The notes below the pieces were generated by a model. The model had not been told where the DNA came from, made no database searches, and saw only the letters and a program-made list of their open reading frames with translations. A stretch of DNA of 64,000 bases, taken from Bacteroidales bacterium. GTDB taxonomy: Bacteria > Bacteroidota > Bacteroidia > Bacteroidales > VadinHA17. The translations under genes were made by a program, and so were the position numbers. Positions within the stretch are counted from its first letter, which is position 1, and each line of letters opens with the position of its first letter. The stretch is taken from the NCBI GenBank assembly GCA_016928075.1, contig JAFGLJ010000003.1, forward strand, positions 4,581 through 68,580. Reading direction: 5' to 3'. Positions 1 through 64,000 of this stretch are shown here, piece after piece.

Positions 1-834
1 ATTAAAACTCTGAGGAGGCTCACCGAAGGGAATGTTTATCTCAGTCTGAGCACCGAATCTACTTCAAATGTGCTGAAAAAAACTCCAGGGGTCGAGATCA
101 ACTATTTCTCAGGACCTCATCCGGCAGGAAACGTAGGGATACAAATACATCATATTGACCCTGTTAATAAAGGGGATATAGTATGGTATGTTAACCTTCA
201 GGATATAATATCAATAGGTCGACTGTTTAATGAAGGCAAGTATGCTCCCGATAAAATAGTCGCACTGGCTGGATCAGAGGTTGAAAAACCCAGGTACTAT
301 CGAACACGTACAGGCGCAAGCATTTCCACAATTATTAAAGGTAATATTCTCACAGTCAGGAGAGCAAGCTCAAATAATGTAAGGTATATCAGTGGAAATG
401 TTCTTACGGGACAAAAGATAGAACCTGATGGTTACCTGGGCTATTACGACTCTACAATAACTGTCATTCCCGAGGGTAACTATTATGAGTTTTTTGGATG
501 GATAACACCCGGATTGAATAAATTCAGCCTCTCACGAACATTCCTTACCTGGCTTATGCCCGGCAAAAAATATCGCCTCGATACAAATATGCACGGTGGT
601 GAAAGGGCATTTGTTGTAACTGGTGAATATGAGAAAGTCCTTCCCATGGATATTTATCCCATGCAATTACTTAAATCAATACTTGTCGAAGACATCGATA
701 AAATGGAACAACTGGGCATATACGAAGTAGCAGAAGAGGATTTTGCACTTTGCGAATTTATCTGCCCCTCCAAAATAGAGATACAGTCTATCATCCGTAA
801 AGGACTTGACCTGATGGCTAAGGAGATGAGTTAA
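1..834 (+). CDS. nqrA: Na+-translocating NADH:quinone oxidoreductase subunit A, C-terminal part (5' end lies outside the window)
   Basis: Frame 1 is open from nt 1 and joins the listed ORF 70..834. It is followed directly by recognisable nqrB-F in the canonical order. Confidence 0.85.
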   Translation: MKTLRRLTEGNVYLSLSTESTSNVLKKTPGVEINYFSGPHPAGNVGIQIHHIDPVNKGDIVWYVNLQDIISIGRLFNEGKYAPDKIVALAGSEVEKPRYYRTRTGASISTIIKGNILTVRRASSNNVRYISGNVLTGQKIEPDGYLGYYDSTITVIPEGNYYEFFGWITPGLNKFSLSRTFLTWLMPGKKYRLDTNMHGGERAFVVTGEYEKVLPMDIYPMQLLKSILVEDIDKMEQLGIYEVAEEDFALCEFICPSKIEIQSIIRKGLDLMAKEMS

Positions 835-859
835 AACATTTAAAAGTATTATCTTAATA

Positions 860-2017
860 ATGAAAGCATTAAGAAAACAAATAGATAAGATCAAACCTCA
901 TTTTGAGAAAGGTGGCAAGTTTGCAATATTTCGTTCTTTGTTCGATGCCATTGAAGTATTGATCTTCGTACCTGACAGGGTAACATCCAGGGGTTCTCAT
1001 ATAAGAGACGGTATTGATATGAAAAGGGTGATGATAACAGTGTGGATTGCCCTTATCCCTGCAGTCCTTTTCGGGATTTACAATATAGGTTTACAGTACT
1101 ACCAGTCAATTAATGTGGATGCGGGCTTCTGGCAAATGGTGTGGTTCGGATTCCTGAAATTCCTCCCGCTTTTGCTGGTTAGTTATATTGTGGGACTTGG
1201 TATTGAAATAATCTTTGCGCAGATAAGGGGGCATGAAGTGAATGAAGGTTATTTTGTAACCGGACTGCTCATACCTCTTATTGTGCCTGTCGATGTACCG
1301 CTATGGCAGCTTGCCCTGGCAGTGGTGTTCGCCGTTATCATTGGCAAAGAGGTTTTTGGGGGTACCGGTATGAATATCCTCAATCCTGCACTGGTGGCAA
1401 GAGCATTCCTTTTCTTTAGCTACCCCAAATGGATGTCAGGCGATCTCGTCTGGATAGCCAACCTTGTGAAAGGTGAAGGTGTCCCTGATACTTTTTCAGG
1501 AGCCACGCCCCTGGCACAGGCTGCACTGTATGAAGTTGACAGCATGCCCTCCGTAATGCAAATGTTCATTGGAACAATACCAGGTTCAGTGGGCGAAACA
1601 TCAACCATTGCGATTCTATTAGGAGCCGCTATACTGATATACACAGGCGTTGGTAGCTGGAAAATAATAGTAAGTGTATTTGCAGGAGGACTGGGAATGG
1701 GGTTGCTGCTGAATGCCTTCGCGGTAAATCCTTATATGGAAATACCTGCCTATCAGCACTTTGTGATGGGTGGCTTTGCTTTTGGAGCAGTGTTTATGGC
1801 TACCGACCCGGTGAGCGGTAGCCAGACTGAAACAGGTAAATGGATATATGGATTGCTTATAGGTATACTTGCAATCCTGATCAGGGTCCTGAATCCGGCA
1901 TTCCCCGAAGGGATGATGCTGGCAATACTGTTTATGAACGTATTTGCCCCACTGATCGACTATTATATCGTGCAGGCAAACATCAGGAGAAGATTAAAAA
2001 GGGCGAAAAGTAATTAA
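860..2017 (+). CDS. nqrB: Na+-NQR subunit B
   Basis: 385-aa polytopic membrane protein with the FSGATPLA region typical of the NqrB/RnfD FMN-attachment site. It is the second gene of the nqr cluster. Confidence 0.9.
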   Translation: MKALRKQIDKIKPHFEKGGKFAIFRSLFDAIEVLIFVPDRVTSRGSHIRDGIDMKRVMITVWIALIPAVLFGIYNIGLQYYQSINVDAGFWQMVWFGFLKFLPLLLVSYIVGLGIEIIFAQIRGHEVNEGYFVTGLLIPLIVPVDVPLWQLALAVVFAVIIGKEVFGGTGMNILNPALVARAFLFFSYPKWMSGDLVWIANLVKGEGVPDTFSGATPLAQAALYEVDSMPSVMQMFIGTIPGSVGETSTIAILLGAAILIYTGVGSWKIIVSVFAGGLGMGLLLNAFAVNPYMEIPAYQHFVMGGFAFGAVFMATDPVSGSQTETGKWIYGLLIGILAILIRVLNPAFPEGMMLAILFMNVFAPLIDYYIVQANIRRRLKRAKSN

Positions 2018-2029
2018 AAGATATTTGCA

Positions 2030-2731
2030 ATGAAACAATTCAGTAACAGGTATATATTCATCTTTGCAACAGTCATGGTTGCCATTGTTGCTCTGGTACT
2101 GTCCTCTGCTGCCTTGCTACTTCAGCCATTGCAGGAGAAGAATGCAGAAATAGAGAAAAAACGAAATATCCTCGCTTCGGTAGGCGTAGAAGCGACAGAG
2201 GATAATGCAGAGAAACTTTATGAACAGTATATTATCGGGTCTTTTGTCCTGGACAACACAGCCGAAAAAGTAGAGGGTGTTGATCCTTTTAATGTGGATG
2301 TCAGGAAAGAACAGAGAAAACCCATTGAAGAACAGGTCTTCCCCGTATTTGTAGCCACTTTGGAAGACGGCAGCAACACCTATATAATGCCCCTGGAAGG
2401 TAAAGGCCTGTGGGGTCCCATTTATGGCTATATATCTCTCAAAGATGACCTCAGAACAATTAACGGGGTGACATTCGATCATAAATCGGAAACCCCCGGA
2501 CTGGGTGCTGAGATCAATGAAAGCTGGTTCGAAGCTCAGTTTATTGATAAAAAACTCTTCGAAGATGGTGACTTCGTTAGTATAACAATACAAAAAGGCG
2601 GAGCTGAAGAAGGCGATCCTCATGCCGTGGATGCGGTATCGGGAGGTACCATTACAAGTAAAGCACTTGAAGCAATGTTGTATGACTGCCTCGCTAATTA
2701 TGTTGAATTCCTGAAAAAAAATAGTGAATAA
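2030..2731 (+). CDS. nqrC: Na+-NQR subunit C
   Basis: Single N-terminal TM helix, an SGGTITS flavinylation motif, and the third position in the operon. Confidence 0.9.
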   Translation: MKQFSNRYIFIFATVMVAIVALVLSSAALLLQPLQEKNAEIEKKRNILASVGVEATEDNAEKLYEQYIIGSFVLDNTAEKVEGVDPFNVDVRKEQRKPIEEQVFPVFVATLEDGSNTYIMPLEGKGLWGPIYGYISLKDDLRTINGVTFDHKSETPGLGAEINESWFEAQFIDKKLFEDGDFVSITIQKGGAEEGDPHAVDAVSGGTITSKALEAMLYDCLANYVEFLKKNSE

Positions 2732-2734
2732 GAT

Positions 2735-3391
2735 ATGAGCAAAGAAAAAGAAAGAGAACCATTGTTCTCAGCCAAAAACCTGAAACTGCTGAAAGATCCG
2801 CTGGGTGAAAATAACCCGATAACCGTACAGGTGCTGGGTATATGTTCTGCTCTTGCAGTAACGGCCAAACTGAAGCCTGCAGTTGTTATGGCAATATCTG
2901 TTGTAGTCGTTCTTTCAGTGTCAAACGTGATAGTGTCAATATTCAGGAAATCAGTACCACCACGAATAAGGATTATCTTCCAGCTGGTCGTTATAGCCAT
3001 GATGGTTATCCTTGTCGATCAGGTGCTTAAAGCATTTGCCTTTGAGGTAAGTAAACAGCTTTCAGTGTTCGTGGGACTGATTATTACTAACTGTATAATC
3101 ATGGGCCGGCTCGAGGCTTTCGCCCTGGCTAATAAACCATGGGAATCATTCCTTGACGGTCTGGGCAACGCAGCAGGATACGGACTGATCCTGATCATAG
3201 TGGGATTCTTCAGGGAATTCCTTGGCTCTGGTACTATCTTCGGATACCATATGATGGAAAAAATAGGTATCTATAATATAGGTTATGAAAATAATGGCTT
3301 CATGATCCTGCCGCCTATGGCCCTGATAACGGTGGGAATTATTATCTGGGTCCAGCGAAGCCGGAACAAGGATCTGATTGATAAAAGTTAA
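2735..3391 (+). CDS. nqrD: Na+-NQR subunit D
   Basis: 218-aa polytopic membrane protein of NqrD/RnfE type in the expected operon position. Confidence 0.9.
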
Positions 3392-3402
3392 AACCGGGAA
3401 TA

Positions 3403-4020
3403 ATGGAAAATATAGTCAATATTTTTGTAAGGTCGGTCTTTATAGACAATATGGTCTTTGCATATTTCCTTGGGATGTGCTCATACCTCGCAGTGTCGAA
3501 AACAGTGAAGACCTCCGTAGGTCTGGGTGTTGCCGTTGTATTCGTGCTTACAATTACCGTTCCTGTAAACTACCTTATTCACAATTACCTGCTGAAAGAA
3601 GGTGCACTGAAATGGCTGAGCGAGTCCTTTGAAGGAATAAATCTTAGCTTCCTCTCTTTTATAATGTTCATCGCTGTTATCGCATCAATAGTACAACTGG
3701 TCGAAATGGTGGTTGAGAAATTCACCCCGGCTTTGTATACATCACTCGGTATATTCCTTCCACTTATTGCAGTTAATTGCGCAATACTTGGAGGATCATT
3801 GTTTATGGTTGAAAGGGAATATGCTAATATCGGCGAAGCAACAGTATTTGGGTTTGGCTCAGGCGTGGGATTCCTGCTGGCAATAGCAGGAATAGCAGCA
3901 ATTAGAGAAAAAATACAGTATTCAAATGTGCCGGCGCCGCTGAGAGGACTGGGAATAACATTTATTATTACCGGGCTTATGGGAATTGCTTTCATGAGCT
4001 TTATGGGTATTAAACTGTAA
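3403..4020 (+). CDS. nqrE: Na+-NQR subunit E
   Basis: 205-aa polytopic membrane protein of NqrE/RnfA type in the expected operon position. Confidence 0.9.
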
Positions 4021-4032
4021 AATTGCATAATT

Positions 4033-5286
4033 ATGATATTAGCTACATCCACGATAGGTCTTATCGGAATAAGTATACTGGTTTTCCTTGTAGTAATACT
4101 GCTACTCGTTATTATACTGTTGTATGCAAGGAAGAAACTGGTACCGCAGGGTGATGTTAAACTGAAGGTAAACGATCGCGAAATGATCGTGCCACCCGGT
4201 AATAACCTTATGGCAACCCTTTCAAATAACGATATATTCCTCCCTTCAGCATGCGGGGGAGGCGGAACCTGCGGACAGTGTAAATGCCAGATCCTTGAGG
4301 GTGGAGGTTCAATATTACCGACAGAAACAGGGTTCTTTACCCGTAAGGAACAACAGAATTACTGGCGCCTGGGTTGCCAGGTAAAAGTAAGGCAGGACAT
4401 GGTTATAAAACTTCCTGAAGAAATTCTTGGTATTAAGAAATGGGAGTGTGAAGTGTTGTCAAATAAAAATGTGGCAACATTCATCAAGGAATTCATGGTT
4501 AAACTGCCTGAAGGGGAATCAATGGATTTCAAGCCGGGTGAATACGTGCAGATCGATGTTCCTAAATTCGACATCTCATTTAAAGATATGGATATCGAAG
4601 AAGAATTCAGGGATGAATGGGATAAATATAATATGTGGGGCCTGAAAACTAAAAACTCCGAAGAGACAATGAGGGCCTATTCTATGGCAAACCACCCCGC
4701 CGAAGGAAATATTATTATGCTTAATATTCGTATAGCAACTCCTCCCTGGGATAGGAAAAAGAATCAGTTCATGAACGTGCCTCCCGGTTTATGTTCATCC
4801 TACGTCTTTACACGTAAACCCGGGGATAAGGTCATGATTTCAGGTCCTTTCGGGGATTTCCATATTAAGGATACTGAGAACGAAATGATCTATATTGGCG
4901 GTGGAGCTGGTATGGCCCCCCTGAGGTCACATATATACCACCTTTTCCACTCACTGAAAACCGGCCGTAAAGTATCATACTGGTATGGAGCACGGTCACG
5001 GCGCGAAATATTCTATGAAGAAGAATTCAGGGCTATAGAAAAGAAATTCCCAAATTTTAAATTTAACCTGGCACTTTCAGAACCCTTGCCGGAAGATAAT
5101 TGGGAAGGCTATACAGGATTTATCCACCAGGTGCTGTATGATGAGTACCTGAGTAAACTGGAAGAACCTGAAGAAATTGAATATTACTTCTGTGGGCCAC
5201 CCCTTATGAACGATGCAGTAATTAAATTGCTGTACGATATGGGTATACCTGATGAGAATATAGCATTTGACGACTTCGGAGGATAA
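4033..5286 (+). CDS. nqrF: Na+-NQR subunit F
   Basis: N-terminal TM helix, a 2Fe-2S ferredoxin motif ([12 protein letters not shown]), an FAD motif (RAYSMAN) and an NAD motif (GGGAGMAP). Confidence 0.93.
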
Positions 5287-5295
5287 AATAAAAAA

Positions 5296-5326
5296 GAGGG
5301 CTGTTTGGGACAGCCCTCCTTCATTC
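5296..5326 (+). terminator. Rho-independent-like terminator after nqrF
   Basis: Stem GAGGGCTG (5296-5303) pairs with CAGCCCTC (5311-5318) around a 7-nt loop. A T-rich tail CTTCATTCTT follows. Confidence 0.6.
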
Positions 5327-5523
5327 TTATCCTTTGAAGATAGGGGGAAAGGGGAATATGAAAACATATCTTCATGACAAATCTATCATTTTATTTCTAT
5401 TCCTCCATATCTTTTTGGCGAACCATAATAAATAATACATAAAAGCATGTTTTCCTTACAGGAAAGTAAATTTCCTATTCTTTCATATATTAATTATTTT
5501 CGAAATGAATTAATATCTGTGAG

Positions 5524-6537
5524 ATGAGTAGGAAATATTTATTGTTAATCTTTTTTATTATTACGGCTCTGTCTGCCTGTCAGACAGAAAAAAATTTTGA
5601 ATATAAACTCCAGGGCTTTACACAGGGAACAAGCTATTCTGTTATCTGGTATGATACCAGGGGTGCTGATGACCGTGAAGTGGGTAATGACATATATGAC
5701 TTGCTCACAGCAGTCGATAGTTCATTATCCACCTATAATATGGGGTCGGTAATTTCACTGGTCAATAGAAACGAAGAAGTTGTCCTCGATACCTTATTCT
5801 TGAAAGTGTTTAATAAGTCTTACGAGATATGGTTACTCACAGAAGGTGCCTTCGATATAACCGCAGCTCCCCTTATCAATGCCTGGGGCTTCGGACCAGA
5901 TGCAACAAAAAGATTTAATGAAAGCATCAAGGACAGACTCATGGAACTCGTGGGAATGGATAAAATAAAAATTGTGGATGGTATGGTGATTAAGAGTGAT
6001 CCCGACATGTGCCTGGATGTTAATGCTATAGCACAGGGATACACCGTAGACCTGATTTATGGATACCTTTCAGCAAGGGGACTTGAAAGCTACCTTGTGG
6101 AAGTAGGAGGAGAAGTACGGACCAGGGGGACAAAACCCGATGGGAGACCATGGATAATAGGACTTGATAAACCAAGCGATGGAAATATATCACCCGGGCT
6201 ATACAGGCAGGCTGATATTAAGCTTGTTGATAAAGCCCTGGCAACGTCAGGCAACTACAGGAAATATTATATCGAAGATGGAATAAAATATTCACATACC
6301 ATTGATCCTAAAACAGGCTACCCGGTACGACATCAATTACTCAGCGCAACAATAATTACAGATGATTGCATGACTGCTGATGCCCTTGCCACTGCTTGCA
6401 TGGTTATGGGACTGGAAAAGGCCAAGGAGTTTATACATAAAATAGAAGGCCTGGAAGCTTATCTGGTTTATTCAGGTAAAGATGGGGATTTTAATACCTG
6501 GTTTACCGATGGAATGATTAATTACCTGTCTGATTGA
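5524..6537 (+). CDS. apbE: FAD:protein FMN transferase (ApbE family lipoprotein)
   Basis: Lipoprotein signal (LSAC) and ApbE-type motifs (DITAAPLINAWGFGP, ATSGNYRKYY, SHTIDPKTGYP). It sits directly downstream of nqrF. Confidence 0.9.
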   Translation: MSRKYLLLIFFIITALSACQTEKNFEYKLQGFTQGTSYSVIWYDTRGADDREVGNDIYDLLTAVDSSLSTYNMGSVISLVNRNEEVVLDTLFLKVFNKSYEIWLLTEGAFDITAAPLINAWGFGPDATKRFNESIKDRLMELVGMDKIKIVDGMVIKSDPDMCLDVNAIAQGYTVDLIYGYLSARGLESYLVEVGGEVRTRGTKPDGRPWIIGLDKPSDGNISPGLYRQADIKLVDKALATSGNYRKYYIEDGIKYSHTIDPKTGYPVRHQLLSATIITDDCMTADALATACMVMGLEKAKEFIHKIEGLEAYLVYSGKDGDFNTWFTDGMINYLSD

Positions 6538-6762
6538 TCACTTGATACCCCCGCAGGAAGAACAACCGGGGAAATCATCGGTTGGATTACAGCCGACATC
6601 AATGCTCTGAGCACACCTGATACCTCGCTTGGCCATCTCTTTGTTTCGGCCTATGTGCGTTTCCGGAAACCGGCCACCCCTAACGAACATGATTCTAACC
6701 GCCAGGCCCAGAAGGGCAACTGCTACCAATAAAATACTTAAAATCAATAATTTTAAAAACAT
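6538..6762 (-). CDS. Small single-TM protein with four cysteines, candidate NqrM-like maturation factor
   Basis: 74 aa with an N-terminal TM helix, then a soluble tail with 4 Cys (GIRC, VGC, PGCSSC). Its stop codon abuts the apbE stop with zero spacer, in convergent orientation. Confidence 0.55.
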   Translation of the reverse strand: MFLKLLILSILLVAVALLGLAVRIMFVRGGRFPETHIGRNKEMAKRGIRCAQSIDVGCNPTDDFPGCSSCGGIK

Positions 6763-6962
6763 AACCAGTTAAATTCCTCTCTTCTGATTTGTAAAACCCA
6801 AATTTAATAAAACAAATTGAATCTCATTATTAAAACAAGAGGGGAATATTTTTGTTTAATAATTGAAAGACTTTTAGTAAACGTTATTCGGCGGTTAGTT
6901 CTATTTTTGAATAAATGTTATTTTTATATAATTAACCTCCTAACCTGAACAAATAAACAGTA

Positions 6963-9386
6963 ATGAAAAAACAGGAGAAAACTCAAAAGAAGTTTGACAG
7001 TAAAGAAGTATTATCTGATTATAAACTGGCGAACCTGAGCCGGAACCTTAGCGTTATAGGAAGGCGTGAAGTATTGTCCGGTAAAGCCAAATTCGGCATT
7101 TTTGGCGATGGTAAGGAAATAGCCCAGATTGCACTGGCAAAACAGTTTAAGAATGGTGACTGGAGATCAGGCTATTACCGTGATCAGACATGGATGATGG
7201 CAATGGGGCTCTTCGATGCAGAAGGATTCTTTCATCAACTGTACGGTAATACGGATAAGGAACTGAACCCCGGCAACGGAGGCAGGGTGTTCAATAACCA
7301 CTTCTCCACACCTAATATAAACCCTGATGGTAGCTGGAAGGAACTGACGAAACTGAAAAACTCATCAGCTGATCTGTCACCTACAGCAGGGCAGATGCCC
7401 AGGTTAGTCGGACTGGCATATGCATCAAAAATTTTCAGGGAAAACAAAGAACTCGCAAAGTATAAAAGCTTTTCAATTAATGGTAATGAAGTGGCTTTTG
7501 GCTCAATAGGGGATGCAAGTACATCGGAAGGATATTTCTGGGAGGCAGTAAATGCTGCAGGCGTACTGCAGATACCCATGGCATTGTCTATATGGGATAA
7601 TGGCTTCGGGATATCTGTGCCAAAGAAATACCAGACAACAAAAGGCGACATCTCAGAAATACTGAAGGGTTTTGAAAGTCGTAAGAAAGGGGAAGGAATA
7701 CGAATTTATAAGGGCAGGGGATGGGATTATCCAGGACTGGTCGAAATGTATGAAAAAGGTGTGGAAGAGTGCCGTCGCGATCATGTACCGGTGATATTTC
7801 ATATTGATGAAGTAACACAACCGCTGGGCCATTCAACTTCAGGATCGCATGAGAGGTATAAGGATGAAGAAAGATTGCAATGGGAAAAGGATTTTGATCC
7901 GATAAAAAAAATGAGGGAGTGGATATTGGCTGAAGGGCTGGCAACGGAAAAAGAACTTGATGAACTTGAAAAGGAAGCTGATAACGAGGCTAAAGAAGCA
8001 CGTAAGAAAGCATGGAATGCATTCCAGGAACCAATAAGAATAGAACGGGATGCGCTTGTTAAACTTGTAAAAGAAAAAAACTGCAGGTGCGATAACAAAG
8101 GGAAAGAAGATTCTATCCACAATATCATAGATGACCTTCAAAAGGTTTTGCACCCTATTCGTAAAGATAATTTTGTTGCTGCACGACGTATAATACGTAA
8201 TGTATGCAGCGATTGTACTAAAAAGAAAAGCCTTAAAAATGACCTGCAGGCATGGCTTAAAAGAAACAAAGAAGACGGATATCAGAGGTATAACACCTAC
8301 CTGTATAACCAGACCGACAGGTCAGCTCTTAAGGTAAAACCAATAGAACCTGTATACTCAGATAATTCACCCATTGTGCCGGGTCGGGAAATACTTCGCG
8401 ATAACCACGATGTGCAATTCTCCAAGAATCCATTGCTGCTTACCTTCGGTGAGGATGCCGGTAAGATTGGTGGTGTGAACCAGAGCTATGAAGGACTGCA
8501 GTCAAAATACGGGGAGCTCAGGGTCACCGATACAGGTATAAGGGAAGCAACAATACTGGGGCAGGGAATAGGTCTTGCACTAAGGGGGCTCAGACCTATA
8601 GCCGAGATACAGTATCTCGACTACCTGCTTTATGCGCTTCAGGGATTAAGTGATGATCTGGCAACAACTCATTATCGTACCGCCGGCAATATGGTGGCAC
8701 CTCTAATAGTCAGTACAAGAGGTCACAGGCTTGAAGGTATCTGGCATAGCGGATCACCAATTGCCATGCTGATAAATTCGGTCAGGGGTATGTATGTTTG
8801 CGTGCCCCGCGATATGACAAGGGCTGCCGGTTTTTATAATACCCTCCTGGAAGGGGAAGACCCGGGAATAGTTATTGAACCTCTCAACGGGTACAGACTG
8901 CGCGAAAAACGCCCTGATAATATAGGTGAATACAGAATCCCATTGGGTGTGCCGGAAGTATTGACCGAAGGTAATGATATTACCGTTGTATCTTACGGGT
9001 CAACCCTGAAGATAGCCATGGAAGCGGTTGAACAGCTGAATAAACATGATATATCTGTTGAATTGATTGATGTGCAGACATTACTGCCATTTGATATCAA
9101 TAAAGTAATACTTAAATCAATTAAGAAAACAGGCAAAGCTCTGTTTGTGGATGAGGACGTTCCGGGTGGTACAACAGCCTATATGATGCAGCAGGTACTG
9201 GAAAACCAGAATGGATGGTTCTATCTCGACAGTCAGCCAAGAACACTTGCTGCTAAGGAACACAGGCCTGCGTATTCAACAGACGGCGATTACCTGTCAA
9301 AACCTTCTGCAGAAGATATCTTTGATACGGTGTATGCAATGATGAGGGAAGTTAAACCCGGGAAATATGTCGATTTCCTTGCATAG
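6963..9386 (+). CDS. Fused alpha/beta 2-oxoacid dehydrogenase E1 component (TPP-dependent)
   Basis: 807 aa. The N-terminal half resembles E1-alpha (TPP-binding GDASTSEG region) and the C-terminal half resembles E1-beta/transketolase (pyrimidine-binding and C-terminal domains). A charged insert lies between them. Confidence 0.8.
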   Translation: MKKQEKTQKKFDSKEVLSDYKLANLSRNLSVIGRREVLSGKAKFGIFGDGKEIAQIALAKQFKNGDWRSGYYRDQTWMMAMGLFDAEGFFHQLYGNTDKELNPGNGGRVFNNHFSTPNINPDGSWKELTKLKNSSADLSPTAGQMPRLVGLAYASKIFRENKELAKYKSFSINGNEVAFGSIGDASTSEGYFWEAVNAAGVLQIPMALSIWDNGFGISVPKKYQTTKGDISEILKGFESRKKGEGIRIYKGRGWDYPGLVEMYEKGVEECRRDHVPVIFHIDEVTQPLGHSTSGSHERYKDEERLQWEKDFDPIKKMREWILAEGLATEKELDELEKEADNEAKEARKKAWNAFQEPIRIERDALVKLVKEKNCRCDNKGKEDSIHNIIDDLQKVLHPIRKDNFVAARRIIRNVCSDCTKKKSLKNDLQAWLKRNKEDGYQRYNTYLYNQTDRSALKVKPIEPVYSDNSPIVPGREILRDNHDVQFSKNPLLLTFGEDAGKIGGVNQSYEGLQSKYGELRVTDTGIREATILGQGIGLALRGLRPIAEIQYLDYLLYALQGLSDDLATTHYRTAGNMVAPLIVSTRGHRLEGIWHSGSPIAMLINSVRGMYVCVPRDMTRAAGFYNTLLEGEDPGIVIEPLNGYRLREKRPDNIGEYRIPLGVPEVLTEGNDITVVSYGSTLKIAMEAVEQLNKHDISVELIDVQTLLPFDINKVILKSIKKTGKALFVDEDVPGGTTAYMMQQVLENQNGWFYLDSQPRTLAAKEHRPAYSTDGDYLSKPSAEDIFDTVYAMMREVKPGKYVDFLA

Positions 9387-9409
9387 TCCGGTCATAGTAC
9401 AGGTATATC

Positions 9410-10882
9410 TTATTCGACCATGGTTTGACGACCGGCGTCCTTGTCGTCACTGAACCGCCTTATCTTAATATTAAAAGCGGCCATGAAAATACTCATGAAA
9501 GGACTTATTATATTGAAGAAGCAGTATGGCAGATATGTGAATGTTGATACCCCCAGTACCCCCGATTGTGTAGCACCACAGGTATTCCATGGTATGAGAA
9601 CCGAAGTGACAGTTCCCGAATCTTCAAGAGACCTGCTCAACAGTTCTGGCTTGAATCCCATTTCCTTGAATATCTTGGCGAACATGCGACCGGGAACAAC
9701 TATGGCCAGGTACTGGTCAGAGGCAGTGGCGTTGAAGAAAAGACATGTGCCCACTGTGGCACCTACCAGGCTTCCGGCATTGTGTACAACTTTCATGATA
9801 TAAGAGGTGATCTTAATGAGCATACCCGCTGATTCCATAACTCCACCGAAAACCATAGCCGTGATAATAAGCCATATTGTGTTGAGCATGCCGGCCATAC
9901 CCCGGGTCGACAGTAATTCATTTACAGCACTGTTCTCTGTACTTACAGAAACACTCCCGAACATTGTACGCATAACACTTATATAGGATTGCTTGACATA
10001 ATTGCCTTCTGTACCGGCTACTTCCCTTATTACATCAGGCTGGAGAATAACTGCAAATACTGCACCTGCCAGCGTGCCGGCAATGAGGGCAGGCAGGGGA
10101 GGGACTTTCTTTACTATTATGAAAATAAGAAAGGCAGGAACGATAAGAAGGATAGGACTTACATTGAACTTATTGTCAATGGCAGTAAGTACTACATCCA
10201 CATCAGCACCATTAGAGTCAAGATTGTTGGCAAGACCAATAATAAGGAAAATAATCAGGGTAATCAGTATGCTCGGACCCGTGGTAAGTACCATATACCT
10301 TATATGTGTAAACAGGTCCGTGCCGGCCATCGCGGGAGCAAGGTTGGTGGTGTCTGATAATGGAGACATCTTGTCCCCGAAATAAGCACCAGATATTATA
10401 GCTCCTGCCACAAGACCTTTATTGAAACCAAGCGTGGTGCCTATACCCAGTAAAGCTATACCTATGGTTGCAACAGTCGACCATGAACTGCCTGTGGCCA
10501 GTGATACTATGGCACATATTATTACACTGGCAAAAAGGAAAATGGTAGGATTAAGTATCTTCAGACCATAATATATGAGCATGGGTACAACACCACTGAT
10601 CATCCATGTACCCGCAAGTGAACCTATGAGAAACAATATAAGTATCGAAGGCATGGCTGAGCCAATACTTTTTACTATTGTTGCCCTGATAGATTTCCAG
10701 TTATGACCCAGCCTTACTGCAAAAAGACCTGCAACAGTGGCTGATAAGACAAGAGCTATCTGGTTGGCACCGGAAAGCGTGTCATCCCCAAAATACCTGA
10801 CATTGAATGTAAGAAGTATAATTAATAATATAATCGGGATTAATGCCTCCAGCAGCCGTGGTTCCCTTATATCTTTCGTCAT
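9410..10882 (-). CDS. nhaC: Na+/H+ antiporter, NhaC family
   Basis: 490-aa polytopic membrane protein with NhaC-family N-terminus and length. Confidence 0.8.
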   Translation of the reverse strand: MTKDIREPRLLEALIPIILLIILLTFNVRYFGDDTLSGANQIALVLSATVAGLFAVRLGHNWKSIRATIVKSIGSAMPSILILFLIGSLAGTWMISGVVPMLIYYGLKILNPTIFLFASVIICAIVSLATGSSWSTVATIGIALLGIGTTLGFNKGLVAGAIISGAYFGDKMSPLSDTTNLAPAMAGTDLFTHIRYMVLTTGPSILITLIIFLIIGLANNLDSNGADVDVVLTAIDNKFNVSPILLIVPAFLIFIIVKKVPPLPALIAGTLAGAVFAVILQPDVIREVAGTEGNYVKQSYISVMRTMFGSVSVSTENSAVNELLSTRGMAGMLNTIWLIITAMVFGGVMESAGMLIKITSYIMKVVHNAGSLVGATVGTCLFFNATASDQYLAIVVPGRMFAKIFKEMGFKPELLSRSLEDSGTVTSVLIPWNTCGATQSGVLGVSTFTYLPYCFFNIISPFMSIFMAAFNIKIRRFSDDKDAGRQTMVE

Positions 10883-11004
10883 AAACGTCTGTCAGTTTAA
10901 AGAAGCCACAATATAGAATTTTTTTACCTTTTATCCATCATTCCATAATTCCGTATAAAATAATCTTTGACTTTACTTTTATTTTTGAATATCTTGTTGT
11001 ATTA

Positions 11005-11604
11005 TTGATATCTATGAAACAGGGTATAGACTTTTTTGCAATAAGGCCGGAAGACAAAATACCGGAAAAAGGAAGGTTACTGATATCAGAACCTTTCCTT
11101 CCGGATACTTTTTTTAACCGGACCCTGGTATACCTTACTGAGCATAATGAGAAAGGTTCGGTCGGCTTTATTATTAACAAGTCAATAAATATTAAGGTTA
11201 GTGATGCCCTGGAAGGATTCCCGGGATGGAATGAAAAACTTACCATGGGTGGCCCTGTGGCACCAGATACTCTCCATTACCTTCATACACTTGGTAATCT
11301 TATTCCCAATAGCGTCTGGGTGGCTGATAATATCTACTGGGGAGGAAATATTGAAGTTATAAAGGACCTTATCAACTCCGGTAAGGCAGGATCAGGGGAT
11401 ATACGTTTTTTCCTGGGTTATTCGGGTTGGGGTGAAGGACAGCTGGAAAGAGAGCTGAAAGAAAATTCCTGGATCATTGCCGATGTGGATCCAGAGGTTG
11501 TTATGAAGTACAGGAAGGATGACAGCTGGAAGACAGTCCTGCGCTCATTGAATAAAAAATACAGGATATGGGCCGAGTTCCCCGAAAGCCCCGAAATGAA
11601 TTAA
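11005..11604 (+). CDS. YqgE/AlgH family protein (UPF0301)
   Basis: LISEPFLPD..F.RTLVYLTEHNEKGSVGFIINK signature and a size of about 190 aa. ATG 11014 is an alternative start. Confidence 0.85.
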   Translation: MISMKQGIDFFAIRPEDKIPEKGRLLISEPFLPDTFFNRTLVYLTEHNEKGSVGFIINKSINIKVSDALEGFPGWNEKLTMGGPVAPDTLHYLHTLGNLIPNSVWVADNIYWGGNIEVIKDLINSGKAGSGDIRFFLGYSGWGEGQLERELKENSWIIADVDPEVVMKYRKDDSWKTVLRSLNKKYRIWAEFPESPEMN

Positions 11605-12614
11605 TGTAGTATTTTGTAAACCAGCTCCTTGAGTAAATCCCCTTCAGAGCTGGATAAATTCCCAACCCCTTTTGATTTCATGTCAAACTCGCGCAATAAA
11701 CTGATAATACTGATTACCTTGCCGTGACTGTAATTGCGCGATGCCAATTCGTAGTCACTTACAAAATACGGGCTAATCCTGAGAATTGATGCTGCATTAT
11801 TTCTTGACTTGTCTTTCAGATTATGATAGATTAGCAGCTTCCTGAAAAAAGAAAAAATGGCTGCCATGGTAACCTGCAACGGGTTATCTTTAGGATTATG
11901 ACCAAAATGATTGACTATAAGGTTGGCCTTGAGAAGGTCTTTACGGCCCAGTGCATTCTGCAGTTCAAAATTATTGAAATCCTTACTTATACCTATGAAC
12001 TTTTCAATATCCGCAGCTGTGATCCTGCGCTCACCCTCGTGTAATGATATCATTAGCTTGCCAAGCTCATTTACTATACGTGAAAGATCAGACCCCAGGT
12101 ATTCAGTTAATATATGACTCACATTTCTCTCAGCTTCAATATTGTGCTCCTGGAAATAATCTTCAATCCAGTCGGGTACCTGGTAATCCCTTAAACGTTC
12201 TGACAGGTATAATTCAACATTTTTGTTCCTGTCAAGTGCTCTGTATAAAGATGTCCGTTTATCAAGCCTGCGGTATTTGTAACTTATTACCAGCACCGTA
12301 CTGTCGAGCGGATGGTCTAAATAACTGGTCAGCAGATCAAGGTCTTTGAGGTAATGGGCTTCTTTCACAATAACAACCTGCTGGTTGGCCATCATAGGGA
12401 AACGGCGGGCGGTATTTATGACAGATGGCATATCGGTTTCTTCACCGTAAAGGACTACCTGGTTAAACGACTTTTCCTCATCCGTAAGAACATTATCCTC
12501 AATGAAATCAATTATGAGGTCAATATAATAAGGCTCGTCACCATGCAGGAAGTATACATTCTTGTATATCTTCTTACTTAAGTCTGAGATTATCCTGTTA
12601 TAATTCTCCTTCAT
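11601..12614 (-). CDS. holA: DNA polymerase III delta subunit
   Basis: 337 aa with an N-terminal YFLHGDEPYYID motif, typical of HolA. Confidence 0.85.
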   Translation of the reverse strand: MKENYNRIISDLSKKIYKNVYFLHGDEPYYIDLIIDFIEDNVLTDEEKSFNQVVLYGEETDMPSVINTARRFPMMANQQVVIVKEAHYLKDLDLLTSYLDHPLDSTVLVISYKYRRLDKRTSLYRALDRNKNVELYLSERLRDYQVPDWIEDYFQEHNIEAERNVSHILTEYLGSDLSRIVNELGKLMISLHEGERRITAADIEKFIGISKDFNNFELQNALGRKDLLKANLIVNHFGHNPKDNPLQVTMAAIFSFFRKLLIYHNLKDKSRNNAASILRISPYFVSDYELASRNYSHGKVISIISLLREFDMKSKGVGNLSSSEGDLLKELVYKILH

Positions 12615-12616
12615 GA

Positions 12617-13387
12617 TTAAACTCTCAGGTGTTTTACTGATATGGCATTTTCCTTTATTTCCTTAAGCGTTGCAATGCCTATACTTAAATGGATTTCAGT
12701 ATAGTGATCGGTTGTCTTTTTATCGCTCTGTTCAGTTTTTATCCCTGCTGATATCATTGGCTGGTCACTGACGAGCAACAGGGCTCCCGTAGGTATCTCG
12801 TTGGCAAATCCAACGGTGAAGATAGTGGCCGTCTCCATGTCAATGGCCATAGCACGTGTCTTCTGCAGGTATTTTTTGAATCTGTCATCGTATTCCCATA
12901 CACGCCTGTTTGTTGTGTACACTGTACCTGTCCAGTATTCCAGTGAATGCCTGTTGATGACAGATGCGAGTGCTATCTGAAGCTTAAATGATGGTAAAGC
13001 AGGTACCTCCAGGGGCAGGTAATCATTAGAGGTGCCTTCGCTCCTTATGGCTGCGATTGGCACTATAAGATCCCCGACTTTGTTTTTCTTCTTCAAACCC
13101 CCGCATTTACCAAGAAAGAGAAGAGCTTTTGGCTTTACTGCTGATAAAAGATCAGTAATAGTAGCGGCATTGGGGCTCCCCATACCAAAATTAATTATCG
13201 TAATACCTTCTGCCGTGGCATTAGGCATGTTCCTCCCGGTACCAATGACTTCAACATTGTGCTTATCGGCAAATAACTGTACATAGTTCTGGAAATTGGT
13301 CAGCAGTATGTACTTGCCAAATTCTTCAATCTTCTTTCCGGTATACCGTGGCAGCCAGTTGTCAACTATTTCAGCTTTTGTTTTCAT
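12617..13387 (-). CDS. amn: AMP nucleosidase (short form, PNP/UDP-phosphorylase fold)
   Basis: 256 aa with nucleoside phosphorylase-family motifs (GMGSPNAA, DMETATIF). It sits immediately upstream of holA. Confidence 0.75.
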   Translation of the reverse strand: MKTKAEIVDNWLPRYTGKKIEEFGKYILLTNFQNYVQLFADKHNVEVIGTGRNMPNATAEGITIINFGMGSPNAATITDLLSAVKPKALLFLGKCGGLKKKNKVGDLIVPIAAIRSEGTSNDYLPLEVPALPSFKLQIALASVINRHSLEYWTGTVYTTNRRVWEYDDRFKKYLQKTRAMAIDMETATIFTVGFANEIPTGALLLVSDQPMISAGIKTEQSDKKTTDHYTEIHLSIGIATLKEIKENAISVKHLRV

Positions 13388-13443
13388 ACATTTAAAATCT
13401 TCATGTTCGTTTCAAAGGGTATCCGGAATTGTATTTATCTGAA

Positions 13444-13451
13444 TATATTTG
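13444..13451 (+). promoter_or_regulatory. Candidate Bacteroidota -7 promoter box (TAnnTTTG)
   Basis: TATATTTG lies 47 nt upstream of the GTG start at 13498, in a divergent spacer. Confidence 0.3.
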
Positions 13452-13497
13452 TTTCTTGTTTAGATAACATTAAGAATTCAAAAATACAAAAACTCGG

Positions 13498-13962
13498 GTG
13501 AAAGAACTTAACCTGCCTGCATATTCAGTAAAATTCAAGTCGGGAGAAGATGGCAAAGCATTGATATTCGATGAAATACGTAAAAAATATGTAGTGCTCA
13601 CTCCTGAAGAATGGGTGCGGCAGCATTTTGTTAATTACCTGGTGACCGAGAAATCATACCCCAGGGGACTGGTGGCTGTGGAGGTGATGTTTAAAATGAA
13701 TAAGCTTATAAGGAGAGCTGATATCCTGATCTATAATAAAAAAGGTGAACCGGTGCTTATCGTTGAATGTAAAGCACCGAAGGTTAAGATAAGTGCTGCG
13801 GTGTTTGACCAGATAGTGGCTTATAATATTAAGTTCAGGCTGAAATATATAGTGGTAACAAACGGGTTGCAGCATTATGCCTGCTCAACAGACCTTGAAA
13901 CAGGGGAATGGTCATTCCTTGATGCTATACCTGATTATGAAGCATTAATACTTGGTATATAA
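13498..13962 (+). CDS. Type I restriction enzyme HsdR N-terminal domain protein (stand-alone)
   Basis: 154 aa with a PD-(D/E)xK-like core (ADILIY ... VECK) typical of the HsdR_N family. It uses a GTG start. Confidence 0.7.
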   Translation: MKELNLPAYSVKFKSGEDGKALIFDEIRKKYVVLTPEEWVRQHFVNYLVTEKSYPRGLVAVEVMFKMNKLIRRADILIYNKKGEPVLIVECKAPKVKISAAVFDQIVAYNIKFRLKYIVVTNGLQHYACSTDLETGEWSFLDAIPDYEALILGI

Positions 13963-13963
13963 A

Positions 13964-14926
13964 ATGATAGATGTATGTTGTGCCATAATAAGAAATGATG
14001 ATTCCGAAATACTGGTAGTACAGAGGGACGAACAAACTGACCATCCTCTGAAATGGGAATTCCCCGGTGGTAAAATAAAGGAATCGGAAAGCGCGGATGA
14101 AAGTATAATAAGGGAGGTGGATGAAGAATTATCAATGGATATTGTTATTACAGATCAGTTATCTGTAGTTGAATATGATTACGGCATTAAGCAGGTGCGC
14201 CTTTTCCCGTTTGTGTGTGATACACTTTCTGATGAACCGGTGCTTATTGAGCATATACAATATAAATGGGTTGAACCCGCCGGTCTTCAGCATATAGACC
14301 TGTGCGAAGCAGATATACTTGTTGCCAGGGAATATCTCGATAGGTATAACCCGCACAGAGAAGGTATTGGTATGGAATCACGCCAACCGAACCATGCAAC
14401 CGGACAACAGATCAGGGAGATGCTTACTGAAAGAGGAGGCTATGACGCCTGCGATATACTGGCTGAAAATATCATTGAAAACCAGGAAATCCTGGATTTA
14501 ATGGTTGATTATTCATTTTCTGAAGATAAACAGCTCGCTTTCAGGGCATCATATTGTATTACCAGGGCTGAGGAAAAAGTTCCGGGCATTACAGAAAAAT
14601 ATTATGGTTTCTTTGCTGAATCATTAATGCAGCTGGATAATGAATCAGTCATAAGAGCCTTCCTGAAAATACTTAATACATATGATTTTAATAAGCTTAA
14701 TGAAGATCATCATGGCTTTATTGCAGACAGCTGTTTTGGATGGCTTAACAGCGGCAAGTCATCAATTGCAATAAAGGCATATTCCATGGATGCCCTGTAT
14801 AAACTCAGTGTTATTTACCCTGAGCTGGTTACCGAACTGAGGTCATCAATCCTGAGGGTAATAGAAGATGGTTCCGCGGGCATAAAAGCCCGCGGAAAAC
14901 AACTTCTAAAACTCCTTCCATCCTGA
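13964..14926 (+). CDS. NUDIX (MutT-like) hydrolase fused to a helical C-terminal domain of about 190 aa
   Basis: Nudix box GGKIKESESADESIIREVDEEL in the first 130 aa or so; the rest is alpha-helical repeat-like. I chose ATG 13964 instead of the TTG at 13952 that overlaps the upstream gene. Confidence 0.75.
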   Translation: MIDVCCAIIRNDDSEILVVQRDEQTDHPLKWEFPGGKIKESESADESIIREVDEELSMDIVITDQLSVVEYDYGIKQVRLFPFVCDTLSDEPVLIEHIQYKWVEPAGLQHIDLCEADILVAREYLDRYNPHREGIGMESRQPNHATGQQIREMLTERGGYDACDILAENIIENQEILDLMVDYSFSEDKQLAFRASYCITRAEEKVPGITEKYYGFFAESLMQLDNESVIRAFLKILNTYDFNKLNEDHHGFIADSCFGWLNSGKSSIAIKAYSMDALYKLSVIYPELVTELRSSILRVIEDGSAGIKARGKQLLKLLPS

Positions 14927-14929
14927 TTT

Positions 14930-14964
14930 ATTCGCGATAATTAGTCAGATTCGTATTAATCCGC
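14930..14964 (+). repeat. ATTCGCGATAATT-type dispersed module
   Basis: ATTCGCGATAATTAGTCAGATTCGTATTAATCCGC. Close copies occur at 45469-45507, and the core recurs at 28457, 28477, 38430, 55564, 61588 and 61608. Confidence 0.9.
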
Positions 14965-15009
14965 CCCGTGTTCTGAACTTCTCGAAAGACCCGCATTCCA
15001 CCTCTTTCC

Positions 15010-15070
15010 CTGCTCCCTGCTCCCTGCCCCCTGCCCCCTGCCCCCTGCTCCCTGCCCCCTGCTCCCTGCT
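15010..15070 (+). repeat. Tandem heptamer array (CTGCYCC), about 8.7 units
   Basis: Units counted by hand: CTGCTCC x2, CTGCCCC x3, CTGCTCC, CTGCCCC, CTGCTCC, then a partial unit. Confidence 0.95.
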
Positions 15071-15083
15071 TAATCCCGCCTCT

Positions 15084-15104
15084 CATAATTCATAATTCAT
15101 AATT
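15084..15104 (+). repeat. Tandem heptamer array (CATAATT) x3
   Basis: Three perfect units that end 2 nt from the stop codon of the convergent gene 15107..17455. Confidence 0.95.
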
Positions 15105-15106
15105 AA

Positions 15107-17455
15107 TCAGTACCAGCTCCTCTGCCTCATCTTATTCTTATCATTCACATCATTGGCGTCAAGAACAAACATTCCCCTGCCATGCGTGGCAATAATGATC
15201 ATGTTATCTCTTGGATGTATTTGCAGATCGTGAACGTAGGCATATGGAAGATCGCCGAGCACCTCGTAATTCTCCCCTCCGTCCTTGCTCACGTAAACAC
15301 CTGCATCAGTACCGACATAAAGTATATTCCTGTTCACCGGATCTTCCCTGATGACGTTAACGGGACCGACAGGTATATTACCCGAAATATCGGTCCATGT
15401 ATCACCAAAATCAGTGGATTTCCATACATACACCTGGAAGTCATCATCACGCCTTCCTGTCTGGGTCATATAAACTGTACCGAGGTCATACATCGAAGCT
15501 GTCAGTCTCGAAACCCATCTTTCAGGTACAGGATCGCTGCGTATTTCTGTCCAGTTCTTACCACCGTCTTTTGTTCTCCATACCCTGCCATCGTCGGTTC
15601 CAGCATAAAGAAGACCGAATTTAAGGGGTGACTCATCAAAGGCAGAAATGGTCTGGTAACTGATGTCACCCATCTTCTCAGGATCATTATAACTGAGATC
15701 GGGGCTGATATACTCCCATGTGTCACCCTGGTCTCTTGACATAAGTACATATTGCATGCAATGGTATACAATATCCTGGTTATGACGCGATACCATGGTT
15801 GGTGCAACCCATTGTCCCCTGAGTCTTGGTTCATCATTGTAGGTGGCAGGCAGTATTTCTTCCTGGCTCTCGGGGTATGTATCCAGTTTGGCCCTTGCGA
15901 GGTTTCCATAGAATGAGCTGGCATAAAGGGTATTATTGTCATCTTTGTTTATAGCATGTGTTGTGCCTTCTGCACCCAGGCAATGCGGCCATTCTGTTGC
16001 CTGTACATTGTCGCGGCCCCGGCTGAGGTCAACTGTTGTGTAAAAACTGTGGTGATCCTGTATCGAGCCGAATACCCTGAAAGGTGTGCTCATATCATAT
16101 TCAATATTGTAAAACTGGGCCAGTGGGAGTTCCTCGATGGGGTACTTCCATGTTTCTCCCCCATCATATGAAATGGTTAATCCACCGTCCTGGACATTGA
16201 GCACATAATTACCGTTACTGGGATCTATCCACATACCGTGATGATCAGCATGAGGTCCGCGCAGGCGTTCGAAAGTTTTACCTCCGTCAGTGCTTTTGCT
16301 AAGCGGTACACCCAGGATATAAACCGTATTCTCATCTGTGGGATCTACCCTTATCTGGCCGAATACCCAGCCATATGTTCCTGAATGCCTTTCCATGTAT
16401 GTTTTCATCTCCGGTGTTAAACCGCTCACCTGCCTCCAGTTTTTTCCACCGTTATCAGTTCTGTAAACAGTAGCTCCTTTTATGACATCCTGCCTCTGGC
16501 GCCCGTATGAATCCAGTTCACCCGGCGTGGCAGGATAGGCAACCTCATAGTTATCCACAAGAGCATAAAGAATATCAGGATCAGTGACTGAAATATCTAT
16601 ACCTATACGGCCAAGCCTGTTGGGCTCGGGCAGGCCATTAATGATTTTTTCCCATGTCCTGCCACCATTGGTCGATTTCCATATGGCACAGTTTTTTGTT
16701 GTTTCATATGTCCGGGGATCATTCCACTTTAACCTCATCCTTTCCCATGTTGTGCAATAAACGGTGTTTGGCTGGCGTGGATCGAGAACAAGATCAAAGA
16801 CACCGGTCATCTCATCAAGATAAAGTATCTTCTCCCATGTCTTCCCTCCATCGGTGGTCTTAAATAATCCCCTTTCTTCATTCGGCGTCCATTCATGACC
16901 CGTGGCTGCCACATATACCATATCCGAGTTTTTTGGATTGATTCTTATCCGTCCTATGGTCATGGTATTCTCCAGGCCCATATTCTTCCATGTCTTTCCG
17001 CCATCAGTGGTTTTGAAAACCCCGCAGCCAGAATTTGAACTTCTGAAAATATTGGCCTCGCCGGTGCCTACCCAAACAACATCTGGATTGTTGGGATCAA
17101 TGGCTATATCACCAATAGATGCCGTGGGCATATCATCAAATACAGGCTCAAACGTGCTGCCTTCATTTTCTGATTTCCATACCCCGCCCGATGCTGATCC
17201 GATCCAGATTGTATATGACTTGCCTCTGGGTGTGACAGCCTCAACATCAGTACAACGTCCGCTGATATTGGTCGGACCTATGTATTGCCAGTGAAAATCC
17301 TTGAAAGTAGATTTTTCCTTCATGGCTGTGTGTTTGGCAAACATATCTGCTTTTTCTTTCCCTGTTAGTACAGGTTCTTTGGTCTGTGCCTGTAAGCTGA
17401 AGCAATAAATACTGGCCAGCAGAAACAGGACTAAAATTTTGATTGTTTTTTTCAT
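15107..17455 (-). CDS. Secreted sortilin/VPS10-type BNR (Asp-box) repeat protein
   Basis: Signal peptide plus repeated S/TxDxGxTW Asp-boxes (TTDGGKTW, STNGGRTW, SYDGGETW, TKDGGKNW). Confidence 0.8.
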   Translation of the reverse strand: MKKTIKILVLFLLASIYCFSLQAQTKEPVLTGKEKADMFAKHTAMKEKSTFKDFHWQYIGPTNISGRCTDVEAVTPRGKSYTIWIGSASGGVWKSENEGSTFEPVFDDMPTASIGDIAIDPNNPDVVWVGTGEANIFRSSNSGCGVFKTTDGGKTWKNMGLENTMTIGRIRINPKNSDMVYVAATGHEWTPNEERGLFKTTDGGKTWEKILYLDEMTGVFDLVLDPRQPNTVYCTTWERMRLKWNDPRTYETTKNCAIWKSTNGGRTWEKIINGLPEPNRLGRIGIDISVTDPDILYALVDNYEVAYPATPGELDSYGRQRQDVIKGATVYRTDNGGKNWRQVSGLTPEMKTYMERHSGTYGWVFGQIRVDPTDENTVYILGVPLSKSTDGGKTFERLRGPHADHHGMWIDPSNGNYVLNVQDGGLTISYDGGETWKYPIEELPLAQFYNIEYDMSTPFRVFGSIQDHHSFYTTVDLSRGRDNVQATEWPHCLGAEGTTHAINKDDNNTLYASSFYGNLARAKLDTYPESQEEILPATYNDEPRLRGQWVAPTMVSRHNQDIVYHCMQYVLMSRDQGDTWEYISPDLSYNDPEKMGDISYQTISAFDESPLKFGLLYAGTDDGRVWRTKDGGKNWTEIRSDPVPERWVSRLTASMYDLGTVYMTQTGRRDDDFQVYVWKSTDFGDTWTDISGNIPVGPVNVIREDPVNRNILYVGTDAGVYVSKDGGENYEVLGDLPYAYVHDLQIHPRDNMIIIATHGRGMFVLDANDVNDKNKMRQRSWY

Positions 17456-17564
17456 AACATTTTTAGTGTTTACAGTATAAAGGATAATGAAATATTAAAT
17501 TAATATCATAGAGTAAATTTAAGTGAAAAAATAATAACCGACAGGTTTATATAATGTGTTCTAT

Positions 17565-17600
17565 AAAATAAAAACAGGTTTACCGGGGATGGCAAACCTG
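17565..17600 (-). terminator. Rho-independent terminator after gene 17639..18139
   Basis: On the minus strand, the stem CAGGTTTGCC/GGTAAACCTG (10 bp, 6-nt loop) is followed by TTTTTATTTT. Confidence 0.7.
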
Positions 17601-17638
17601 CTTTTAAAACCTAAAACCTGAGAATTGGAAAGAAATTT

Positions 17639-18139
17639 TTAGTCTTCTTTTGCGTATATCATACCGTAATCCTTAATTAACTTCGGAAAGTATACCGATA
17701 TTAAGCTTAAGTATCCGGTTTCAGTCATTGGAGCTCTTGTTATAACCTTCTGGTGATAATATTCCAGCCTGTCGAGGTTTTGCTCTGAAGTAGAATACCC
17801 TTCCCCTGCAAAGCGTTCGTCTATTTGCCTGGCCCCAAAAAAATTATTATTACAGATATATTCAATTACAAGATCCTCGGAGATAACAAGGAACCGTGTT
17901 ATACCTTCTTTATTATCATCAACAACTACCGTAAGTGAGTCAGGTGAATTTTCATACCATATCCGGTATGCCCTCAGGGGCTCACCCTTTATCATTTCAA
18001 ATTGTTCAGCCTTATCAATTGTGTAAATGCCCAGCTCACTGTTGGTATTTCCCTGTGCAACCGGCATTTTCACTTCACCCGCAAATGCAAATGATGTTAT
18101 AATAAGAATTAAAAAAGTTAGGTTAAATATTTTTTTCAT
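17639..18139 (-). CDS. Hypothetical secreted protein
   Basis: 166 aa with an N-terminal signal peptide. I recognise no family. Confidence 0.55.
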   Translation of the reverse strand: MKKIFNLTFLILIITSFAFAGEVKMPVAQGNTNSELGIYTIDKAEQFEMIKGEPLRAYRIWYENSPDSLTVVVDDNKEGITRFLVISEDLVIEYICNNNFFGARQIDERFAGEGYSTSEQNLDRLEYYHQKVITRAPMTETGYLSLISVYFPKLIKDYGMIYAKED

Positions 18140-18305
18140 GGCATTCTTAATTCTTTCTGGTGTAACAAATAGATAGTCCTTATTTATTTCTTATTCTCAT
18201 CTAAAAGACCCCTAAACTCACAAAGTGTTGCAAAAAGAAATGTTATTTTTCATTAACATTAGAATCCCCCTTTCGAAGAGGATATGAATGAAGAATATCG
18301 ATTGA

Positions 18306-18353
18306 AGATTTAAGATTGCAGATTTAAGATTGCAGATTTAATCCTTAAATCTG
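18306..18353. repeat. 14-mer tandem repeat (AGATTTAAGATTGC x2) ending in a perfect hairpin
   Basis: Two full units, then CAGATTTAA-tcc-TTAAATCTG (9-bp stem). It lies between two minus-strand genes. Confidence 0.9.
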
Positions 18354-18383
18354 AAATCGTTGATCTATATTCTTCAATCAGGC

Positions 18384-19115
18384 CTAAACTCCCAATTGAT
18401 GAGATACCATAATCCCCTTAATAAATGCAAACAGTAGTAATATGAATATAATTGCCAACCCGATAATTATCCATACCCTGTATTTCCTTACCCACTTGTC
18501 CCTGGCAGTAACCCTGTCAAGTGCATTATTCTGAAGATCAGAGTAATAATCCCTGTATTCATTTATTACTCTGCTGAGACTCAGTTTGTTCACGCCGTAC
18601 GTAAAAAAGAAGACTATAACTATAATTGCTGTGACAAGGGAAATATGATTTATCCTAAATGTACCTTCCACACTGTCTATCATCATATTAAGTGCAAGAA
18701 TCAGGATAATTATAGAAGCCGAGCAGATCCAGAGCCAGATCTCACAATTTATCCTCAGCAGCTTCAGCTTTTTCTGTATCGATTCCAGCAGGTCTCTAAA
18801 GACATAATCTGTCCTGTTGATCCTGTAAATGGTATTCAGACCGTAAAAAAAGAAAACAGATGCACTGATCAGCATTACTGTAGTAAGGATCAATAATGTA
18901 CTATTATTTAGAAAAAGCGATAGATTATATGACAGCATAATAATTGATGCAAACTGTACAATCAGGTATGTTACTATATTAATTTTTACAGGTAGCAGTG
19001 ACCTGTTCATTCTGGGTTTAATGATTGCCCTGATTCTTTCAGGCGAAAGATCCAGATTGTCATATGATTCTCTATTGCTGGTTTCCCATACTGAAAATAT
19101 ATCTGTTATCTTCAT
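18384..19115 (-). CDS. Polytopic membrane protein of unknown function, possible anti-sigma partner
   Basis: About 243 aa from ATG 19115 (the listed ORF starts at 19154 and overlaps the sigma gene), with 4-5 predicted TM helices. It lies directly downstream of an ECF sigma gene. Confidence 0.55.
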   Translation of the reverse strand: MKITDIFSVWETSNRESYDNLDLSPERIRAIIKPRMNRSLLPVKINIVTYLIVQFASIIMLSYNLSLFLNNSTLLILTTVMLISASVFFFYGLNTIYRINRTDYVFRDLLESIQKKLKLLRINCEIWLWICSASIIILILALNMMIDSVEGTFRINHISLVTAIIVIVFFFTYGVNKLSLSRVINEYRDYYSDLQNNALDRVTARDKWVRKYRVWIIIGLAIIFILLLFAFIKGIMVSHQLGV

Positions 19116-19125
19116 GGCTGTTTTT

Positions 19126-19629
19126 TTATAATTCGACTTCAATAACTGAGGCAAGTTTTCTCAGCTGTTCTTTAATTCGTACCATTTTTACACTTACGTT
19201 TTTTTCACTTATGCCCAGGATATCAGAGATTTCTGTATAGCTTTTCTTTTCCAGCCATAGCATAAGCAGGGCTTTATCAAATGGTTTAAGTTGGTTGATC
19301 AGATTATAAAGTACTTGTAAGAGATCTGTTGATTGCAAACCTGTCTCATCCACAATATCCATTTGCTGATAGTTATTTTCTTTTACAGGAAGCCTCCTTT
19401 TATTATAACGAATATATTGGAATGCAGTGTTAAGAGCCACCTTGTACATCCAGGTTGAAAAAACTGATTCATTTCTGAAGGTTGCGTATGACCTCCATAG
19501 CTGGTAAACAATCTCCTGGCTGAGATCCTCCTGGTCGCATCCCCGCTGGCAATAAACATTACATATCTTGTGAATGATATCTTTGTTCTTGCTTATCCGG
19601 TCAATAAATTCACCTTTATCCTTTTGCAT
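19126..19629 (-). CDS. RNA polymerase sigma-70 factor, ECF subfamily
   Basis: 167 aa with region 2 (DLSQEIVYQLW..FSTWMYKVALN) and region 4 (SYTEISDILGISEKNVSVKMVR) signatures. Confidence 0.85.
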   Translation of the reverse strand: MQKDKGEFIDRISKNKDIIHKICNVYCQRGCDQEDLSQEIVYQLWRSYATFRNESVFSTWMYKVALNTAFQYIRYNKRRLPVKENNYQQMDIVDETGLQSTDLLQVLYNLINQLKPFDKALLMLWLEKKSYTEISDILGISEKNVSVKMVRIKEQLRKLASVIEVEL

Positions 19630-19690
19630 GAAGTGTTTTCTTTATTAGTTACAGGGAGATATGATTTACTACAGGTGTGGGTGTACGTTT

Positions 19691-20242
19691 TTACTTCCTG
19701 TCCTCCTCTTTTTCAGGCTCTATGGGAGTAACATCCCCTATGAATATTATGGTGCTTCTCTTTAATGATGAAATTGTAAGATTTGCCTCGCCGCCGGGGC
19801 TAATATCCAGGTTGATAAGATATCTTTCAGAATTACTTTCAACAGAAAATCTTACAAGAACTCTATTACGGCTATCACTTTCTTCAATCATAATATCCTC
19901 CAGTTTACCATCAATGCTTATACCCGATCCTCTTTCTGTGTCGGCCATGTGCTGAATTCCGTAAAATGGCAGATCCGCCACTACATCATAATAATGAACA
20001 ATAAGATAGTATCGGCCTCCCGCAATATCTATGGAAGGATATCCTGAACCGTAAGCTCTCTTGGCTGAAAATTTGTATAAACCGGAAAATGCCATCTCCT
20101 TCATTGCTTCGTAACCTTCCTTTATCTTCTTTTCCCTTTTCTCCCGGTATTTATCCATTCCACTGGTCAGTGCGGCACAATCAGTCAAAAGAACCGGTAT
20201 AATGAGAATAAATACTAATCCTGTTAGTTTGCCTTTCATCAC
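19691..20242 (-). CDS. Hypothetical lipoprotein
   Basis: 183 aa with signal peptide and lipobox (LLTDC). No family assigned with confidence. Confidence 0.55.
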   Translation of the reverse strand: MMKGKLTGLVFILIIPVLLTDCAALTSGMDKYREKREKKIKEGYEAMKEMAFSGLYKFSAKRAYGSGYPSIDIAGGRYYLIVHYYDVVADLPFYGIQHMADTERGSGISIDGKLEDIMIEESDSRNRVLVRFSVESNSERYLINLDISPGGEANLTISSLKRSTIIFIGDVTPIEPEKEEDRK

Positions 20243-20344
20243 TTCAATCTATTGTACCTAAAAAATAAGAAATTTTTTCGTGATAACTCTAATTTCTATG
20301 TGATTCTTAACTTAGTTAAAAATTAAACCTTAATCATATCATTA

Positions 20345-22408
20345 ATGAAGTACCTGCCAGTAGTATTAATTATAAGTACATTATTCATTTTTTCATGCGA
20401 TAATGACCAAACCACCCCTGGGCCTATTAGTACAGAAACACTCCTTGAGGAACTTATTTCTCTGGAGCGATTGAGTTATTTCCCTGATAATAAATACAGA
20501 ACAGTTCAATTCTCTTCATACGACAGGCGAAGTACCGTTTCCGGAAGGCCGGGATGGTTTAGTAATTCTGATGGTTTTGGAGCTGAGCCTGTGCCAGGAT
20601 TCCTTGAAACCCTTACAGAACCTGATTCAACTGGTATCGGAGAATATCTTGTTTGTGATATCCGCGGCCCCGGAGCAATAGTACGTACCTGGACAGCCAG
20701 GATTAATGGGGAGCTTGACGTCTACCTCGATAATAAAAATAAACCCGTCTACTCAGGTAATGCTGAAAAGTTCCTGTGGAACACTGCCTGGGCTCTTGAC
20801 ACTGATAATGACAGCAGCTTCCTTGAATCTGTTTTCAGGCAGAATGATGCCTGCTATTTCCCCATTCCTTTCAGTAAAGGATGCCGTATTGTCTGGAGGG
20901 GAGACATAAATCAACTGCATTTTTACCATATCCAGATGCGACTTTACAATGATAATACTGAAATAAGATCATTTTCCAGGGATGACATCGACAATGCTGC
21001 CGGCCTTATTGAAAAGATTGCAGGCATATTTAATTATCCTGGCAGTGAAATTTCGGTTAATGGTAAAGTAGTTTCAGGAGAATTGGTGATACCTGCCGGT
21101 GAAGCTGGAATTGTTGATACACTATCAGGAACATGGCAAATTACCAGGCTTGCCTTCAGAATTAAATCGGGCGAAATAAATACCGGATTAAGAAAAAATA
21201 TACTGAATATATTTTTTGATGATTCATCCATACCCCAGGTACATACCCCACTGGGTGATTTTTTTGGTGCAGCACCCGGGATTAATCCTTATTCCAGCCT
21301 GCCGTTCACAGTTAATGAGAATGGACTGATGATATGCCGGTTTCCCATGCCCTTTGAGCAGAAAGCACTTATAATGATAGAAAACCGTTCAGATGAAGAT
21401 ATGCATCTTCTTTACTCCTGCCGGTTTGAAAATTATGAATGGATTGAAGGCCGTTCAATGCACTTCAGGGCTAAATGGAGGATTGACAGGGAGATGACAG
21501 CCTCAAATGTTGATATACAGGATATACCATATATACTGGTGAAAGGAAAGGGAAGATTCGTAGGCGTGGCAGCTTTTATTAAAAATCCCAGTAGCGTTCC
21601 TTCGTCATGGGGTAACTGGTGGGGTGAAGGCGATGAAAAGATTTTCGTTGATGATGATATCAGCCCTTCTGTTTTCGGGACAGGATCAGAAGATTATTTT
21701 AACTACTCCTGGTCGTCAAGTGCACTTTTTGATCATATGTATTGCGGACAGCCACGTAATGATGGACCCGCAAACAGGGGTTTCGTGACAAATTACCGTT
21801 ACCAGGTAATAGATGACATAGTCTTTAACTCAGGGTTTGCCTTCTTTATGGAGCTCTGCCATCACGGGATTGTACATGACTTTGATTACGGCAGGATTTG
21901 CTACTATTATGCACCCCCTGAGACTTTTGATGATAATATGAGGATTTCAGATGCCGACATTGGCATGCAATCGATGCCCAACTGGGATGCACCGGGAAAA
22001 TACCTTGGTTCATCTGGTTATGAGTTTATTGAAGCAGAAGATATTGTGAGCCTTTATCCTGCTGACAGGTTGTTCTATGATTATTTATGGAGCGGGGGCA
22101 GGGCTTTCTTTAACACTTTCAGTTCAAAAGGCGATAGTTTTGAATTGAGATTCTCAATATCTGAAGCAGGTGAAAAAAGTGTACAATTGACTCTGGCCCA
22201 CACACCCCTGAGCGGCAAGGTGAAAATATACATCAAAGGATTGGAGGAACAAACAGCAGTTGAAGCCGACCTGAAATCAGATTACAGGATATTATCAAGG
22301 AATCACAGCCTGAGAAGAACAGAATTGCAGCCCGGCAACTATTCTGTCATTATTGAAAACCTTGAAGATGGAACAAACCGCGTTGGAGTGGACTTCATAT
22401 GGATTTAA
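20345..22408 (+). CDS. DUF2961 / glycoside hydrolase family 172-like protein
   Basis: Lipoprotein signal (FSC) and the characteristic WGEGDEKIFVDD ... FGTGSEDYFNY block of DUF2961. Confidence 0.75.
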   Translation: MKYLPVVLIISTLFIFSCDNDQTTPGPISTETLLEELISLERLSYFPDNKYRTVQFSSYDRRSTVSGRPGWFSNSDGFGAEPVPGFLETLTEPDSTGIGEYLVCDIRGPGAIVRTWTARINGELDVYLDNKNKPVYSGNAEKFLWNTAWALDTDNDSSFLESVFRQNDACYFPIPFSKGCRIVWRGDINQLHFYHIQMRLYNDNTEIRSFSRDDIDNAAGLIEKIAGIFNYPGSEISVNGKVVSGELVIPAGEAGIVDTLSGTWQITRLAFRIKSGEINTGLRKNILNIFFDDSSIPQVHTPLGDFFGAAPGINPYSSLPFTVNENGLMICRFPMPFEQKALIMIENRSDEDMHLLYSCRFENYEWIEGRSMHFRAKWRIDREMTASNVDIQDIPYILVKGKGRFVGVAAFIKNPSSVPSSWGNWWGEGDEKIFVDDDISPSVFGTGSEDYFNYSWSSSALFDHMYCGQPRNDGPANRGFVTNYRYQVIDDIVFNSGFAFFMELCHHGIVHDFDYGRICYYYAPPETFDDNMRISDADIGMQSMPNWDAPGKYLGSSGYEFIEAEDIVSLYPADRLFYDYLWSGGRAFFNTFSSKGDSFELRFSISEAGEKSVQLTLAHTPLSGKVKIYIKGLEEQTAVEADLKSDYRILSRNHSLRRTELQPGNYSVIIENLEDGTNRVGVDFIWI

Positions 22409-22649
22409 TCCCCCCCTTCAACTGAAGCAAAGCGGACTTTGTCATCCGAAGATTTATCGGAGGATGAGCTCGACGACCAGAAGGAGTCAACGGGTTAGGG
22501 GGATGTTTATATGTTTAACTAGTTTAATAGTTTAGGCGCAATCGCACGTCTCTACGGTTGTTAATAGTTGCAGTCTTCCCTCACAATTTCCTTTTTCCCC
22601 CGGCGTTCACTATGCTCTGCCGGGGTCTTCGCTTCGCTCCGACTTGTAC
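22409..22649 (+). repeat. Composite repeat element that starts at the stop codon
   Basis: It comprises a C-run/TTCAA start, a hairpin (22445-22461), GAGCTCGACGACCAGAAGGAGTCAACGGGTTAGGGGGATGTT, GTTTAA-type units, a GC hairpin plus CTAC, the ~33-nt module (22555-22590) and the 52-nt module (22592-22643). It is colinear with 59211-59394 and 57391-57573. Confidence 0.9.
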
Positions 22650-22840
22650 CTTTTATCTTTTGTCTTTTATCTTTTGTCTTTTGCCTTTTGTCTTTTGTCT
22701 TTTATCTTTTGTCTTTTGCCTTTTGTCTTTTGTCTTTTGCCTTTTGTCTTTTGCCTTTTGTCTTTTGTCTTTTATCTTTTGTCTTTTATCTTTTGTCTTT
22801 TGTCTTTTGTCTTTTATCTTTTATCTTTTCGTTTTATCTT
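22650..22840 (+). repeat. Tandem heptamer array (CTTTTRY), about 27 units
   Basis: 26 complete units counted by hand (variants CTTTTGT, CTTTTAT, CTTTTGC) plus a degenerate end. The array stops 25 nt before ATG 22866. Confidence 0.95.
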
Positions 22841-22865
22841 ACACCTTAATTTTTTACCTATTGTC

Positions 22866-25193
22866 ATGACCAGACATTTCAAATCAAGAGTTGAGAACAT
22901 ATTTTATCAAATGGCAGGCAATTATACCATCTCAACCCGCGTGCCGTACATCGTAGTGGATAATTTTCCAAGGCTCGGCCTCTTTACCGCACTCAGGTTC
23001 CTGGAGTGGGTGTCAGAGAACCCTGAAGGAGTGATTAGCCTGCCTACAGGGAAAACTCCTGAATATTTTATTAAATACACTCGCTACCTGCTGGATAACT
23101 GGGAGAAAAGAGATGTTAGAGATATACTTTCACGCTATGGATTGGAAAGCATGTCCAAACCCGATACCAGGGGACTTCAGTTTGTGCAGATGGATGAATT
23201 TTACCCGATAAACCCGGCACAGCATAACAGCTTCTATAATTACGTTCTTAATTTTTATATTGATGAGCTTGGGCTTGAACGTTCAAACTGCCTTACAATG
23301 AACTCGGTCTCCATTCCCCTGCCCAATGATATGCATTACCGTGAAATATTCCCGGATTTGAGTATAGACCTGAGCCTTCGTTTCAGGGAAGCAAAAACAA
23401 AAGAGGAGGAATTGAAGCAAAAAGCAATATTCATGGTCGACAACTGGTGCTCCGGATATGAACGGCAGGTTCGGGAGAAAGGGGGTATAGGATTCTTCCT
23501 CGGAGGTATAGGCCCCGATGGTCATATCGCCTTCAATACCAGGGGATCGGATCTGTTTTCAACAACCAGGCTCACCGCTACCAATTTTGAAACACAGGCT
23601 GTTGCTGCGGGTGACCTGGGAGGCATAGAAATATCAAGGAAAAGACTGGTAATAACAATAGGACTGGAAACTATTACCTGTAATCCTGATGCGGTGGCCA
23701 TAATTTTTGCAGCAGGTGAGTCAAAAGCGCGTATCATAAAGGATGCCCTTGAACACGATATGAATACTCTATACCCCGCAACTGCATTACAGAGACTTGA
23801 AAATAGCGTATTCTACCTTACAGGGGGAGCAGCCTCAGCCCTGGAAGACAGGGAAGACCTGTACTTTAAGGAAGGCGAATGGACTGATGAAAAAACAGAA
23901 AGAGCAGTGATTAACCTTTGCCAGAAATTGGATAAATACTCACGGCACCTGACACTTGATGACCTTGAAAGTGACAAATACTGCTCCATGATACCGGGTC
24001 TTGGGAATAAAACCGTTAAGGGAGTGGTTGACTCGGTCAGGAAAAAAATAGAACGGGGAATGATTAGGGATGAAAACAAGGTTATATACCATACGGGCCC
24101 TCACCATGATGATATAATGCTTGGAATATTGCCCAAATGTATGCGGCAGGTGCGCTCAGCTACCAATGATGTGCATTTTTGCGTTCTGACTTCAGGTTTT
24201 ACTGCAGTTACCGACCGGTTCATGGAAAGCATCCTGCTGGATACATTCAGGCTGCTGAATGAGGGTGAGATACAAATGATTTACTACGATGACTTTTTTG
24301 ACGGTGGCTATAAAATAAAAAGGTATAAGGATATTTATCATTACCTGAATGCTACGGCACAGCGTAACTATGCAGGTATGCGACGCGGCATATGCCACAG
24401 GGTGGTAAGAGGACTGGTGGAAATATGGGGACTGAAGGACAAGGTACAGATGATAGAAGTTATCAACAATGTAATAAGGACATTACGTAGCTCATATACA
24501 GGAAGTAAAAGCCCGGAACAAATACAGAAGCTGAAGGGAATGGTACGTGAATTTGAGGAGGAACTTGTATGGGCTCATTTTGGTGTACCTATCAGGAATA
24601 TACATCACCTGCGACTGGGTTTCTATAAGGGTGATATTTTTACTGAACAACCTGAGCATGAGCGTGATATAGAGCCGGTGCTGGATCAGCTGCGTACTTT
24701 AAATCCGGATATTATAAGCCTGGCGCTCGATCCGGAAGGAAGCGGACCTGATACACATTATAAAGTTCTCCAGGCAATTGCAGCCGCTGTAAAAGACTGG
24801 GGCAAAGAGAAAGATATTTCAGACCTGCGTGTTATGGGATACAGAAATGTATGGTACCGCTTCCATCCCTCGGAAGTAAATACCATTGTGCCTGTATCAC
24901 TGAATTCAATGGCCGTGCTTGAAAATTCGTTTGAGCAGTGTTATGGAAGCCAGGTACATGCATCATTTCCCAGCTATGAGTACGATGGCAAGTTTAGCGA
25001 TCTTACAAGAAAAATATGGGTTGAACAACTTAAACAGGTGCAACTTGTAACAGGCAAAGCCTTCTTCTACGATAGTGACCAGCCGATGCTCAGGGCAACA
25101 CACGGACTGGTGTATGTTAAAGATATGTCGGCTGATGAGTTTATTACTATGGCCGAAGACCTTGAAAAATTAATGGAAGGCGTCATATTCTGA
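22866..25193 (+). CDS. nagB: Long-form glucosamine-6-phosphate deaminase (NagB domain plus LmbE/PIG-L-like C-terminal domain)
   Basis: An N-terminal 6-phosphogluconolactonase/GlcN6P deaminase-like region (GIGPDGHIAFN) and a later HTGPHHDDIMLG motif (PIG-L/LmbE type). The listed ORF start at 22644 lies inside the heptamer array and is rejected. ATG 22911 is an alternative start. Confidence 0.8.
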   Translation: MTRHFKSRVENIFYQMAGNYTISTRVPYIVVDNFPRLGLFTALRFLEWVSENPEGVISLPTGKTPEYFIKYTRYLLDNWEKRDVRDILSRYGLESMSKPDTRGLQFVQMDEFYPINPAQHNSFYNYVLNFYIDELGLERSNCLTMNSVSIPLPNDMHYREIFPDLSIDLSLRFREAKTKEEELKQKAIFMVDNWCSGYERQVREKGGIGFFLGGIGPDGHIAFNTRGSDLFSTTRLTATNFETQAVAAGDLGGIEISRKRLVITIGLETITCNPDAVAIIFAAGESKARIIKDALEHDMNTLYPATALQRLENSVFYLTGGAASALEDREDLYFKEGEWTDEKTERAVINLCQKLDKYSRHLTLDDLESDKYCSMIPGLGNKTVKGVVDSVRKKIERGMIRDENKVIYHTGPHHDDIMLGILPKCMRQVRSATNDVHFCVLTSGFTAVTDRFMESILLDTFRLLNEGEIQMIYYDDFFDGGYKIKRYKDIYHYLNATAQRNYAGMRRGICHRVVRGLVEIWGLKDKVQMIEVINNVIRTLRSSYTGSKSPEQIQKLKGMVREFEEELVWAHFGVPIRNIHHLRLGFYKGDIFTEQPEHERDIEPVLDQLRTLNPDIISLALDPEGSGPDTHYKVLQAIAAAVKDWGKEKDISDLRVMGYRNVWYRFHPSEVNTIVPVSLNSMAVLENSFEQCYGSQVHASFPSYEYDGKFSDLTRKIWVEQLKQVQLVTGKAFFYDSDQPMLRATHGLVYVKDMSADEFITMAEDLEKLMEGVIF

Positions 25194-25297
25194 TAATATT
25201 ATTGCTCCAGGATGACTTTCTATTAAAAAACATTAACTTGCATAAAATATTATTTAATTATATTTAGCCCAACTAATGCATATCAAAATCCTAAACT

Positions 25298-26779
25298 ATG
25301 AAAAAAATATTATTGACATTTGTTGCCATAAGCCTTGCTTCAGGACTGATGGCAGGCGGGCTGGTAACTAATACTAACCAGAGTGCCAGCTTTACCAGAA
25401 TGCTGTGCCGGGATGCAACTATAGGTGTTGATGCTGTGTATTTTAGCCCGGCCGGCCTGACAAAACTGGGTAATGGCCTTCACCTGTCTGTGAGTAACCA
25501 GACTATAGGACAGACCAAGACTATTACAAATGATTTTCCGTTTCTTAATGGCACAAAACCCGTTGAATATATAGGTGAAGTATCTGCACCCATATTTCCA
25601 TCTGTATATGCGGTTTTCAAAATGGGTAAGTTTGCTATCTCTGCGGGCTTTAACCCTATTGGTGGAGGTGGCGGTGCTGAATATGCCACCGGACTGCCTT
25701 CATTTGAAATGATGGTGTCATCCCTTGTCCCTTCACTGCAGGCTGCACTCAATGAACTTGACCAGGGTGTGCAGCTATTGGGTTTTCCCGATCCATTATT
25801 CAGAAATGTGCAATCATACACTTCGGATATAGAATTTACCGGTACTTCGGTATATTATGGTGCACAGGTCAATTTCTCCTACGAGATAAACAACATGATT
25901 TCTGTTGCACTGGGAGCACGTTATATTATTGCCAGAAATACATATACAGGCTCTGTATCAAATGTGTTGATAACGGCATCCCCTAATCCTGCAACAGGAC
26001 TGCCTTCACCCTTTAACGGTACCCCGGGCGACTACCTGAGGGCGGTGGCCGCTCACCCCTATGCGGTGGGTGCTGGTGTACAGGGAGAACTTACTGCAGT
26101 AGCAGCTGCCCTGGATATGCAAACCTCGCTGGAAGCAGATGTGCTTGAAAGTGGAACCGGTATAACACCAATACTGAGTGTTAATATATCACCGATTGAT
26201 ATGCTTAATATTGCAATCAAGTATGAGCATAAAACAAAACTAGAACTTGAAACAACAGTAAATGATGGAAAAGATGCCGGAGGTATGTGGGTCGATGGCG
26301 AAAAAGTAGTCGCCGACATGCCTGCAATGCTATCCGTAGGCGCATCGCTCAATCCGCTGAATAAGCTGCTTGTGTCAGCGGGCGTACATTACTACTTCGA
26401 TAAGAATAATGATTACGACGGTGACCCGGATATAGACGTGGATATGATAGATAATAACTTTATCGAATATGCCATTGGAGTAGAATACAACCTCTTCGGA
26501 CCACTGAGTGTAAGTGCAGGCTATGCAGGGACGAGGACAGGTGTAAATGATAACTACCAGAGTGACGCCAGATACAGCCTTAACACCAATGGAATAGGGG
26601 GTGGAGTTAAACTGTCATTGACGCCGCTAATAGATATTAACCTTGGCGGATTATATACCATGTACGAGGATGGTGGTAAATCATACAATTACGACCTTGG
26701 GGGAAATCCGGTACCGGTTAACGAAACTTACACCACTTCAACCTGGATTGTGGCAGTAGGAGTCGATCTTCACTTCTGA
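25298..26779 (+). CDS. FadL/OMPP1-like outer-membrane beta-barrel protein
   Basis: Signal peptide, an N-terminal GGLVTNTNQSA.FTR..CRDAT..VDA.Y..PAGL block, and a C-terminal aromatic residue (F). Confidence 0.65.
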   Translation: MKKILLTFVAISLASGLMAGGLVTNTNQSASFTRMLCRDATIGVDAVYFSPAGLTKLGNGLHLSVSNQTIGQTKTITNDFPFLNGTKPVEYIGEVSAPIFPSVYAVFKMGKFAISAGFNPIGGGGGAEYATGLPSFEMMVSSLVPSLQAALNELDQGVQLLGFPDPLFRNVQSYTSDIEFTGTSVYYGAQVNFSYEINNMISVALGARYIIARNTYTGSVSNVLITASPNPATGLPSPFNGTPGDYLRAVAAHPYAVGAGVQGELTAVAAALDMQTSLEADVLESGTGITPILSVNISPIDMLNIAIKYEHKTKLELETTVNDGKDAGGMWVDGEKVVADMPAMLSVGASLNPLNKLLVSAGVHYYFDKNNDYDGDPDIDVDMIDNNFIEYAIGVEYNLFGPLSVSAGYAGTRTGVNDNYQSDARYSLNTNGIGGGVKLSLTPLIDINLGGLYTMYEDGGKSYNYDLGGNPVPVNETYTTSTWIVAVGVDLHF

Positions 26780-26780
26780 T

Positions 26781-26950
26781 CCCCCTTTGAAGGGGGTGGT
26801 CCCGGAACTCCGGGACCGGGGGATGTATAAATAAGTTTAAGTGGTTTAAGTGGTTTAAGTGGTTTAATACTAAACTCTTAAACCACTTAAGCATTTCAAC
26901 CCCTCAACCTCCCAATTAAACGATTTAACAATTCAACAACTCAACAACCA
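26781..26950. repeat. Composite repeat element with two hairpins, a 9-mer array and its inverted counterpart
   Basis: CCCCCtttgaaGGGGG (26781-26796); GGTCCCGGaactCCGGGACC (26798-26817); GGGGGATGT; GTTTAAGTG x3 plus a variant (26835-26870). Reverse-orientation copies follow and form an 11-bp perfect stem (26857-67 with 26878-88). Confidence 0.9.
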
Positions 26951-26988
26951 TAATGCAACCTTTGAATGCTACTATTAGTCTTCCAGGC

Positions 26989-28455
26989 ATGAAAAAATTC
27001 ATTTTCATATTAATATTTGTTTGCCTGACCGGCAGCATTTTTGCAGGAGGACTGGTTACAAATACAAACCAGAGTGCTATGTTTACCAGGTTCCAGTGCA
27101 GGGATGCAACTATAGATGTTGATGCAGCATACTATAATCCTGCCGGACTCGTACATTTCAGCGATGGCTTTTTCTTTTCAGTTAATAACCTGACTCTTGG
27201 AGAAGTCGACCTTATTACAAGCGATTCTGATAACTTCGATGAACCACAGGAATATAAAGGCAGAGTGATTACACCCATTTTCCCTGCTGTATATGCAGTT
27301 TATAAAACAGGCCGTTTCGCTTTTTCCGGAGGTGTAAACCTGATAGGAGGACGGGGGTCGGCTAAATATGAAACAGGACTGCCTTCCTTTGAACGGAAAA
27401 TTGCTGATCTGATACCTTATATGAGAACAAACCTCGAACCTGTAGACCAGGCCGTTACAGATGTATCCGGCTCAGACCCTCTCTACAGTAATATAACAGA
27501 TTATGAATTGACCGCTGAATATACTATAAGATCATTCCATCCGGGGTTGCAGCTTAATATGGCTTATATGATAAATGATTATTTCTCGGTGGCAACGGGC
27601 CTGAGATTGGTTAGAGGGAAAAATACCTATAGAGGGAGTTTAACGGGAATAAACATAAGCGGTACAAATGCAGATGGCTATTTCAAGATGGATCCTGCAG
27701 ATTATCTGAGAGAGATAGCCAATACAGTAGGAGATACACTGGTGCCCTCACTGGAAAATGCACTTGACCAGGTGGAACTGGGCACCAATGTGGTTGTAGA
27801 TGCAGTGGAGGTGGGATATGGATTTACTCCGGTGATAAGTATCGACTATGCTCCATCACTGTATACCAACTGGGCACTTAAATACGAATTCAAAACACGA
27901 CTGAGTCTCCAAACAGAAGTAATAAACGGTAAAGATGGGGGTGGAAGGTTTGTGGATGGTGAAGAGATTATTGCCGATATGCCAGCCATGCTGTCATTCG
28001 GACTTACCCGTAGACCCTCAAACAGGTTTATGTATTATGCAGGCATTCATTATTACTTTGATAAACCAATTGATTTCGACGGCAGCAAAGATGAAATTAT
28101 TGATATGATCGATAAAAATTCATATGAGCTGGCTTTCGGTGCCGAATATAAGTTTGGTAATGCCATACGGCTCAGCGCAGGTTGGTTGATGGTACGACCC
28201 GGTGTAAATAAAGAATACCAGAGTGAAAGACGCTATAGCCTGCCTTCAAATACACTGGGGGGAGGAGTGGGATTACGCCTCTCAGACCTTGTAGACCTGA
28301 ATCTCGGGGTTTCATATACACTGTATAAAAAAGGTGAAAAGGAATATAGCTATACACCCGAGAACACAACATCATCTGTTGATGTAACTGAATACTACGA
28401 TACACGCACATTTGTCTTTGCTGTCGGCCTCGACTTCCTCTTCGGCGAAAACTAA
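26989..28455 (+). CDS. FadL/OMPP1-like outer-membrane beta-barrel protein (paralogue of 25298..26779)
   Basis: It has the same N-terminal block (GGLVTNTNQSAMFTRFQCRDAT) and shared internal blocks (ADMPAMLS, HYYFDK). I chose ATG 26989 (MKKFIF...) over 26953. Confidence 0.65.
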   Translation: MKKFIFILIFVCLTGSIFAGGLVTNTNQSAMFTRFQCRDATIDVDAAYYNPAGLVHFSDGFFFSVNNLTLGEVDLITSDSDNFDEPQEYKGRVITPIFPAVYAVYKTGRFAFSGGVNLIGGRGSAKYETGLPSFERKIADLIPYMRTNLEPVDQAVTDVSGSDPLYSNITDYELTAEYTIRSFHPGLQLNMAYMINDYFSVATGLRLVRGKNTYRGSLTGINISGTNADGYFKMDPADYLREIANTVGDTLVPSLENALDQVELGTNVVVDAVEVGYGFTPVISIDYAPSLYTNWALKYEFKTRLSLQTEVINGKDGGGRFVDGEEIIADMPAMLSFGLTRRPSNRFMYYAGIHYYFDKPIDFDGSKDEIIDMIDKNSYELAFGAEYKFGNAIRLSAGWLMVRPGVNKEYQSERRYSLPSNTLGGGVGLRLSDLVDLNLGVSYTLYKKGEKEYSYTPENTTSSVDVTEYYDTRTFVFAVGLDFLFGEN

Positions 28456-28456
28456 C

Positions 28457-28491
28457 ATTCGCGATAATTCGCTCAAATTCGCGATAATTCG
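28457..28491 (+). repeat. ATTCGCGATAATTCG module, two copies 20 nt apart
   Basis: Identical 15-mers at 28457-28471 and 28477-28491, starting 2 nt after the stop codon. Confidence 0.95.
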
Positions 28492-28498
28492 TAATTTT

Positions 28499-28540
28499 AT
28501 AACTCATAACTCATAACTCATAACTCATAACTCATAACTC
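28499..28540 (+). repeat. Tandem heptamer array (ATAACTC) x6
   Basis: Six perfect units that end 8 nt before ATG 28549. Confidence 0.95.
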
Positions 28541-28548
28541 CTCTGGCC

Positions 28549-29388
28549 ATGAAGTACAAAATATTCCTCACAACAATCCTGACAGCGGTAATTCTGACAA
28601 CATCCTGCTCACAGGAAACGAAATACAACTATTATACCGGTAAAGGTCCTGAATCACTGGGTGAACCGATAACAACCCCCGTGAAGGTGCATGTTATATA
28701 CGATAACTATGTTTATAAAGAAGGAACACAGGCCGACTGGGGATTCTCAGTACTGATCGAAGGACTAGATAAATGCATACTCTTTGATACGGGAACACGA
28801 CCGGAAATCTTTGAAGCTAATTTCAGGGAAATGGGACTTGATGCATCCCAGATAGATGAAGTATTTATTTCTCATGAACATGGAGACCATTTCGGAGGTT
28901 TGGGAGCTGCACTTAATATGAATCCTGATATAAAAGTGGTTGTACCCGAAACTTTCAGTAATAATTTTTTCAGGATACCTGAAACCACAGGTTCTGTTAC
29001 AGAACTGGTAAGTAAACCTGTGCAGGTATGCAACGGGCTTTATACCACAGGCGTAATTGGAAGGGCTATACCTGAACAGTCTTTGGTATTGAATATGGAT
29101 AGAGGACTGGTGGTGATGACCGGCTGTTCTCATCCGGGAATCATTAATATCCTTGAACAGGTAAAAAATGACTTTGGGAAAGAAATATATATGGTCTTTG
29201 GTGGATTTCATCTTATGAACAGCTCAGAAAAACAGATAAACGAAATAATCGATACAATGCAGCAACTGGGTGTGAAAAAGTGTGGTGCCACCCATTGTAC
29301 TGGTGAACAGCAAATAGAATGGTTCAGGCAGGCATTTGGCGAAAATTTTGTAGAGATGGGTACGGGCAATGTAATTACAATTTTATAG
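28549..29388 (+). CDS. MBL-fold metallo-hydrolase lipoprotein
   Basis: Lipobox (TSC) and an ISHEHGDHFGGL (HxHxDH) motif. Confidence 0.75.
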   Translation: MKYKIFLTTILTAVILTTSCSQETKYNYYTGKGPESLGEPITTPVKVHVIYDNYVYKEGTQADWGFSVLIEGLDKCILFDTGTRPEIFEANFREMGLDASQIDEVFISHEHGDHFGGLGAALNMNPDIKVVVPETFSNNFFRIPETTGSVTELVSKPVQVCNGLYTTGVIGRAIPEQSLVLNMDRGLVVMTGCSHPGIINILEQVKNDFGKEIYMVFGGFHLMNSSEKQINEIIDTMQQLGVKKCGATHCTGEQQIEWFRQAFGENFVEMGTGNVITIL

Positions 29389-29402
29389 TTTGACTGTATA
29401 AA

Positions 29403-30089
29403 ATGCATAAAAAACTGATACTTGTATTATTTGGCACAATGCTTCTGGGCTGTGCATTAATGCGTGCCCAGGAGATAGTGAAACCCAATTACGGGCTCAA
29501 AAGCCCTGAAACCATTGAGGTTATAAGGGTAAGACTGACTGGCTCGCAAACACTGGTGGATATGAGTATACAGAATCTGGTGAGGGGTGGCTACTTCTGT
29601 ATTGATGAGAATACATATCTGGAATATGGAAACGGGATGAAACTGAAAATGCAAAAGGTAAGCGGGCTGCCCCTTTGCCCTGACAGGTATGAATTCAGGA
29701 CAACAGGGGAAAAGGTTTATTTTACTCTTTACTTCGATGAGTTGCCAGAAGATATCGACTGGTTTGATATTGTTGAATATTGTGGAGAGAATTGCTTCTC
29801 AGTTTTCGCTCTTAACCTGGATGAAGAAATTAATGAAAAAATTAACGCAGCCTTCAGTGCAATGGACAGACTCGAACCTGAACAGGCTATCGAAATATTC
29901 AGGAATATGCTGCCCTCACTGAGGTCGTGCGGGCATGGAATTACCGGCTCAGTATACCTCAACCTTGTTGAGCTGCTGGCAGCAAATAACCTCGATGATC
30001 AACTAAGGCAACTGGTATCCGACTTCAGAGAATCAAACATACCACACAAACAACGCTACCTCGAAATCCTTAATAACCTCGAATACTGA
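29403..30089 (+). CDS. Hypothetical secreted protein
   Basis: 228 aa with a signal peptide. No family recognised. Confidence 0.5.
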   Translation: MHKKLILVLFGTMLLGCALMRAQEIVKPNYGLKSPETIEVIRVRLTGSQTLVDMSIQNLVRGGYFCIDENTYLEYGNGMKLKMQKVSGLPLCPDRYEFRTTGEKVYFTLYFDELPEDIDWFDIVEYCGENCFSVFALNLDEEINEKINAAFSAMDRLEPEQAIEIFRNMLPSLRSCGHGITGSVYLNLVELLAANNLDDQLRQLVSDFRESNIPHKQRYLEILNNLEY

Positions 30090-30188
30090 GGCTGGGAGCA
30101 GTGAGATGAATGATAAATAATTAATATCGAATAGCGAATGTCGAAGTTCTGATATGTATTCTGCATTCACTCTCGACTCGTTTTTACC

Positions 30189-30275
30189 AACCTTATCAAC
30201 TTTCCAAGGCTTTAGCCTCAGCCTTAGCTTTCCCTGTCCGCCGTAGTCTTGACGGAGGCGGAAACCTCAGCCTTT
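30189..30275 (+). repeat. Composite repeat with an AACCTTATCAACTT module, TAGCCT/CAGCCT hexamers and a TCCGCCGTAGTC hairpin
   Basis: Hexamers lie at 30213-30230. An imperfect hairpin TCCGCCGT..ACGGAGGCGGA spans 30237-30262. The same modules occur at 38037-38082, 51671-51710, 55653-55772 and 61734-61769. Confidence 0.85.
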
Positions 30276-30375
30276 CATTATTTATAATCAATATAAATAT
30301 ATCGATTAACAATAAATATATTTTGTTTTTCAATAAATAAGTTTTACCTTGGTCCCGTAATTAAATCTGATAATT

Positions 30376-31005
30376 ATGGAAAAAGCAAAAACACCGGTCA
30401 GTATCAGGATAATATTCATAATGAATGAGATTATCTTCTGGTTATTTAATCTTGCTGCTCTTGGAGCGGTAGTAATAGCTTTCCTTGTCTTTATAAACCA
30501 TTTTGGTGATGATCTGCAATTGCAGATAAAATTACCTGTTGCCTTCAATGCAGATCTTGATGGTGTCCTGATGCGTGAGAATTCATCTGTAAATGTTCAC
30601 CTGGTAGATGCTTATGGAGAAATACAGTTTGTGGATACACCGCTGCGGATAGCCAGGGTTTTTATGATCCCTTTATTACTTGCAGTTGGTGCAATGTATT
30701 TCATGTTGTTCATATTCAGGAAATTCATATGGAGTGTTAACAGGGGTGTTATATTTGAGACTAAGAATATAAGGCGTCTCAGGGTCTTGGCCCTCAGCCT
30801 CCTGGCTTTCTGGGTTTTTTGGGTTGTTTATGACTTACTGATTATGGTTTTCATAGCCAGTAACCTGCACTTTGGCACCATAGATATGATAAATAAGACA
30901 CAGTCTCATGCTACATTGTTGATTTTTTCACTTGTTCTCTGGGCCCTGTCGCATATTTTTCTGAAGGGATTGAAACTTGAAGAAGAAACCAGCTTAACAA
31001 TTTAA
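30376..31005 (+). CDS. DUF2975-type membrane protein
   Basis: 209-aa multi-TM protein immediately upstream of a YozG-like HTH gene, which is the usual pairing for this family. Confidence 0.6.
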   Translation: MEKAKTPVSIRIIFIMNEIIFWLFNLAALGAVVIAFLVFINHFGDDLQLQIKLPVAFNADLDGVLMRENSSVNVHLVDAYGEIQFVDTPLRIARVFMIPLLLAVGAMYFMLFIFRKFIWSVNRGVIFETKNIRRLRVLALSLLAFWVFWVVYDLLIMVFIASNLHFGTIDMINKTQSHATLLIFSLVLWALSHIFLKGLKLEEETSLTI

Positions 31006-31016
31006 TATTATAAAGT

Positions 31017-31226
31017 ATGGCTATTATTGTTAATCTCGATGTTATGCTTGCACGGCGAAAGATGAGCCTGACCGAATTGTCCGAAAAAGTTGGGCTCACT
31101 ATGGCCAACCTGTCGGTTCTGAAAACAGGCAAGGCAAAAGCAATCCGTTTCTCAACCCTCGATAGCATTTGCGCAACACTTGACTGCCAGCCGGGCGATA
31201 TTCTCGAATATACACCACATACCTGA
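31017..31226 (+). CDS. Helix-turn-helix transcriptional regulator (XRE/YozG-like)
   Basis: 69 aa, with MSLTELSEKVGLTMANLSVLKTGKAKAIRFSTL matching the short Cro/C1-type HTH family. Confidence 0.8.
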   Translation: MAIIVNLDVMLARRKMSLTELSEKVGLTMANLSVLKTGKAKAIRFSTLDSICATLDCQPGDILEYTPHT

Positions 31227-31283
31227 CCACATGGGGGAGATAAAAAATGAACCGGAACCTGTCTCCCCCTTCCTTTCATCACC

Positions 31284-31321
31284 ATCTGCGTAATCAGCGA
31301 AAATCTGAGTGATCAGCGTTT
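31284..31321 (+). repeat. ATCTGCGTAAT-type ~19-mer, two tandem copies
   Basis: ATCTGCGTAATCAGCGAAA followed by ATCTGAGTGATCAGCGTTT. Related pairs occur at 32515, 41105 and 44575. Confidence 0.85.
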
Positions 31322-31432
31322 ATGATATATCGCATATTTTTTCCCAGCAACAATTTGATTTTTTCTCACTATATTCGCATCTCGAAAAATATTGTATGCT
31401 AATTTTAAGTAAAACAAACAAAAGGAATTATT

Positions 31433-31897
31433 ATGAAAAAAATACTGGGTCTGGCTATTATCATGGCATTATTTGCTGCCTGTGGGAATACGACCGGAGA
31501 AAAAACTGCTGCTGAAGGTAGCGAAAGCATTGAACAGGTCACTTTTGCAAACCTTACTGAAAATCCCGACCAGTACCTGGGTAAAGAGATAAGCCTGGAA
31601 GGTAAAGTGGTTCACGTGTGCATGCACAGCGGGAAAAAAATGTATATCGTGGGTGAAGATCCCGATATAAGGTTATTCATTTCAGCTGGGGAAGAATTGC
31701 CTAAATTTCCTATGGATCTGCTGGGTAGTGAAATATCTGTCACCGGTGTGTTCCAGAAAATTGAAGCAGGTGCAGAAATGGAAAAGGAACATGCAGGTGC
31801 TGAAGAAGGTGAAGACTGTGAAACTGAAGCTGCTATTGCAAAACAGCCCGTTCTCGCAGATATGATGCTTAATTATAAGGCTCATACAGTAAAATAA
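31433..31897 (+). CDS. Hypothetical lipoprotein
   Basis: 154 aa with a lipobox (FAAC). No family recognised. Confidence 0.55.
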   Translation: MKKILGLAIIMALFAACGNTTGEKTAAEGSESIEQVTFANLTENPDQYLGKEISLEGKVVHVCMHSGKKMYIVGEDPDIRLFISAGEELPKFPMDLLGSEISVTGVFQKIEAGAEMEKEHAGAEEGEDCETEAAIAKQPVLADMMLNYKAHTVK

Positions 31898-31920
31898 AAG
31901 AATATTTATATTTTTGTCGA

Positions 31921-31945
31921 GGTCAGGCCCAGCCTGGCCTTTTTT
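31921..31945 (+). terminator. Rho-independent terminator
   Basis: GGTCAGGC-cca-GCCTGGCC (8-bp stem including one G-U pair) followed by TTTTTT, 24 nt after the stop at 31897. Confidence 0.8.
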
Positions 31946-31956
31946 AATTATTTGAC

Positions 31957-32505
31957 ATGAAATTACGAAAACTTAACAGGTTAACCCACAGAGATTTAGG
32001 ATACCTTATTGCGGGCATGACAATCATTTATGCCGTTTCGGGCATTGCCCTCAATCATAAACACGATTGGAATTCAAATTATATTATCGACCAGCGCACT
32101 TTTACCACTGATATACGTTTTACCAGGGATTCCACTAACGAGGAAAAAGTGTTTCAATTGCTCGAAGAACTGGGGGAGACCAAGAATTTTAAGACTTCTT
32201 ATTATCCTACCGGTGATAAGCTCACTCTTTTCCTTGTGGGCGGCTCGGCCATAGTCAATACCGACACAGGAGAAGGGTATGTTGAAAGGATAAGCAAGCG
32301 TCCATTATTTTACCAGTTCAATTTCCTGCATTATAACCCCGGCAGGTGGTGGAAATGGTTCAGTGATATATTCTGTGTATCATTGATACTGGTTACAATT
32401 ACCGGGCTGTTCATCCTCAAAGGGAAGCACGGCATTACCCGCCGCGGAGCAGTGCTCACAGCCATAGGAATAATACTACCGCTTATATTCCTGTTTATTT
32501 ACTGA
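31957..32505 (+). CDS. PepSY-associated TM helix domain protein
   Basis: 182 aa. The N-terminal RKLNRLTHRDLGYLIAGMTIIYAVSGIALNH segment is typical of this family, and there is a C-terminal TM pair. Confidence 0.65.
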   Translation: MKLRKLNRLTHRDLGYLIAGMTIIYAVSGIALNHKHDWNSNYIIDQRTFTTDIRFTRDSTNEEKVFQLLEELGETKNFKTSYYPTGDKLTLFLVGGSAIVNTDTGEGYVERISKRPLFYQFNFLHYNPGRWWKWFSDIFCVSLILVTITGLFILKGKHGITRRGAVLTAIGIILPLIFLFIY

Positions 32506-32514
32506 TACCCCTTC

Positions 32515-32552
32515 ATCTGCGTAATCAGTGTAAATCTGCGTAAACAGTGTCA
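32515..32552 (+). repeat. ATCTGCGTAAT-type ~19-mer, two tandem copies
   Basis: ATCTGCGTAATCAGTGTAA followed by ATCTGCGTAAACAGTGTCA. Confidence 0.9.
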
Positions 32553-32611
32553 TTTAGCATTCCTTCGCAATGCCCTTTACTAACCTCATCAACTTAATAC
32601 ACATCCCTTCC

Positions 32612-32652
32612 CTGCTCCCTGCCCCCTGCTCCCTGCCCCCTGCCCCCTGCTG
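32612..32652 (+). repeat. Tandem heptamer array (CTGCYCC), about 6 units
   Basis: Counted by hand: CTGCTCC, CTGCCCC, CTGCTCC, CTGCCCC, CTGCCCC, CTGCTGC. Confidence 0.95.
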
Positions 32653-32683
32653 CCGGACAGGTACTTCGTTTCTCTTCGTCTCA

Positions 32684-33316
32684 TCACTCATCACTCATCT
32701 TTCGCATCCCTTTCGCATGATCCAGAATCACAAGCTTCAGGCTGATCATAAGGCCTAAAATGGCAAACTTCTGTACCATATGACGTATGGGCGAACCTAC
32801 AGCATAAAGGAATGCATATGGAAGTACAGTACCCTGTAATAAAAGGTGATAAAGGTACGGCCTGATTTTATTGGTATGTTTAATAAGTTCGTGGATTTGA
32901 ATAACTGTAAGTAACCATAATGAACCTATTACGAGTGCTCCACCAATTGAATGTATGGTATTCAGCACATCGCATGGAACAATGAGAAGAATATACCCGC
33001 CAGCAGCTATTCTGAGTAAAAAATGACTGGTATTATGCTCTGTCAGGTTACTCAATTTGAAACAAATGAGCGCACTTAGTATCATGCCCGTGCCATACAC
33101 AAGGAGAGAAAGTGTATTTGGACTGCCATCCTGGGTGCGGATACGCCCGAAATGACTGATTGCATGCTCCTTGAAAGAAAACGGCTGTCCATAAGTCAAC
33201 ATTCCAAGTATGAATACCAGTATTGTAAGATAAATGAGGTAGCTCGAATACCTGTTCAGCTTATGGTATATACCAAGTACTTCTTCACGGGTATGTAATT
33301 CTGTACGTGCCAGCAT
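32684..33316 (-). CDS. Hypothetical polytopic membrane protein
   Basis: 210 aa with 5-6 TM helices. Its 3' end runs into the CATCACT and TTTCGCAT repeat modules. Confidence 0.55.
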   Translation of the reverse strand: MLARTELHTREEVLGIYHKLNRYSSYLIYLTILVFILGMLTYGQPFSFKEHAISHFGRIRTQDGSPNTLSLLVYGTGMILSALICFKLSNLTEHNTSHFLLRIAAGGYILLIVPCDVLNTIHSIGGALVIGSLWLLTVIQIHELIKHTNKIRPYLYHLLLQGTVLPYAFLYAVGSPIRHMVQKFAILGLMISLKLVILDHAKGMRKMSDE

Positions 33317-33374
33317 ATCCCCCGGGGTTTACGTATGTTTAAGTTACAAAAAAATAACCTTGATATCAAGCTAA

Positions 33375-33890
33375 TCAGTACTCAATCCCTTTTCTCGCTT
33401 TAACACCGCTTTGGTAGTAGTGTTTTACCTCTTTCATCTCGGTAACAAGATCGGCAATATCGGTAAGTTCCCTCGGAGCGTACCTTCCGGTTACGATAAT
33501 TTCAGTTTCCTCTTTTTTCTTTTTCAATATATCTATCAGTTCATCTGCACTGAAAAGCTTATAATAAATCGCTATGTTTGCCTCATCAAGTACTATTATA
33601 TTATATTTCCCTTCCATGATTATTCTTTCTACTTCGGCCAGTCCCCTGCGTGCAGCCTTTATATCTTCCTCCTCCGGCTCCTTTATAATAAAACATCCCC
33701 GCCCGTATTGCTTAACAATAATATCCGGGAAGGTCCTGGTTAATGCCTCTGTTTCGGAATATTTTCTGCCCTTTACAAACTGGGCAATAAACACCTTTTT
33801 ACCTGCACCGGCTGCCCTCAATGCAAGGCCGAAAGCTGCCGTTGTCTTGCCCTTTCCATTACCTGTATAAACCTGTATATAACCTTTCAT
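33375..33890 (-). CDS. cobO: Cob(I)yrinic acid a,c-diamide adenosyltransferase (CobA/CobO/BtuR type)
   Basis: 171 aa with a P-loop YTGNGKGKTTAAFGLALRA, plus the DE..NIA and VTGR blocks typical of the family. Confidence 0.85.
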   Translation of the reverse strand: MKGYIQVYTGNGKGKTTAAFGLALRAAGAGKKVFIAQFVKGRKYSETEALTRTFPDIIVKQYGRGCFIIKEPEEEDIKAARRGLAEVERIIMEGKYNIIVLDEANIAIYYKLFSADELIDILKKKKEETEIIVTGRYAPRELTDIADLVTEMKEVKHYYQSGVKARKGIEY

Positions 33891-33902
33891 AGGAAAAAGT
33901 GT

Positions 33903-34988
33903 CTATTTGAAACAAAATGATGAGGGTATAATGCCTGCCCGGAATGTATCAACAGCCGCGCCGTTGAGCCGGTAGCGGTAAACAAAACCTCTCTGTACAT
34001 TATCTAATACATCGGATACATATAGATCGGAGGTGTAGGGATCAAATCCGAGCCCGTAAAACCTCCCTGATGAACCTGAATTTGGACTCCCGATAAAAAC
34101 CTCCGGCTCCTGCTCAGAATAAACCGGGTGCCTGTAAACGTGCCTGTTGATGAAATACAATGTATCCCTGCTACCATTTAGCTCCAGCTCTCCGGGGGAG
34201 TCTCCCAACTCAAACCTCCATATTTTTTCCACTGTCATTAGTTTTGCATCAATCCTTAATAGTCCCGGTGCTTCGTACCCATATGTGCTTGCCCGGGAGC
34301 CACCATCTGTAAGGACCCATATCTTGTTAAACCTGTCTATAACCATCGATTGTGGCTGGATCAATACTTCTATTGAATCTACAGGCTGATCGGTATCGCT
34401 GTCGATAACAAGGATCTTATTGTCATTATTCCAGCAATTGGTGAAGATCAACCTGCCGTACTGTACCATTTCTTCTGTGGGATGCTGGTTATATTCACTG
34501 CTGTTATTGCTTACATCAATATAACCCGTGATTTCACGTGATAACGGGTTTATGATTGCAATTGAGCGTGCATAAAGGTCAGTAACATAGGCCTTACTGG
34601 CACTTATGAAGTGCATATGGCGTGGTGAGGTAAGCCCGGTTATTTCCCCTTCATACTGAAAAGTATTGATATTTATAATATTGATCTTCCCGCTGTTGCT
34701 TATCACTATATAACCCAGGCTATCCCTGATGACCATGGATGTAGCCACATCACCCAGTGGCGTTGCGTTAGTATTGAAAAATATGTCATTCTTTACCTCC
34801 CTGGTTACAATATCATAAAATGAAAGAGAAGCATTATTGTAAGTGGAATTGCCTTCATTAACTATAAATACACCGGCTGATGGTATTTCAGACCATTCTA
34901 AGTCCGGTCCCCATACTTCACTATTTCTCATGCATGATATTGCTAAGAAAGATATCAGCAATATTATATTTAAAAGTTTGGTTTTCAT
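33903..34988 (-). CDS. YncE/DUF5074-like beta-propeller surface lipoprotein
   Basis: Lipobox (ISC) and a repeated beta-strand-rich pattern with a length typical of the propeller lipoproteins found in Bacteroidota corrinoid loci. The family assignment is by resemblance only. Confidence 0.5.
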   Translation of the reverse strand: MKTKLLNIILLISFLAISCMRNSEVWGPDLEWSEIPSAGVFIVNEGNSTYNNASLSFYDIVTREVKNDIFFNTNATPLGDVATSMVIRDSLGYIVISNSGKINIININTFQYEGEITGLTSPRHMHFISASKAYVTDLYARSIAIINPLSREITGYIDVSNNSSEYNQHPTEEMVQYGRLIFTNCWNNDNKILVIDSDTDQPVDSIEVLIQPQSMVIDRFNKIWVLTDGGSRASTYGYEAPGLLRIDAKLMTVEKIWRFELGDSPGELELNGSRDTLYFINRHVYRHPVYSEQEPEVFIGSPNSGSSGRFYGLGFDPYTSDLYVSDVLDNVQRGFVYRYRLNGAAVDTFRAGIIPSSFCFK

Positions 34989-35158
34989 ACTTCAAATTTA
35001 ATCATTAATAGCAACATGTAAATACCCCCAGGCATTGGACTGTAGAGCAGCCAATGTCATTCCCCGGTGGGTGAACGACTCGGAAGTTACATCGTTAGTC
35101 GTTCGTCGCACCTCGCAAATATCATCTTTCCCCTGTTGACTTTGTACATTTAATAGTT

Positions 35159-35166
35159 TAAATTTG
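35159..35166 (+). promoter_or_regulatory. Candidate Bacteroidota -7 promoter box (TAnnTTTG)
   Basis: TAAATTTG lies 43 nt upstream of ATG 35209. Confidence 0.3.
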
Positions 35167-35208
35167 GTAAATCTCAAAAAAGAATAATTATCATTTAAGA
35201 CTGAATAA

Positions 35209-35622
35209 ATGGTTTATGAGGAACTTCTAAGGTTGAATAATCTCAAAGTAACACCCCAGAGAGTGGCAGTGCTCGAAGCCTTCGATCATCTTAAAACACA
35301 CCCGACGGCTGAAGAGATAAGCGGGTATATAAGACGGAAATATCCCGGTATTGCTACCGGTACCATTTATAAGATACTTGATATCCTGGTTGAAAGAGGC
35401 ATTATAAAAAAAGTCAAAACTGACAGGGATATAATGCGCTATGATTCGGTCAGGGATAACCATCACCATCTTTATGACAGGTATACGGATGATATAACAG
35501 ACTACTTTGATGAAGACCTTGATAATCTGCTGACTGATTATTTCAGGAAAAAAAATATACCGGGATTCAGAATAGACGAGATCAAGCTTCAGATCAGTGG
35601 TAAAAAAACCGGTAAGAAATAG
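35209..35622 (+). CDS. Fur-family transcriptional repressor (PerR-like by context)
   Basis: 137 aa with an N-terminal winged-helix VTPQRVAVLEAF...HPTAEEI motif and an HHHLYD metal-site region. It sits directly upstream of the catalase gene. Confidence 0.8.
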   Translation: MVYEELLRLNNLKVTPQRVAVLEAFDHLKTHPTAEEISGYIRRKYPGIATGTIYKILDILVERGIIKKVKTDRDIMRYDSVRDNHHHLYDRYTDDITDYFDEDLDNLLTDYFRKKNIPGFRIDEIKLQISGKKTGKK

Positions 35623-35656
35623 AATATTCAGCATATGAATTTTAAAACCAAAAACG

Positions 35657-37108
35657 ATGAATAAGAAGAAAAAGCTCACAAATGCCTCTGGAAGGCCATA
35701 TCATGAGAATGAAGATAGTATGACTGCCGGGCGGCGCGGCCCCGTTTTGTTGCAGGATCATTACCTGCATGAGAAACTGGCCCACTTTAACCGTGAACGT
35801 ATACCCGAAAGGGTTGTCCATGCCAAGGGGACTGGTGCCTTCGGCACATTCAAGGTCACGAACGATATCACACGGTACACCAGGGCTAAGTTGTTCAGTA
35901 AGGTTGGTAATGAATGTCGCGTGTTTGTACGATTTTCCACCGTAGGCGGTGAAAAGGGTAGTGCCGACACCGAACGCGACCCCAGGGGCTTTGCAGTGAA
36001 GTTTTATACCGAAGATGGAAACTGGGACCTGGTAGGAAATAATACCCCCGTTTTCTTTATCAAAGACCCGAAGAAATTCCCCGATTTCATACATACCCAG
36101 AAACGCGATCCTAAAACAAACCTGAAAAGCCCGACAATGATATGGGATTACTGGGGGCTTAATCCTGAAAGCCTGCACCAGGTGATGATATTGTTCAGCG
36201 ACCGTGGTACACCGGATGGATACAGGTACATGAACGGCTATGGCAGCCATACCTTCTCCATGGTGAACAGTAAGAATGAAAGGGTATGGGTCAAGTTCCA
36301 TTTCAAGACCATGCAGGGGAACAGGACCCTTACAGGTCCACAGGCTGATGAGATAAGGGGTAAGGACCCTGATTATTCGCAGCGTGACCTGGTCAAAGCT
36401 ATTGAGGCGGGTGATTATCCGAAATGGGCCCTTAAGATACAGGTCATGACTGATGAACAGGCAAGGAACTTCAGGTGGAACCCGTTCGACCTGACAAAAG
36501 TATGGCCACATGGGGAGTACCCACTGATTGATGCCGGCATTATGGAACTGAACGAGATACCTGAAAATTACTTTGCCGACGTTGAACAATCAGCCTTTGC
36601 TCCTTCCCATACGGTTGATGGCATTGGCCTTTCACCTGATAAAATGCTGCAGGGCAGGATATTTGCCTACCCCGATGCCCACCGCTACAGGCTCGGGGCA
36701 AACTATGAGCAGATACCTGTCAACAGGCCAATAAATCCGGTGCATAATTACCAGCGCGACGGGATGATGAGGGTTGATGGTAACCAGGGCGATAATCCTA
36801 ACTACTTCCCCAATAGCTTTGATGATATAGAAGCTGATAAGGCATACAGGGAACCACCGTTGAAACTTGATGGTGATGTGGCCGACTCATTCGACAGGAA
36901 TGAAAACGATGATGATCATTACTCACAACCGGCAGCACTGGTAAATGAAGTAATGACCAAACAGGAAAGGGAAAACACTGTTGCCAATATCATTGCATCA
37001 ATGAAGGGCATATGCGGACCAAAAAAGGGCGAGATAATAAAGAGGCAGCTGGAGCATTTTGAAAAAATGGATCCGGTCTTTGCAAAAGCAGTTGCAAACG
37101 GGCTTTAA
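35657..37108 (+). CDS. Monofunctional haem catalase
   Basis: 483 aa with the RERIPERVVHAKG active-site block and the RIFAYPDAHRYR proximal-ligand block. Confidence 0.95.
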   Translation: MNKKKKLTNASGRPYHENEDSMTAGRRGPVLLQDHYLHEKLAHFNRERIPERVVHAKGTGAFGTFKVTNDITRYTRAKLFSKVGNECRVFVRFSTVGGEKGSADTERDPRGFAVKFYTEDGNWDLVGNNTPVFFIKDPKKFPDFIHTQKRDPKTNLKSPTMIWDYWGLNPESLHQVMILFSDRGTPDGYRYMNGYGSHTFSMVNSKNERVWVKFHFKTMQGNRTLTGPQADEIRGKDPDYSQRDLVKAIEAGDYPKWALKIQVMTDEQARNFRWNPFDLTKVWPHGEYPLIDAGIMELNEIPENYFADVEQSAFAPSHTVDGIGLSPDKMLQGRIFAYPDAHRYRLGANYEQIPVNRPINPVHNYQRDGMMRVDGNQGDNPNYFPNSFDDIEADKAYREPPLKLDGDVADSFDRNENDDDHYSQPAALVNEVMTKQERENTVANIIASMKGICGPKKGEIIKRQLEHFEKMDPVFAKAVANGL

Positions 37109-37923
37109 CCACGTTTCTCATTGTATCTGACATGGCTGAACTTCGCAAAAGCCACGAAGACTACGCCACCAATGATATTTCCCAGTGTAGACCATATCTG
37201 CACGTGCAGGTATTCACCCATACCAACTGATTTGCTTGTCAGTGCAGCGGTGAATACTTCTATGGAACCCACTATGCAGTGATGAAGCCCGCCAATGCCT
37301 ATGACAGTTGTTATAAGAGCTATTATCAGTATCCTGCTGATAGTTTCCTGTGATGCTGTAACCAGCCAGGAAAGGAGTCCCATAAGCCAGCCGGCCAGTA
37401 TGGCGCTTCCGGTAATTATATACCATGGATGGTCTATAAGGCTAAATGCGAGTGATTCAAATGATCCCACCTCTACAGCACCCAGTCTTTCCGGTATTAT
37501 GGCCATTATGGCACTGAAAATATAACCTCCCAGCAGGTTGCCTGCATAAATCACTAACCACAGTACAAGCAGGCTCTTTATCGTAGCATCTTTATTCAGG
37601 ACAGGGAGTACAGCCAGGGTGGTATGCTCGGTAAAAAGCTCGGAACGTCCTATGACCACGAATATGAAACCCAGAGGGTATGATATTGCAAGTAGTACGT
37701 CAAGAATAGAGGGGTTCACTAAACCATGAAACTTGGTATAAACAGCAGCCATCAGGAAAACGGTAAATCCTATTTCCAAACCTGCAGAAACGGCCGACAT
37801 GAAAAGGTCACGGTTTGAACGCCTGTGTTCATGCATGGCCATCTCTATCTGCTCATCAAAGATCTCATCTACCCTTTTGGGCTTATTAAGGGCACTCTTG
37901 AGTTCACTTAATTGCTTCACCAT
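37105..37923 (-). CDS. Formate/nitrite transporter (FNT) family channel
   Basis: 272 aa with six TM helices and FNT-type blocks (FTEHT, GNLLGG). Its stop codon overlaps the catalase stop within TTAA. Confidence 0.8.
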   Translation of the reverse strand: MVKQLSELKSALNKPKRVDEIFDEQIEMAMHEHRRSNRDLFMSAVSAGLEIGFTVFLMAAVYTKFHGLVNPSILDVLLAISYPLGFIFVVIGRSELFTEHTTLAVLPVLNKDATIKSLLVLWLVIYAGNLLGGYIFSAIMAIIPERLGAVEVGSFESLAFSLIDHPWYIITGSAILAGWLMGLLSWLVTASQETISRILIIALITTVIGIGGLHHCIVGSIEVFTAALTSKSVGMGEYLHVQIWSTLGNIIGGVVFVAFAKFSHVRYNEKRG

Positions 37924-38017
37924 AAATACTAGATTAATGTTTACCCAACCATCCTTTAATAACCCTCCGCTCCTTCAGCTCTCATCCCCTCACTTAGTCT
38001 CTTGGTCACTCAGTCAC

Positions 38018-38296
38018 TCAGTCCTTGCCTTCCTCCTTAGCCTCAGCCTTTCTATCCGCCGTAGTCCTGGCGTTAGCGGAAGCCTTCTTCTTCTCCCACT
38101 TCCTGTAGTAATAATAAATCACAAACAACAATATCGGCCCGCCAATATATATCAGGATATTTATAAGGGTGGGAGGTATGGGTTCATGTTCATCGGGATA
38201 ATGTGTTGGCTGTTGAGCCATTACAGCCACAACCTGGCCGACAAACATAACCACTACTGCCAGTACCCTGTATAAAACATTCATTATTTTTTTCAT
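38018..38296 (-). CDS. Small membrane protein of unknown function
   Basis: From ATG 38296 it has MKKIMNVLYRVLAVVVMF... as a signal or TM segment plus a second TM. The C-terminal tail ASANARTTADRKAEAKEEGKD is encoded by TAGCCT/CAGCCT and TCCGCC-hairpin repeat modules. Confidence 0.45.
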   Translation of the reverse strand: MKKIMNVLYRVLAVVVMFVGQVVAVMAQQPTHYPDEHEPIPPTLINILIYIGGPILLFVIYYYYRKWEKKKASANARTTADRKAEAKEEGKD

Positions 38297-38365
38297 ATAA
38301 TTCATATTTACTAAGCAAATAAACTGCCTGTTTTGTTCAAAAGATCCCGCTTCCTGTTTCATCAT

Positions 38366-38623
38366 TTGTCTCTTTGTCTCTCAGTCTCTAAGTCACATTA
38401 TCTCTCCGTCACCCCCTGTTTTGTATCGCATTCGCTATAATTCGCATTACTGATTGGTAAACATTATATGCTTCCTGCATGATTGCTCAAGACGCGCTGA
38501 AGCGCGTCTCTACGATTGGGAATCATTGTAATCTTTCTGAAAAATTTTTACCCTTAGCCTATATTTTAATTCCTGCTCCCTGCCCCCTGCTTAAACTCAT
38601 CACTCATAACTCCTCACTCATCT
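38366..38623 (+). repeat. Composite mosaic repeat element
   Basis: Modules in order: GTCTCT-type units; ATTCGCTATAATTCGCATTACTGATTGG (38430-57); degenerate ~33-nt copy (38455-85); hairpin AGACGCGCtgaaGCGCGTCT (38490-38509); CTAC; ~33-nt copy (38514-46); TTAGCCT; CTGCYCC about 2.5 units (38573-90); CATCACT/CATAACT units. It is colinear with 55510-55842 and 61588-61790. Confidence 0.9.
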
Positions 38624-39182
38624 CCCCTTTTTCCTCTATTTCTTCTTCCTTCTTTCCCTTTCCCGTAATAATCAGCCAGGCTACATACAGCCTCGTTATC
38701 CCGTATAGCATGGCATACACTGCAATTACAATTGTGGCCAGTACAGCTCCTTCGAACGGATTGAAAAGCAGGAGAGCGCCCACAAGAATTGATAATATTG
38801 CCATAACAAGGTTAAGAGGCCGGGCAGGCATTACTTTCTTCAGACGCATGTATGTTGAAAACTGCATTATTCCCAGTATGACTATAAGCAGGCCCATAAG
38901 GAATATAAGCAGGCCTATCGTCACCTTGGGATATGTGACTATGAGCAGGCCAATCAGGGCATAAATAATACCCTGGCCGAAAGTAAAATGCCAGAATCCT
39001 GTTTTCCTGACAAGTGAAATAACAATGAGCACTATACCTGCTATTATGGCCAGTGCACCGATATAAGTGGCTATTGCAACCAGCGCATCCGCAGGGTTCA
39101 GAAATATTAACACAGCCAATCCTATGGCTACTATCCCTTTCAGCACTTCCCAGCCCCAGCCGGGGCGTGTAGTTTTATCCAT
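38604..39182 (-). CDS. HdeD-family (DUF308) membrane protein
   Basis: 192 aa with repeated DUF308-type TM pairs. Its last codons (MSEEL) and stop lie in the CATAACT-type heptamers. Confidence 0.7.
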   Translation of the reverse strand: MDKTTRPGWGWEVLKGIVAIGLAVLIFLNPADALVAIATYIGALAIIAGIVLIVISLVRKTGFWHFTFGQGIIYALIGLLIVTYPKVTIGLLIFLMGLLIVILGIMQFSTYMRLKKVMPARPLNLVMAILSILVGALLLFNPFEGAVLATIVIAVYAMLYGITRLYVAWLIITGKGKKEEEIEEKGEMSEEL

Positions 39183-39286
39183 GATTTACGATTTTGTTAC
39201 GACTATCCTAAAGATAAACAATAAATGGAACAATGGAATGATTGTATGATTAAAAAAATAGCTTATCCGGTAACTGTCTTAACATT

Positions 39287-39328
39287 CTTCATTCGTAATT
39301 CTTCATTCGTAATTCTTCATTCGTAATT
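39287..39328 (+). repeat. Tandem 14-mer array (CTTCATTCGTAATT) x3
   Basis: Three perfect units covering the stop codon and the last 13 codons or so of gene 39289..41058. Confidence 0.95.
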
Positions 39329-41058
39329 CTAAACCCTCCTATCCTCGTCGAATAATTCTCCGCCCCTTCCTTCAGATAGTCCCCAACGTACCATATAGTC
39401 CAGTCATCATCCGGATCAACAGCCGTCTGTGCGTAATCCATCCACCTCATGGTATTCGTCTGTGATGCTTCACCATTAACAAGTACAGATTCCCTGAGTG
39501 TAAGCAACCCCGTGGGATCACACGCCAGCCTGCCGGCAAAGCGCTGACCGGGGAAATGACTGGCACCACCATATGAGTATCCTATACCTATATTACCATA
39601 TTTATCCATTGCCGGGCTTCCCATCCATCGGTAGTTATTGTCGGGCGCATAAGTCCCTTGCTGGAAAAGCTTTACATCCCTGTTGTCATCGAGCCTGAAT
39701 TCATACCAGCGTACCCCACCTCCTCCGGCAGAAGTATTAACGGAGTGAACCGCCACTATCGATTCCTGGTCACCTATCCTGCGATATACGAGCCTCGACA
39801 TTATCTTGTCGCCCTGGGAATCCAGTTTCTCGTCTGTGCCGGGCTGTGGCACTGTCCTGGTTAACTGCCCGTTGCCCAGGTAGTTATATTCAGCTACATC
39901 AATTCTGTGCGGGCCATCTAGTTTTGATTTGGAAGGTTCCTTCCAGTCTACACGGAATTTCCAGTAATAAATTCCGTCATCACCAAAAATATTTTTCAGC
40001 TGTGCTCCCCCTGTAGCCATCATTATGTTGGGATCTCCTTCCGGAGGCAGCTGGTATCCGTCCAGGTCTGCATTGTTAAGGAAACCCACACTGTCGATCA
40101 CAAAACATATTTCGCGGGCAGGCTGGCCTTCCAGCATCTTCTTACGCTCGACCACACAGGCATGTTTTTGTATTACATGGTCACCGGTGCTGGTAGGAAC
40201 ATAGTAGCCATCGGGCCACACTGCCGGCCTGGGATAGTCCGGAAACAGCGGCCTGACAAATTCGTAACGGTAATAAGGCCCGAAGGGATCGGGGCCTGTG
40301 CTGATGGCATAACACATGCAGTATGATCCTTCCTCTATTCTTGGTCTTCTCCTCCATTCAGTCCTTCTTATTGAATCTGCTGTTGCCTGTTCCTCAGGAC
40401 TTTCCTTTTCTGGTATATATAATTTTTCAGCCTTACCAGGCTGCCCTTCATTGCCGGCCATGCTTAACCTGGCAGGTTCACCATGTAGGGGCGCTTCGGG
40501 CTCATTATCCCTTGGAGGCACCTTCCTGAAAATAGGCATTACAATGAGCCACCTGCCCGCAAGCTGGTCATACCTCACAACGGCATCCCCATTATTCATC
40601 TCTTCACACGGACCGCCGAAGCCTTTAAAAACATTATTTGTGTTTACAGGTCCATATAGCACCACACCGGTACTGTCATATCTCTTACCTTTCTTGGTGA
40701 ATATTGCCATTTTAGAGTTAACGGTCTGCATGATATGATCAGGCCCTACAGCCAGTGAATTATCCGAAGGGTTCCTGTGCATGGCAGTACCCTGCGGACC
40801 TTCAAAACCAAACCCCAGCCCGTCAAAACTGGCGACTATCTCCGCCGCTGGCCTCGTTCCCTGTTCTGTCTGCTCCACCGATGAGGCAGATTGTATCATG
40901 TCAGGACTGTGGGCTTCATTAATTTTATCTGCCTCTTTTGGCTCTGCCAGTGCAGCTGAAACATCATTTCTTCCCGATTTTGTAACCGTCATGCTGCTCT
41001 GTGCACATACTGGCAGCACCGTTATCGCGATTATAATGGCACAGGTTAATCTTTTCAT
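39289..41058 (-). CDS. Hypothetical secreted protein (589 aa)
   Basis: Signal peptide and a long ORF with coding-like composition. No family recognised. The C-terminus RITNEELRMKNYE is encoded by the 14-mer repeat. Confidence 0.6.
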   Translation of the reverse strand: MKRLTCAIIIAITVLPVCAQSSMTVTKSGRNDVSAALAEPKEADKINEAHSPDMIQSASSVEQTEQGTRPAAEIVASFDGLGFGFEGPQGTAMHRNPSDNSLAVGPDHIMQTVNSKMAIFTKKGKRYDSTGVVLYGPVNTNNVFKGFGGPCEEMNNGDAVVRYDQLAGRWLIVMPIFRKVPPRDNEPEAPLHGEPARLSMAGNEGQPGKAEKLYIPEKESPEEQATADSIRRTEWRRRPRIEEGSYCMCYAISTGPDPFGPYYRYEFVRPLFPDYPRPAVWPDGYYVPTSTGDHVIQKHACVVERKKMLEGQPAREICFVIDSVGFLNNADLDGYQLPPEGDPNIMMATGGAQLKNIFGDDGIYYWKFRVDWKEPSKSKLDGPHRIDVAEYNYLGNGQLTRTVPQPGTDEKLDSQGDKIMSRLVYRRIGDQESIVAVHSVNTSAGGGGVRWYEFRLDDNRDVKLFQQGTYAPDNNYRWMGSPAMDKYGNIGIGYSYGGASHFPGQRFAGRLACDPTGLLTLRESVLVNGEASQTNTMRWMDYAQTAVDPDDDWTIWYVGDYLKEGAENYSTRIGGFRITNEELRMKNYE

Positions 41059-41104
41059 GGTTTAATGTTTTACTTGATCCCTAAAGATAAAAAAATATCC
41101 TCCC

Positions 41105-41172
41105 TTCTGCGCAATCTGTGAAAATCTGCGTAATTTGTGTTTTCAACGCATTATTTCGCATCATTTCGCATC
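41105..41172 (+). repeat. ATCTGCGTAAT-type pair plus ATTTCGCATC x2 module
   Basis: TTCTGCGCAATCTGTGAAA then ATCTGCGTAATTTGTGTTT (41105-42), followed by ATTATTTCGCATCATTTCGCATC (41150-72). Here the modules sit in a divergent promoter spacer. Confidence 0.85.
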
Positions 41173-41178
41173 TTTCCT

Positions 41179-41186
41179 TATATTTG
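41179..41186 (+). promoter_or_regulatory. Candidate Bacteroidota -7 promoter box (TAnnTTTG)
   Basis: TATATTTG lies 75 nt upstream of ATG 41261. Confidence 0.3.
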
Positions 41187-41260
41187 TAAGCCGTGGTAAT
41201 ACGATTTTATAAAAAGGTGACACGATGCAATACCTGTCCATCCATAATTCCTTGAAAAAC

Positions 41261-42355
41261 ATGAAACATGTATTTCTTATTTTGGTAATTACCCTTCTTA
41301 CAGGGATAATGTTTTCATGTGGAGGCAGGGGTGGAAATCAGAGGCACGGACGTATAATAAAGGACTCGACGGGAAGGGCAGTTAGGGTACCCGATACAAT
41401 AAAATCAGTGGTGGCCCTGAGGTCGGGTGCGTTGCGATTGGTATGTTATATGGGCATGGCCGACAGGGTTGGATATATAGAAGGTAACGAGAAAAGACGC
41501 AATGTGCCCTACCTGATGGCATACCCCGGTTTGAAGGAGAAAGATGTTATAGGTGCAGGTAATAATTACGATACTGAACTTCTGGCAGCTTCCGGTGCCG
41601 GACTCATAGTGGCAACATTCATGAGTGGTCATGAAGCCGATGAGCTACAGAAAGCAACCGGGAAACCTGTTTTTTTACTTGAATACGGGGATATGAAAAA
41701 TAATATGGATGAGCTCTTTAAAAGCCTTACCCTGCTGGGTGACTTGTTTTACAGGCAGAACAGGGCAGATAGCCTCGTGCAGTATATTAATAACACCATA
41801 AATGATTATAAAACCAGGTCAGCCGGCAATGATAGTGTCACTGCCTATACGGGAGGAGTAGCTTACAGGGGCTCGCATGGTATATCATCAACGGAGCCGG
41901 GATACCCGCCTTACAGGTTTTTGTCTGTTAACAACGTTGCTGAATCCCTCGGTGAAGTGGTAAGCTCACCAATGAGTAACCAGGAGAATGCATTTATTGA
42001 TATTGAACAATTATTGATATGGGATCCTGATTATATCTTTCTTGATGCCGCAGGTGAACCGGTATGGCATCAGGAGATTGATAAACGGGTGCTGAGAGAA
42101 ACACTGGGCTCATTCAGTTCAGGAAATGTATATTCGGTATTGCCCTATAACTGGTATACTACAAATTACGAGAATGTATTATGCAACACATGGTTTGTCG
42201 GCAAGACCGTTTATCCCGATGCTTTCAATGATATAGATATAGAAGCAAAATGCCGCGAGATCTACTCTTTCTTCCTGGGGACGGATGTATATGATGAAAT
42301 GTATGAATTATACAGTCCGTTCAGGCAACTTATAAAAGGAGAGGAGCGAGAATGA
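41261..42355 (+). CDS. ABC transporter substrate-binding lipoprotein (iron-siderophore/cobalamin class, FecB/BtuF-like)
   Basis: Lipobox (FSC) after MKHVFLILV, a periplasmic-binding-protein class 8 layout, and FecCD/FepC-type partners downstream. The listed ORF starts at 41225. Confidence 0.75.
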   Translation: MKHVFLILVITLLTGIMFSCGGRGGNQRHGRIIKDSTGRAVRVPDTIKSVVALRSGALRLVCYMGMADRVGYIEGNEKRRNVPYLMAYPGLKEKDVIGAGNNYDTELLAASGAGLIVATFMSGHEADELQKATGKPVFLLEYGDMKNNMDELFKSLTLLGDLFYRQNRADSLVQYINNTINDYKTRSAGNDSVTAYTGGVAYRGSHGISSTEPGYPPYRFLSVNNVAESLGEVVSSPMSNQENAFIDIEQLLIWDPDYIFLDAAGEPVWHQEIDKRVLRETLGSFSSGNVYSVLPYNWYTTNYENVLCNTWFVGKTVYPDAFNDIDIEAKCREIYSFFLGTDVYDEMYELYSPFRQLIKGEERE

Positions 42356-43425
42356 AAGAAAGAAAAGTGCTGGACCAGTACAGTCAGTTCACCAGGAGGA
42401 AAAATACCTTCCTGGTCATATTTCTTGTACTGATAATTATTATTGCCTTTGTCAGTATGCTCCTGGGGCCCAGTAATATCGGGTTCAAGGATATGATGAA
42501 TGTCTTTGCAGGCAAAGGAGAGGGGGCTGACACACAGATACTTTTACGCCTGCGGCTACCCAGGATACTTGCAGCCATAATGAGCGGACTGGCACTGTCG
42601 GTGTCCGGAGCCGTTATGCAGAGTATACTGAGAAACCCGCTTGGATCCCCCTTTACTCTGGGGATATCCAATGCTGCAGCCTTTGGTGCTGCCTTTGCTG
42701 TTATTATACTTGGCGCGGGAAGCATGCAGAGCGGAGGCTCTGATTCCGTACTGATCAATAATCCTTACCTGATCACTTTGTCAGCATTCATATGGTCACT
42801 GGTGGCATGTTTCCTTATACTTCTGGTGGCACGCATGAGAGGCGCCACACCGGAGAATATGATACTTACCGGTATTATAGCCAGCTCTCTCTTTATGGCA
42901 CTGACTACCGGGCTGCAGTATGTTGCCGACGATATTGAGCTGGCGGCAATAGTGTTCTGGACCTTCGGCGATCTATCCAAGGGAGGATGGCGTGAATTGG
43001 TTATACAGGCAGTGATATTAACACCTGTCCTGGTATATTTCTTCCGTAACAGCTGGAATTATAATGCCCTTGATTCAGGCGACGAAACAGCACAGAGCAT
43101 GGGCGTTAATATTTACAGGCTCAGGATGAGAGGTATGGTAATAGCATCCCTGGCTACGGCGAGTGTTGTGTCGTTTTATGGCATTATAGCTTTCGTGGGC
43201 CTGGTAGTGCCGCATATAGTGAGAAGGCTGATAGGCAGCGATGAAAGATACCTCCTGCCGGGGGCAGCACTCACAGGGGCAGCATTTATGCTTGTCTGCG
43301 ATATACTGGCACGGACTGTTATCAGTCCTCTCGTTCTGCCGGTGGGTATACTGACATCAATAGTGGGAGCACCACTGTTTATTTTCTTACTGGTAAAAGG
43401 AATAGGTTCATCACAATGGAAATGA
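42352..43425 (+). CDS. ABC transporter permease, FecCD/BtuC family
   Basis: 357-aa polytopic protein with FecCD-type blocks (LRLPRILAAI, GAPLFIFLL). It overlaps the upstream gene by 4 nt. Confidence 0.85.
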   Translation: MKERKVLDQYSQFTRRKNTFLVIFLVLIIIIAFVSMLLGPSNIGFKDMMNVFAGKGEGADTQILLRLRLPRILAAIMSGLALSVSGAVMQSILRNPLGSPFTLGISNAAAFGAAFAVIILGAGSMQSGGSDSVLINNPYLITLSAFIWSLVACFLILLVARMRGATPENMILTGIIASSLFMALTTGLQYVADDIELAAIVFWTFGDLSKGGWRELVIQAVILTPVLVYFFRNSWNYNALDSGDETAQSMGVNIYRLRMRGMVIASLATASVVSFYGIIAFVGLVVPHIVRRLIGSDERYLLPGAALTGAAFMLVCDILARTVISPLVLPVGILTSIVGAPLFIFLLVKGIGSSQWK

Positions 43426-44180
43426 TCAGCTTGAAGAACATAAGCTTTTCTTACAACGGCAACATGGTGCTTAAGGATATAAGCCATGATTTCCTGCGGG
43501 GGTCTTTTACCGCCGTGATGGGACCCAACGGTTCGGGCAAGACGACACTGATCAGGCTGATGAACGGTATACTAAGGCCGTTGCATGGTGCTATAATGCT
43601 CAGGGATATACCGATGGGAAAGATACGGCAGGATGTGCTGGCACAGGAGATGGCATATGTACCCCAGGTACAGATGAATGTGTTCCCTGCAACAGTCTTC
43701 GATACCGTGCTTCTCGGACGCAAGCCATATATACGATGGAACCCGGGGAAAAGGGATAAGGAATTTACCTCTTCAGTGCTGGTGAAGCTCGGTCTCGACG
43801 ATATAGCCCTCAAAGATATTAACCGGCTGAGCAGCGGGCAGCGCCAGAGGGTGTTTATTGCCAGGGCACTGGCGCAGGAACCGGATATTATCCTGCTCGA
43901 TGAGCCCACAGCCAACCTCGACCTGCAACACCAGCACGAAGTGATGGCCCTGCTTCAACTCCTCAGCAACACGGGCATAACAATAGTAATTGCCATACAC
44001 GACCTTAACCTGGCACTTAAATACTGCTCCGAATTTATGCTTCTTGATGAAGGCAGGCAGGTGGCTCAGGGCAGTCATGATATCATCAGTAAAGAACTTA
44101 TTGAAGATATATATAAGGTTAAAGTGCGCATCATAAAAGAAGAAGGACAAACATTTATAATCCCCCTCAAACCTTTGTAA
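43416..44180 (+). CDS. ABC transporter ATP-binding protein (FepC/FecE/BtuD-like)
   Basis: Walker A (GPNGSGKTT), signature (LSSGQRQR) and Walker B (ILLDEP). Confidence 0.9.
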   Translation: MEMISLKNISFSYNGNMVLKDISHDFLRGSFTAVMGPNGSGKTTLIRLMNGILRPLHGAIMLRDIPMGKIRQDVLAQEMAYVPQVQMNVFPATVFDTVLLGRKPYIRWNPGKRDKEFTSSVLVKLGLDDIALKDINRLSSGQRQRVFIARALAQEPDIILLDEPTANLDLQHQHEVMALLQLLSNTGITIVIAIHDLNLALKYCSEFMLLDEGRQVAQGSHDIISKELIEDIYKVKVRIIKEEGQTFIIPLKPL

Positions 44181-44184
44181 TACT

Positions 44185-44583
44185 ATGGATCTCAACATCA
44201 GAATCATCGGATACATTCGCAACGATTGGGACCATGCCCGGCCCGACCAGGCCGACAGCATAATGCGTTCAGTTTCAACCATTGAAGTGAAGGAAGAATA
44301 TGCCGATGGATTATATAAAATAGAGAAATACCGTGAACTGAATATCCTCTGGTACTTCAACCGCTCCGATGGTTATGAGCTGCAAACCACTACCCGTTCT
44401 GGTGACTACCGGGGTGTCTTTGCCTGCTGCTCACCACGACGGCCCAGCGCCATCGGCCTCACCCGCGTCACCCTTCTCGAACGTAATGGCAATATCCTTA
44501 CAGTCACCGGCCTCGACGCCCTCAACGGCACCCCTGTCCTCGACATCAAACCATCCCTCGACCTGAACCAGACTTCTGTGTAA
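44185..44583 (+). CDS. TsaA/TrmO-like (YaeB, UPF0066) domain protein
   Basis: 132 aa with the GVFACCSPRRPSAIGLT ... GTPVLDIKP blocks typical of the TsaA family. It lies 4 nt after the ABC ATPase gene. Confidence 0.7.
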   Translation: MDLNIRIIGYIRNDWDHARPDQADSIMRSVSTIEVKEEYADGLYKIEKYRELNILWYFNRSDGYELQTTTRSGDYRGVFACCSPRRPSAIGLTRVTLLERNGNILTVTGLDALNGTPVLDIKPSLDLNQTSV

Positions 44584-44618
44584 TCTGTGTAAATCTGCGT
44601 AATCTGCGTCCTTAGCCT
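44575..44618 (+). repeat. TCTGTGTAA/ATCTGCGTAA units plus TTAGCCT
   Basis: TCTGTGTAA x2, ATCTGCGTAA, TCTGCGTCC, TTAGCCT. The stop codon of gene 44185..44583 is the TAA of the first unit. Confidence 0.85.
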
Positions 44619-45416
44619 TTAATCATCTCCCATCTCCGCTTCCCTCCTCATAATCCTGCTCACGAGGGGTAGCCTTATGCAGCCCGGTAAAATTTTCATT
44701 ATCAGCCAGTTCACCCGGTTGGCAAAGTTTGCTATTATCATCTTGTCTTTCTTAAAAAGCCGGCGGATAGATATCTCCGCAACTTTTTCAGGTGATACCA
44801 CACCAAAGTGGCCAATGGCACTCTGGCTTTCTATTCGTTTTGTTACATCCGCATTGGTCTTCATAGGACCGGGACATACCACACTGACAAATATGTTTGT
44901 TTTCCTGAATTCCTGGCACAGGCCCCTGGAGAAATATCGAATGAAAGCCTTGGTAGCAGGATAGACTGTTTTGTATCCCATAGGGCTGAAAGAAGCCATG
45001 CTTGCCACATTGAGTATATAACTTTTATCCTGCCTTTTAAGGTTGGGGATAAGCTGGTGGGTCATAACAGATGTGGCCATTACATTTAACTGGATCATCC
45101 TGTTGATATAGTCAACATCCACCTTGTCGAACCGCTTGGCACCACCTGCTCCAACGTTGTTTATCAATATGAATACCTCGTATTCCCTGTTGATTTTTTC
45201 ACTGAGTTCAACAATACTGTCCTTTATGGTCAGGTCCTGCTCAAAACATACCGAGTCGGTACCGGATATGTATCTTATTTCTTTGCATAATTCAGCCAGT
45301 CCTGTACCCGGCAGGTCAATGAGCAGGGTGTTGATCTTCCGTTTTGCCAGTGCATATGCAAATGCCCTGCCCAACCCTTTTGCCGCACCGGTTATAACTG
45401 AATACTGACCTTTCAT
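44619..45416 (-). CDS. SDR-family oxidoreductase
   Basis: ITGAAKGLG cofactor motif, NNVG, and the Y..xK (YPATK) catalytic motif. Confidence 0.85.
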   Translation of the reverse strand: MKGQYSVITGAAKGLGRAFAYALAKRKINTLLIDLPGTGLAELCKEIRYISGTDSVCFEQDLTIKDSIVELSEKINREYEVFILINNVGAGGAKRFDKVDVDYINRMIQLNVMATSVMTHQLIPNLKRQDKSYILNVASMASFSPMGYKTVYPATKAFIRYFSRGLCQEFRKTNIFVSVVCPGPMKTNADVTKRIESQSAIGHFGVVSPEKVAEISIRRLFKKDKMIIANFANRVNWLIMKILPGCIRLPLVSRIMRREAEMGDD

Positions 45417-45468
45417 AACCCTAATGTAGGCATTTGTCCAACATCAAACAATATAGTTTAATTATGCT

Positions 45469-45507
45469 ATTCGCGATACTTAGTCCAAATTCGTGTCAAT
45501 TCGCATC
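45469..45507 (+). repeat. ATTCGCGATA-type dispersed module
   Basis: ATTCGCGATACTTAGTCCAAATTCGTGTCAATTCGCATC, a near copy of 14930-14964. Here it lies in a divergent promoter spacer. Confidence 0.85.
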
Positions 45508-45579
45508 ACCAGTTTAAAATATATTCATTACATTTAATCCTACCGATATAGTAATTGAAACACAAACCAGATTAAAACC

Positions 45580-46542
45580 ATGGTCAAAGAAATCCCTTCA
45601 GAATCATTGAACCCCGATGAATTTATCAGTGAAAAAGTGAATGATATCCGGAAAACAGTGCTGGATGGCACAGCTATCAATGCACTTTCAGGAGGAGTCG
45701 ATTCCTCGGTTGTTACCCTTCTTGGACACCGGGCACTGGGTGCCAGGCTCAGGACTGTTTTTATACAGAACGGTCTTATGCGTGAAGGGGAACCGCAGAA
45801 GGTGGCTTCCTTTTTTAAGGACCTGGGCGTTAAAGTAGAAATTATTGATGCTGAAGAGGATTTCCTCTCAGCTCTTAAAGGTATCACTGATCCTGAAGAG
45901 AAGAGGGAAGCCATAACACAAACCTTTTACAAAGAAGTTTTTGGTAAGCTGGTGAGGGAAAGTAAGGCAAGGTTTTTACTCCAGGGTACCATCCTGACCG
46001 ATGTGGATGAAACCGTTGCCGGTATCAAGAGGCAGCATAATGTCTTCGAACAGCTGGGCATTGATCCCCTGAAAGCTTTTGGCTACGGGATAATCGAACC
46101 ACTGATACAGTTGAGAAAAGACGGGGTGAGAAAGGTGGGGAAGGCTCTGGGATTGACGGATGAATATTACAACCGCATACCTTTCCCCGGGCCTGCACTG
46201 GCAGCACGCATCATAGGGGAGGTTACCCGCGATAAACTGGATATTGTAAGAAAAGCTACATGGATCACGGAAAAAAATCTAAGCGAAACAGGCGCTTTCC
46301 AGTACATGGCAATATTACATGAAGACCGTGTCACCGGCATGCACAACGGCAAAAGGGATTTTGGACACCAGATTGAGATACGCTGCTGGGATAGTGTGGA
46401 TGCACGCACCGCCGCACCCACAAACCTGCCTTATGATACTTTAACAGGACTGGCGGGGGAAATTCTTGAAAAAGTGCCCGGCGTCGTAAGCGTTACATAT
46501 AATGTAGCCCCCAAACCACCATCAACCATCGAAGCCGTCTGA
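45580..46542 (+). CDS. Stand-alone GMP-synthase-like ATP pyrophosphatase (PP-loop) protein with no glutamine amidotransferase domain
   Basis: PP-loop SGGVDSSV, PFPGPALAARI, and a C-terminal dimerisation-type block ending KPPSTIE. The canonical HHNVGGLP block is replaced by QHNVFEQLG. Confidence 0.7.
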   Translation: MVKEIPSESLNPDEFISEKVNDIRKTVLDGTAINALSGGVDSSVVTLLGHRALGARLRTVFIQNGLMREGEPQKVASFFKDLGVKVEIIDAEEDFLSALKGITDPEEKREAITQTFYKEVFGKLVRESKARFLLQGTILTDVDETVAGIKRQHNVFEQLGIDPLKAFGYGIIEPLIQLRKDGVRKVGKALGLTDEYYNRIPFPGPALAARIIGEVTRDKLDIVRKATWITEKNLSETGAFQYMAILHEDRVTGMHNGKRDFGHQIEIRCWDSVDARTAAPTNLPYDTLTGLAGEILEKVPGVVSVTYNVAPKPPSTIEAV

Positions 46543-46549
46543 CGAAGGT

Positions 46550-46598
46550 GTTCCGTGTTCCGGGTTCCGTGTTCCGGGTTCCGTGTTCCGTGTTCAAC
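46550..46598 (+). repeat. Tandem heptamer array (GTTCCGK) x7
   Basis: GTTCCGT, GTTCCGG, GTTCCGT, GTTCCGG, GTTCCGT, GTTCCGT, GTTCAAC. A short copy lies at about 55490-55505. Confidence 0.95.
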
Positions 46599-46643
46599 GT
46601 TTTTTCCTGACTTTAATAAACCACTTATACTACTTAAACATTT

Positions 46644-46698
46644 CATTATAAACTCATTATAAACTCATTCTCAACTCATTCTCAACTCATTCTCAACT
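46644..46698 (+). repeat. Tandem 11-mer array (CATTATAAACT x2, CATTCTCAACT x3)
   Basis: Five units counted by hand. Confidence 0.95.
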
Positions 46699-46780
46699 TT
46701 ATTAAGCCTTTAACCAATCTTAACATTTTACTTTCATTCTATTAACTATCTTAGCACTACAACTAATAATAATCTATCCC

Positions 46781-48505
46781 ATGAAACCTTTTTCTAATAT
46801 TTTTTCATCATTAATACTCTTTTTTTCCTTTACATCAGCACTCTTCGCCCAGGATAATATCCTGTGGGGCGACGCGGTACCTGATGGATGGAACGGCAAC
46901 TGGACCAATGAGTATCTTACGGCATGCGAGAAATCGGGTTTTACCTATACTGCAAATAACCAGGATGTACTGGAATATTTCGAGATGCTCATGTGGCATA
47001 GCGAGCACGTGTCTGTATTCGATATGTTCATAAGCGACAGGGGCAGGTCATGCCCTGTGATGGTGATGGCCAACCCCAGGGTGCGAAATGCACGCGAAGC
47101 TAAGGAGTCGGGTAAAACAGTTGTGTACCTGCAGGGTGGCATCCACCCCAGCGAATGCGAAGGGAAGGAAGCATTGCTTATGCTGATGAGGGATATACTT
47201 CTCGGCGATAAGAACTACCTGCTCGATAAACTTATTATCCTGGTGTGCCCCAACTTCAATGTCGATGGTAATGAGACACGAAACCTTAGCAGTGGTAAAC
47301 CGGTTATCTCGGGAACAAGGCATAATGCTTATGGATTTGATATCAACAGGGATGCCATCAAGCTCGAGACAACAAATATGATTGGGGCTTACGAAAACGT
47401 ATTTAATACCTGGGATCCCATCCTGGTATATGATACACACCGAATGGGAAGTGTAAGGCATGGCTATCCGATTGTGTATGCAGGATCCAACGTTGCAACT
47501 GCCCATCCCGGACCACGCGACTATGTAACTTATAAAATATTCCCTGAGATAACCGAGCAGGGAAGGAAGAACGGTAAGATAGAGATATTTTATCACTGTG
47601 GACTCTCGAGGGATGAATGGCCGCCGGCAGAGTTTACTCATGACAATGCTATATGGTCAACTGAAGCAAAGTTCATGGTTAGCGGCTACGGGCTGCGCAA
47701 CCGGATGGCTATACTGGTTGAGACAGTGGGCTATGTATCACTGGAGAAAATGATCTACAGCCAATATGTCTTTGCGGACGAGCTCCTGAAATATATCTAT
47801 ATACATGGCAAAGAGATGGAAGAAATATGCAGGAAGACCGATGAGGAAGTGGTGAGGAAGATTAAAGAGGAAGCCCCATCAGGTAACCTTATGAATTATG
47901 TCGAAGGGGAATATGTTTCCGAGGGCAAATACGATATTCTGGGGTATAAAGAACTGAACTTCGGATATATCCCCGGCACCAGCATTATGAACGTTCAGCC
48001 GGTGAGCGAAGATGGCAGCCCTGAAGTGATCCCGGACGTTGAGCTGGTGACTAAACCTGTTGGTACCCGGCAGGCTGCCGTACCAAGGGGGTATTTCATC
48101 CCACGGGAAATGGGTTTCCTGGTAGATAAACTAAGGATCCTCGGGCTGGAAGTTACACAGCTAGAAGAACCTGTTATGGCGTCGGGTGAACAATTCGTTA
48201 TAGATGAGATGATACAGGAACGTACCATGACCTGGCCGGGGTATATCATGACCAGGCTTGAAGGCAACTTCGTAAAGGTGGAGGAAAAATATATCCCCGC
48301 CGATACCTGGCATCTTGATATGGCCCAGCCCCTGGCCAATGTGGCCTTTTATGCCCTGGAACCACAGGTAGGCGACGGCTTCATCGGATGGAACCTCCTG
48401 GAACAGTACTTCATAAACCTCGGGGTCTTTGAACACAGCATCGTTTATCCCGTATTCAAATACTTTAAAACGGTTCCCCCTTTGAAGGGGGAAAATCCCG
48501 ACTGA
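46781..48505 (+). CDS. M14-family zinc carboxypeptidase
   Basis: Signal peptide plus GGIHPSECEG (an HxxE zinc site). The last 9 codons (PPLKGENPD) and the stop lie inside the C5-TTTGAA-G5 repeat element. Confidence 0.7.
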   Translation: MKPFSNIFSSLILFFSFTSALFAQDNILWGDAVPDGWNGNWTNEYLTACEKSGFTYTANNQDVLEYFEMLMWHSEHVSVFDMFISDRGRSCPVMVMANPRVRNAREAKESGKTVVYLQGGIHPSECEGKEALLMLMRDILLGDKNYLLDKLIILVCPNFNVDGNETRNLSSGKPVISGTRHNAYGFDINRDAIKLETTNMIGAYENVFNTWDPILVYDTHRMGSVRHGYPIVYAGSNVATAHPGPRDYVTYKIFPEITEQGRKNGKIEIFYHCGLSRDEWPPAEFTHDNAIWSTEAKFMVSGYGLRNRMAILVETVGYVSLEKMIYSQYVFADELLKYIYIHGKEMEEICRKTDEEVVRKIKEEAPSGNLMNYVEGEYVSEGKYDILGYKELNFGYIPGTSIMNVQPVSEDGSPEVIPDVELVTKPVGTRQAAVPRGYFIPREMGFLVDKLRILGLEVTQLEEPVMASGEQFVIDEMIQERTMTWPGYIMTRLEGNFVKVEEKYIPADTWHLDMAQPLANVAFYALEPQVGDGFIGWNLLEQYFINLGVFEHSIVYPVFKYFKTVPPLKGENPD

Positions 48506-48556
48506 AAAGTCGGGATAGGGGGATGTTAAACAGTTCAATTTAACAATTCCTAAACA
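48476..48556 (+). repeat. Double-hairpin repeat element overlapping a stop codon, followed by TTAAAC/CAA-type units
   Basis: CCCCCtttgaaGGGGG (48476-91); TCCCGACtgaaaaGTCGGGA (48496-48515); TAGGGGGATGTT; then AAACAGTTCAATTTAACAATTCC. Confidence 0.9.
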
Positions 48557-48566
48557 ACATAATACC

Positions 48567-51530
48567 ATGAAAACCATCAAACTAACCTTGCTGATAGTTA
48601 CCTTGATCTTCACCGCTTTGCCTGGACCTTCACAACAACTGTATTTTCGAAGTGGAAGCAACGAAGGCATAACCGAAACATTCAAATGGCGCAGCATAGG
48701 CCCCGGGAACATGATGGGCCGTATCTCCGCCCTCGATGCCCTTAACCACGACCATAAAGTGGCACTCGTTGGAGCAGCTTCAGGAGGTGTATGGCTCACC
48801 GTTAACGGGGGTATAACCTGGACACCCGTTTTCGATAACTATGGTGCTGCATCAATAGGTGATGTCGCATTTTTCCAGCCCGACTCATCAATAATCTGGG
48901 TCGGCACGGGTGAAGCAAATAACCGCAACAGCAGCGCCTGGGGCGACGGGGTGTATATGTCTACCGATTTCGGGAGAACTTTTACCAATATGGGACTTGA
49001 AGAGACACACCAGATAGCCCGTATAGCTACCCATCCCACCGATAAGGATATTCTGTATGTTGCAGCTGTGGGTCATCTCTGGGGTTATTCGGGAGACAGG
49101 GGACTGTTTAAAACAACAGATGGAGGAAAAACATGGAAGAAGCTGACCAATGGATTGCCTGACGATGGCATGACAGGTTGCACTGAGATACGTATGCATC
49201 CTCAAAACCCGGATATTCTCTATGCCGGTATGTACCACAGGCTCAGAACCCCCTGGTCAATGTACAGTGGCGGACCCAATGGAGGTATATTTAAATCTGT
49301 TGATGGTGGGGAAAGCTGGAAAAAGTTGGAAAATGGCTTGCCTGAAGGCGAGACAGGAAGAATAGGAATATCAATCTATTACAGTAATCCCGATATTATC
49401 GTTGCCTGTGTCGAAGCAAGTGATACACTGCCAGATGACCTCAGTATCCCCGGCCCGGGTGTGTACCGCTCAGAAGACGGGGGTGAAACATGGAAATACC
49501 TGTACAGGCATAACAGCAGGCCTATGTACCATGGCAGGATTGAGATCAATCCCCTTGATGATAACCTTATTTATGTTATTGCCCGGCAGTATGCTTTCTC
49601 TGATGATGGTGGAAAAACATGGTCGGGGAAGCCATGGGGTGGTGCAGGGGGCGATGATCATGATCTCTGGATCAGCCCGATGGATAAGGATGTGTTCTAT
49701 GTTGCTGCCGACCAGGGTGCCCATCTCACAGAGGACGGGGGCAAGACATTCAGGAACTTTACAAATATGGCTATAGGACAGTACTATGCAATAGGCGTTG
49801 ATATGCGTGATCCATACTGGATATATGGAGGACTGCAGGATAACAGTAACTGGGGAACACCAAGCAACACCCGGGAAAGAAGGGGAATAATGACGCACCA
49901 TAGTATCGAGATAGCCGGTGGTGATGGCTTCCATAACCAGGTTGACCCAACCGACTGGCGGACAGTATATACTGTCTGCCACGTGGCAGGGGTTGGCAGG
50001 ATTAATATGGAAACGAGAGAACATAAATTCATTAGCCCGACACCCTCAACTGTCACCAATTTCATGGATTATGCAGAAGCTGATTACGAAGAAACACTGG
50101 TTGATTATACTATAGACCCCGGTGAAGGCTGGCTGTGGAGGGATATACCCACAAGGCTTATCAAGGGCAGCACCCTGCCTCCGCATTTCCGCTTTAACTG
50201 GAGCTCCCCGCTGGTGATATCACCAAATAATCCACGTACAATATACCTTGGTGGTAACCACCTCTTTAAATCAGTCGACAGGGGCGAATCATGGACAATA
50301 ATAAGCCCTGACCTTACAACCAATGATCCCGGTAAGAGAAACTCATCGGGTACGGGCGGACTGACCCGTGAAGTTACAGGAGCAGAAAATCACTGCACGA
50401 TAATAACTATAGCTGAATCACCTCTTAACGAAAAACTTATCTGGGTGGGAACCGACGATGGCAATGTCCAGGTCACCAGGGATGGAGGTCAATCATGGAC
50501 CAATGTGCGCCCAAATATCAAGGGAGTACCTGAATGTACCTGGGTCAGCAGGGTGGAAGCATCGCATTTCGGGCAGGGAAGGGCTTATGTTACCTTCGAT
50601 GGGCACCGCTTCGATGATAATACTGCTTACGTATATATGACCGATGATCTTGGACAGTCATGGGAGAATATCTCCGGTAACATACCCCATGGAAATGCAC
50701 TTTATGTGGTGCGTGAAGACTATGTCAACCCGGACCTTCTCTTTGTTGGCTCTGAAATTACATGCTTTATGTCAACAGACAGGGGAAGGACATGGGAACG
50801 GTTTATGAATGGTATGCCCACGGTCGCATTTCATGATCTTATAATCCACCCCAGGGATGCCGACCTGGTAGCAGGCACCCATGGACGGAGCCTGTGGATA
50901 CTTGATGATTTATCACCGCTTCAACAGCTAAGCGATGAGGTGAAACAGAAAGATGTACATATGTTTGAAAACCGCGTTGCCACTAAATGGCTTGAACTGG
51001 ACATGGGTGACGACCAGGTGTATTTCGAGTTCAGGGGTGAGAATGCTCCCAGGGGAGCATCTGTATGTTTCTGGATGAAGAATGATACCTGGGGAGAAGC
51101 CACTATGACAATAACAGACATAACGGGTATGTATTCAAAAACAATTGATTTCCAGCCACACCAGGGTATTAACAGGGTGCGATGGAACCTCGAATTCCCC
51201 GTTCCTGAAGTGAAGGTTGAAAAGTTCAGGCAGACTATGCTTGCGGCTATAGGGGAAATAGCAGGGGAGAAACTGGAAAGGGAAAAGAAATCACAGCTGG
51301 AAAAGATCAGGTCATCCATTGAAGCAGCAGAAGAAATACGAGAGCTGAACGATGCATTTATTCAGCTTACATTCAACTTCGGGCAGTATGCAAAGGGAAG
51401 GCCCATATTCGGCAAACAGCTCAATAACTCAATCGAAGCACCGGCAGGGAAATATATGGTCACGCTGAATGTTAACGGCAAAGAATACCATGGTATCGTG
51501 GAAGTACGCAATGATCCGATGCTAAAGTAA
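48567..51530 (+). CDS. Secreted sortilin/VPS10-type BNR (Asp-box) repeat protein (paralogue of 15107..17455)
   Basis: 987 aa with a signal peptide and many Asp-boxes (TVNGGITW, TTDGGKTW, SVDGGESW, SEDGGETW, SDDGGKTW, TRDGGQSW). Confidence 0.8.
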   Translation: MKTIKLTLLIVTLIFTALPGPSQQLYFRSGSNEGITETFKWRSIGPGNMMGRISALDALNHDHKVALVGAASGGVWLTVNGGITWTPVFDNYGAASIGDVAFFQPDSSIIWVGTGEANNRNSSAWGDGVYMSTDFGRTFTNMGLEETHQIARIATHPTDKDILYVAAVGHLWGYSGDRGLFKTTDGGKTWKKLTNGLPDDGMTGCTEIRMHPQNPDILYAGMYHRLRTPWSMYSGGPNGGIFKSVDGGESWKKLENGLPEGETGRIGISIYYSNPDIIVACVEASDTLPDDLSIPGPGVYRSEDGGETWKYLYRHNSRPMYHGRIEINPLDDNLIYVIARQYAFSDDGGKTWSGKPWGGAGGDDHDLWISPMDKDVFYVAADQGAHLTEDGGKTFRNFTNMAIGQYYAIGVDMRDPYWIYGGLQDNSNWGTPSNTRERRGIMTHHSIEIAGGDGFHNQVDPTDWRTVYTVCHVAGVGRINMETREHKFISPTPSTVTNFMDYAEADYEETLVDYTIDPGEGWLWRDIPTRLIKGSTLPPHFRFNWSSPLVISPNNPRTIYLGGNHLFKSVDRGESWTIISPDLTTNDPGKRNSSGTGGLTREVTGAENHCTIITIAESPLNEKLIWVGTDDGNVQVTRDGGQSWTNVRPNIKGVPECTWVSRVEASHFGQGRAYVTFDGHRFDDNTAYVYMTDDLGQSWENISGNIPHGNALYVVREDYVNPDLLFVGSEITCFMSTDRGRTWERFMNGMPTVAFHDLIIHPRDADLVAGTHGRSLWILDDLSPLQQLSDEVKQKDVHMFENRVATKWLELDMGDDQVYFEFRGENAPRGASVCFWMKNDTWGEATMTITDITGMYSKTIDFQPHQGINRVRWNLEFPVPEVKVEKFRQTMLAAIGEIAGEKLEREKKSQLEKIRSSIEAAEEIRELNDAFIQLTFNFGQYAKGRPIFGKQLNNSIEAPAGKYMVTLNVNGKEYHGIVEVRNDPMLK

Positions 51531-51747
51531 GTTTAAGTGGTTTAAATGGTTTAAGAGTTTAGGGTTGAGGTGTCTAGATGTTGAGAGGTTTAGACGTAAA
51601 AATACTATTGTGTCTAAAGGTCATTTCGTCACTTCTTCACTTCTTCACTTCGTCTATGAGTCCCTTTGCTTTGTCCGCCATAGTCCCGAGAACTCTGGAC
51701 GTGGGCGGGCTCCCTGCTCCCTGCTCCCTGCTCCCTGCTCCCTGCCC
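51531..51747 (+). repeat. Composite mosaic repeat element spanning a whole convergent spacer
   Basis: GTTTAAGTG-type 9-mers from the first nt after the stop; CACTTCTT x3 (about 51624-51652); an imperfect TCCGCC hairpin (51671-51710); CTGCTCC about 5 units (51714-51747) that end exactly at the stop codon of the convergent GH127 gene. Confidence 0.9.
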
Positions 51748-54132
51748 TCAATACACTTCCCACTCCTGCAGCCCCGAGGCACAGGTCTCGTGCCTCTCCA
51801 CGTACATCCTCAGCGACCTGGTGGTCACCGGCTCAAACTTGAGCTCGTTGAACCGGTACTTCTCTGTCCCGTACTCATTCAGTGCCTTCACGGGCTGCCA
51901 GCGTCCATTTTTATCCAGGTAGACTAGCTCCCACGACTCCGGTACCCTGCAGCATGTCCACGGACTGTCATTATACCAGGTGGTCATCCTTGAAGGTTCA
52001 TTATCGTACCAGTATACCCTTACCCGTGACACCGTCTCAGGTTTATCGAAGATATATTGCACCCATTGTATGGTATCATACATGGGCCAGCGGTAGTAAT
52101 TGGATATGGGTATATTCTGGTTATAAGGTATAACGTACCGGTCGTTCACTCCCGCCAGGGTGGTGGTGTCGTAGGAGGAAATCACCCTGCTCCTCGATGC
52201 TATTGTCGGCGCCGGGTCGGGGTGAGGAGTAACAACCTCTTCCGTATATGGTATCCATACGGTCATCTCGGCCGGACCCCTGTTAGCCCAAAGGTAATAA
52301 GGTATGGCTGTTACTTCCTGCTCAATTACCAGGGGCTCTTCGCTGCCCTGCTGCTCTTTAAAGCTGTATCCTGTGGTGGTGATTACATATGTCCCACCCA
52401 GGAGATCATCCCTCTTCCGCACCTCAAACTCAGCCTCCGGATCAATCATTATATTCTGAACCAGCCCGTCCCTGTTGTCAGGCCCCTCGAGGCAGTAGAC
52501 CAGAGGACCGCGCTGGAAGGTGATCCTACCCCTGTCATCTTCAATCCTGTCATTTGCAGCTATCTTACGCGTTTGCATCGGTAGTTCAATTATTACCTCG
52601 TCGCCGGCCGACCATTCCCTTTCTATTACGGCATAGCCATTCTCTATGGTGTAAGACATTAACCTTCCGTTGATACTTATCACTGCGGACCCGGTAGGGT
52701 CATCCATAAAATAATACAGTGCAGAAGGTACTGGCTTGCCCAGGGTCCATCCAGGTATCCTTATCCTGAGAGTAAGGTCTTCATTTTCTATCGGATCAAC
52801 TTTCAGTCTTATCATGCCATCCCATGGATAACCTGTTTCCTGTCTTATCTCCACCGGACCATCTTCCAGTTCAATTTTGCTGTTGCTGCCGATGAAAAGA
52901 TTGACATACAGGTCATTGCCCTTGCAGGCATATATTAATCCAGGCACCTGGGGCATGAACCGCACTATATTGGTCAGGCAGCAGGGCACACCGTAGTATG
53001 AGGCACGCTGGTACTGGCCGTTAGATGCCAGGGGATTGGGGTAAAAGAAACGTTCACCTGATATTGACACTCCATCAAGAAGGCTGTTATAAAGAATCCT
53101 TTCCAGCACATCAATATAATCGGCATGGCCTTTCAGTCGGAACATACGATCGTTCCACAGTATGTTGGCTATTGATGCACATGTCTCGTTATAGGCTGTT
53201 ATGTTAGGCAGATAATAGGGTTCACCAAATGCCTCGTGGTCAGCGTAAGCCCCTGTACCGCCGGTGATATACAGTTTGGACGATACCATGCTGTTCCATA
53301 TCCTGTCTATGGCTGCCGCGTAGCCTTTATCACCTGTCAGTGCCACTATATCGGTGACACCGGAGTACAGGTATAGCGCCCGCACCGCATGCCCGATCGG
53401 TTCTGACTGATCGGCTACTTTCATATGCGACTGGCTATATTCGGTACCATCTGGTCCTCGCGAGTCGACAAAGAATTTTGACAGTTCAAGGTAGTCCTCA
53501 TTCCCTGTTGCCATGTACAGCTTAACCAGTGCCAGCTCCACCTCAGGGTGAAAGGGATAGGTGACCAGCTTATCCGGTCCGAAGACCGATAGTAACAACT
53601 CTGCATTCTTCTCAGCCACCTCGAGCAAATCGGTTTTTCCTGTTGCCCGGTAATGAGCTACTGCAGCCTCGTACATATGTCCTGGTCCGTACAGACCATG
53701 AGTACCGCCCGTCTCACCAAAATCATCCGTCCCCAGCCACCGCAAAGAGTCGGGTAGGGGACTACCGTCGGGATTTGTCCGTACCGGGCCCAGGTTACCA
53801 TCTGGCTGCTGCGAATCTTTTACCATCTGCACCAGTGAGTCGGCGAGTCTTTCCAATTGCGGATCATTTTCCATCATCAGGTAATAGCACACTCCCTCCA
53901 GCACCTTGTAAAGACTCGATCCTCCAATCCTGCCTTTCTTATCCAGCTGTTCAAGCACGTAAGGCATGGTAACTTTGAGGTTCCGCTCTATCTTTTGGTT
54001 CCAGAACTCATCCGTCACTTCAACATCCGCAAAATTCACCGCCTCAATAGGGTAATCCTTTACTTTTTTCACACATCCGGATGAAAGGACAGCTACTGTA
54101 AGGGATAAAATAATGATGCTACTGCTTTTCAT
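51748..54132 (-). CDS. GH127-like (DUF1680, beta-L-arabinofuranosidase family) protein with a C-terminal discoidin-like domain
   Basis: 794 aa with a lipobox (SGC) and DUF1680-type blocks (ITGGTGAYADHEAFGEPYYLPN, AYNETCASI). The C-terminal 130 aa or so resemble an F5/8 type C domain. Confidence 0.75.
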   Translation of the reverse strand: MKSSSIIILSLTVAVLSSGCVKKVKDYPIEAVNFADVEVTDEFWNQKIERNLKVTMPYVLEQLDKKGRIGGSSLYKVLEGVCYYLMMENDPQLERLADSLVQMVKDSQQPDGNLGPVRTNPDGSPLPDSLRWLGTDDFGETGGTHGLYGPGHMYEAAVAHYRATGKTDLLEVAEKNAELLLSVFGPDKLVTYPFHPEVELALVKLYMATGNEDYLELSKFFVDSRGPDGTEYSQSHMKVADQSEPIGHAVRALYLYSGVTDIVALTGDKGYAAAIDRIWNSMVSSKLYITGGTGAYADHEAFGEPYYLPNITAYNETCASIANILWNDRMFRLKGHADYIDVLERILYNSLLDGVSISGERFFYPNPLASNGQYQRASYYGVPCCLTNIVRFMPQVPGLIYACKGNDLYVNLFIGSNSKIELEDGPVEIRQETGYPWDGMIRLKVDPIENEDLTLRIRIPGWTLGKPVPSALYYFMDDPTGSAVISINGRLMSYTIENGYAVIEREWSAGDEVIIELPMQTRKIAANDRIEDDRGRITFQRGPLVYCLEGPDNRDGLVQNIMIDPEAEFEVRKRDDLLGGTYVITTTGYSFKEQQGSEEPLVIEQEVTAIPYYLWANRGPAEMTVWIPYTEEVVTPHPDPAPTIASRSRVISSYDTTTLAGVNDRYVIPYNQNIPISNYYRWPMYDTIQWVQYIFDKPETVSRVRVYWYDNEPSRMTTWYNDSPWTCCRVPESWELVYLDKNGRWQPVKALNEYGTEKYRFNELKFEPVTTRSLRMYVERHETCASGLQEWEVY

Positions 54133-54287
54133 ACTGCTTAAATTTTCAATTTCCTTCCCAAGTTATCCCATTATTTAACACCGGTCAATAAAAGCAGATG
54201 CTTATACAACATGAAGAACGATTATTGAGTCAACCGTTAGTGTTGATCTCTGATCAACGCCATAAACACTTGCCGAGCCAGCATCCC

Positions 54288-55247
54288 TCATTCCTCCACT
54301 ATCTCAACCCTCCTGTTCCTGGCCTTTCCTTCCTCTGTCATGTTAGAGGCTACAGGTGACAATGAGCTCACTCCATATGCTTTAAGCTGCCCTGCATCAA
54401 CGCCATAAGCTGATACAAGTTTATCCATGACAGCTTTAGCCCTGCTCTCTGATAGCGTCATATTATTGTCGAAATCACCAACATTATCGGTATGACCTAC
54501 GATGAAGAAATTCTTGTCAGGGTTGGCCTTAAGGTATTCTGCGATATTCTTCAGCGCAGGCTCTGACTCTGGTTTGATAGTGGCTTCCCCGGTATCGAAC
54601 AGCAATCCGGAGAGCACACTGTGACCTGATAATTGCAGGCCTTTCTCTATTGATCTCGCCGTTACAAGCCCTGTCATCATCTCTTTCTCCTCTATCACAT
54701 CCATCGTGGTAAGTATCCAGTCAGTATCGTCATCGGATGAAATGTAAAGCACTATATAGACATTCCTTCCTTCGTTAATTCCGCTGGCTACATGATATCT
54801 GAATCCCATTCTTCCGTCAGGGTGGTCATATTCGGATACCATCTTATTAATTTCGCCATAGTAATTATAAAACCAGAACTGCCAGTCAGGATTTCCCATT
54901 TTCTCCGACCAGGTAAAGAGCGTGTTGAAATTGGCGCTTTCCAGTGCCAGCTCATAATTCTTGTAGATCTCAAAAACCGAATGATCACCCTTTGTACTGT
55001 ACTGTATCCTTGTTATTTCACCCTCTACATTAAGCACCTCATCCACCTGTCCTTCTTCCTCGTCAAAGCCCAGGACAAGGGTATACTCATCATAATTCTT
55101 ATGCTCGTAGAATTCAATTACAGAACCTTCAAAGCGGGAGATAAGTGGATGGTCTTTCCCTCCCTCGATATCCGTATCTCTTTGTGCAAGGATGTTTACC
55201 GGGAACATCAATGCACAGACTGATAATAAGAAAAAAGCTTTTTTCAT
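54288..55247 (-). CDS. OmpA-family protein
   Basis: Signal peptide and a C-terminal OmpA domain (FFIVGHTDNVGDFDNNMTLSESRAKAV ... NRRVEI). Confidence 0.85.
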   Translation of the reverse strand: MKKAFFLLSVCALMFPVNILAQRDTDIEGGKDHPLISRFEGSVIEFYEHKNYDEYTLVLGFDEEEGQVDEVLNVEGEITRIQYSTKGDHSVFEIYKNYELALESANFNTLFTWSEKMGNPDWQFWFYNYYGEINKMVSEYDHPDGRMGFRYHVASGINEGRNVYIVLYISSDDDTDWILTTMDVIEEKEMMTGLVTARSIEKGLQLSGHSVLSGLLFDTGEATIKPESEPALKNIAEYLKANPDKNFFIVGHTDNVGDFDNNMTLSESRAKAVMDKLVSAYGVDAGQLKAYGVSSLSPVASNMTEEGKARNRRVEIVEE

Positions 55248-55652
55248 AATTAATAATCCATTGATTTTTTGAAAGAAAAATTGATTTTTAGTATTGCTAC
55301 TAACGAACCTTTAAGTACACTACTTAACCTTTAGTAGTTTTAAGAGAAGAGGCGTTTTTACTGGTGCTCATAGAACAACAGAACGCATCAGTCACATTCC
55401 AGTTGTTAAGGTTTTACAAATTACAAAATTATATGGAAATAAGCAAGATAGAAAAGACTCACCTCGAACGTTACAAGTTCACCGTTCAATGTTCCGGGTT
55501 CCGTTTTTTACATCACCAATCTCTTATCACTCAGTCTCTACGTCATATCGTGTTTTGGATCCCATTCGCGATAATTCGCATTACTGATTGATAATCCTTA
55601 TATCCGTCCTCTACGGTTGGTAATTATGTAATATTATTGCATTTTTTTCCCT

Positions 55653-55772
55653 TAGCCTCAGCCTCAGCCTTAGCCTCAGCCTCAGCCTCAGCCTTAGCCT
55701 CAGCCTCAGCCTCAGCCTTAGCCTTAGCCTCAGCCTCAGCCTTAGCCTTAGCCTCAGCCTCAGCCTTAGCCT
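55653..55772 (+). repeat. Tandem hexamer array (TAGCCT/CAGCCT) x20
   Basis: 20 uninterrupted units counted by hand (8 TAGCCT, 12 CAGCCT). Confidence 0.95.
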
Positions 55773-55783
55773 ATATTTATTCC

Positions 55784-55842
55784 CTGCCCCCTGCTCCCTG
55801 CCCCCTGCTCCCTGCCCCCTGCTCCCTGCTCCCTGCCCCCTG
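55784..55842 (+). repeat. Tandem heptamer array (CTGCYCC), about 8.4 units
   Basis: Mostly alternating CTGCCCC and CTGCTCC units, counted by hand. Confidence 0.95.
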
Positions 55843-55847
55843 TTTTA

Positions 55848-55883
55848 CCAGCCGAAGTCCCGGATCATCGGGACGAAGGCTGG
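55848..55883 (+). other. Nested GC-rich hairpin
   Basis: CCAGCC-gaa-GTCCCG-gatcat-CGGGAC-gaa-GGCTGG, giving 6+6 bp with symmetric GAA internal loops. Related TCCCGG/CCGGGA hairpins lie at 26798-26817 and 59223-59252. Confidence 0.85.
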
Positions 55884-56032
55884 CCCCCTGCCCTATAAAT
55901 GTCAACATTTAAACAACCCGGTTCAACAGTTAAACAGTTCAACGATTTAACATTTAACTACCCCGGATATAATTTTCCCCCCTTTCCGCGTTATACCTAT
56001 AGTGTTAATCCAAAAATCTGACCTATAGAAAG

Positions 56033-56638
56033 ATGAAAAAGCTCCAGTTCAGGTATATGTTGATTATTGCTTTAGCGATAATGATATTCAATAAGGGCAA
56101 CAGCCAGAGAGCCCTTCCGGATGAACTCCTCACGAACACTATCGAGGGACAGATACAGTATTTAGAGGAACACACCAGGATTTATGAAAATTACCGGGCA
56201 ATAAGGGAGGATATGTTTCAGAAGGTAAACGGCAATGTCCTGGATTCCCTGGCGGTCTATAAGAATGAGATTGCGGAATTGAATAGCCGAATCTTTTCAT
56301 TAAACAGTACCAACGCTTCCCTTGATAATTCGCTTGAAGAGACTAAAGCCAGCCTGGAGGAGATTACCCGCACAAAGAACGCAATCAGCCTGTTCGGATT
56401 GGAGGTCAACAAGCTGGTCTATAATTCTGTTATGTGGTTAATCATTGCAGCATTAATAGTTCTGCTGGCATTAGGATATACGGTGTTCAAAAGGAACCGG
56501 ATTATCACCGTCAGGACCAGGGAGGAAATCGATAACCTGAAGCAGGAGTTCGAGGAATACCGCCAGGCCTCCAGGCGGGCCCGTGAAAAAATGACAATGG
56601 AACATTTCAAGGAAATACAAAAGTTGAAAAAAACCTGA
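56033..56638 (+). CDS. Hypothetical coiled-coil protein with one internal TM helix
   Basis: 201 aa with a signal or anchor, a heptad-rich segment, a TM helix (MWLIIAALIVLLALGYTVF) and a charged tail. Confidence 0.55.
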   Translation: MKKLQFRYMLIIALAIMIFNKGNSQRALPDELLTNTIEGQIQYLEEHTRIYENYRAIREDMFQKVNGNVLDSLAVYKNEIAELNSRIFSLNSTNASLDNSLEETKASLEEITRTKNAISLFGLEVNKLVYNSVMWLIIAALIVLLALGYTVFKRNRIITVRTREEIDNLKQEFEEYRQASRRAREKMTMEHFKEIQKLKKT

Positions 56639-56714
56639 TCCTCGCACTGCCCGGTTGTCTTTTATCTTATAAAAATTGGTTAGTATATATTATATTTCGT
56701 ATTGAAAATGTTAT

Positions 56715-57344
56715 ATGAAAACAATTCTGTTAACACTTACCCTCAGCATTATCAGCATTAGCATCATAAATGCACAGGACATCCAATTCCCCCAACCCGA
56801 TCGCGATGGCGGCATGCCTCTGATGAAGGCACTTAACCTGAGAAAGACATCGCGTGAATTCTCACCAAGGGACCTGACCGTTGAGCTTATGGGTAACCTT
56901 TTCTGGGCTGCCTGCGGCACCACACGCGGTACATACCGGACAGTTCCTTCGGCTGTTAACTGGCAGGAGGTGAGGGCATATGCAGTGACAAAGGAGGGCA
57001 TATACCTGTACCATGACAGGGGCCACTACCTTGAAAAGCTTATCGACGGCGATTTCAGGGAATATACCGGTACCCAGTCATTCGTAAAGGATGCTCCCCT
57101 GACCATAGTCCTTGTAGCCGATTATTCAAGGATGCGCAGGGAAATGACCGAGGAGGACAGGTTGAAGTATTCCTGGGCTGATGCTGCCTATATCTCCCAG
57201 AATATTTACCTTTTCTGCGCTTCGGAAAACCTTAATACCGGCGTACGCGCACTCATCGACAGGGACCTGTTGAGGGAAAAGATGCAGCTACCCGATACCC
57301 ACAGAATCGTCCTTGCCCAGTGTGTAAGCTACCCTGTGGAATAG
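56715..57344 (+). CDS. Nitroreductase-family protein with a signal peptide
   Basis: 209 aa with MPLMKALNLRKTSREF and LFWAACG blocks typical of the nitroreductase fold. Confidence 0.7.
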   Translation: MKTILLTLTLSIISISIINAQDIQFPQPDRDGGMPLMKALNLRKTSREFSPRDLTVELMGNLFWAACGTTRGTYRTVPSAVNWQEVRAYAVTKEGIYLYHDRGHYLEKLIDGDFREYTGTQSFVKDAPLTIVLVADYSRMRREMTEEDRLKYSWADAAYISQNIYLFCASENLNTGVRALIDRDLLREKMQLPDTHRIVLAQCVSYPVE

Positions 57345-57390
57345 GTGCTGCAATTTACCAGGAGGCATCCAATTCCATTAGCGATTATTA

Positions 57391-57636
57391 ATTGGGAATC
57401 ATTGTAATCTTCCTGCACAATTTTTTTAGACGCACTGGTAGCGCGTCTCTACTTTTTCCCCCGGCGTTCGCTATGCTCAGCCGGGGTCTTCGCTTCGCTC
57501 CGACTTTTTCCTTTTTCCCCCGGCGTTCGCTATGCTCAGCCGGGGTCTTCGCTTCGCTCCGACTTTTTCCTTTGTACTTTTTCCTTTGTACTTTTTCCTT
57601 TGTACTTTTTCCTTTTATCTTTTATCTTTTATCTTG
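57391..57636 (+). repeat. Composite repeat cassette forming the 5' region of the GH20 gene
   Basis: ~33-nt module (57391-57423); hairpin AGACGC..GCGTCT (57428-48); CTAC; 52-nt module x2; GTACTTTTTCCTTT x3 (57574-57615); TATCTTT x3 (57616-57636). It is colinear with 22533-22840. Confidence 0.9.
57453..57563 (+). repeat. 52-nt hairpin module in two identical tandem copies (period 59 nt)
   Basis: TTTTTCCCCCGGCGTTCGCTATGCTCAGCCGGGGTCTTCGCTTCGCTCCGAC at 57453-57504 and 57512-57563. A third copy at 22592-22643 differs at 2 positions, both in the loop of the CCCCGGC/GCCGGGG stem. Confidence 0.95.
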
Positions 57637-57658
57637 AAAACCTTAATACTGAAATAAA

Positions 57659-59209
57659 ATGAAAATCATTGCAAAATCTGTTTACATCGCAGCTGTATTG
57701 CTCTTCCTCGGAGCCTGCACGCCTAAAACGTCTCAATCGCCAACCGACCTCACACAAACAAGTTTTATACCTCAACCTGCAAGTGTTACCGCCACAGGTG
57801 ATGCTTATACAGTATCTTCATCCACAGTGGTTTATTACCGGGCAGGGACGGAAGGATTGCAACAAACTGCCGCCTACCTGGCAGAACACCTGGGTGAGAT
57901 CTCAGGACTGGCTATCATTACTGAGTCAGCAGAAAAAGAGCCATCCAGGGGTATTTACCTGGAAATATCCGGCGACGATCCCGGGCTGGGTAATGAAGGT
58001 TATGAACTGAACATAGACAAAAAGCTGGTTACCATTAAATCAGCTTCAGCTGCCGGCTGTTTCTATGGCTGTCAGACGCTGCTGCAGACCCTGCCGGTAA
58101 AAGCAGCTGGCGACGAGTTGCTGGCTGTTGCTACCGGTACGGTCCGCGATTTTCCTGAATATGCTTATCGCGGGGCCATGCTCGATGTGGCACGCCATTT
58201 TTTCAGTGTTGAAGATGTGAAGAGGATGATAGATTTCCTGGCTGCTTATAAGATGAATGTGCTGCACCTGCACCTGACAGACGACCAGGGCTGGCGCATC
58301 GAGATCAAGTCGTGGCCCATGCTCACAGAGATTGGTGGCAGCACCGAAGTGGGTGGCGGTGAAGGAGGATACTACACGCAGGAGCAATATGCAGAAATAG
58401 TGGAATATGCACAGGAGCAGCATATTACAATAATACCGGAGATAGATATGCCGGGACATACCAATGCTGCGCTGGCTTCGTATGCAGAGCTGAACTGCGA
58501 CGGGGAAGCAAGGGAACTGTACACAGGTATCGAAGTGGGCTTCAGTACCCTATGTACCGGCAAGGAGATAACCTACCAGTTTGTGGATGATGTGGTGCGT
58601 GAGGTTGCAGCACTTATTCCCGGTCCGTGGTTTCATATAGGAGGCGACGAATCCCATGTAACGGCGCATGACGACTATGTTTATTTTGTTGAAAGGGTGC
58701 AGGACATTGTTGTAAAGTATGGGAAGAAAGTGATTGGCTGGGACGAGATTGCCAATGCAACACCGGTGGAAGGTACCACAGTACAGTTCTGGGACGACGT
58801 TGAAAATACCACCATGGGGGTGGATAAAGGAGCTATGGTGCTTATGTCGCCGGCAGCACGCGCTTACATGGACATGAAGTATGATCCCACCACAAAGCTG
58901 GGATTGTACTGGGCGGGCTATATTGAAGTGGATCACGGCTATGACTGGGATCCGGCAACAATGGTCGAAGGAGTCATAAAAGCAAATATCCTGGGTGTTG
59001 AGGCAGCACTGTGGACAGAAACCATCACCAACATGGACGAACTGGAATACATGGTCTTCCCCAGGCTGCCCGGATACGCCGAGATAGGCTGGACGGCCCC
59101 GGACCTCCGCGACTGGGAGACATACAGTTTACGCCTTGCCGACCACGGCAAACGCTTCGAAGACCTCGAAATTGATTTCTACCGATCCTCACTCGTCCCG
59201 TGGAAATAG
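57659..59209 (+). CDS. Beta-N-acetylhexosaminidase (GH20)
   Basis: Lipobox (LGAC) and the catalytic-domain blocks HLHLTDDQGWRIE and IGGDE. Confidence 0.9.
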   Translation: MKIIAKSVYIAAVLLFLGACTPKTSQSPTDLTQTSFIPQPASVTATGDAYTVSSSTVVYYRAGTEGLQQTAAYLAEHLGEISGLAIITESAEKEPSRGIYLEISGDDPGLGNEGYELNIDKKLVTIKSASAAGCFYGCQTLLQTLPVKAAGDELLAVATGTVRDFPEYAYRGAMLDVARHFFSVEDVKRMIDFLAAYKMNVLHLHLTDDQGWRIEIKSWPMLTEIGGSTEVGGGEGGYYTQEQYAEIVEYAQEQHITIIPEIDMPGHTNAALASYAELNCDGEARELYTGIEVGFSTLCTGKEITYQFVDDVVREVAALIPGPWFHIGGDESHVTAHDDYVYFVERVQDIVVKYGKKVIGWDEIANATPVEGTTVQFWDDVENTTMGVDKGAMVLMSPAARAYMDMKYDPTTKLGLYWAGYIEVDHGYDWDPATMVEGVIKANILGVEAALWTETITNMDELEYMVFPRLPGYAEIGWTAPDLRDWETYSLRLADHGKRFEDLEIDFYRSSLVPWK

Positions 59210-59210
59210 A

Positions 59211-59410
59211 TCCCCCTTTGAACCGAGTCCCGGGAATCCGGGACGAGCTCGGCGACCAGAGGGAGCCAACGGATTAGGGGGATGTTAATGAGTTTAAGTG
59301 GTTTAAGAGTTTAGATGTTGAGGGATTTAGAGGTTTAGACGAATAATATCGCGTTTCTACATTGGCAATTATTGCAACCTTCCTGCACAATTCCCCCTGC
59401 CCCCTGCTCA
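59211..59410 (+). repeat. Composite repeat element that starts 1 nt after the stop codon
   Basis: TCCCCCTTTGAA; nested hairpin CCGAG-TCCCGG..CCGGGA..CTCGG (59223-52); CGACCAGAGGGAGCCAACGGATTAGGGGGATGTT; GTTTAAGTG/GTTGAGG units (59292-59340); degenerate hairpin plus ~33-nt module (59361-94); CTGCCCC about 2 units (59397-59410). Confidence 0.9.
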
Positions 59411-59508
59411 ATGCTTTATTGCAGCTCATCTCTGCAATTCATCCAGCCCCTTGATTTTAATCCATGATTTGCATACATTTATAATCTCACTAACCAATAA
59501 ACCGGCCT

Positions 59509-61557
59509 ATGCCTGACCAATCAGATAACCCCTCTAACTTCTGGCAGGAACTGAAGAGAAGGAGGGTCATTCGTATCATACCCGTATATGCTGCCTCCGC
59601 CTTTGTAATACTAGAGCTGGTGGATATCATTGCTGAACCACTGGGCCTGCCCGACTGGACATTAAACATGGTGCTGGTGCTCCTTGTCATTGGTTTTGTT
59701 ATCTCCGTTATACTATCATGGGTGTATGATTTCACCCCTGAAGGTATTCAGAAGACTGAACCTTTATCAGGAGTCAAAACCGGTAAAAAAGAGAAGGTAT
59801 CCACAGGGTGGAGAATATCAACTTATGTAAGCGTCTTAATAATTATCGCTTTTATCCTTTTTTATGTCCTAAGTAGTATCAAAAAATCATCGGAAATATC
59901 TACCCTGGAGAAATCTATAGCTGTCCTGCCTTTTGAAAACTGGAACAGTGATGAGAAATTTATGCACCTGGGAGATGCCATTACAGATGAGATTATTATG
60001 CAGCTTCAGTATATCCAGGAATTTGACCGCGTGCTTTCCAGGTCATCCACAATGCAATATAAAGATAGGCGTCCTTCCATTACTGAAATAGGAAAAGAGC
60101 TGGGTGTGAATTACATTGTTGAAGGAAGCATCCAGAGACAGGATGACAACGTCAATATACGTGTGCAGGTTCTCAGGACAATAGAAGAAGATCACGTCTG
60201 GGCTGAAGAATACGACGGCAAGTGGTCCGATATCTATACTATACAGAATGATATAGCAAAAAATGTAGCTAAGGAACTAAAGGTTGTCTTAACACAGAGT
60301 GAAATAGAACAGATTGAAAGAACCCCTACTGATAATCTGGAAGCATATAATTATTACCTGCAGGGTAATAACTATTACTGGCGCAGCCAAGAGGAACGTG
60401 ACTGGATCCTGGCAATTAATATGTATCAAAAAGCCATTGAGCTGGATTCCAACTTTGTAGAGGCATATACAAAGCTTGCACGCTCACATATTTCCTTATA
60501 CTGGTACTATTTTGATAGAACCGTAGAACGATTGGATATGGCCAAGGAAGCAATTGATAAAGCATTTGATATAAAACCACATTTTGCCGATGCGCACCAT
60601 GCTTTGGGAGTATATTATTACCATGGCTTCCTGGATTATGATAATGCATTAACACACCTTAAAAAAGCCCTCGAATTAAATCCAAATGATGCTGAATGCA
60701 TTTTTCATATTGCTGGTGTATATAGGCGCATGGGAAACTGGCAAAAAGCAGAGGAAGAATTTCTTAAGGCATTTAAAAGTGATCCGAAAAATTCCAGGGT
60801 GGTCTATAATACAGCAGAGACTTTCTATTTAGTTGGGAAATATTCTGAGGCATTGGATTATGTAAACATGACAATAGAACTGAATCCCGAATATACTGCT
60901 GTATACAATCAAAAGATTAAAATATATCTAAAATGGGAAGGAGAAACCGTGAAAGCCAGGGAAGTTTTTGAAGAGGCTTCTTTACATATTAATCCTTTAT
61001 CAAACCAAGGTCTGGTTCTGAGAACTATTTCAATGGATATATATGATGGCAAATATGAGGATGCAATAAATATTTTAAATAAAATAGATTTTGAAGCCTT
61101 ACAGTCTCAGTTTTATTACTATCCGAAATATTTATACTCAGCTTTTATATATGATTATATGAATGATACCGGGAGAGCCGAACATTATTATAACCTATCG
61201 AGAATCATGTTGGAAGACAAAATTATTTATTTTCCGGATGATTCCCGTTTATACAGTGCTCTTGGTATTTCCTATGCCGGACTTGGACAAAAAGACAAAG
61301 CCATAGAAGCAGGCAAAAGAGCCGTTGAACTTATGCCAATAGAAAAAGAAGCTTATAAAGGCTATTACCACCTGATGGAGCTTGCCCAGATATATGTCAC
61401 GATAGGTGAATATCAAAAGGCCATTAACCAGCTTGATTTCCTCCTCTCTGTCCCCGGCGAACTGTCACCTGCGCTGATACAGCTCGAAACAAGGTGGCAG
61501 CCACTTTGGAACCTGCCCGAATTCAGTGAAATGATAGATAAATATTCCACCGACTAG
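59509..61557 (+). CDS. Membrane-anchored tetratricopeptide-repeat protein
   Basis: 682 aa. The N-terminal RRRVIRI..YAA.AFVILE TM segments, a SIAVLPFENWS region and multiple TPR-like helical repeats make up the domain layout. Confidence 0.7.
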   Translation: MPDQSDNPSNFWQELKRRRVIRIIPVYAASAFVILELVDIIAEPLGLPDWTLNMVLVLLVIGFVISVILSWVYDFTPEGIQKTEPLSGVKTGKKEKVSTGWRISTYVSVLIIIAFILFYVLSSIKKSSEISTLEKSIAVLPFENWNSDEKFMHLGDAITDEIIMQLQYIQEFDRVLSRSSTMQYKDRRPSITEIGKELGVNYIVEGSIQRQDDNVNIRVQVLRTIEEDHVWAEEYDGKWSDIYTIQNDIAKNVAKELKVVLTQSEIEQIERTPTDNLEAYNYYLQGNNYYWRSQEERDWILAINMYQKAIELDSNFVEAYTKLARSHISLYWYYFDRTVERLDMAKEAIDKAFDIKPHFADAHHALGVYYYHGFLDYDNALTHLKKALELNPNDAECIFHIAGVYRRMGNWQKAEEEFLKAFKSDPKNSRVVYNTAETFYLVGKYSEALDYVNMTIELNPEYTAVYNQKIKIYLKWEGETVKAREVFEEASLHINPLSNQGLVLRTISMDIYDGKYEDAINILNKIDFEALQSQFYYYPKYLYSAFIYDYMNDTGRAEHYYNLSRIMLEDKIIYFPDDSRLYSALGISYAGLGQKDKAIEAGKRAVELMPIEKEAYKGYYHLMELAQIYVTIGEYQKAINQLDFLLSVPGELSPALIQLETRWQPLWNLPEFSEMIDKYSTD

Positions 61558-61587
61558 CCACTGGCTCCCAATTCTTGGCTTCATCCC

Positions 61588-61830
61588 ATTCGCGGTAATT
61601 CGTATAAATTCGCGATAATTCGCATTATTGATTGGGAATCGTTTTAATCTTACTGCACAATTTATTGAGGCGCAACGCCTTGCGCCTCTACGGTTGGGAA
61701 TTATTGTAACCTTCCTGCAAAATTACTTATATAAACCTTATAAACTTTATCAACCTTATCAACTTACCTGCCCCCTGCTCCCTGCTCTGTGCCTTTTCTC
61801 TCCGTCTCTAAGTCATTCCGTCTCTAACCT
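61588..61830 (+). repeat. Composite mosaic repeat element
   Basis: ATTCGCG(G/A)TAATTCG x2 (61588, 61608); ~33-nt copy 1 (61631-63); hairpin GAGGCGC-aacgcctt-GCGCCTC (61667-88); TAC; ~33-nt copy 2 (61692-61724); AACCTTATC-type 9-mers x4 (61734-69); CTGCYCC x3 (61768-88); TCCGTCTCTA x2 overlapping the epimerase stop. Confidence 0.9.
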
Positions 61831-62944
61831 TCATTCCCAGCCCCGGATCATTTGTACCTATGATCCTGGAACCATCATACCGGTATCCTCCAACCACCGG
61901 GTCTTCAATCATCAGCAGCGGCGTATCCAGGTCAAGGTACCTGATCGCGGGGAAGCTTTGAGCCAGGGCCAGCGAACAGCCCATCGCCAGTCGCGTTTCC
62001 ACCATCCCGCCGATCATCAGTCCCAGCCCGGCAGCGACAGCCACCCTGATGATCTCCAGCGTTTCCAGCACCCCCGACTTCATGATCTTAAGGTTAATAA
62101 CATCCGCCGCCCCCATAGCCGCCACGCGCTCCGCATCTTCCCTGGTGAAAACCGCCTCATCGGCAGCGAGAGGTACCGTAATTGAATCCTTTATCTCCTT
62201 CATCCCCTCAAGGTCAAAACGGTCATTGGGCTGTTCAAAGAGGAGTACAGGGATCCCTTTGCGGGCCAGGTCATTGATGAATATTATAGCTTCGCCCGGC
62301 TGAAAAGCCATGTTGGCGTCGATAATAAAAGAAACATCGGGATAGCGCCTGCTTATATCGGTTATCAGGCGGGATTCGCTATCGCTGTCGATCCCTACCT
62401 TTATCTTCAGGGTACGAAAACCACTGGCATACCATGCCCCGGCAAGCTCCATCGATTTATCATAGCTCAGTAGGGGTATCGTGACATCGGTCGTCAGGAC
62501 CGTTCGCGGCTCCCGGCACCATAACGACCACAGGGGAATCTTCCTGAACCGGCAAAAGGCATCCAGCATTGCTGTCTCCAGCCCGCAACGCGGGGCAGGC
62601 TGACCGGGCTCTTTCTCTTTCATTTCAGCACTGATCCTTTCATATTCATGCACCGGCCTGCCGGTAATTCCTTCAGCCAGCTTTCTGACCTGCCGCAGTC
62701 CGTCATCCCTGGTTTCTCCAGTTAGTTCCTCGAAAGGAGCCATCTCACCATATCCTTCCGTTCCATCATCGAGGGTGATCCGTATGAAAACATTCTCCGC
62801 AACGGATATTGCCCCCTGGGAGATAACAAAATCATCGGTCAGACCGATATCCACCGGCCAGGCATCGACCTTGCGTATTACAGGGCCTTTAGCAGAGTGT
62901 GCATTCATGAGAGAAATGTCATTATACTGTTTTGAAAAGGGCAC
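61808..62944 (-). CDS. Dipeptide epimerase (enolase superfamily, L-Ala-D/L-Glu epimerase-like)
   Basis: MR/MLE-type blocks (TLKIKVG, IIDANMAF, FEQP, ADEAV, NLKIMKSG). ATG 62908 is an alternative start. Confidence 0.8.
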   Translation of the reverse strand: MPFSKQYNDISLMNAHSAKGPVIRKVDAWPVDIGLTDDFVISQGAISVAENVFIRITLDDGTEGYGEMAPFEELTGETRDDGLRQVRKLAEGITGRPVHEYERISAEMKEKEPGQPAPRCGLETAMLDAFCRFRKIPLWSLWCREPRTVLTTDVTIPLLSYDKSMELAGAWYASGFRTLKIKVGIDSDSESRLITDISRRYPDVSFIIDANMAFQPGEAIIFINDLARKGIPVLLFEQPNDRFDLEGMKEIKDSITVPLAADEAVFTREDAERVAAMGAADVINLKIMKSGVLETLEIIRVAVAAGLGLMIGGMVETRLAMGCSLALAQSFPAIRYLDLDTPLLMIEDPVVGGYRYDGSRIIGTNDPGLGMKVRDGMT

Positions 62945-63202
62945 TTCGATTGCTCAATTTACCAAAATATATTTATTCCAGGGTATATTAATTCAATTTC
63001 AGTGGTCAACATCAAATAGCCCCATCCTCTAGGTGGGGTTGTCTCAAAAAATTTTATATTTTTAAATATGGAACTGAGAATTGACCATCAAAGCCTTAAA
63101 CCACTTCATACCCGGGTAGAGGAACTTTGAATGGGGAATCGAGTAATCAAAACAAAAAAAAACCGGTTGAACTGTCTTCCATTAATATAATAACCACTAA
63201 CG

Positions 63203-64000
63203 ATGAAGCAGAAAATACCTTATTTAATTATTTTCCCGCTTGCGGTATTCTTTTTTTCCTGTCAGTCCGAACCTCAAATACTCTGGCAAATCGGGGAGGG
63301 AGATAATAGCGCTGCCGAATTTGCCCTGTCATATGATACATACGAACAGTTCCTCGATAAGGATTTCGGATGGGAAGATGGATATTATCTTATCGGTCAT
63401 TCCAATGAAAAGGAGGACTGGCCCTTTATTTTGCCCGGCCCTTCCGATCAGTGGGGTGGCACATGGGGACCAGCAGGCTGGCGTTCCCATACACTGACCA
63501 TTCTTTTCAGGATGCAGAAGGTGCCACGTTCCGGAACATGGACTTTAATTATTGATCTTGTTAATAATCACCGGGATGATCCGCCGGTCTTTAAAACCAT
63601 AGTCAACGGGAAATCATGGAAGTTCAGGCTTCCGGAAGGGGAAAGCAATGATATAACAGGAAATTCTATCTCCGGTACTTCGGAATATTTGATCGAGATA
63701 CCTCTCTCCCCGGGATTAATACGTGAGGGTGGTAATGAGATAAGGCTTACTACCCTGCAGGGCTCCTGGCTAATTTTTGATCAGATAAGAATGGCCGGTC
63801 CGGGAAATGCTGAATTAAAGCCCCGGGCAGAGCTGTTTGTAAGAAAAGTTGAAGCCTCGGATTACGGGATAGAAGATATTAACGGCCCGGCACAGGCCTT
63901 GCTGGTGGATGTTCAACACCTGGAAGGAAAGCCGGAGCTGCAGGTAGTCCTGGATGGGGAAACAATATTCACGGAATCACCTGAAACCGGCCGGTATATC
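63203..64000 (+). CDS. Lipoprotein of unknown function, N-terminal part (3' end lies outside the window)
   Basis: Absent from the supplied ORF track because it has no stop. My own translation of frame 2 from ATG 63203 is open to nt 64000: MKQKIPYLIIFPLAVFFFSCQSEPQILWQIGEGDNSAAEFAL... with a lipobox Cys at residue 20. Confidence 0.6.
   Translation, partial: MKQKIPYLIIFPLAVFFFSCQSEPQILWQIGEGDNSAAEFALSYDTYEQFLDKDFGWEDGYYLIGHSNEKEDWPFILPGPSDQWGGTWGPAGWRSHTLTILFRMQKVPRSGTWTLIIDLVNNHRDDPPVFKTIVNGKSWKFRLPEGESNDITGNSISGTSEYLIEIPLSPGLIREGGNEIRLTTLQGSWLIFDQIRMAGPGNAELKPRAELFVRKVEASDYGIEDINGPAQALLVDVQHLEGKPELQVVLDGETIFTESPETGRYI

Follow-up and report, generated by a model that had tools for sequence, protein, structure and literature searches.

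REPs are typically present in more than 100 copies per genome, and the RAYT gene is usually flanked by them (REPtron). They end in an unpaired GTAG that is cleaved by RAYT, and a 2013 survey of tagged REPs did not report GTAG REPs in the phylum Bacteroidetes (PMC3733652). Y1 transposases use the lagging-strand template, and subclasses 2.4 and 2.6 of TnpA_REP occur in Bacteroidetes (PMC6006769). For heptamer or long-SSR arrays, our comparison set comprised STRR (heterocystous cyanobacteria), TAACTGA (Beggiatoaceae, Cyanobacteria and some Bacteroidetes) and GGGAATC (Xanthomonas). Some Bacteroidetes were previously found to have intergenic arrays of multiple heptamers (PMC4679880), and the Xanthomonas arrays are reported on both strands, 84 on the plus and 102 on the minus (PMC4692102).

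Here we analysed a 64-kb stretch of DNA (64,000 nt, hereafter the window) whose host comes from a narrow marine clade of uncultured Bacteroidales, relatives of Prolixibacteraceae. A first-pass annotation had likened its intergenic repeats to REP/BIME elements and STRR. These were the right analogues, but a hairpin followed by CTAC was not recognised as the REP tag. The accompanying view that such a system was unknown in Bacteroidota holds for the mosaic grammar only, as heptamer arrays and REP-type Y1 transposases are known there (PMC4679880, PMC6006769).

Modules, order and strand

Between 14.9 and 61.8 kb, about 19 of the 30 spacers that are 55 nt or longer are made up of recurring modules, whose vocabulary consists of tandem arrays with 6-14-nt units, the 15-mer ATTCGCGATAATTCG, a ~33-nt direct repeat and GC hairpins (Table 1). 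We denote the modules A, B, Bk, C, D, E, F, H6, H9, I, J, K, L and N. A is the C5/G5 element, B stands for 9-mers, D is the ATTCGCG 15-mer, E the ~33-nt direct repeat, F the hairpin with CTAC, I the CTGCYCC array, J the CATAATT/CATAACT array, L the CTTTTGT/CTTTTAT-type arrays and N the 59-mer-type hairpin.

ATTCGCGATAATTCG was found in 8 copies at ≤2 mismatches against a chance expectation of 0.08, exactly at the eight coordinates first reported, and in 11 copies at 3 mismatches, every one on the + strand. The paired ATCTGCGTAAT-type 19-mers (K) were found again at four sites, all on +, and searches also recovered the four sites of the C5-TTTGAA...GGGGGATGT element and, by TRF, all of the tandem arrays that had been described. 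The ~33-nt module is present, but it is far more degenerate than had been implied, with one copy at ≤3 mismatches and six at ≤7 (38452, 38514, 57390, 59360, 61630 and 61692); degeneracy is evident in the copies at 22557 and 55611.

The modules follow a common order, 72 of 77 pairwise orders being consistent, and none of 20,000 shuffles was equally good. The three long composites (38366, 55480 and 61588) were confirmed as colinear, and have in common the unique junction ATTCGCATTAYTGATTG (38439, 55573 and 61617); the junctions TTTTT(A)CCCTTAGCCT and TAGCCTATATTT..ATTCCTGC are common to 38366 and 55480. Specific modules lie on + throughout with a minus-strand score of 0, the exception being an inverted I/D-like block at 30090-30150. 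When TRF arrays were compared without bias, 22 related pairs ran the same way and 0 ran in opposite directions, and the strand bias spans 47 kb. The claim that most modules keep one orientation is thus supported by the array pairs, with exceptions in that block, in GTTTAAGTG-type and GTTCAACA-type arrays, which sometimes form inverted pairs (26835/26875), and in the L128/L274 contig, where CTGCYCC units, YAGCCT units and a GGAATGAT-type array run opposite to the A, D and E/F modules. Given these last exceptions, the strand rule is neither absolute nor universal. Random order or orientation can nevertheless be rejected in the loci examined, and the counts of modules, order and orientation bear out a modular, ordered and strand-biased system of intergenic repeats.

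The core hairpin F has the form AGACGCGC-loop-GCGCGTCT-CTAC, with a stem of 8 bp and a loop of 4-7 nt, in keeping with the 20-40-nt imperfect, stem-loop-forming palindrome of a REP. In the stem 87.5% of cells are paired and compensatory changes occur in 4 of 8 pairs, which none of 500 shuffles matched. The CTAC directly 3' of the stem is invariant and unpaired, and the next bases outward do not pair. Read on the other strand, F is a palindrome with a GTAG on its 5' side, which is the REP tag, and the connection with REPs is therefore more than a distant resemblance. About 6 copies occur over 47 kb, with further copies in L004, L226, L128 and L083. All are in one orientation, either single or head-to-tail at a period of ~61-66 nt with an E repeat between.

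As previously stated, terminal inverted repeats were not found flanking the composites, nor was a transposase found among the ~51 genes of the window. No target duplication was seen around the composites. Rfam 15 covariance models gave only two sub-threshold chance matches across the whole window and searches of plasmids and phages gave none to the modules, so that the possibility of a known family was not borne out in these collections.

Table 1. Repeat-bearing spacers and elements in window coordinates
Coordinates	Strand	Feature	Content
14927..15106	+	convergent spacer	D 14930-14944; I, CTGCYCC x9, 15007-15070; J, CATAATT x3, 15083-15104
22409..22835	+	composite A-B-F-E-N-L	A, C7..GGGGGATGT element, 22409-22506; degenerate hairpin+CTAC ~22530-22556; E ~22557-22589; N, 59-mer-type hairpin, 22590-22643; L, CTTTTGT/CTTTTAT, ~26 copies, 22644-22835, ending 32 nt before ATG at 22867
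26780..26952	+	spacer	A, C5TTTGAAG5 + second hairpin + GGGGGATGT, 26780-26826; then GTTTAAGTG x3.7, 26835-26867; inverted partial copy 26875-26883; AACAACTC-type units
28456..28548	+	spacer	D x2, 28457-28491; J directly after, CATAACT x6, 28499-28540
30090..30285	mixed	mixed spacer, read by comparison with L274 12416-12620	30090-30150 seemingly inverted: GGGAGCAG, CGAAT-type units (D reverse complement); forward part: AACCTTATC, YAGCCT units, GTCCGCCGTAGTC...GGAGGCGGA hairpin with CCTCAGCCTT units either side
31282..31320	+	K pair (ATCTGCGTAATCAGCGAAAATCTGAGTGATC)	units at ~31282/31301
32506..32700	+	spacer	K pair; AACCTCATCAAC unit; I array 32609-32651; CTCATCA units 32680-32699
32513-32545	+	K pair	units at ~32513/32532
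38366..38623	+	full composite C-D-E-F-E-H6(1 copy)-I-J, between two minus-strand genes	F hairpin+CTAC 38489-38513
41103-41135	+	K pair	unit at ~41122
44572-44606	+	K pair	units at ~44572/44591
45469..45510	+	divergent spacer	D-type units ATTCGCGATACTTAG ... ATTCGTGTCAATTCGCATCACC
46548..46698	+	spacer	GTTCCGK x7 right after stop codon, 46548-46595; 11-mer array CTCATTCTCAA, 46643-46698
48476..48526	+	A element	overlaps end of ORF 46781-48505, providing its last codons and stop codon
51531..51747	+	spacer	GTTTAAGTG-type array 51531-51555; CACTTCTT array 51621-51651; GTCCGCC...GGGCGGG hairpin; CTCCCTG x5, 51709-51745
55480..55975	+	longest composite, divergent spacer	Bk, C, D, degenerate E-CTAC-E; YAGCCT x20, 55650-55772; CTGCYCC x9, 55782-55842; GC hairpin 55849-55885; GTTCAACA-type units
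57390..57635	+	spacer	E; F hairpin+CTAC 57427-57452; 59-mer x2, 57452-57573; CTTTTTC/CTTTGTA/CTTTTAT arrays stopping 24 nt before GH20 start at 57659
59210..59407	+	spacer	A 59210-59285; B-type 9-mers grading into hairpin arm; degenerate hairpin+CTAC 59334-59360; E 59360-59392; CCCCCTG x2
61588..61830	+	composite	D x2, E, F hairpin+CTAC 61666-61691, E, AACCTTATC array, CTGCYCC, GTCTCTAAGTCA units

Relatives and strain-level change

The modules are not confined to the window. Syntenic relatives of 75-84% nucleotide identity have its vocabulary, order and strand in common, and the same modules are present in two non-syntenic metagenome contigs, L128 and L083. The repeats are the sole sequence that L128 has in common with the window, and its composite reads B-F'-E-F-E-H9-I; in L083 the modules lie on the other strand. 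Array density was 4.8 per 10 kb in the window and, with L002-L004, ranged from 4.8 to 7.3, against ~1 in most other loci, and zero arrays were observed in the sampled loci L005, L010 and Mariniphaga L227. More distant relatives are without the modules, as is Mariniphaga, the sole cultured relative sampled. K is the most widely conserved module, and L007, L008 and L222, relatives poor in modules, also have it at the orthologous sites.

On comparing orthologous spacers, we observed that L003, L004 and L007 have a GTTCCG array at the same place behind the orthologous stop; with the window, this makes four species. The L004 ortholog of the 51531 spacer (14230-14640) has E-F-E-H9-I instead, the L226 ortholog of the 61558 spacer (4360-4790) has E-F-E-F-E-H9-I-C-J, and the GH20 ortholog in L226 has the same upstream arrangement as 57390..57635. 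Since orthologous spacers keep some modules and swap others, vertical descent with remodelling is indicated, and the conservation of unique junctions between non-homologous spacers suggests that composites were copied as blocks.

The mosaic family is still changing between nearly identical strains. Strains that are 99.9% identical differ by a single indel of more than one nucleotide, a 7-nt unit in a CCCTGTG array. Within the window, YAGCCT is present once at 38366 and in 20 copies at the homologous position in 55480. A 78-nt block, made up of a 68-nt double hairpin and the 10-nt direct repeat CCTTAGCCTC, occurs in L274 and L277 but not in L275 and L278, which are identical in all other respects, and it folds strongly as single-stranded DNA (z = -6.4). 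It could represent an insertion or a deletion between the flanking direct repeats. For this hairpin block, the repeat around the polymorphic segment calls into question the earlier statement that there are no target-site duplications.

Possible origin of the mosaics

The family may well consist of lineage-specific, non-coding, REP/BIME-like mosaic repeats in intergenic DNA, on which hairpin gain and loss, array slippage and composite copying act together; we put this joint interpretation forward tentatively. GC-rich palindromes (F, the GTCCGCC-type hairpins, the C5/G5 element A and the 59-mer) would be gained and lost as units. The 6-14-nt arrays beside them would grow, shrink and drift through replication slippage, some apparently having been seeded from hairpin arms or duplicated flanking units, while whole composites of ~200-300 bp would be copied between spacers with internal order and orientation kept, and then be inherited vertically and remodelled in place. 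We infer that the hairpins may be processed as single-stranded DNA by a RAYT-like Y1 (HUH) enzyme whose gene would lie in another part of the genome. Such processing would explain the GTAG tag and the missing terminal inverted repeats and, if coupled to the replication fork, possibly the strand bias. Any cellular role is probably secondary, the candidates being transcript-end structure after stops and pyrimidine-rich leaders before starts.

Several observations sit poorly with parts of this scheme. Neither the window nor 2.2 Mb of retrieved loci yielded a Y1/RAYT gene, and classical REPs form inverted pairs (REPINs/BIMEs), whereas the hairpins here are single or head-to-tail. As regards replication coupling, GC skew at third codon positions (GC3 skew) did not differ significantly between + and minus-strand genes of the window (p = 0.20), and their strand bias points opposite to a link with replication direction. 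The oppositely oriented simple arrays of the L128/L274 contig, and the possibility that the 78-nt polymorphism is a deletion, also count against it.

It is possible, though doubtful, that no dedicated enzyme is involved, and that microsatellite-like DNA arises in place from slippage at hairpins while ectopic gene conversion or template switching at common arrays homogenises the spacers, copying neighbours in the same order and orientation. Change in unit number is the commonest strain-level event, the repeats bounding the 78-nt polymorphism would allow deletion or conversion, no transposase was found in the window or the retrieved loci, and array units grade into hairpin arms (GTTTAGAGG into GTTTAGACGCGC; GTCTCTAAGTC resembles GCGTCTCTAC), all of which this reading accommodates. 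It leaves unexplained, however, the invariant unpaired CTAC/GTAG tag beside a co-varying stem, the arrival of the first seeds in unrelated spacers in one orientation, and the same composites at non-syntenic loci of other organisms.

Translation in Bacteroidota does not use a Shine-Dalgarno sequence, and the modules could be selected cis-acting signals, with A, D, K and GTTCCG arrays as transcript-end or RNA-stability elements after stops, the pyrimidine-rich N-L arrays as translation-tuning leaders, and the order reflecting position from stop to start. Modules do start 0-10 nt after the stops of + genes (14927, 22409, 26780, 28456, 32506, 46543, 51531 and 59210) and occupy 9/12 (+,+) and 5/5 convergent spacers as against 2/8 (-,-) spacers; L arrays end 24-32 nt before the starts of two unrelated genes, an arrangement conserved in L226; and roles of this sort have been proposed for REPs and heptamer arrays (PMC3733652; PMC4679880). 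We nevertheless consider this explanation unlikely, as entire composites are found in antisense between two genes of the minus strand (38366-38623) and also in divergent spacers (55480-55975), minus-strand genes have no minus-oriented copies, orthologous spacers freely swap module sets, close relatives do without them, and no Rfam family matched.

A bolder extension of the RAYT-like idea, which we regard as rather improbable, is a still-active, strand-specific system of single-stranded DNA copying, RAYT-like or new. Hairpins would insert and excise at short units such as YAGCCT, cycles would leave duplicated footprints so that the arrays record hairpin mobility, and fork coupling would fix order and strand across chromosome arms. 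If true, this would be an undescribed mechanism generating ordered microsatellite-hairpin grammars in bacteria.

The bias over 47 kb might also point to chromosome-organisation sites, that is, strand-specific protein-binding or structure-forming arrays such as KOPS- or AIMS-like polar motifs, or G-quadruplexes on the CTGCYCC complement. On the complement of the CTGCCCC arrays lie GGGCAGGG, a match to the KOPS consensus of E. coli (GGGNAGGG), and runs of G that could fold into quadruplexes; heptamer arrays rich in G have been described from Xanthomonas and Nostoc (PMC4692102). Outside the arrays, however, GGGCAGGG is not skewed alike (5 plus, 2 minus), the majority of modules are rich in AT and bear no relation to motifs of this kind, the CTGCYCC units of L274 run opposite to other modules, and some relatives lack modules altogether, making this explanation very unlikely. 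Although the sequence comes from a metagenome-assembled genome and assembling repeats is difficult, the possibility that assembly, binning or a local duplication restricted to this contig produced the pattern is refuted by an independent Logan assembly (contig L001, 100% identical over 5,305 nt including two composites), by the same modules in MAGs and metagenome contigs of other projects and samples, and by the recovery of each allele of the 78-nt polymorphism in two samples.

Significance and comparison with known systems

These observations indicate that intergenic DNA of an environmental Bacteroidales lineage can be an ordered, fast-evolving mosaic and not plain spacer. Gene calling is affected, in that a stop codon is provided by one of the elements and ORFs within arrays are wrongly called as gene starts, and so are MAG assembly and strain typing. 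The strain-level polymorphisms offer a testable system for repeat spread and strand retention.

Like integron attC arrays (e.g. Vibrio VCRs), the repeats are structured, lie between successive genes and keep one orientation whatever the gene direction. The flanking genes here are, however, large, syntenic housekeeping and glycoside-hydrolase genes and not cassettes; neither an attC R/L core layout nor an integrase is present, and it is the spacers that vary while the genes stay put. MITEs and small nested dispersed repeats, such as those of cyanobacteria, are similarly small, non-autonomous and dispersed, with modules nested in or beside other repeats, and one sub-module shows a presence/absence polymorphism bounded by a 10-nt direct repeat. 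In contrast to MITEs, the composites have an ordered multi-module make-up and are without terminal inverted repeats, consistent target duplication or a DDE transposase.

Like heptamer and long-SSR arrays, those found here are intergenic and tandem, with units of 7 nt as well as 6, 8 and 9 nt, several unit types per spacer and copy numbers that vary between relatives, and some lie directly upstream of start codons. As in STRR-type arrays, which consist of head-to-tail 5-11-nt units over-represented against chance and relatives, TRF found tandem arrays at raised density (4.8 per 10 kb versus ~1 in most other loci), and slippage instability is seen in the 7-nt indel and in the YAGCCT copy numbers. 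The differences are a fixed order with hairpins and longer repeats, one orientation across spacers, and other unit sequences.

From the REP/BIME elements of Proteobacteria (RAYT/TnpA_REP) the mosaics differ in their Bacteroidales host, their strong one-strand bias, the absence of a cognate RAYT from the loci searched, hairpins that do not form the alternating or inverted pairs of BIMEs and REPINs, and the dominance of 6-14-nt tandem arrays, which are absent from BIMEs. In both cases, however, the palindromes are short, extragenic and rich in GC, carry an invariant GTAG that stays unpaired at the foot of the stem, are locally dense, lie mostly downstream of genes and form species- or clade-specific families, without terminal inverted repeats or coding capacity. 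As in BIMEs, other conserved extra-palindromic motifs are joined with the palindromes in a fixed mosaic order, as the order test and colinear composites indicate. GTAG-tagged REP-like palindromes are thereby extended to a phylum for which the 2013 survey had no report (PMC3733652), and REP/BIME mosaics and heptamer arrays, described separately so far, are connected here.

Modules, their order and their strand

All spacers were extracted and a working module vocabulary was then annotated by us (see table). The repetition itself was readily confirmed: the 15-mer of module D, ATTCGCGATAATTCG, was found in 8 copies (0.08 expected), 8/8 of them on the + strand, and TRF reported 72 rows of short-period arrays, nearly all within spacers.

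Modules, composites and other located features (window positions unless a compared locus, prefixed L, is named)
Module or feature	Unit or description	Position
A	C5TTTGAA...GGGGGATGT element	48476-48526
B	9-mers, GTTTAAGTG-type	
Bk	GTTCCGK	
C	GTCTCTAAGTCAC-type	
D	15-mer, ATTCGCG type	
E	repeat, ~33 nt	
F	GC hairpin + CTAC	
N	hairpin, 59-mer	
L	CTTTTKY	
H9	AACCTTATC	
H6	YAGCCT	
I	CTGCYCC	15007-15070, 32609-32651, 55782-55842
J	CATAACT	
K	pairs of ATCTGCGTAAT	
M	GTTCAACA-type	
Three long composites		38366-38623, 55480-55975, 61588-61830
Inverted I/D-like block		30090-30150
Array units shading into hairpin arms		59290-59345, 38366-38395, 55525-55545
14-nt array	GATTGCAGATTTAA x3	18300-18341
14-nt array	ATTCTTCATTCGTA x3.4	39284-39330
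N-L block	hairpin + pyrimidine array	22590-22835, 57452-57635, L226 350-475
Hairpin flanked by repeat units	CCTCAGCCTT units	30215-30285
L128 composite	B-F'-E-F-E-H9-I	L128 1319-1602
Arrays bracketing L128 composite	GGGRGCAG left, CTGCYCC right	L128 1324-1350, 1560-1585
78-nt polymorphic block	present; absent	L274 5934-6021; L275 6012-6021
Recurring part of 78-nt block		L083 204-233, L002 15228-15257
25-nt tandem array	GGCCCGGCTAAGGGGCTAAAATTCC x5.5	L229 4801-4937
IS4-type DDE transposase gene		L220 10070-11365
TPR gene		59509-61557
TPR gene, two copies		L002 11031-13204, 18385-20496
HTH/XRE-like short ORF	~70 aa	31017-31227
Fur-family gene	+ strand ORF	35209-35622
M14 carboxypeptidase-like ORF		46781-48505
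Mechanical ORF	TTG start	22644-25193

Between 14.9 and 61.8 kb, modules were present in 9/12 (+,+) spacers, 5/5 convergent, 3/5 divergent and 2/8 (-,-) spacers; none was found in the four large spacers of the first 14.9 kb. Using module strings hand-curated from the spacer sequences, pairwise order was consistent in 72 of 77 co-occurrences (shuffled order mean 0.73 +/- 0.05), and 0/20,000 shuffles reached this consistency. Beyond the modules themselves, the three long composites have unique junction sequences in common, and we therefore consider them to be descended from one common composite. The conserved order and the colinearity of these composites, both put forward in the first-pass annotation along with the repeats themselves, are thus upheld.

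Its further claim, that most modules keep a single orientation, was largely borne out. Specific modules scored 0 on the minus strand of the window, and TRF arrays compared without preselection gave 22 same-orientation pairs and 0 opposite. However, an I/D-like block appears to be inverted, and some arrays of B and M form inverted pairs. On the metagenome contig L128/L274, A, D, E/F and H9 lie on one strand, and CTGCYCC units, single YAGCCT units and a GGAATGAT-type array on the other, so that the strand rule is strong rather than absolute. The L128 composite is flanked by inverted CTGCYCC arrays, the sole terminal-inverted-repeat-like arrangement that we saw.

Neither GC skew at third codon positions (GC3) nor gene-strand bias identified the leading strand clearly, the signals being weak and contradictory: GC3 skew differed only weakly between + and minus-strand genes of the window (p = 0.20) and significantly, in the same direction, in L128 (p = 0.04), but gene-strand bias pointed the opposite way. 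The strand bias could not be tied to replication. The minus strand of the CTGCYCC arrays reads GGGGCAGGGAGCAGG..., with G-quadruplex-like spacing of G-runs, and contains GGGCAGGG, which fits the E. coli KOPS consensus; a KOPS role was set aside as unsupported, GGGCAGGG having shown no supporting skew outside the arrays.

Array units were also observed to shade into hairpin arms. GTTTAAGTG grades through GTTTAGAGG into GTTTAGACG(CGC), the last being the 5' arm of F, and GTCTCTAAGTC and GTCTCTACGTC are similar to its 3' arm plus CTAC. Judged from these sequences, hairpin halves may have acted as seeds of arrays. Two 14-nt arrays, both located where genes run on the minus strand, have no clear place in the vocabulary; that of GATTGCAGATTTAA resembles module K read in reverse complement.

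Distribution among relatives and change within spacers

The window is ordinary chromosomal DNA (nqr operon, holA, catalase, B12-type ABC transporter, GH20, GH127, BNR proteins) with no mobile-element genes among its genes; a tRNA scan and an Rfam search of it returned no match. An independent Logan assembly of SRR13394437 was 100% identical to the window over 5,305 nt, with two composites inside, and the window's GH20 protein was 100% identical to one encoded in an NCBI MAG. By GH20 protein the closest named relatives are Prolixibacteraceae (Mariniphaga, Draconibacterium, Maribellus; 67-69% identity), and the exact 20-mer ATTCGCGATAATTCGCATTA gave 0 matches in GTDB representative genomes, among which the species is not included. 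The HTH/XRE-like ORF lies inside a supposed 427-nt spacer (31006-31432). The Fur-family protein is encoded on the + strand, and the longer ORF antisense to its gene (35227-35679) is not the coding one.

Syntenic loci of related MAGs were retrieved via a conserved PP-loop protein. Those with coding DNA 75-84% identical to the window (L002, L003, L004, L226, L219-L221) have its module vocabulary, order and strand; L007, L008 and L222-L225 have K and J only, and L005, L006, L009, L010, L229 and the sampled locus of Mariniphaga anaerophila have no modules. Per 10 kb, the window and L002-L004 contain 4.8-7.3 arrays, and most other loci ~1. A metagenome scan with three consecutive CTGCYCC units showed this pattern to be common in unrelated high-GC organisms, with 2/120 loci (L083, L128) coming from the lineage. 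The modules of L128/L274 and L083 lie on contigs without genes common to the window. Taken with the syntenic relatives, this indicates a dispersed, clade-restricted system and not a local duplication, which the first-pass annotation had named as the outcome that would undo its proposal.

Other events were noted in these neighbourhoods. The TPR gene is present twice in L002, once right after the PP-loop gene, which indicates local rearrangement. In L220 the transposase gene is inserted downstream of the GH20 gene and bears no relation to the modules. The 25-nt array of the more distant relative L229 follows a TrmO-like gene, where the window's lineage has a K module; repeats unrelated in sequence seem to settle readily at this site.

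Orthologous spacers keep part of their modules and replace the rest. In four species a GTTCCG array comes directly behind an orthologous stop codon, and the middle section of the 51531 spacer differs in L004. Downstream of the TPR gene, the spacer is composed of D-D-E-F-E-H9-I-C in the window and E-F-E-F-E-H9-I-C-J in L226, its first hairpin being recognisably orthologous; the E-F unit is itself tandemly repeated with a period of ~61-66 nt. Between near-identical strains (99.9%, 19 kb), the only multi-nucleotide indel was one 7-nt unit of a CCCTGTG array. A 78-nt block, present in two samples and absent from two others otherwise identical, combines a double hairpin of 68 nt with a direct repeat of 10 nt, CCTTAGCCTC; this repeat bounds the block and is an H6 unit. 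Strong ssDNA folding is predicted for it, and the window contains a comparable hairpin with CCTCAGCCTT units on its flanks. Part of the block recurs in L083 and L002.

Hairpin F and the proposed spread of the repeats

The consensus of module F is tAGACGCGC-N4-7-GCGCGTCT-CTAC. In 13 copies from five organisms its stem was 87.5% paired, with compensatory change in 4/8 pairs, and CTAC was invariant and unpaired. On the other strand F reads as GTAG followed by a palindrome (GTAG-AGACGCGC hairpin). The GTAG tag defines the main REP super-family and is cleaved by RAYT, the REP-associated Y1 enzyme TnpA_REP (PMC3733652). No GTAG REPs were reported from Bacteroidetes in that survey (PMC3733652); a later one places TnpA_REP subclasses 2.4 and 2.6 in this phylum and describes 'atypical secondary structures' flanking subclass 2.6 (PMC6006769).

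The best-supported reading is that the repeats are a lineage-specific REP/BIME-like mosaic family. Small palindromes would be gained and lost, arrays adjoining hairpins would be altered by slippage, and whole composites would be copied from spacer to spacer, then inherited and remodelled. Three features (the GTAG tag, the missing terminal inverted repeats and the bias to one strand) lead us to infer that a RAYT-like ssDNA enzyme and the replication fork may be involved. The main rival is that slippage and gene conversion acted without any enzyme; when E. coli RayT and IS200 TnpA served as tblastn queries, no match was obtained in any of the loci compared.

Gene context and relation to known repeats

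Many modules start within a few nt of a + strand gene's stop codon. The M14 carboxypeptidase-like ORF ends within an A element (C5TTTGAAG5), which encodes its last ~10 codons and TGA stop; the C-terminus of this protein has thus been remodelled by the repeat. L arrays stop 24-32 nt upstream of the ATG of two unrelated genes, an arrangement kept in L226. N-L blocks immediately precede the start codons of two unrelated genes, and one precedes the GH20 ortholog of L226; they may represent a portable leader or promoter-proximal cassette. The mechanical ORF begins inside a ~26-copy CTTTTGT array and its true start is likely the ATG at 22867, so that automatic gene callers may mis-annotate N-termini encoded by arrays at 22644-22869.

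Such placement hints that the modules may act secondarily at transcript ends and in leaders. However, complete composites are also found in divergent spacers and, antisense, between genes of the minus strand (38366-38623), and no minus-oriented module copies were found at minus-strand genes. As primary explanations, selected roles in regulation or chromosome architecture are less likely. Other readings were set aside, since flanking genes are syntenic housekeeping genes (integron), spacers are lacking (CRISPR), viral-contig scans with four module patterns gave chance or unrelated matches only (phage), and no plasmid or phage sequence similarity was found. No terminal inverted repeats were found at the window's composites, and the MITE reading was rejected on this ground; their absence, and that of a transposase gene in the window, stand as initially described.

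The components of this REP/BIME-like family are of known kinds, namely REP-type hairpins, BIME-type mosaics and heptamer arrays, the last already known as a repeat class (PMC4679880, PMC4692102). The analogues named in the first-pass annotation were accordingly well chosen, as a GTAG-tagged palindrome, an ordered mosaic and 7-nt arrays are all present. Whereas REPINs and BIMEs consist of inverted pairs, the hairpins described here never occur in inverted pairs and are single or arranged head-to-tail. The head-to-tail arrangement, the combination of the components into an ordered one-strand grammar, and the host lineage are what is new.

Follow-up and report, generated by a model that had tools for sequence, protein, structure and literature searches.

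Three-block repeats at gene ends of an uncultured Bacteroidales genus and their linkage to DUF559 nuclease genes

Four genes on the + strand of the 64-kb window (the whole stretch of DNA analysed here) are followed at once by the same GC-rich element or end inside it. This raises the question of what the element is and why it sits at stop codons. The source genome (G000) is an uncultured Bacteroidales MAG of 2.76 Mb in 76 contigs (41% GC, 76% complete). Re-reading the sequence placed all four copies at the coordinates given by an earlier reading made from the letters alone (the sequence-only reading), each of them downstream of a + strand ORF.

Four copies in the window and one core in the genome

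The first copy in the window is a long form (22409..22506, +) that begins 1 nt past the TAA stop (22406-22408) of ORF 20345..22408, where the sequence continues as TCCCCCCCTTCAA. Its C7 block is followed by a loop-1 insert, made up of two variable hairpins together with the core GAGCTCGACGACCAGAAGGAGTCAACGG, then by GGG as a weak proximal G-run, the linker TTA and the terminal block GGGGGATGT. The second copy (26778..26826, +) is a short form with a hairpin in its second loop. It overlaps the TGA stop (26777-26779) of + strand ORF 25298..26779, which is followed by TCCCCCTTTGAAGGGGG, and the GA of this TGA doubles as the opening two bases of GATCCCCC. After a T at 26780, the copy contains a C-block (26781-26785), loop 1 with the sequence TTTGAA (26786-26791), a first G-block (26792-26796), the hairpin GGTCCCGG/CCGGGACC (26798-26817) and the second G-block with its tail, GGGGGATGT (26818-26826).

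The third copy, also a short form with a loop-2 hairpin (48475..48526, +), overlaps the 3' end of an M14 peptidase ORF (46781..48505). This ORF extends 10 codons into the element, and its TGA (48503-48505) is the loop of the second hairpin. The C-block lies at 48476-48480, loop 1 at 48481-48486, the first G-block at 48487-48491, the hairpin ATCCCGAC/GTCGGGAT at 48495-48516 and GGGGGATGT at 48518-48526. The fourth copy is a long form (59210..59285, +) immediately 3' of the TAG (59207-59209) of + strand ORF 57659..59209, so that the sequence reads TAG-A (59207-59210) and then TCCCCCTTTGAA. It consists of ATCCCCC, TTTGAA, an insert of CCGAG, the hairpin GTCCCGG/CCGGGAC and GAGCTCGGCGACCAGAGGGAGCCAACGG, the linker ATTA and GGGGGATGT (59277-59285). 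The terminal block GGGGGATGT occurs four times in the window, on the + strand only, a count reached in 0 of 100 shuffles (shuffle mean 0.82). By sequence resemblance, ATCCCCCTTTCGAAGAGGATATG in an intergenic spacer (18262..18285, +) is a possible decayed relic, with the C-block and loop retained and the remainder reduced to one degenerate G-block and an ATATG tail.

The predicted folds of the window copies are stable (z = -2 to -4). A T-tract is absent downstream of every copy, as the sequence-only reading had said. In Rfam, the window had 0 matches at the gathering score, and the long form at a permissive E-value drew chance-level matches only (E >= 1.5), none of them credible. Known ribozymes and riboswitches were considered as the element's identity and dropped.

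Tandem repeats of 7-9 nt often lie directly 3' of the elements, in the window at 26836-26870 and 59291-59330 and at many loci outside it, with units such as GTTTAAGTG, GGAATAAT, AGCAGGG, CTCGTTG and CATTCCAT. The recurring order at these loci is stop, element, tandem array, and some loci also have tandem repeats 5' of the element (GGTACTG-type).

Across the source genome, we identified ~44 copies of the element at 35 loci. A minimal form of 29 nt, TCCCCC-TTTGAA-GGGGG-NNN-GGGGGATGT, accounts for ~25 copies. Its core runs from (G)ATCCCCC through a 6-nt loop to GGGGG, and from there through a 3-nt loop, most commonly TTA, to GGGGGATGT. Pairing is possible between the C-block and the first G-block, and the second G-block mirrors the first. 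The minimal form also occurs as head-to-tail arrays with periods of 31 and 36 nt. A G stands two positions 5' of the T of TCCCCC at 29 of 34 loci, and the element proper therefore begins G(A/T)TCCCCC. Where a T precedes that G, the resulting TGA is nearly always the gene's stop.

The remaining copies carry inserts. In the short form with a second hairpin (~10 copies), AAG-hairpin-A takes the place of the 3-nt linker. In the long form (~11 copies), a two-hairpin module of ~50 nt is inserted in loop 1; the C-block, linker and GGGGGATGT are retained, as is, usually, a proximal G-run (CAACGGGG). The sequence-only reading had distinguished a short and a long form and had described the G5 partner of the long form as displaced downstream. 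Both forms exist, but the G5 is not simply displaced: because most long copies retain the proximal G-run CAACGGGG, the long form is the short form plus a loop-1 insert. The two forms thus share one three-block core and differ in what is inserted into its loops.

Outside the window, five contigs (C6:27479, C42:153841, C75:72142, C12:39660 and C39:26888) carry a repeat similar to the long-form insert but free-standing, AACCGAGG..TCCCGA-loop-TCGGGA..GACGAGCTCGRCGAA. From this resemblance, the long form seems to consist of two repeats, the one lodged in a loop of the other. Hairpins of the TCCCG..CGGGA type also occur 23 times in the genome outside the C5 element, so the inserts derive from other repeat families of this repeat-rich genome.

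The second hairpin had been proposed to keep its structure while its sequence changes. This holds across the genus, where the 14 distinct loop-2 linkers include at least 9 different stem sequences, among them GGGACAGC/GCTGTCC, GTCAGC/GCTGAC, GTCACGC/GCGTGAC and GGTCCCGG/CCGGGACC. For 13 of 14 loop-2 hairpins, 2.5% of shuffles or fewer fold equally well. In the variable hairpin of the long-form insert, the closing pair alternates between G-C and A-T and the inner pairs between CCGG/CCGG and CCGC/GCGG. Compensatory change is present in the small helix P3 (GRC/GYC) of the same insert, with 6 double changes in 16 sequences. Stem mismatches of the G:U type are about as numerous as those of the A:C type, both counts being few, and the sequence therefore does not discriminate RNA from DNA as the folded molecule.

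Gene ends within the genus and beyond it

Genome-wide, the preference for stop codons suggested by the four window copies was borne out: 22 of 34 assessable loci have a co-oriented stop at -50..+20 nt relative to the element's first base, where chance placement at any intergenic site and on either strand would give 6.5% (binomial P = 2e-18). The upstream gene is co-stranded at 26 of the 34 loci, with 41.5% expected; gene calls for these position statistics came from a crude longest-ORF scheme. In the sister species G001, G004 and G006, a long open frame ends no more than 21 nt from the minimal copy in 8 of 20 cases. The minimal form itself has stops in two of its three sense frames, namely the TGA in the TTTGAA loop and the TAG in GGTTAGGG, which explains the ORFs that end inside the element.

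Unrelated gene ends 5' of copies share a C-terminal peptide, ..PEQVAEWIK* or ..LEQVTEWLQ* (C19:2230-2700, C19:1301-1800 and C30:99-600; loci L006 and L009). These shared peptides suggest a repeated coding module upstream of the element.

Comparison of orthologous gene ends shows what occupies these positions in relatives. The site behind ORF 25298..26779 carries an element of the same build in G004, the closest relative, and a decayed long-like variant in G009. In G002 the site is taken by a textbook hairpin running into TTTTTT, and in G007, G012 and G001 by other GC hairpins. Behind ORF 57659..59209, the long form of the source genome corresponds to a minimal form in G004 and to degenerate copies in G014 and G002, and no copy is present there in G001, G006 and G009. 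We conclude from these orthologous sites that the element takes the slot of the terminator hairpin and turns over fast.

At the M14 peptidase gene, the G004 frame stops within loop 1 of the element, at a TAA (..T R S P F*), and in G013, which lacks the element, the protein ends ..S S P F*. In the source genome, one base is lost and the frame runs on to the next stop. The ..SPF* ends of M14 genes (window 48440-48505; loci L039 and L042) are encoded in G004 by TCCCCCTTTTAA, which equals the element's left arm, and in G013 by TCTCCTTTTTAA. Either the left arm arose from, or was captured at, a similar pre-existing coding end, or G013 retains a relic.

At four loci compared with relatives, neither a clean empty site nor a target-site duplication was readable. 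We attribute this lack of a readable insertion footprint to the spacers, which are rebuilt from many repeat families and turn over too fast. The ends of the element, ATCCCCC/GGGGGAT, form a 7-bp inverted pair; no duplication is visible in the flanks, where clean empty sites for comparison are lacking.

Minimal and long forms occur in 7-8 of 15 species of the genus and nowhere else among 40 relatives. At a wider scale, the exact pattern CCCCCTTTGAAGGGGGNNNGGGGGATG is present in more than 118 stretches of species-representative genomes, a lower bound. Among the matches listed, 90 are in Bacteroidota, from at least 7 orders; the other phyla are Nitrospirota, Thermodesulfobacteriota, Deferribacterota, Balneolota, Hydrogenedentota, Myxococcota, Calditrichota and Fidelibacterota. 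The minimal form C5-TTTGAA-G5-NNN-G5-ATGT is letter-identical in at least 9 phyla, within unrelated flanks. Viral contigs gave 1 match to the pattern in 2.9 million, and on this count phage carriage was rejected. A search of the literature did not find the element's 16-mer.

Among the cross-phylum matches listed, 11 of 96 loci are stop-proximal, against a null of 11%, and 66% are co-oriented with the upstream gene. With a stop-proximal fraction equal to the null, docking onto stop codons was rejected as a general property and is lineage-specific: it is a feature of this genus and not of the whole repeat family.

These distributions bear on whether the element is a host RNA signal, that is, a U-tract-less terminator, a 3'-UTR stabiliser or a translation-termination-coupled structure, next to which DUF559 genes (see below) would lie incidentally. 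Such a signal would fit the sense orientation and stop proximity, the terminator hairpins replaced at orthologous sites, the covarying stems and the stable predicted folds (z = -2 to -4). We nevertheless find it improbable. It would have to accommodate 24 specified bases that are identical in at least 9 phyla with unrelated flanks and no stop preference there, a patchy distribution (7-8 of the 15 species in the genus) that tracks the DUF559 gene, copies in both orientations around DUF559 and the absence of an Rfam match. Moreover, a hairpin needs neither a conserved second G-block nor an ATGT tail.

DUF559 genes bracketed by three-block repeats

The source genome encodes two DUF559 genes, which score 103 and 111 bits against PF04480 (cut-off 20.6) and match PDB entry 3HRL, an 'endonuclease-like protein', with E = 6e-15. 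The first gene (contig C68:122-507, outside the window; 103 bits) encodes a Vsr-like protein of 128 aa of the PD-(D/E)xK type. It lies between + strand arrays of the element at 28-87 and - strand arrays at 508-567, with both GGGGGATGT ends facing the gene, and its TAA stop abuts ACATCCCCC. Orthologues with 81-85% identity are found only in G001, G004 and G006, the three sister species with 9-15 minimal copies. All of them occupy one syntenic locus, from a RadC-like gene to a convergent gene, and the gene is bracketed in every case. At dS of 0.36-1.6, dN/dS is 0.09-0.15, and the flanking repeat is letter-identical across that divergence. The gene is under purifying selection, and the repeat is conserved far beyond synonymous divergence. 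As the cassette is syntenic in four species, the cassette itself has not recently moved.

The contig ends C27:16-107 and C68:1-87 are the same 31-nt array, and in the sister species the RadC-like gene of C27 lies directly 5' of the DUF559 cassette of C68. From the shared array and this gene order, C27 and C68 are neighbours whose assembly was broken by the array.

The second DUF559 gene (contig C30:5437-5757, outside the window; locus L193 1410-1990) is bracketed by a three-block repeat of its own, CCCCTCCTTT / AAAGGAGGGG / GGGGTGG, whose second loop holds a hairpin. This C30-type repeat is the commonest partner of DUF559 genes in metagenomes and is not amplified in the source genome. In sister repeat families beside DUF559, the third block mirrors the second with A changed to T, as in CCCCTCC/GGAGGGG/GGGGTGG.

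The association was recovered from both sides. When cross-phylum loci were picked by the repeat alone, 14 of the 118 listed held a DUF559 homologue (41-73% identity), which was directly adjacent in 10. In the reverse test, 80 metagenome loci were selected by DUF559 protein similarity alone, and a three-block repeat lay within ~110 nt of a gene end in 66 of them; the control, more than 400 nt away, gave 0.022 per window. Inward-facing repeats at both sides were present in 35 of 74 loci. The blocks vary among DUF559 loci (C5, C6, CCCCTCC, CCCTTCC and CCCCGC), with the third block mirroring the second and either T or A standing opposite A. Mapped on a tree of 94 DUF559 proteins, repeat type requires 8 changes (shuffle mean 28.1, minimum 23), and the choice between an ATGT and an ATT tail inside the C5 type requires 2 (10.9 by shuffling). 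Since kin share labels, what the tree establishes is joint travel and diversification of gene and repeat, not a mechanism. E. coli K-12 has a gene annotated as encoding a DUF559 domain-containing protein, ycjD (locus L313, NC_000913.3 1351205-1351760). The distance between this gene and TMECO/BoxC copy no. 9, a perfect one, is 168 nt, and the ycjD stop is itself overlapped by a degenerate BoxC-like hairpin. Our literature search found no paper linking DUF559 to repeats. Taken together, DUF559 genes are tightly bracketed by three-block repeats, both across phyla and in a clade-specific manner.

The data show the physical and phylogenetic linkage of gene and repeat, and they show the gene-end position with replacement of terminator hairpins at orthologous sites. 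We consider it probable that the elements are nuclease-linked, REP-like repeats, kept where they are able to replace gene-end hairpins. The element would be the dispersed, protein-less member of a two-part system with the DUF559 nuclease. The nuclease may recognise the folded repeat, and nicking by it, followed by repair or copying, could spread or homogenise the repeat. The copies that persist in this genus are those in sense orientation, directly behind or overlapping stops, and there they may act as mRNA 3' hairpins through 3'-end protection or U-tract-less termination. DUF559-driven movement is a candidate mechanism, as adjacency and co-inheritance are insufficient to show mobilisation.

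The same nuclease could instead belong to the host. In that case, the element would be a hazardous or recombinogenic DNA structure (a hairpin, H-DNA or slipped DNA) and DUF559 a repair or surveillance nuclease rather than a mobiliser; copies would multiply by slippage, gene conversion or another agent, and gene ends would merely tolerate them. The Vsr-like nature of DUF559, the syntenic, host-gene-like cassette under purifying selection and the 31- and 36-nt tandem arrays, which point to slippage, all agree with this, as does the report that TMECO loci are unusually variable in E. coli (PMC4666352). A repair enzyme, however, needs no inverted substrate bracket, yet 35 of 74 unrelated metagenome loci have one, and it would not be expected to have a repeat type that tracks its tree. 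Tolerance alone also leaves the sense orientation (26 of 34 loci) and the stop distance of 20 nt or less unexplained. We judge this alternative unlikely, though less so than a host RNA signal.

A classical REP or MITE would place the element under a RAYT or IS200-like Y1 enzyme, or under a DDE transposase acting on the 7-bp ends ATCCCCC/GGGGGAT. Two Y1_Tnp proteins are encoded in the genome, and the element is intergenic and multi-copy with short inverted ends. But the palindrome on either side of the RAYT-like gene (C64), GGCACGGATCTGGAGATCCGCGCCAGC, is another one, no C5 element lies near the IS200-like gene (C9), and the element has no GTAG-type tetranucleotide and no visible target-site duplication. 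With other flanks at both Y1 genes, RAYT and IS200 were rejected as mobilisers, and this origin as a whole is very improbable.

The RAYT-like Y1 transposase gene encodes 188 aa with HxH and YIHNNPV motifs (C64:10362-10928, outside the window; locus L002 1429-1995). It is bracketed by inverted GGCACGGATCTGGAGATCCGCGCCAGC palindromes and has a gctggcgcggatctctctttaacttt tandem array upstream. The source genome thus seems to hold, at C64, a classical REPtron separate from the C5 elements.

For annotation, the element explains why many genes of this lineage end in or just before an identical GC element, and it carries a warning that C5 elements are not ordinary terminators. If the gene-end role is true, a selfish repeat would be replacing intrinsic terminators wholesale within one genus. 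To our knowledge, decades of cataloguing have given BoxC/PIT/TMECO-type repeats neither an origin nor a partner protein nor a function, and DUF559 is a very large family for which we know of no function. Orphan repeats of the BoxC or triplex type now gain a candidate protein partner and a possible gene-end role, and the cross-phylum bracketing of DUF559 merges the two puzzles, BoxC-type repeats and DUF559 function, into one bench-testable hypothesis.

Comparison with known repeat systems

The closest likeness in layout is to the BoxC/PIT/TMECO repeats of E. coli and other Proteobacteria, which fold in vitro into an intrastrand triplex of the purine motif (Holder et al. 2015, NAR 43:10126, PMC4666352; earlier work by Hoyne/Maher and Bachellier is cited therein). 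The TMECO consensus is CCCTCNCCC N3-6 GGGNGAGGG N3 GGGNGAGGG, with TTA or CCG in the second loop (PMC4666352). Both families have a pyrimidine block, a 3-6-nt loop, a complementary purine block, a 3-nt loop and a second purine block, and the triplex-class layout CCCCC-TTTGAA-GGGGG-NNN-GGGGG is found in ~25 copies of our element. TTA is frequent in the second loop of both; both are multi-copy and intergenic, also occur as inverted pairs and are patchy in close relatives; and a DUF559 gene (ycjD) adjoins one E. coli copy. The blocks here, however, are 5 nt of pure C or G rather than the 9 nt of CCCTCNCCC, the ATGT tail is conserved, the loops accept hairpin inserts and the host range is centred on Bacteroidota. 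The element does not match the TMECO consensus, which was found only in the E. coli control locus. Given its 5-nt homopolymer blocks, it shares the TMECO design and not sequence membership. The strong sense orientation and stop proximity in this genus are a further difference, as the E. coli copies lie more often 5' of ORFs with no distance trend reported, and published work on the E. coli relatives detected neither terminator nor promoter activity, nor a triplex that was stable in vivo (PMC4666352).

Intrinsic (Rho-independent) terminators resemble the element in placing a GC-rich hairpin right behind the stop, and the element occupies the site where relatives have a canonical terminator. Here, in contrast, the hairpin is followed not by a U-tract but by a second G-run and ATGT, the downstream bases are variable, and one identical sequence recurs across many loci and phyla. 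Among MITE-type repeats, some are known to overlap the 3' ends of ORFs and to supply their stop codons, for example the BRE of Betaproteobacteria. Our element likewise lies at or a few nucleotides from stop codons, with ORFs terminating within it, but differs in having no visible target-site duplication, another architecture and another associated gene.

RAYT transposases spread REP sequences, and the REP/REPIN and RAYT arrangement (REPtron) is a close parallel to the gene linkage described here. Both are families of short palindromic extragenic repeats with inverted copies on the two sides of one protein gene and with a repeat type that varies along with the protein clade, and in both, copies lie 3' of genes, where they can affect mRNA 3' ends. 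The differences are in the parts: the bracketed gene here is a PD-(D/E)xK DUF559 nuclease and not an HUH Y1 transposase, the repeat has a three-block rather than a two-arm design, and the GTAG-type tetranucleotide is absent, the element's ends being (G)ATCCCCC and GGGGGATGT. More tentatively, and with somewhat less than even confidence, we propose that DUF559 and three-block repeats may form a widespread RAYT/REP-like system built on a PD-(D/E)xK protein, present in Bacteroidota, in other phyla and in E. coli (YcjD/BoxC), whose repeats would have been co-opted in this genus as modular gene-end units that supply stops and replace terminators.

Follow-up and report, generated by a model that had tools for sequence, protein, structure and literature searches.

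Spacers upstream of a NagB-like gene and a GH20 hexosaminidase gene in a Bacteroidales genome probably combine a promoter-anchored heptamer microsatellite with REP/BIME-like hairpins

The spacers located 5' of a NagB-like gene (22533-22865) and of a GH20 gene (57390-57658), both within a window of 64,000 nt (i.e. the whole stretch of DNA that was analysed), probably each join REP/BIME-like hairpins to a heptamer microsatellite that has the core promoter as its anchor. We favour, with moderate confidence, the view that they represent genus-wide repeats of an uncultured Bacteroidales lineage rather than a device of amino-sugar catabolism. The genome analysed (designated here as G000) is a short-read MAG of 76% completeness, for which crude ORF calls were used and in which some of the arrays are located at contig ends; it was compared with congener genomes coded G001 through to G015.

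Sequence inspection confirmed the preliminary description of the two spacers as colinear, each with a GC hairpin followed by CTAC (H1), a module of ~33 nt, a 52-nt CCCCGGC/GCCGGGG hairpin module (H2) and T-rich 14-/7-mer arrays, with the ATG following shortly after. The reported differences in copy number between the nagB and GH20 spacers were likewise observed (H2, one versus two; T-rich units, ~27 versus ~3+4, numbers that are possibly collapsed in the assembly), as was the co-directional arrangement of the preceding genes (DUF2961 before the NagB-like gene and a nitroreductase gene before GH20). BLAST comparison of the two spacers revealed 129 nt of module and array with 84% identity (E=5e-30). 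The 47-nt core of H2 is present at three exact positions in the window (22597-22643, 57458-57504 and 57517-57563), compared with zero expected by chance based on 100 shuffles of the window, and the nagB copy of H2 is distinguished from those at GH20 by two positions in the loop (50/52 nt identical, 96%). The ~33-nt modules (22555-22590 and 57390-57423) are ~75% identical. The NagB-like locus is composed of the following parts:

22409-22532, + strand: C-run...GGGGG multi-hairpin element, directly 3' of the DUF2961 stop codon; a separate dispersed family, outside the shared cassette.
22533-22554, + strand: degenerate H1 hairpin (AGGCG...CGTCT) with CTAC, -4.1 kcal/mol; the intact family form is AGACGCGC..GCGCGTCT+CTAC.
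22555-22591, + strand: ~33-nt H1 companion module (GGTTGTTAATAGTTGCAGTCTTCCCTCACAATTTCC), which flanks H1 elsewhere in the genome.
22592-22643, + strand: H2, single copy, with stem 22598-22604/22619-22625, a 14-nt loop and tail TCTTCGCTTCGCTCCGAC.
22650-22842, + strand: T-rich heptamer array of CTTTT(A/G)(T/C) units, two to three of them degenerate at the end; the last unit is a -7-like box.
22835-22842, + strand: TATCTTAC, putative -7 promoter box of the NagB-like gene, with homologous boxes in repeat-free congeners.
22843-22865, + strand: gene-specific leader with ACACCTTAAT (22841-22850), conserved in nagB orthologues whether or not they have arrays.
22866-25193, + strand: gene of the NagB-like protein (775 aa), with its true start at ATG 22866; the aligned ATG is the start in 15/15 congeners.

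The multi-hairpin element at 22409-22532 folds at -35 kcal/mol and has BLAST copies on contig C43 (58753-58819) and at 59241-59314 of the window. Repeat searches (TRF) assigned 25.7 copies of CTTTTGT to 22650-22829, from which the degenerate units extend to 22842. This array produces a phantom N-terminal extension of 74 codons in gene calling, a warning that repeat arrays may mislead gene callers. The designation of the downstream gene as a long-form nagB was corrected to NagB-like: a NagB domain is present (PDB 3hn6, E=1e-18), but the protein scores below the curated cut-offs of nagB models; its C-terminal domain shows a weak PIG-L-like match. The parts of the GH20 locus are as follows:

57390-57423, + strand: ~33-nt H1 companion module, similar to the nagB-side module; here it precedes H1.
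57428-57452, + strand: H1 hairpin AGACGCACTGGTAGCGCGTCT with CTAC, -9.1 kcal/mol, z=-2.2; on the opposite strand it reads as GTAG plus palindrome and is REP-like.
57453-57563, + strand: H2 in two tandem copies (57453-57504, 57512-57563) with a 59-nt period (TRF, 2.1 copies at 57452-57573).
57562-57637, + strand: T-rich array composed of the 14-mer ACTTTTTCCTTTGT (TRF, 3.9 copies at 57562-57615), then CTTTTAT (3.4 copies at 57612-57635), ending in TATCTTGA.
57599-57630, + strand: putative promoter-like geometry in repeat units, i.e. TTTG (57599-57602), N20 and TATCTTTT (57623-57630).
57638-57658, + strand: gene-specific A-rich leader with AAACCTTAAT (57638-57647), conserved in cassette-free GH20 orthologues.
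57659-59209, + strand: GH20 beta-N-acetylhexosaminidase gene (Pfam Glyco_hydro_20, 318 bits, plus Glyco_hydro_20b).

A AACCTTAAT-like stretch had been counted as a further part of the cassette. It was rejected as a repeat component and is the native leader sequence of each gene, at nagB and GH20 alike, because cassette-free orthologues carry it too. Rfam covariance models gave no match in the window at the gathering threshold, the two spacers remained free of matches even at E<=1, and five further cassette loci yielded no Rfam family except a tRNA. A sigma-70 promoter scan, which is the wrong model for Bacteroidetes, returned nothing relevant. No other strains with these loci were retrieved by exact-protein look-up (NagB-like, GH20) or by an exact 35-nt junction search of metagenome contigs.

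Confinement of the 52-nt module to these two spacers, as initially described, holds inside the window but not genome-wide, where the H2 model produced 13 matches at at least nine loci, with a T array after every one. In total, 45 T arrays were identified in G000, in which seven is the commonest tandem-repeat period (167/620 loci). The H1 family (AGACGCGC..GCGCGTCT+CTAC) is represented by ten perfect copies, and 31 TAC-type flanks were found among 230 GC hairpins. The composite of hairpin and T array precedes rplU (ribosomal protein L21) and two tRNA-Pro genes, and it is also located 5' of genes for an ABC ATPase, CNNM, NUDIX, DJ-1, two MBL-fold proteins, thiamin pyrophosphokinase (TPK), a GH29 fucosidase and GH106, as well as beta-lactamase-fold, S51, OMT, GNAT and aminotransferase genes; overall, more than 20 unrelated genes carry it. 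DNA matching the cassette was found in 12 of the 15 congeners, and the H2 covariance model returned 105 matches in ten of 16 genomes. Across 17 copies of H2, 95.8% of the stem cells are paired and two pairs exhibit compensatory changes.

As the modules precede many unrelated genes, the cassette is considered a variant of an intergenic repeat and not an amino-sugar-specific switch. The preliminary description had proposed a portable promoter or regulatory cassette marking a GlcNAc/GlcN regulon, in which expression would be tuned or switched through the number of repeats. In its favour, two of the cassette-bearing genes have amino-sugar functions, their H2 copies are identical at 50/52 nt, and DUF2961, the NagB-like gene and GH20 are the only genes with AACCTTAAT or CACCTTAAT at 10-15 nt from the ATG. 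However, this last stretch lies outside the repeat, the other amino-sugar genes identified in G000 (nagA and the second GH20 gene) carry no cassette, and the GH20 orthologues of G004, G006 and G009 are devoid of it while the nagB orthologues of the same genomes retain their arrays. The regulon reading fails because the genome-wide copies, when checked, showed no functional bias in the genes downstream, an outcome specified beforehand as deciding against it, and we regard it as extremely improbable.

H2 tails fall into two subfamilies, TCTTCGC and TTTCCGC, both of which were found across the genus. The TCTTCGC tail is present in the H2 modules at nagB, GH20 and rplU of G000, and the orthologous nagB copy of G004 bears TTTCCGC. 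Homogenisation of H2 within a genome was rejected, as the two tails represent genus-wide subfamilies. The near-identity of H2 at nagB and GH20 reflects the shared TCTTCGC subfamily together with module exchange or replacement, not common regulation.

The arrays were furthermore shown to occupy orthologous positions: 12 of 19 congener ORFs downstream of H2 are orthologous (77-92% identity) to the 22 array-bearing genes of G000 (of 2139 genes). Arrays at nagB were present in all eight species sharing DUF2961-nagB synteny, with ~3-11 units in G004, G001, G006, G008, G014, G009 and G002, as opposed to ~27 in G000; the nagB spacers of G015, G010, G005 and G003 are repeat-free. TPK arrays were observed in 5/5 species and GH29 arrays in 2/5. 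The GH20 cassette is present in G000, G001 and G014 (three of ~9 orthologues), with array lengths of ~9 units in G001 and two in G014, and it is missing from G004, G006 and G009, which also differ in synteny; GH20 is often cassette-free in congeners whose nagB has a cassette. The rplU cassette was found in G000 only among the orthologues, with a conserved canonical promoter downstream of it. Unit number also varies between species at the TPK, MBL and aminotransferase loci, and module order varies between loci and species. The suggestion that repeat number changes by slippage is thus supported over evolutionary time only, as differences in units between the orthologous arrays of different species.

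These data also bear on the earlier caveat that a mobile element might be involved: the modules are indeed dispersed, but their positions are mostly vertically inherited. Recent, coincidental insertion of one MITE-like mobile composite before both genes could account for the TCTTCGC tail common to nagB, GH20 and rplU when the G004 nagB copy has TTTCCGC, and would fit the presence of Y1 transposase genes in all repeat-rich congeners, a co-occurrence that is confounded by phylogeny. However, repeat searches revealed no inverted repeats bounding either spacer, the whole cassette has no target-site duplications around it, the histories of its parts differ (33-nt modules 75% versus H2 96% identical), and cassette positions are orthologous across species. 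In addition, the Y1_Tnp gene of G000 (C9:5436-5777) is flanked by other small hairpins and not by H1 or H2. Such an insertion is considered very unlikely. A link of the cassette to RAYT rests on the genus-wide co-occurrence of Y1 genes and repeats and remains a lead; as both H1 and H2 are missing from the flanks of the Y1 gene in G000, the cassette was classed as REP-like and not as REP/RAYT.

The arrays follow the direction of the adjoining gene, with 19 sense versus four antisense arrays in co-directional spacers (P=0.003). Array direction showed no link with GC skew, and replication-coupled orientation, as for ssDNA transposons, was consequently rejected. Array density is similar across convergent, co-directional and divergent spacers, with six or seven arrays (rplU included) in divergent spacers, and H2 modules of congeners are located at gene starts and gene ends in about equal numbers (20:17). 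Between 11 and 13 T arrays face gene ends or sit in convergent spacers, yet end in TATCTT. All arrays begin at the hairpin, which is adjoined by the most T-rich units (CTTTTTA/C), and in two convergent spacers (C53 and C76) a central hairpin is flanked by a pair of arrays directed away from it.

This polarity would suit a terminator or insulator, in which H1/H2 and the U-rich array end the transcript of the upstream gene and the arrays are expanded U-tracts, an arrangement still compatible with a promoter at the 3' edge. It is consistent with the position of the most T-rich units, with the sense orientation of arrays relative to the upstream gene where spacers are co-directional, and with the A-rich/hairpin/T-rich layout of C53 and C76, which is that of bidirectional terminators. 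Nevertheless, an intrinsic terminator combines a GC stem with a short loop and an immediate U run, whereas the H2 loop spans 14 nt and the distance from stem to T run is 4 nt for H1 and ~20 nt for H2. A simple consensus terminator scan detected none in either spacer, and arrays in divergent spacers have nothing to terminate. Termination as the explanation is therefore judged improbable.

Promoters recognised by sigma-A of Bacteroidetes contain TTTG at -33 and TAnnTTTG at -7 (PMC7366714). TAnnTTTG is also the -7 motif of G000, where it peaks 15-35 nt before ATGs (TATCTTTG being the third commonest form), and the spacing from (T)TTG to TAnnTTTG peaks at 19-20 nt. Array-free orthologues possess a single TTTATCTTT(G)-type -7 box at the position where arrays end. 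For nagB, the boxes of the repeat-free G015, G010, G005 and G003 are AGTATCTTTCGG / TATCTTTAAG, whose distance from the ATG equals that of TATCTTAC, and array-free GH20 orthologues carry TACTTTTG / TACATTTG, with TATCTTTT aligning to the canonical TACTTTTG of G004. Corresponding boxes were found for MBL (GTTTATCTTTAAAATTG), aminotransferase (TTTATCTTTG) and GH29 (CTTTTATCTTAG), and at the tRNA-Pro genes, as well as in L003, the array is directly followed by a canonical -7 box. Arrays end 3-41 nt before the ATG, and many were noted to end 0-15 nt from it, so that the latter must be partly transcribed. The coincidence of these boxes with array ends and the proximity of many arrays to the ATG support the earlier proposal of a promoter inside the cassette, where it is probably located. 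A fixed -33/-7 register in every array was dropped as a candidate feature, as by hand only GH20 of three loci shows it (TTTG-N20-TATCTTTT, with T rather than the consensus G as final base); at nagB, TATCTTAC also lacks the consensus final G, and no TTG is present 19-20 nt upstream.

The favoured account assumes a small repeat vocabulary, which would comprise H1 (AGACGC..GCGTCT + CTAC) with its 33-nt companion, H2 with a CTTCGCTCC(G/A)AC tail, and a polar T-rich heptamer microsatellite running from hairpin-side units CTTTTT(A/C) or CTTTGTA through CTTTT(A/G)T to an end in ..TATCTT. Where an array precedes a gene, its 3' end would be the gene's own -7 box (TTTATCTTT(G)). Replication slippage in 7-nt steps most likely extended the array upstream from this T-rich box, and continued slippage would keep its units pure. 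The array may thereby take the place of the -33/upstream region, and, given the coincidence of its 3' end with the -7 box, the core promoter would be located at or inside this edge. Because three heptamers amount to 21 nt, TTTG would stay ~19-20 nt from the TA..TTT box at any unit number. As this spacing would be independent of unit number, and as the arrays lie upstream of the putative -7 box and not between promoter elements, it is unlikely that expression is switched on and off by the effect of copy number on spacing, which further argues against the repeat-number switching once proposed. Arrays at gene ends and in convergent spacers need no promoter but still end in TATCTT, so growth from -7 boxes cannot explain all arrays, and a number of them must have originated through copying as units or through seeding at other sites.

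The retention of arrays at the same genes across species and a sense bias that tracks the gene rather than replication could instead indicate that T arrays are selected cis elements with one site per heptamer, exerting common control over ~20-40 genes. Partial transcription of many arrays fits a single-strand-binding protein (cold-shock-domain or S1) acting on a U-rich 5' leader; alternatively, a DNA-binding protein may act upstream of the promoter. The same role was proposed for TAACTGA heptamers before start codons, with the remark that CspB binds to T-rich heptamers at a ratio of one protein to each heptamer (MacGregor 2015, PMC4679880). Against this, the arrays are patchy among orthologues (rplU, G000 only; GH20, three of ~9; GH29, 2/5), also occur in convergent spacers and abutting stop codons, and drift freely in unit sequence and number, while no candidate binding protein was identified. 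Selected cis elements, including either form of protein binding, are thus unlikely. It is likewise considered unlikely that the arrays are functional tandem iterations of the -7 region, long kept at the same 20-40 clade genes. These could form either a self-phased promoter array (21-nt phase, -33/-7 in register) or a docking platform with one site per heptamer, on which a cold-shock-domain protein, S1 or a DNA-binding protein would exert common, length-dependent control. To our knowledge, no promoter-seeded functional microsatellites of this kind have been described.

With respect to the two focal spacers, a shared upstream cassette does not imply a shared regulon, and a tempting inference is thereby removed. 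More generally, the promoter-anchored microsatellite account offers a testable picture of repeat-rich intergenic DNA of Bacteroidales, in which hairpin modules and a heptamer microsatellite are inherited at the same genes. The bacteria concerned do not use -35/-10 promoters and Shine-Dalgarno sites. If the arrays affect transcription or translation, they would represent a new and simple route by which bacterial promoter regions grow and vary; if they are without effect, they would provide a clear example of tolerated, self-renewing repeats.

Several known systems resemble the cassette in part. SSR phase variation at promoters of Haemophilus and Neisseria involves a tract between -35 and -10 or in the 5' UTR, in which one unit alters the spacing (PMC12721329). 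Both systems have a slippage-prone repeat tract in the promoter or 5' region, but the tract described here is located upstream of the putative -7 box with a 21-nt phase, and a unit change would leave the promoter geometry unaltered. BOX elements of Streptococcus pneumoniae are built from modules of 45-59 nt in the order boxA-(boxB)n-boxC (Croucher et al. 2011, PMC3049150), and are similarly modular with a variable number of inner modules, dispersed in intergenic DNA near gene starts and foldable. However, they show no sequence relation to the cassette and contain no 7-nt microsatellite. The BrickBuilt MITE/minisatellite of Porphyromonas gingivalis (Klein et al. 2015, PMC4596501), which is built from 23-nt units, carries small terminal inverted repeats and numbers 19 copies within one species, likewise belongs to Bacteroidales, has leader and tail parts around a variable tandem array, is always intergenic and has reported promoter elements. 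In contrast, the present units measure 7 or 14 nt and the modules recombine freely, and the terminal inverted repeats and target-site duplication that bound a MITE were seen at neither spacer.

REP/BIME elements of Enterobacteria and Pseudomonas with RAYT (Y1) transposases were reportedly described by Gilson in 1991, Nunvar in 2010 and Ton-Hoang in 2012. The cassette resembles them in its short GC-rich imperfect palindromes with a GTAG/CTAC foot (H1), its mosaic with other conserved motifs, its strictly intergenic location, the maintenance of stems by compensatory change and the presence of Y1 genes in repeat-rich genomes. H1 has the attributes of a REP palindrome (20-40 nt, GTAG/CTAC foot, many intergenic copies), its nagB copy being degenerate. 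The cassette differs in that the cognate RAYT gene flanked by the same REPs was not found in G000 and REP orientations were not observed to alternate. BIMEs do not include microsatellite arrays.

The array itself is most readily compared with heptamer SSRs. Intergenic heptanucleotide long SSRs are on record according to the account given in PMC4679880 (citing Mrazek et al. 2007), TAACTGA repeats preceding start codons are known from Beggiatoaceae, cyanobacteria and some of the Bacteroidetes (MacGregor 2015, PMC4679880), and G-rich heptamers occur in Xanthomonas and Nostoc (Rehm 2015, PMC4692102). Common to these and the present arrays are an intergenic 7-nt unit in few to tens of copies, a predominantly forward orientation with only a few nucleotides between repeat and start codon, downstream functions without pattern, 7-nt-step differences between relatives (here between species only) and a sporadic phylogenetic distribution. 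The arrays described here are distinguished by T-rich units (CTTTTAT/GT/TA/TC) resembling the Bacteroidetes -7 box, by a polarity in which they always begin at a GC hairpin module, and by the conservation of their positions at orthologous genes across species. With head-to-tail 7-nt units in at least three copies, an intergenic forward bias and unit-step differences between relatives, they possess the defining features of heptamer SSRs.

The spacers upstream of the NagB-like gene (22533-22865) and of the GH20 gene (57391-57658) were compared by sequence reading, Tandem Repeats Finder (TRF), BLAST and shuffling, and the shared colinear cassette and its copy-number table were borne out. On the + strand, both spacers consist of a GC hairpin with CTAC (H1), a ~33-nt module, the 52-nt CCCCGGC/GCCGGGG hairpin module (H2), T-rich 14-/7-mers (T arrays), a short A/T-rich leader and ATG, with the ~33-nt module located 3' of the hairpin at nagB and 5' of it at GH20. 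Module and array exhibit 84% identity across 129 nt (BLAST, E = 5e-30), the two ~33-nt modules are ~75% identical to each other, and zero occurrences of the 47-nt core of the 52-nt module are expected by chance, based on shuffled sequence. Of the two hairpins preceding CTAC, that of GH20 is well formed (-9.1 kcal/mol) and that of nagB has decayed (-4.1 kcal/mol). The preceding genes, encoding DUF2961 (GH172) and nitroreductase, are both co-directional, as had been claimed.

Repeat features of the two spacers (TRF for the last four)
22597-22643, + strand: 47-nt core of H2, one of three occurrences in the window
57458-57504, + strand: 47-nt core of H2
57517-57563, + strand: 47-nt core of H2
22650-22829, + strand: CTTTTGT-type array, 25.7 units
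57452-57573, + strand: 59-nt period, 2.1 copies
57562-57615, + strand: 14-mer, 3.9 copies
57612-57635, + strand: CTTTTAT, 3.4 copies

The identity of GH20 is unambiguous (Pfam, 318 bits). The other gene, described previously as long-form nagB, specifies 775 aa from ATG 22866; its NagB-type domain was corroborated by a match of residues 191-339 to solved NagB structures (3hn6, E = 1e-18), but its identity as a deaminase was not, as the score against NCBIfam PRK02122 ('glucosamine-6-phosphate deaminase-like') was 191 bits, below the cut-off of 384 bits. No Pfam match was obtained at E <= 0.001, and the C-terminal half weakly matched PIG-L. These matches describe a protein that is NagB-like, with a plausible relation to amino sugars, rather than an established deaminase. 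Since all 15 congeners begin at the same ATG, the array in this frame is non-coding. The heptamer array (22644-22865) is open in the frame of the gene, creating two phantoms, a 74-codon N-terminal extension that starts at TTG 22644 and an ORF of 86 aa; upstream open frames of several orthologous array-bearing genes are likewise lengthened by arrays. In the region upstream of GH20 (56033-57344), the nitroreductase gene follows a coiled-coil protein gene, which is located immediately 5' of GH20 in congeners G004, G007, G008, G009, G012 and G014. Inside the nitroreductase ORF, GAAAACCTTAATAC (57223-57236) is identical to the GH20 leader, and the spacer 5' of this ORF holds a single isolated GTCTTTTATCTT.

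Across the source MAG (G000; 2.76 Mb, 76 contigs, 76% complete), TRF identified 620 tandem-repeat loci, period 7 being the most frequent, and of the 1051 spacers exceeding 60 nt, 280 contained a repeat. A profile of the H2 hairpin half retrieved 13-14 copies at at least nine loci and a regular-expression census retrieved 45 T arrays, although copy counts and array lengths are probably too low, as the assembly breaks at T arrays and H2 (at least seven contig ends: starts of C10, C5, C37, C47 and C1, ends of C43 and C44). T-rich heptamers adjoin the 3' side of every H2 copy; the genes located 3' of H2 are NagB-like, GH20, rplU (two copies), NUDIX, membrane protein, MBL-fold (two copies) and tRNA-Pro, while the remaining copies sit at contig ends. 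T arrays start at a GC hairpin of type H1 (AGACGCGC..GCGCGTCT + CTAC), H2 or H3 (CCCGCC..GGCGGG, nested within the H2 tail), and are polar, with CTTTTT(A/C) or CTTTGTA first, then CTTTT(A/G)T and a terminus of ..TATCTT. A second hairpin, CCCGCCATAGCCTCCGGCGAAGGCGGG, flanked by two CTTCG pentamers, was observed within H2 tails (C1:81-125, C10/C5 starts, C16:5631-5712, C29:39611-39746 and locus L013), and copies without it read CTTCGCTTCG; it resembles an insertion accompanied by a duplication of 5 nt, or the footprint thereof.

Genes preceded by sense arrays in the MAG encode ribosomal protein L21, ABC ATPase, beta-lactamase-fold, two MBL-fold, peptidase S51, O-methyltransferase, GNAT, aminotransferase, AAT-like, thiamin pyrophosphokinase (TPK), NUDIX, GH29 fucosidase, GH106-like, DJ-1/PfpI, CNNM/CBS, NagB-like and GH20 proteins, two proteins of unknown function and two tRNA-Pro. 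Neither hairpin module nor array was found upstream of nagA (C26) or the second GH20 gene (C40), the MAG's other recognisable GlcNAc genes, and H2 in congeners precedes GlnS-like, LeuS-like, glycosyltransferase, MoaC and other genes. Genome-wide copies thus lack an amino-sugar bias, an outcome which the preliminary description had itself named as refuting its proposal of a GlcNAc/GlcN regulon cassette.

Matches to the cassette DNA were obtained in 12 of the 15 congeners and, outside the genus, in a few further genera of its family. A covariance model of H2, with a 7-bp stem (95.8% of cells paired) in which two pairs carry compensatory changes (C-G to U-A or G-C to A-U), gave 105 matches in 10 of 16 genomes. 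Among the ORFs 3' of congener H2, 12 of 19 have their orthologue (77-92% identity) among the 22 array-bearing genes of G000 (2139 genes in total), indicating that cassette sites are largely inherited, with variable composition and unit number; a recent MITE insertion is an unlikely rival explanation for the cassette. The near-identical H2 copies at nagB, GH20 and rplU form one subfamily (tail TCTTCGC), which is genus-wide and in congeners often located inside GCAGGGAG heptamer arrays rather than T arrays (L142, L144, L146, L148, L150 and L154), whereas the orthologous nagB H2 of G004 belongs to the other (tail TTTCCGC), which points to module replacement. Upstream of nagB in G004 (L012, C48), one H2 has its 14-nt loop inverted (TGAACGAAGTGAAC versus GTTCACTTCGTTCA) with unchanged flanks.

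T arrays lie immediately upstream of nagB in all eight genomes with DUF2961-nagB synteny, with ~27 units in G000 versus ~3-11 in the others. H2 is present there in G000, G004 (two copies, one loop inverted), G001 and G014, and is replaced by CAGCCT hexamers or other hairpins in G006, G008 and G002. In the repeat-poor genomes G015, G010, G005 and G003, the gene upstream of nagB is a different one, and a plain AGTATCTTT(C/A).. box aligns to the final G000 array unit, TATCTTAC (22835-22842). At GH20, arrays occur in G000, G001 and G014, and H2 in G000 and G014 only; array-free spacers carry canonical TACTTTTG / TACATTTG boxes in G004 and G006 and TATTTTTA in G009, the G004 box aligning with G000 TATCTTTT (57623-57630). 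Six further array-bearing genes were compared across five congeners: TPK has an array in every species compared, MBL, S51, aminotransferase and GH29 in part of them, and rplU in G000 only, 5' of a canonical promoter and leader that are both conserved. Array-free orthologues contain one TTTATCTTT(G/A) or CTTTTATCTTAG where arrays end in other species.

In G000, TAnnTTTG is enriched 15-35 nt 5' of ATGs, TATCTTTG ranking third among its forms, and (T)TTG is found 19-20 nt further 5', motifs by which its promoters are assigned to the Bacteroidetes type, with -33 and -7 elements. The published consensus agrees, as do the short 5' UTRs of B. thetaiotaomicron, which have a median of 32 nt and a mode of 23 nt, with 3.7% below 10 nt (PMC7366714). 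The GH20 repeat units supply TTTG (57599-57602), N20 and TATCTTTT; the nagB box has no TTG at the proper distance upstream. Canonical boxes (TATATTTG, TATTTTTG and TATCTTTG) are located directly 3' of arrays at tRNA-Pro genes and in L003. At many loci the ATG is 0-15 nt from the array end, so that the array must contain the promoter or, at a minimum, the 5' UTR. A promoter inside the cassette, as previously claimed, is thus plausible by comparative inference from the boxes of array-free orthologues and array-to-ATG distances. As three units equal 21 nt, unit gain or loss upstream of the -7 box leaves the -33/-7 spacing unchanged; repeat number acting as a classical spacer switch, a form of the expression switching proposed earlier, appears geometrically unlikely.

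Both spacers may best be read as instances of a clade-wide intergenic build of REP/BIME-like hairpin modules and a polar T-rich heptamer microsatellite, which before genes would have its anchor in the T-rich -7 region of the promoter and would probably have grown from it by slippage. A functional docking platform, as a less probable rival explanation, is compatible with this build.

At rplU, a conserved TTG..TATCTTTG promoter is followed by a conserved, structured ~75-nt leader (CAGTCCGAATTTCAGAATAATCCGCCGGGG...GCCCGCCTCACGGAGTAAT) in 6/6 genomes examined (L166, G000:C62:64400-66500; L171-L175). This leader matches no Rfam entry and represents a candidate Bacteroidales L21 leader.

Of 39 H2 copies retrieved from congeners, 20 faced the start of a gene and 17 the end of one, with all four spacer types represented, indicative of H2 alone being a generic intergenic hairpin repeat. 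T arrays in co-directional G000 spacers were predominantly sense (19 versus 4 antisense, p = 0.003), and their direction did not agree with GC skew in G000, linking the bias to the neighbouring gene, not replication. Convergent, co-directional and divergent spacers of G000 hold 7, 23 and 6 arrays, respectively, at similar density. The 11-13 arrays facing gene ends still terminate in TATCTT, which weakens the reading of arrays anchored on promoters and indicates that some were copied as units or seeded at terminator T-tracts. Furthermore, convergent spacers hold array pairs around a hairpin (A-rich/hairpin/T-rich), as in bidirectional terminators, and the rival explanation of a terminator tail is also compatible with a build anchored on promoters before genes.

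Inverted T-array pairs in convergent spacers of G000
C53:132752-132916
C76:14096-14181
C31:16841-17075

In the C31 spacer, the order is stop codon, 24-unit A-rich array, short T array and next gene.

Only three genes of the MAG carry a leader motif, AACCTTAAT or CACCTTAAT, 10-15 nt 5' of their ATG, at the following window positions:

20325-20334: DUF2961/GH172
22841-22850: NagB-like
57638-57647: GH20

The DUF2961 motif is retained in the G004 and G002 orthologues and degraded in G014. With one mismatch, it precedes 48 genes versus 23 in the antisense control. It is native leader, not repeat, and could constitute a candidate shared leader or operator, with weak statistics.

Among known systems, no Rfam family matches the cassette. 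H1 shares the GTAG/CTAC foot of REPs, but the RAYT gene flanked by REPs that defines REP/RAYT systems was not encountered in G000, where small GCTCCGAAGGAGC-type hairpins, neither H1 nor H2, border the Y1 gene (C9:5436-5777). Y1 (IS200/RAYT-type) transposase genes are carried by all repeat-rich congeners and are absent from G003, G005, G007, G010 and G012, a pattern confounded by phylogeny. In G013, the Y1 gene is bordered by GTCCC-N4-GGGAC repeats of its own. The T arrays can be grouped with the intergenic heptanucleotide repeats, a class already described but unexplained (PMC4679880; PMC4692102), and the composite make-up of the cassette is reminiscent of BIMEs, BrickBuilt of P. gingivalis (PMC4596501) and pneumococcal BOX elements (PMC3049150); the cassette is a variation on an already known repeat type.
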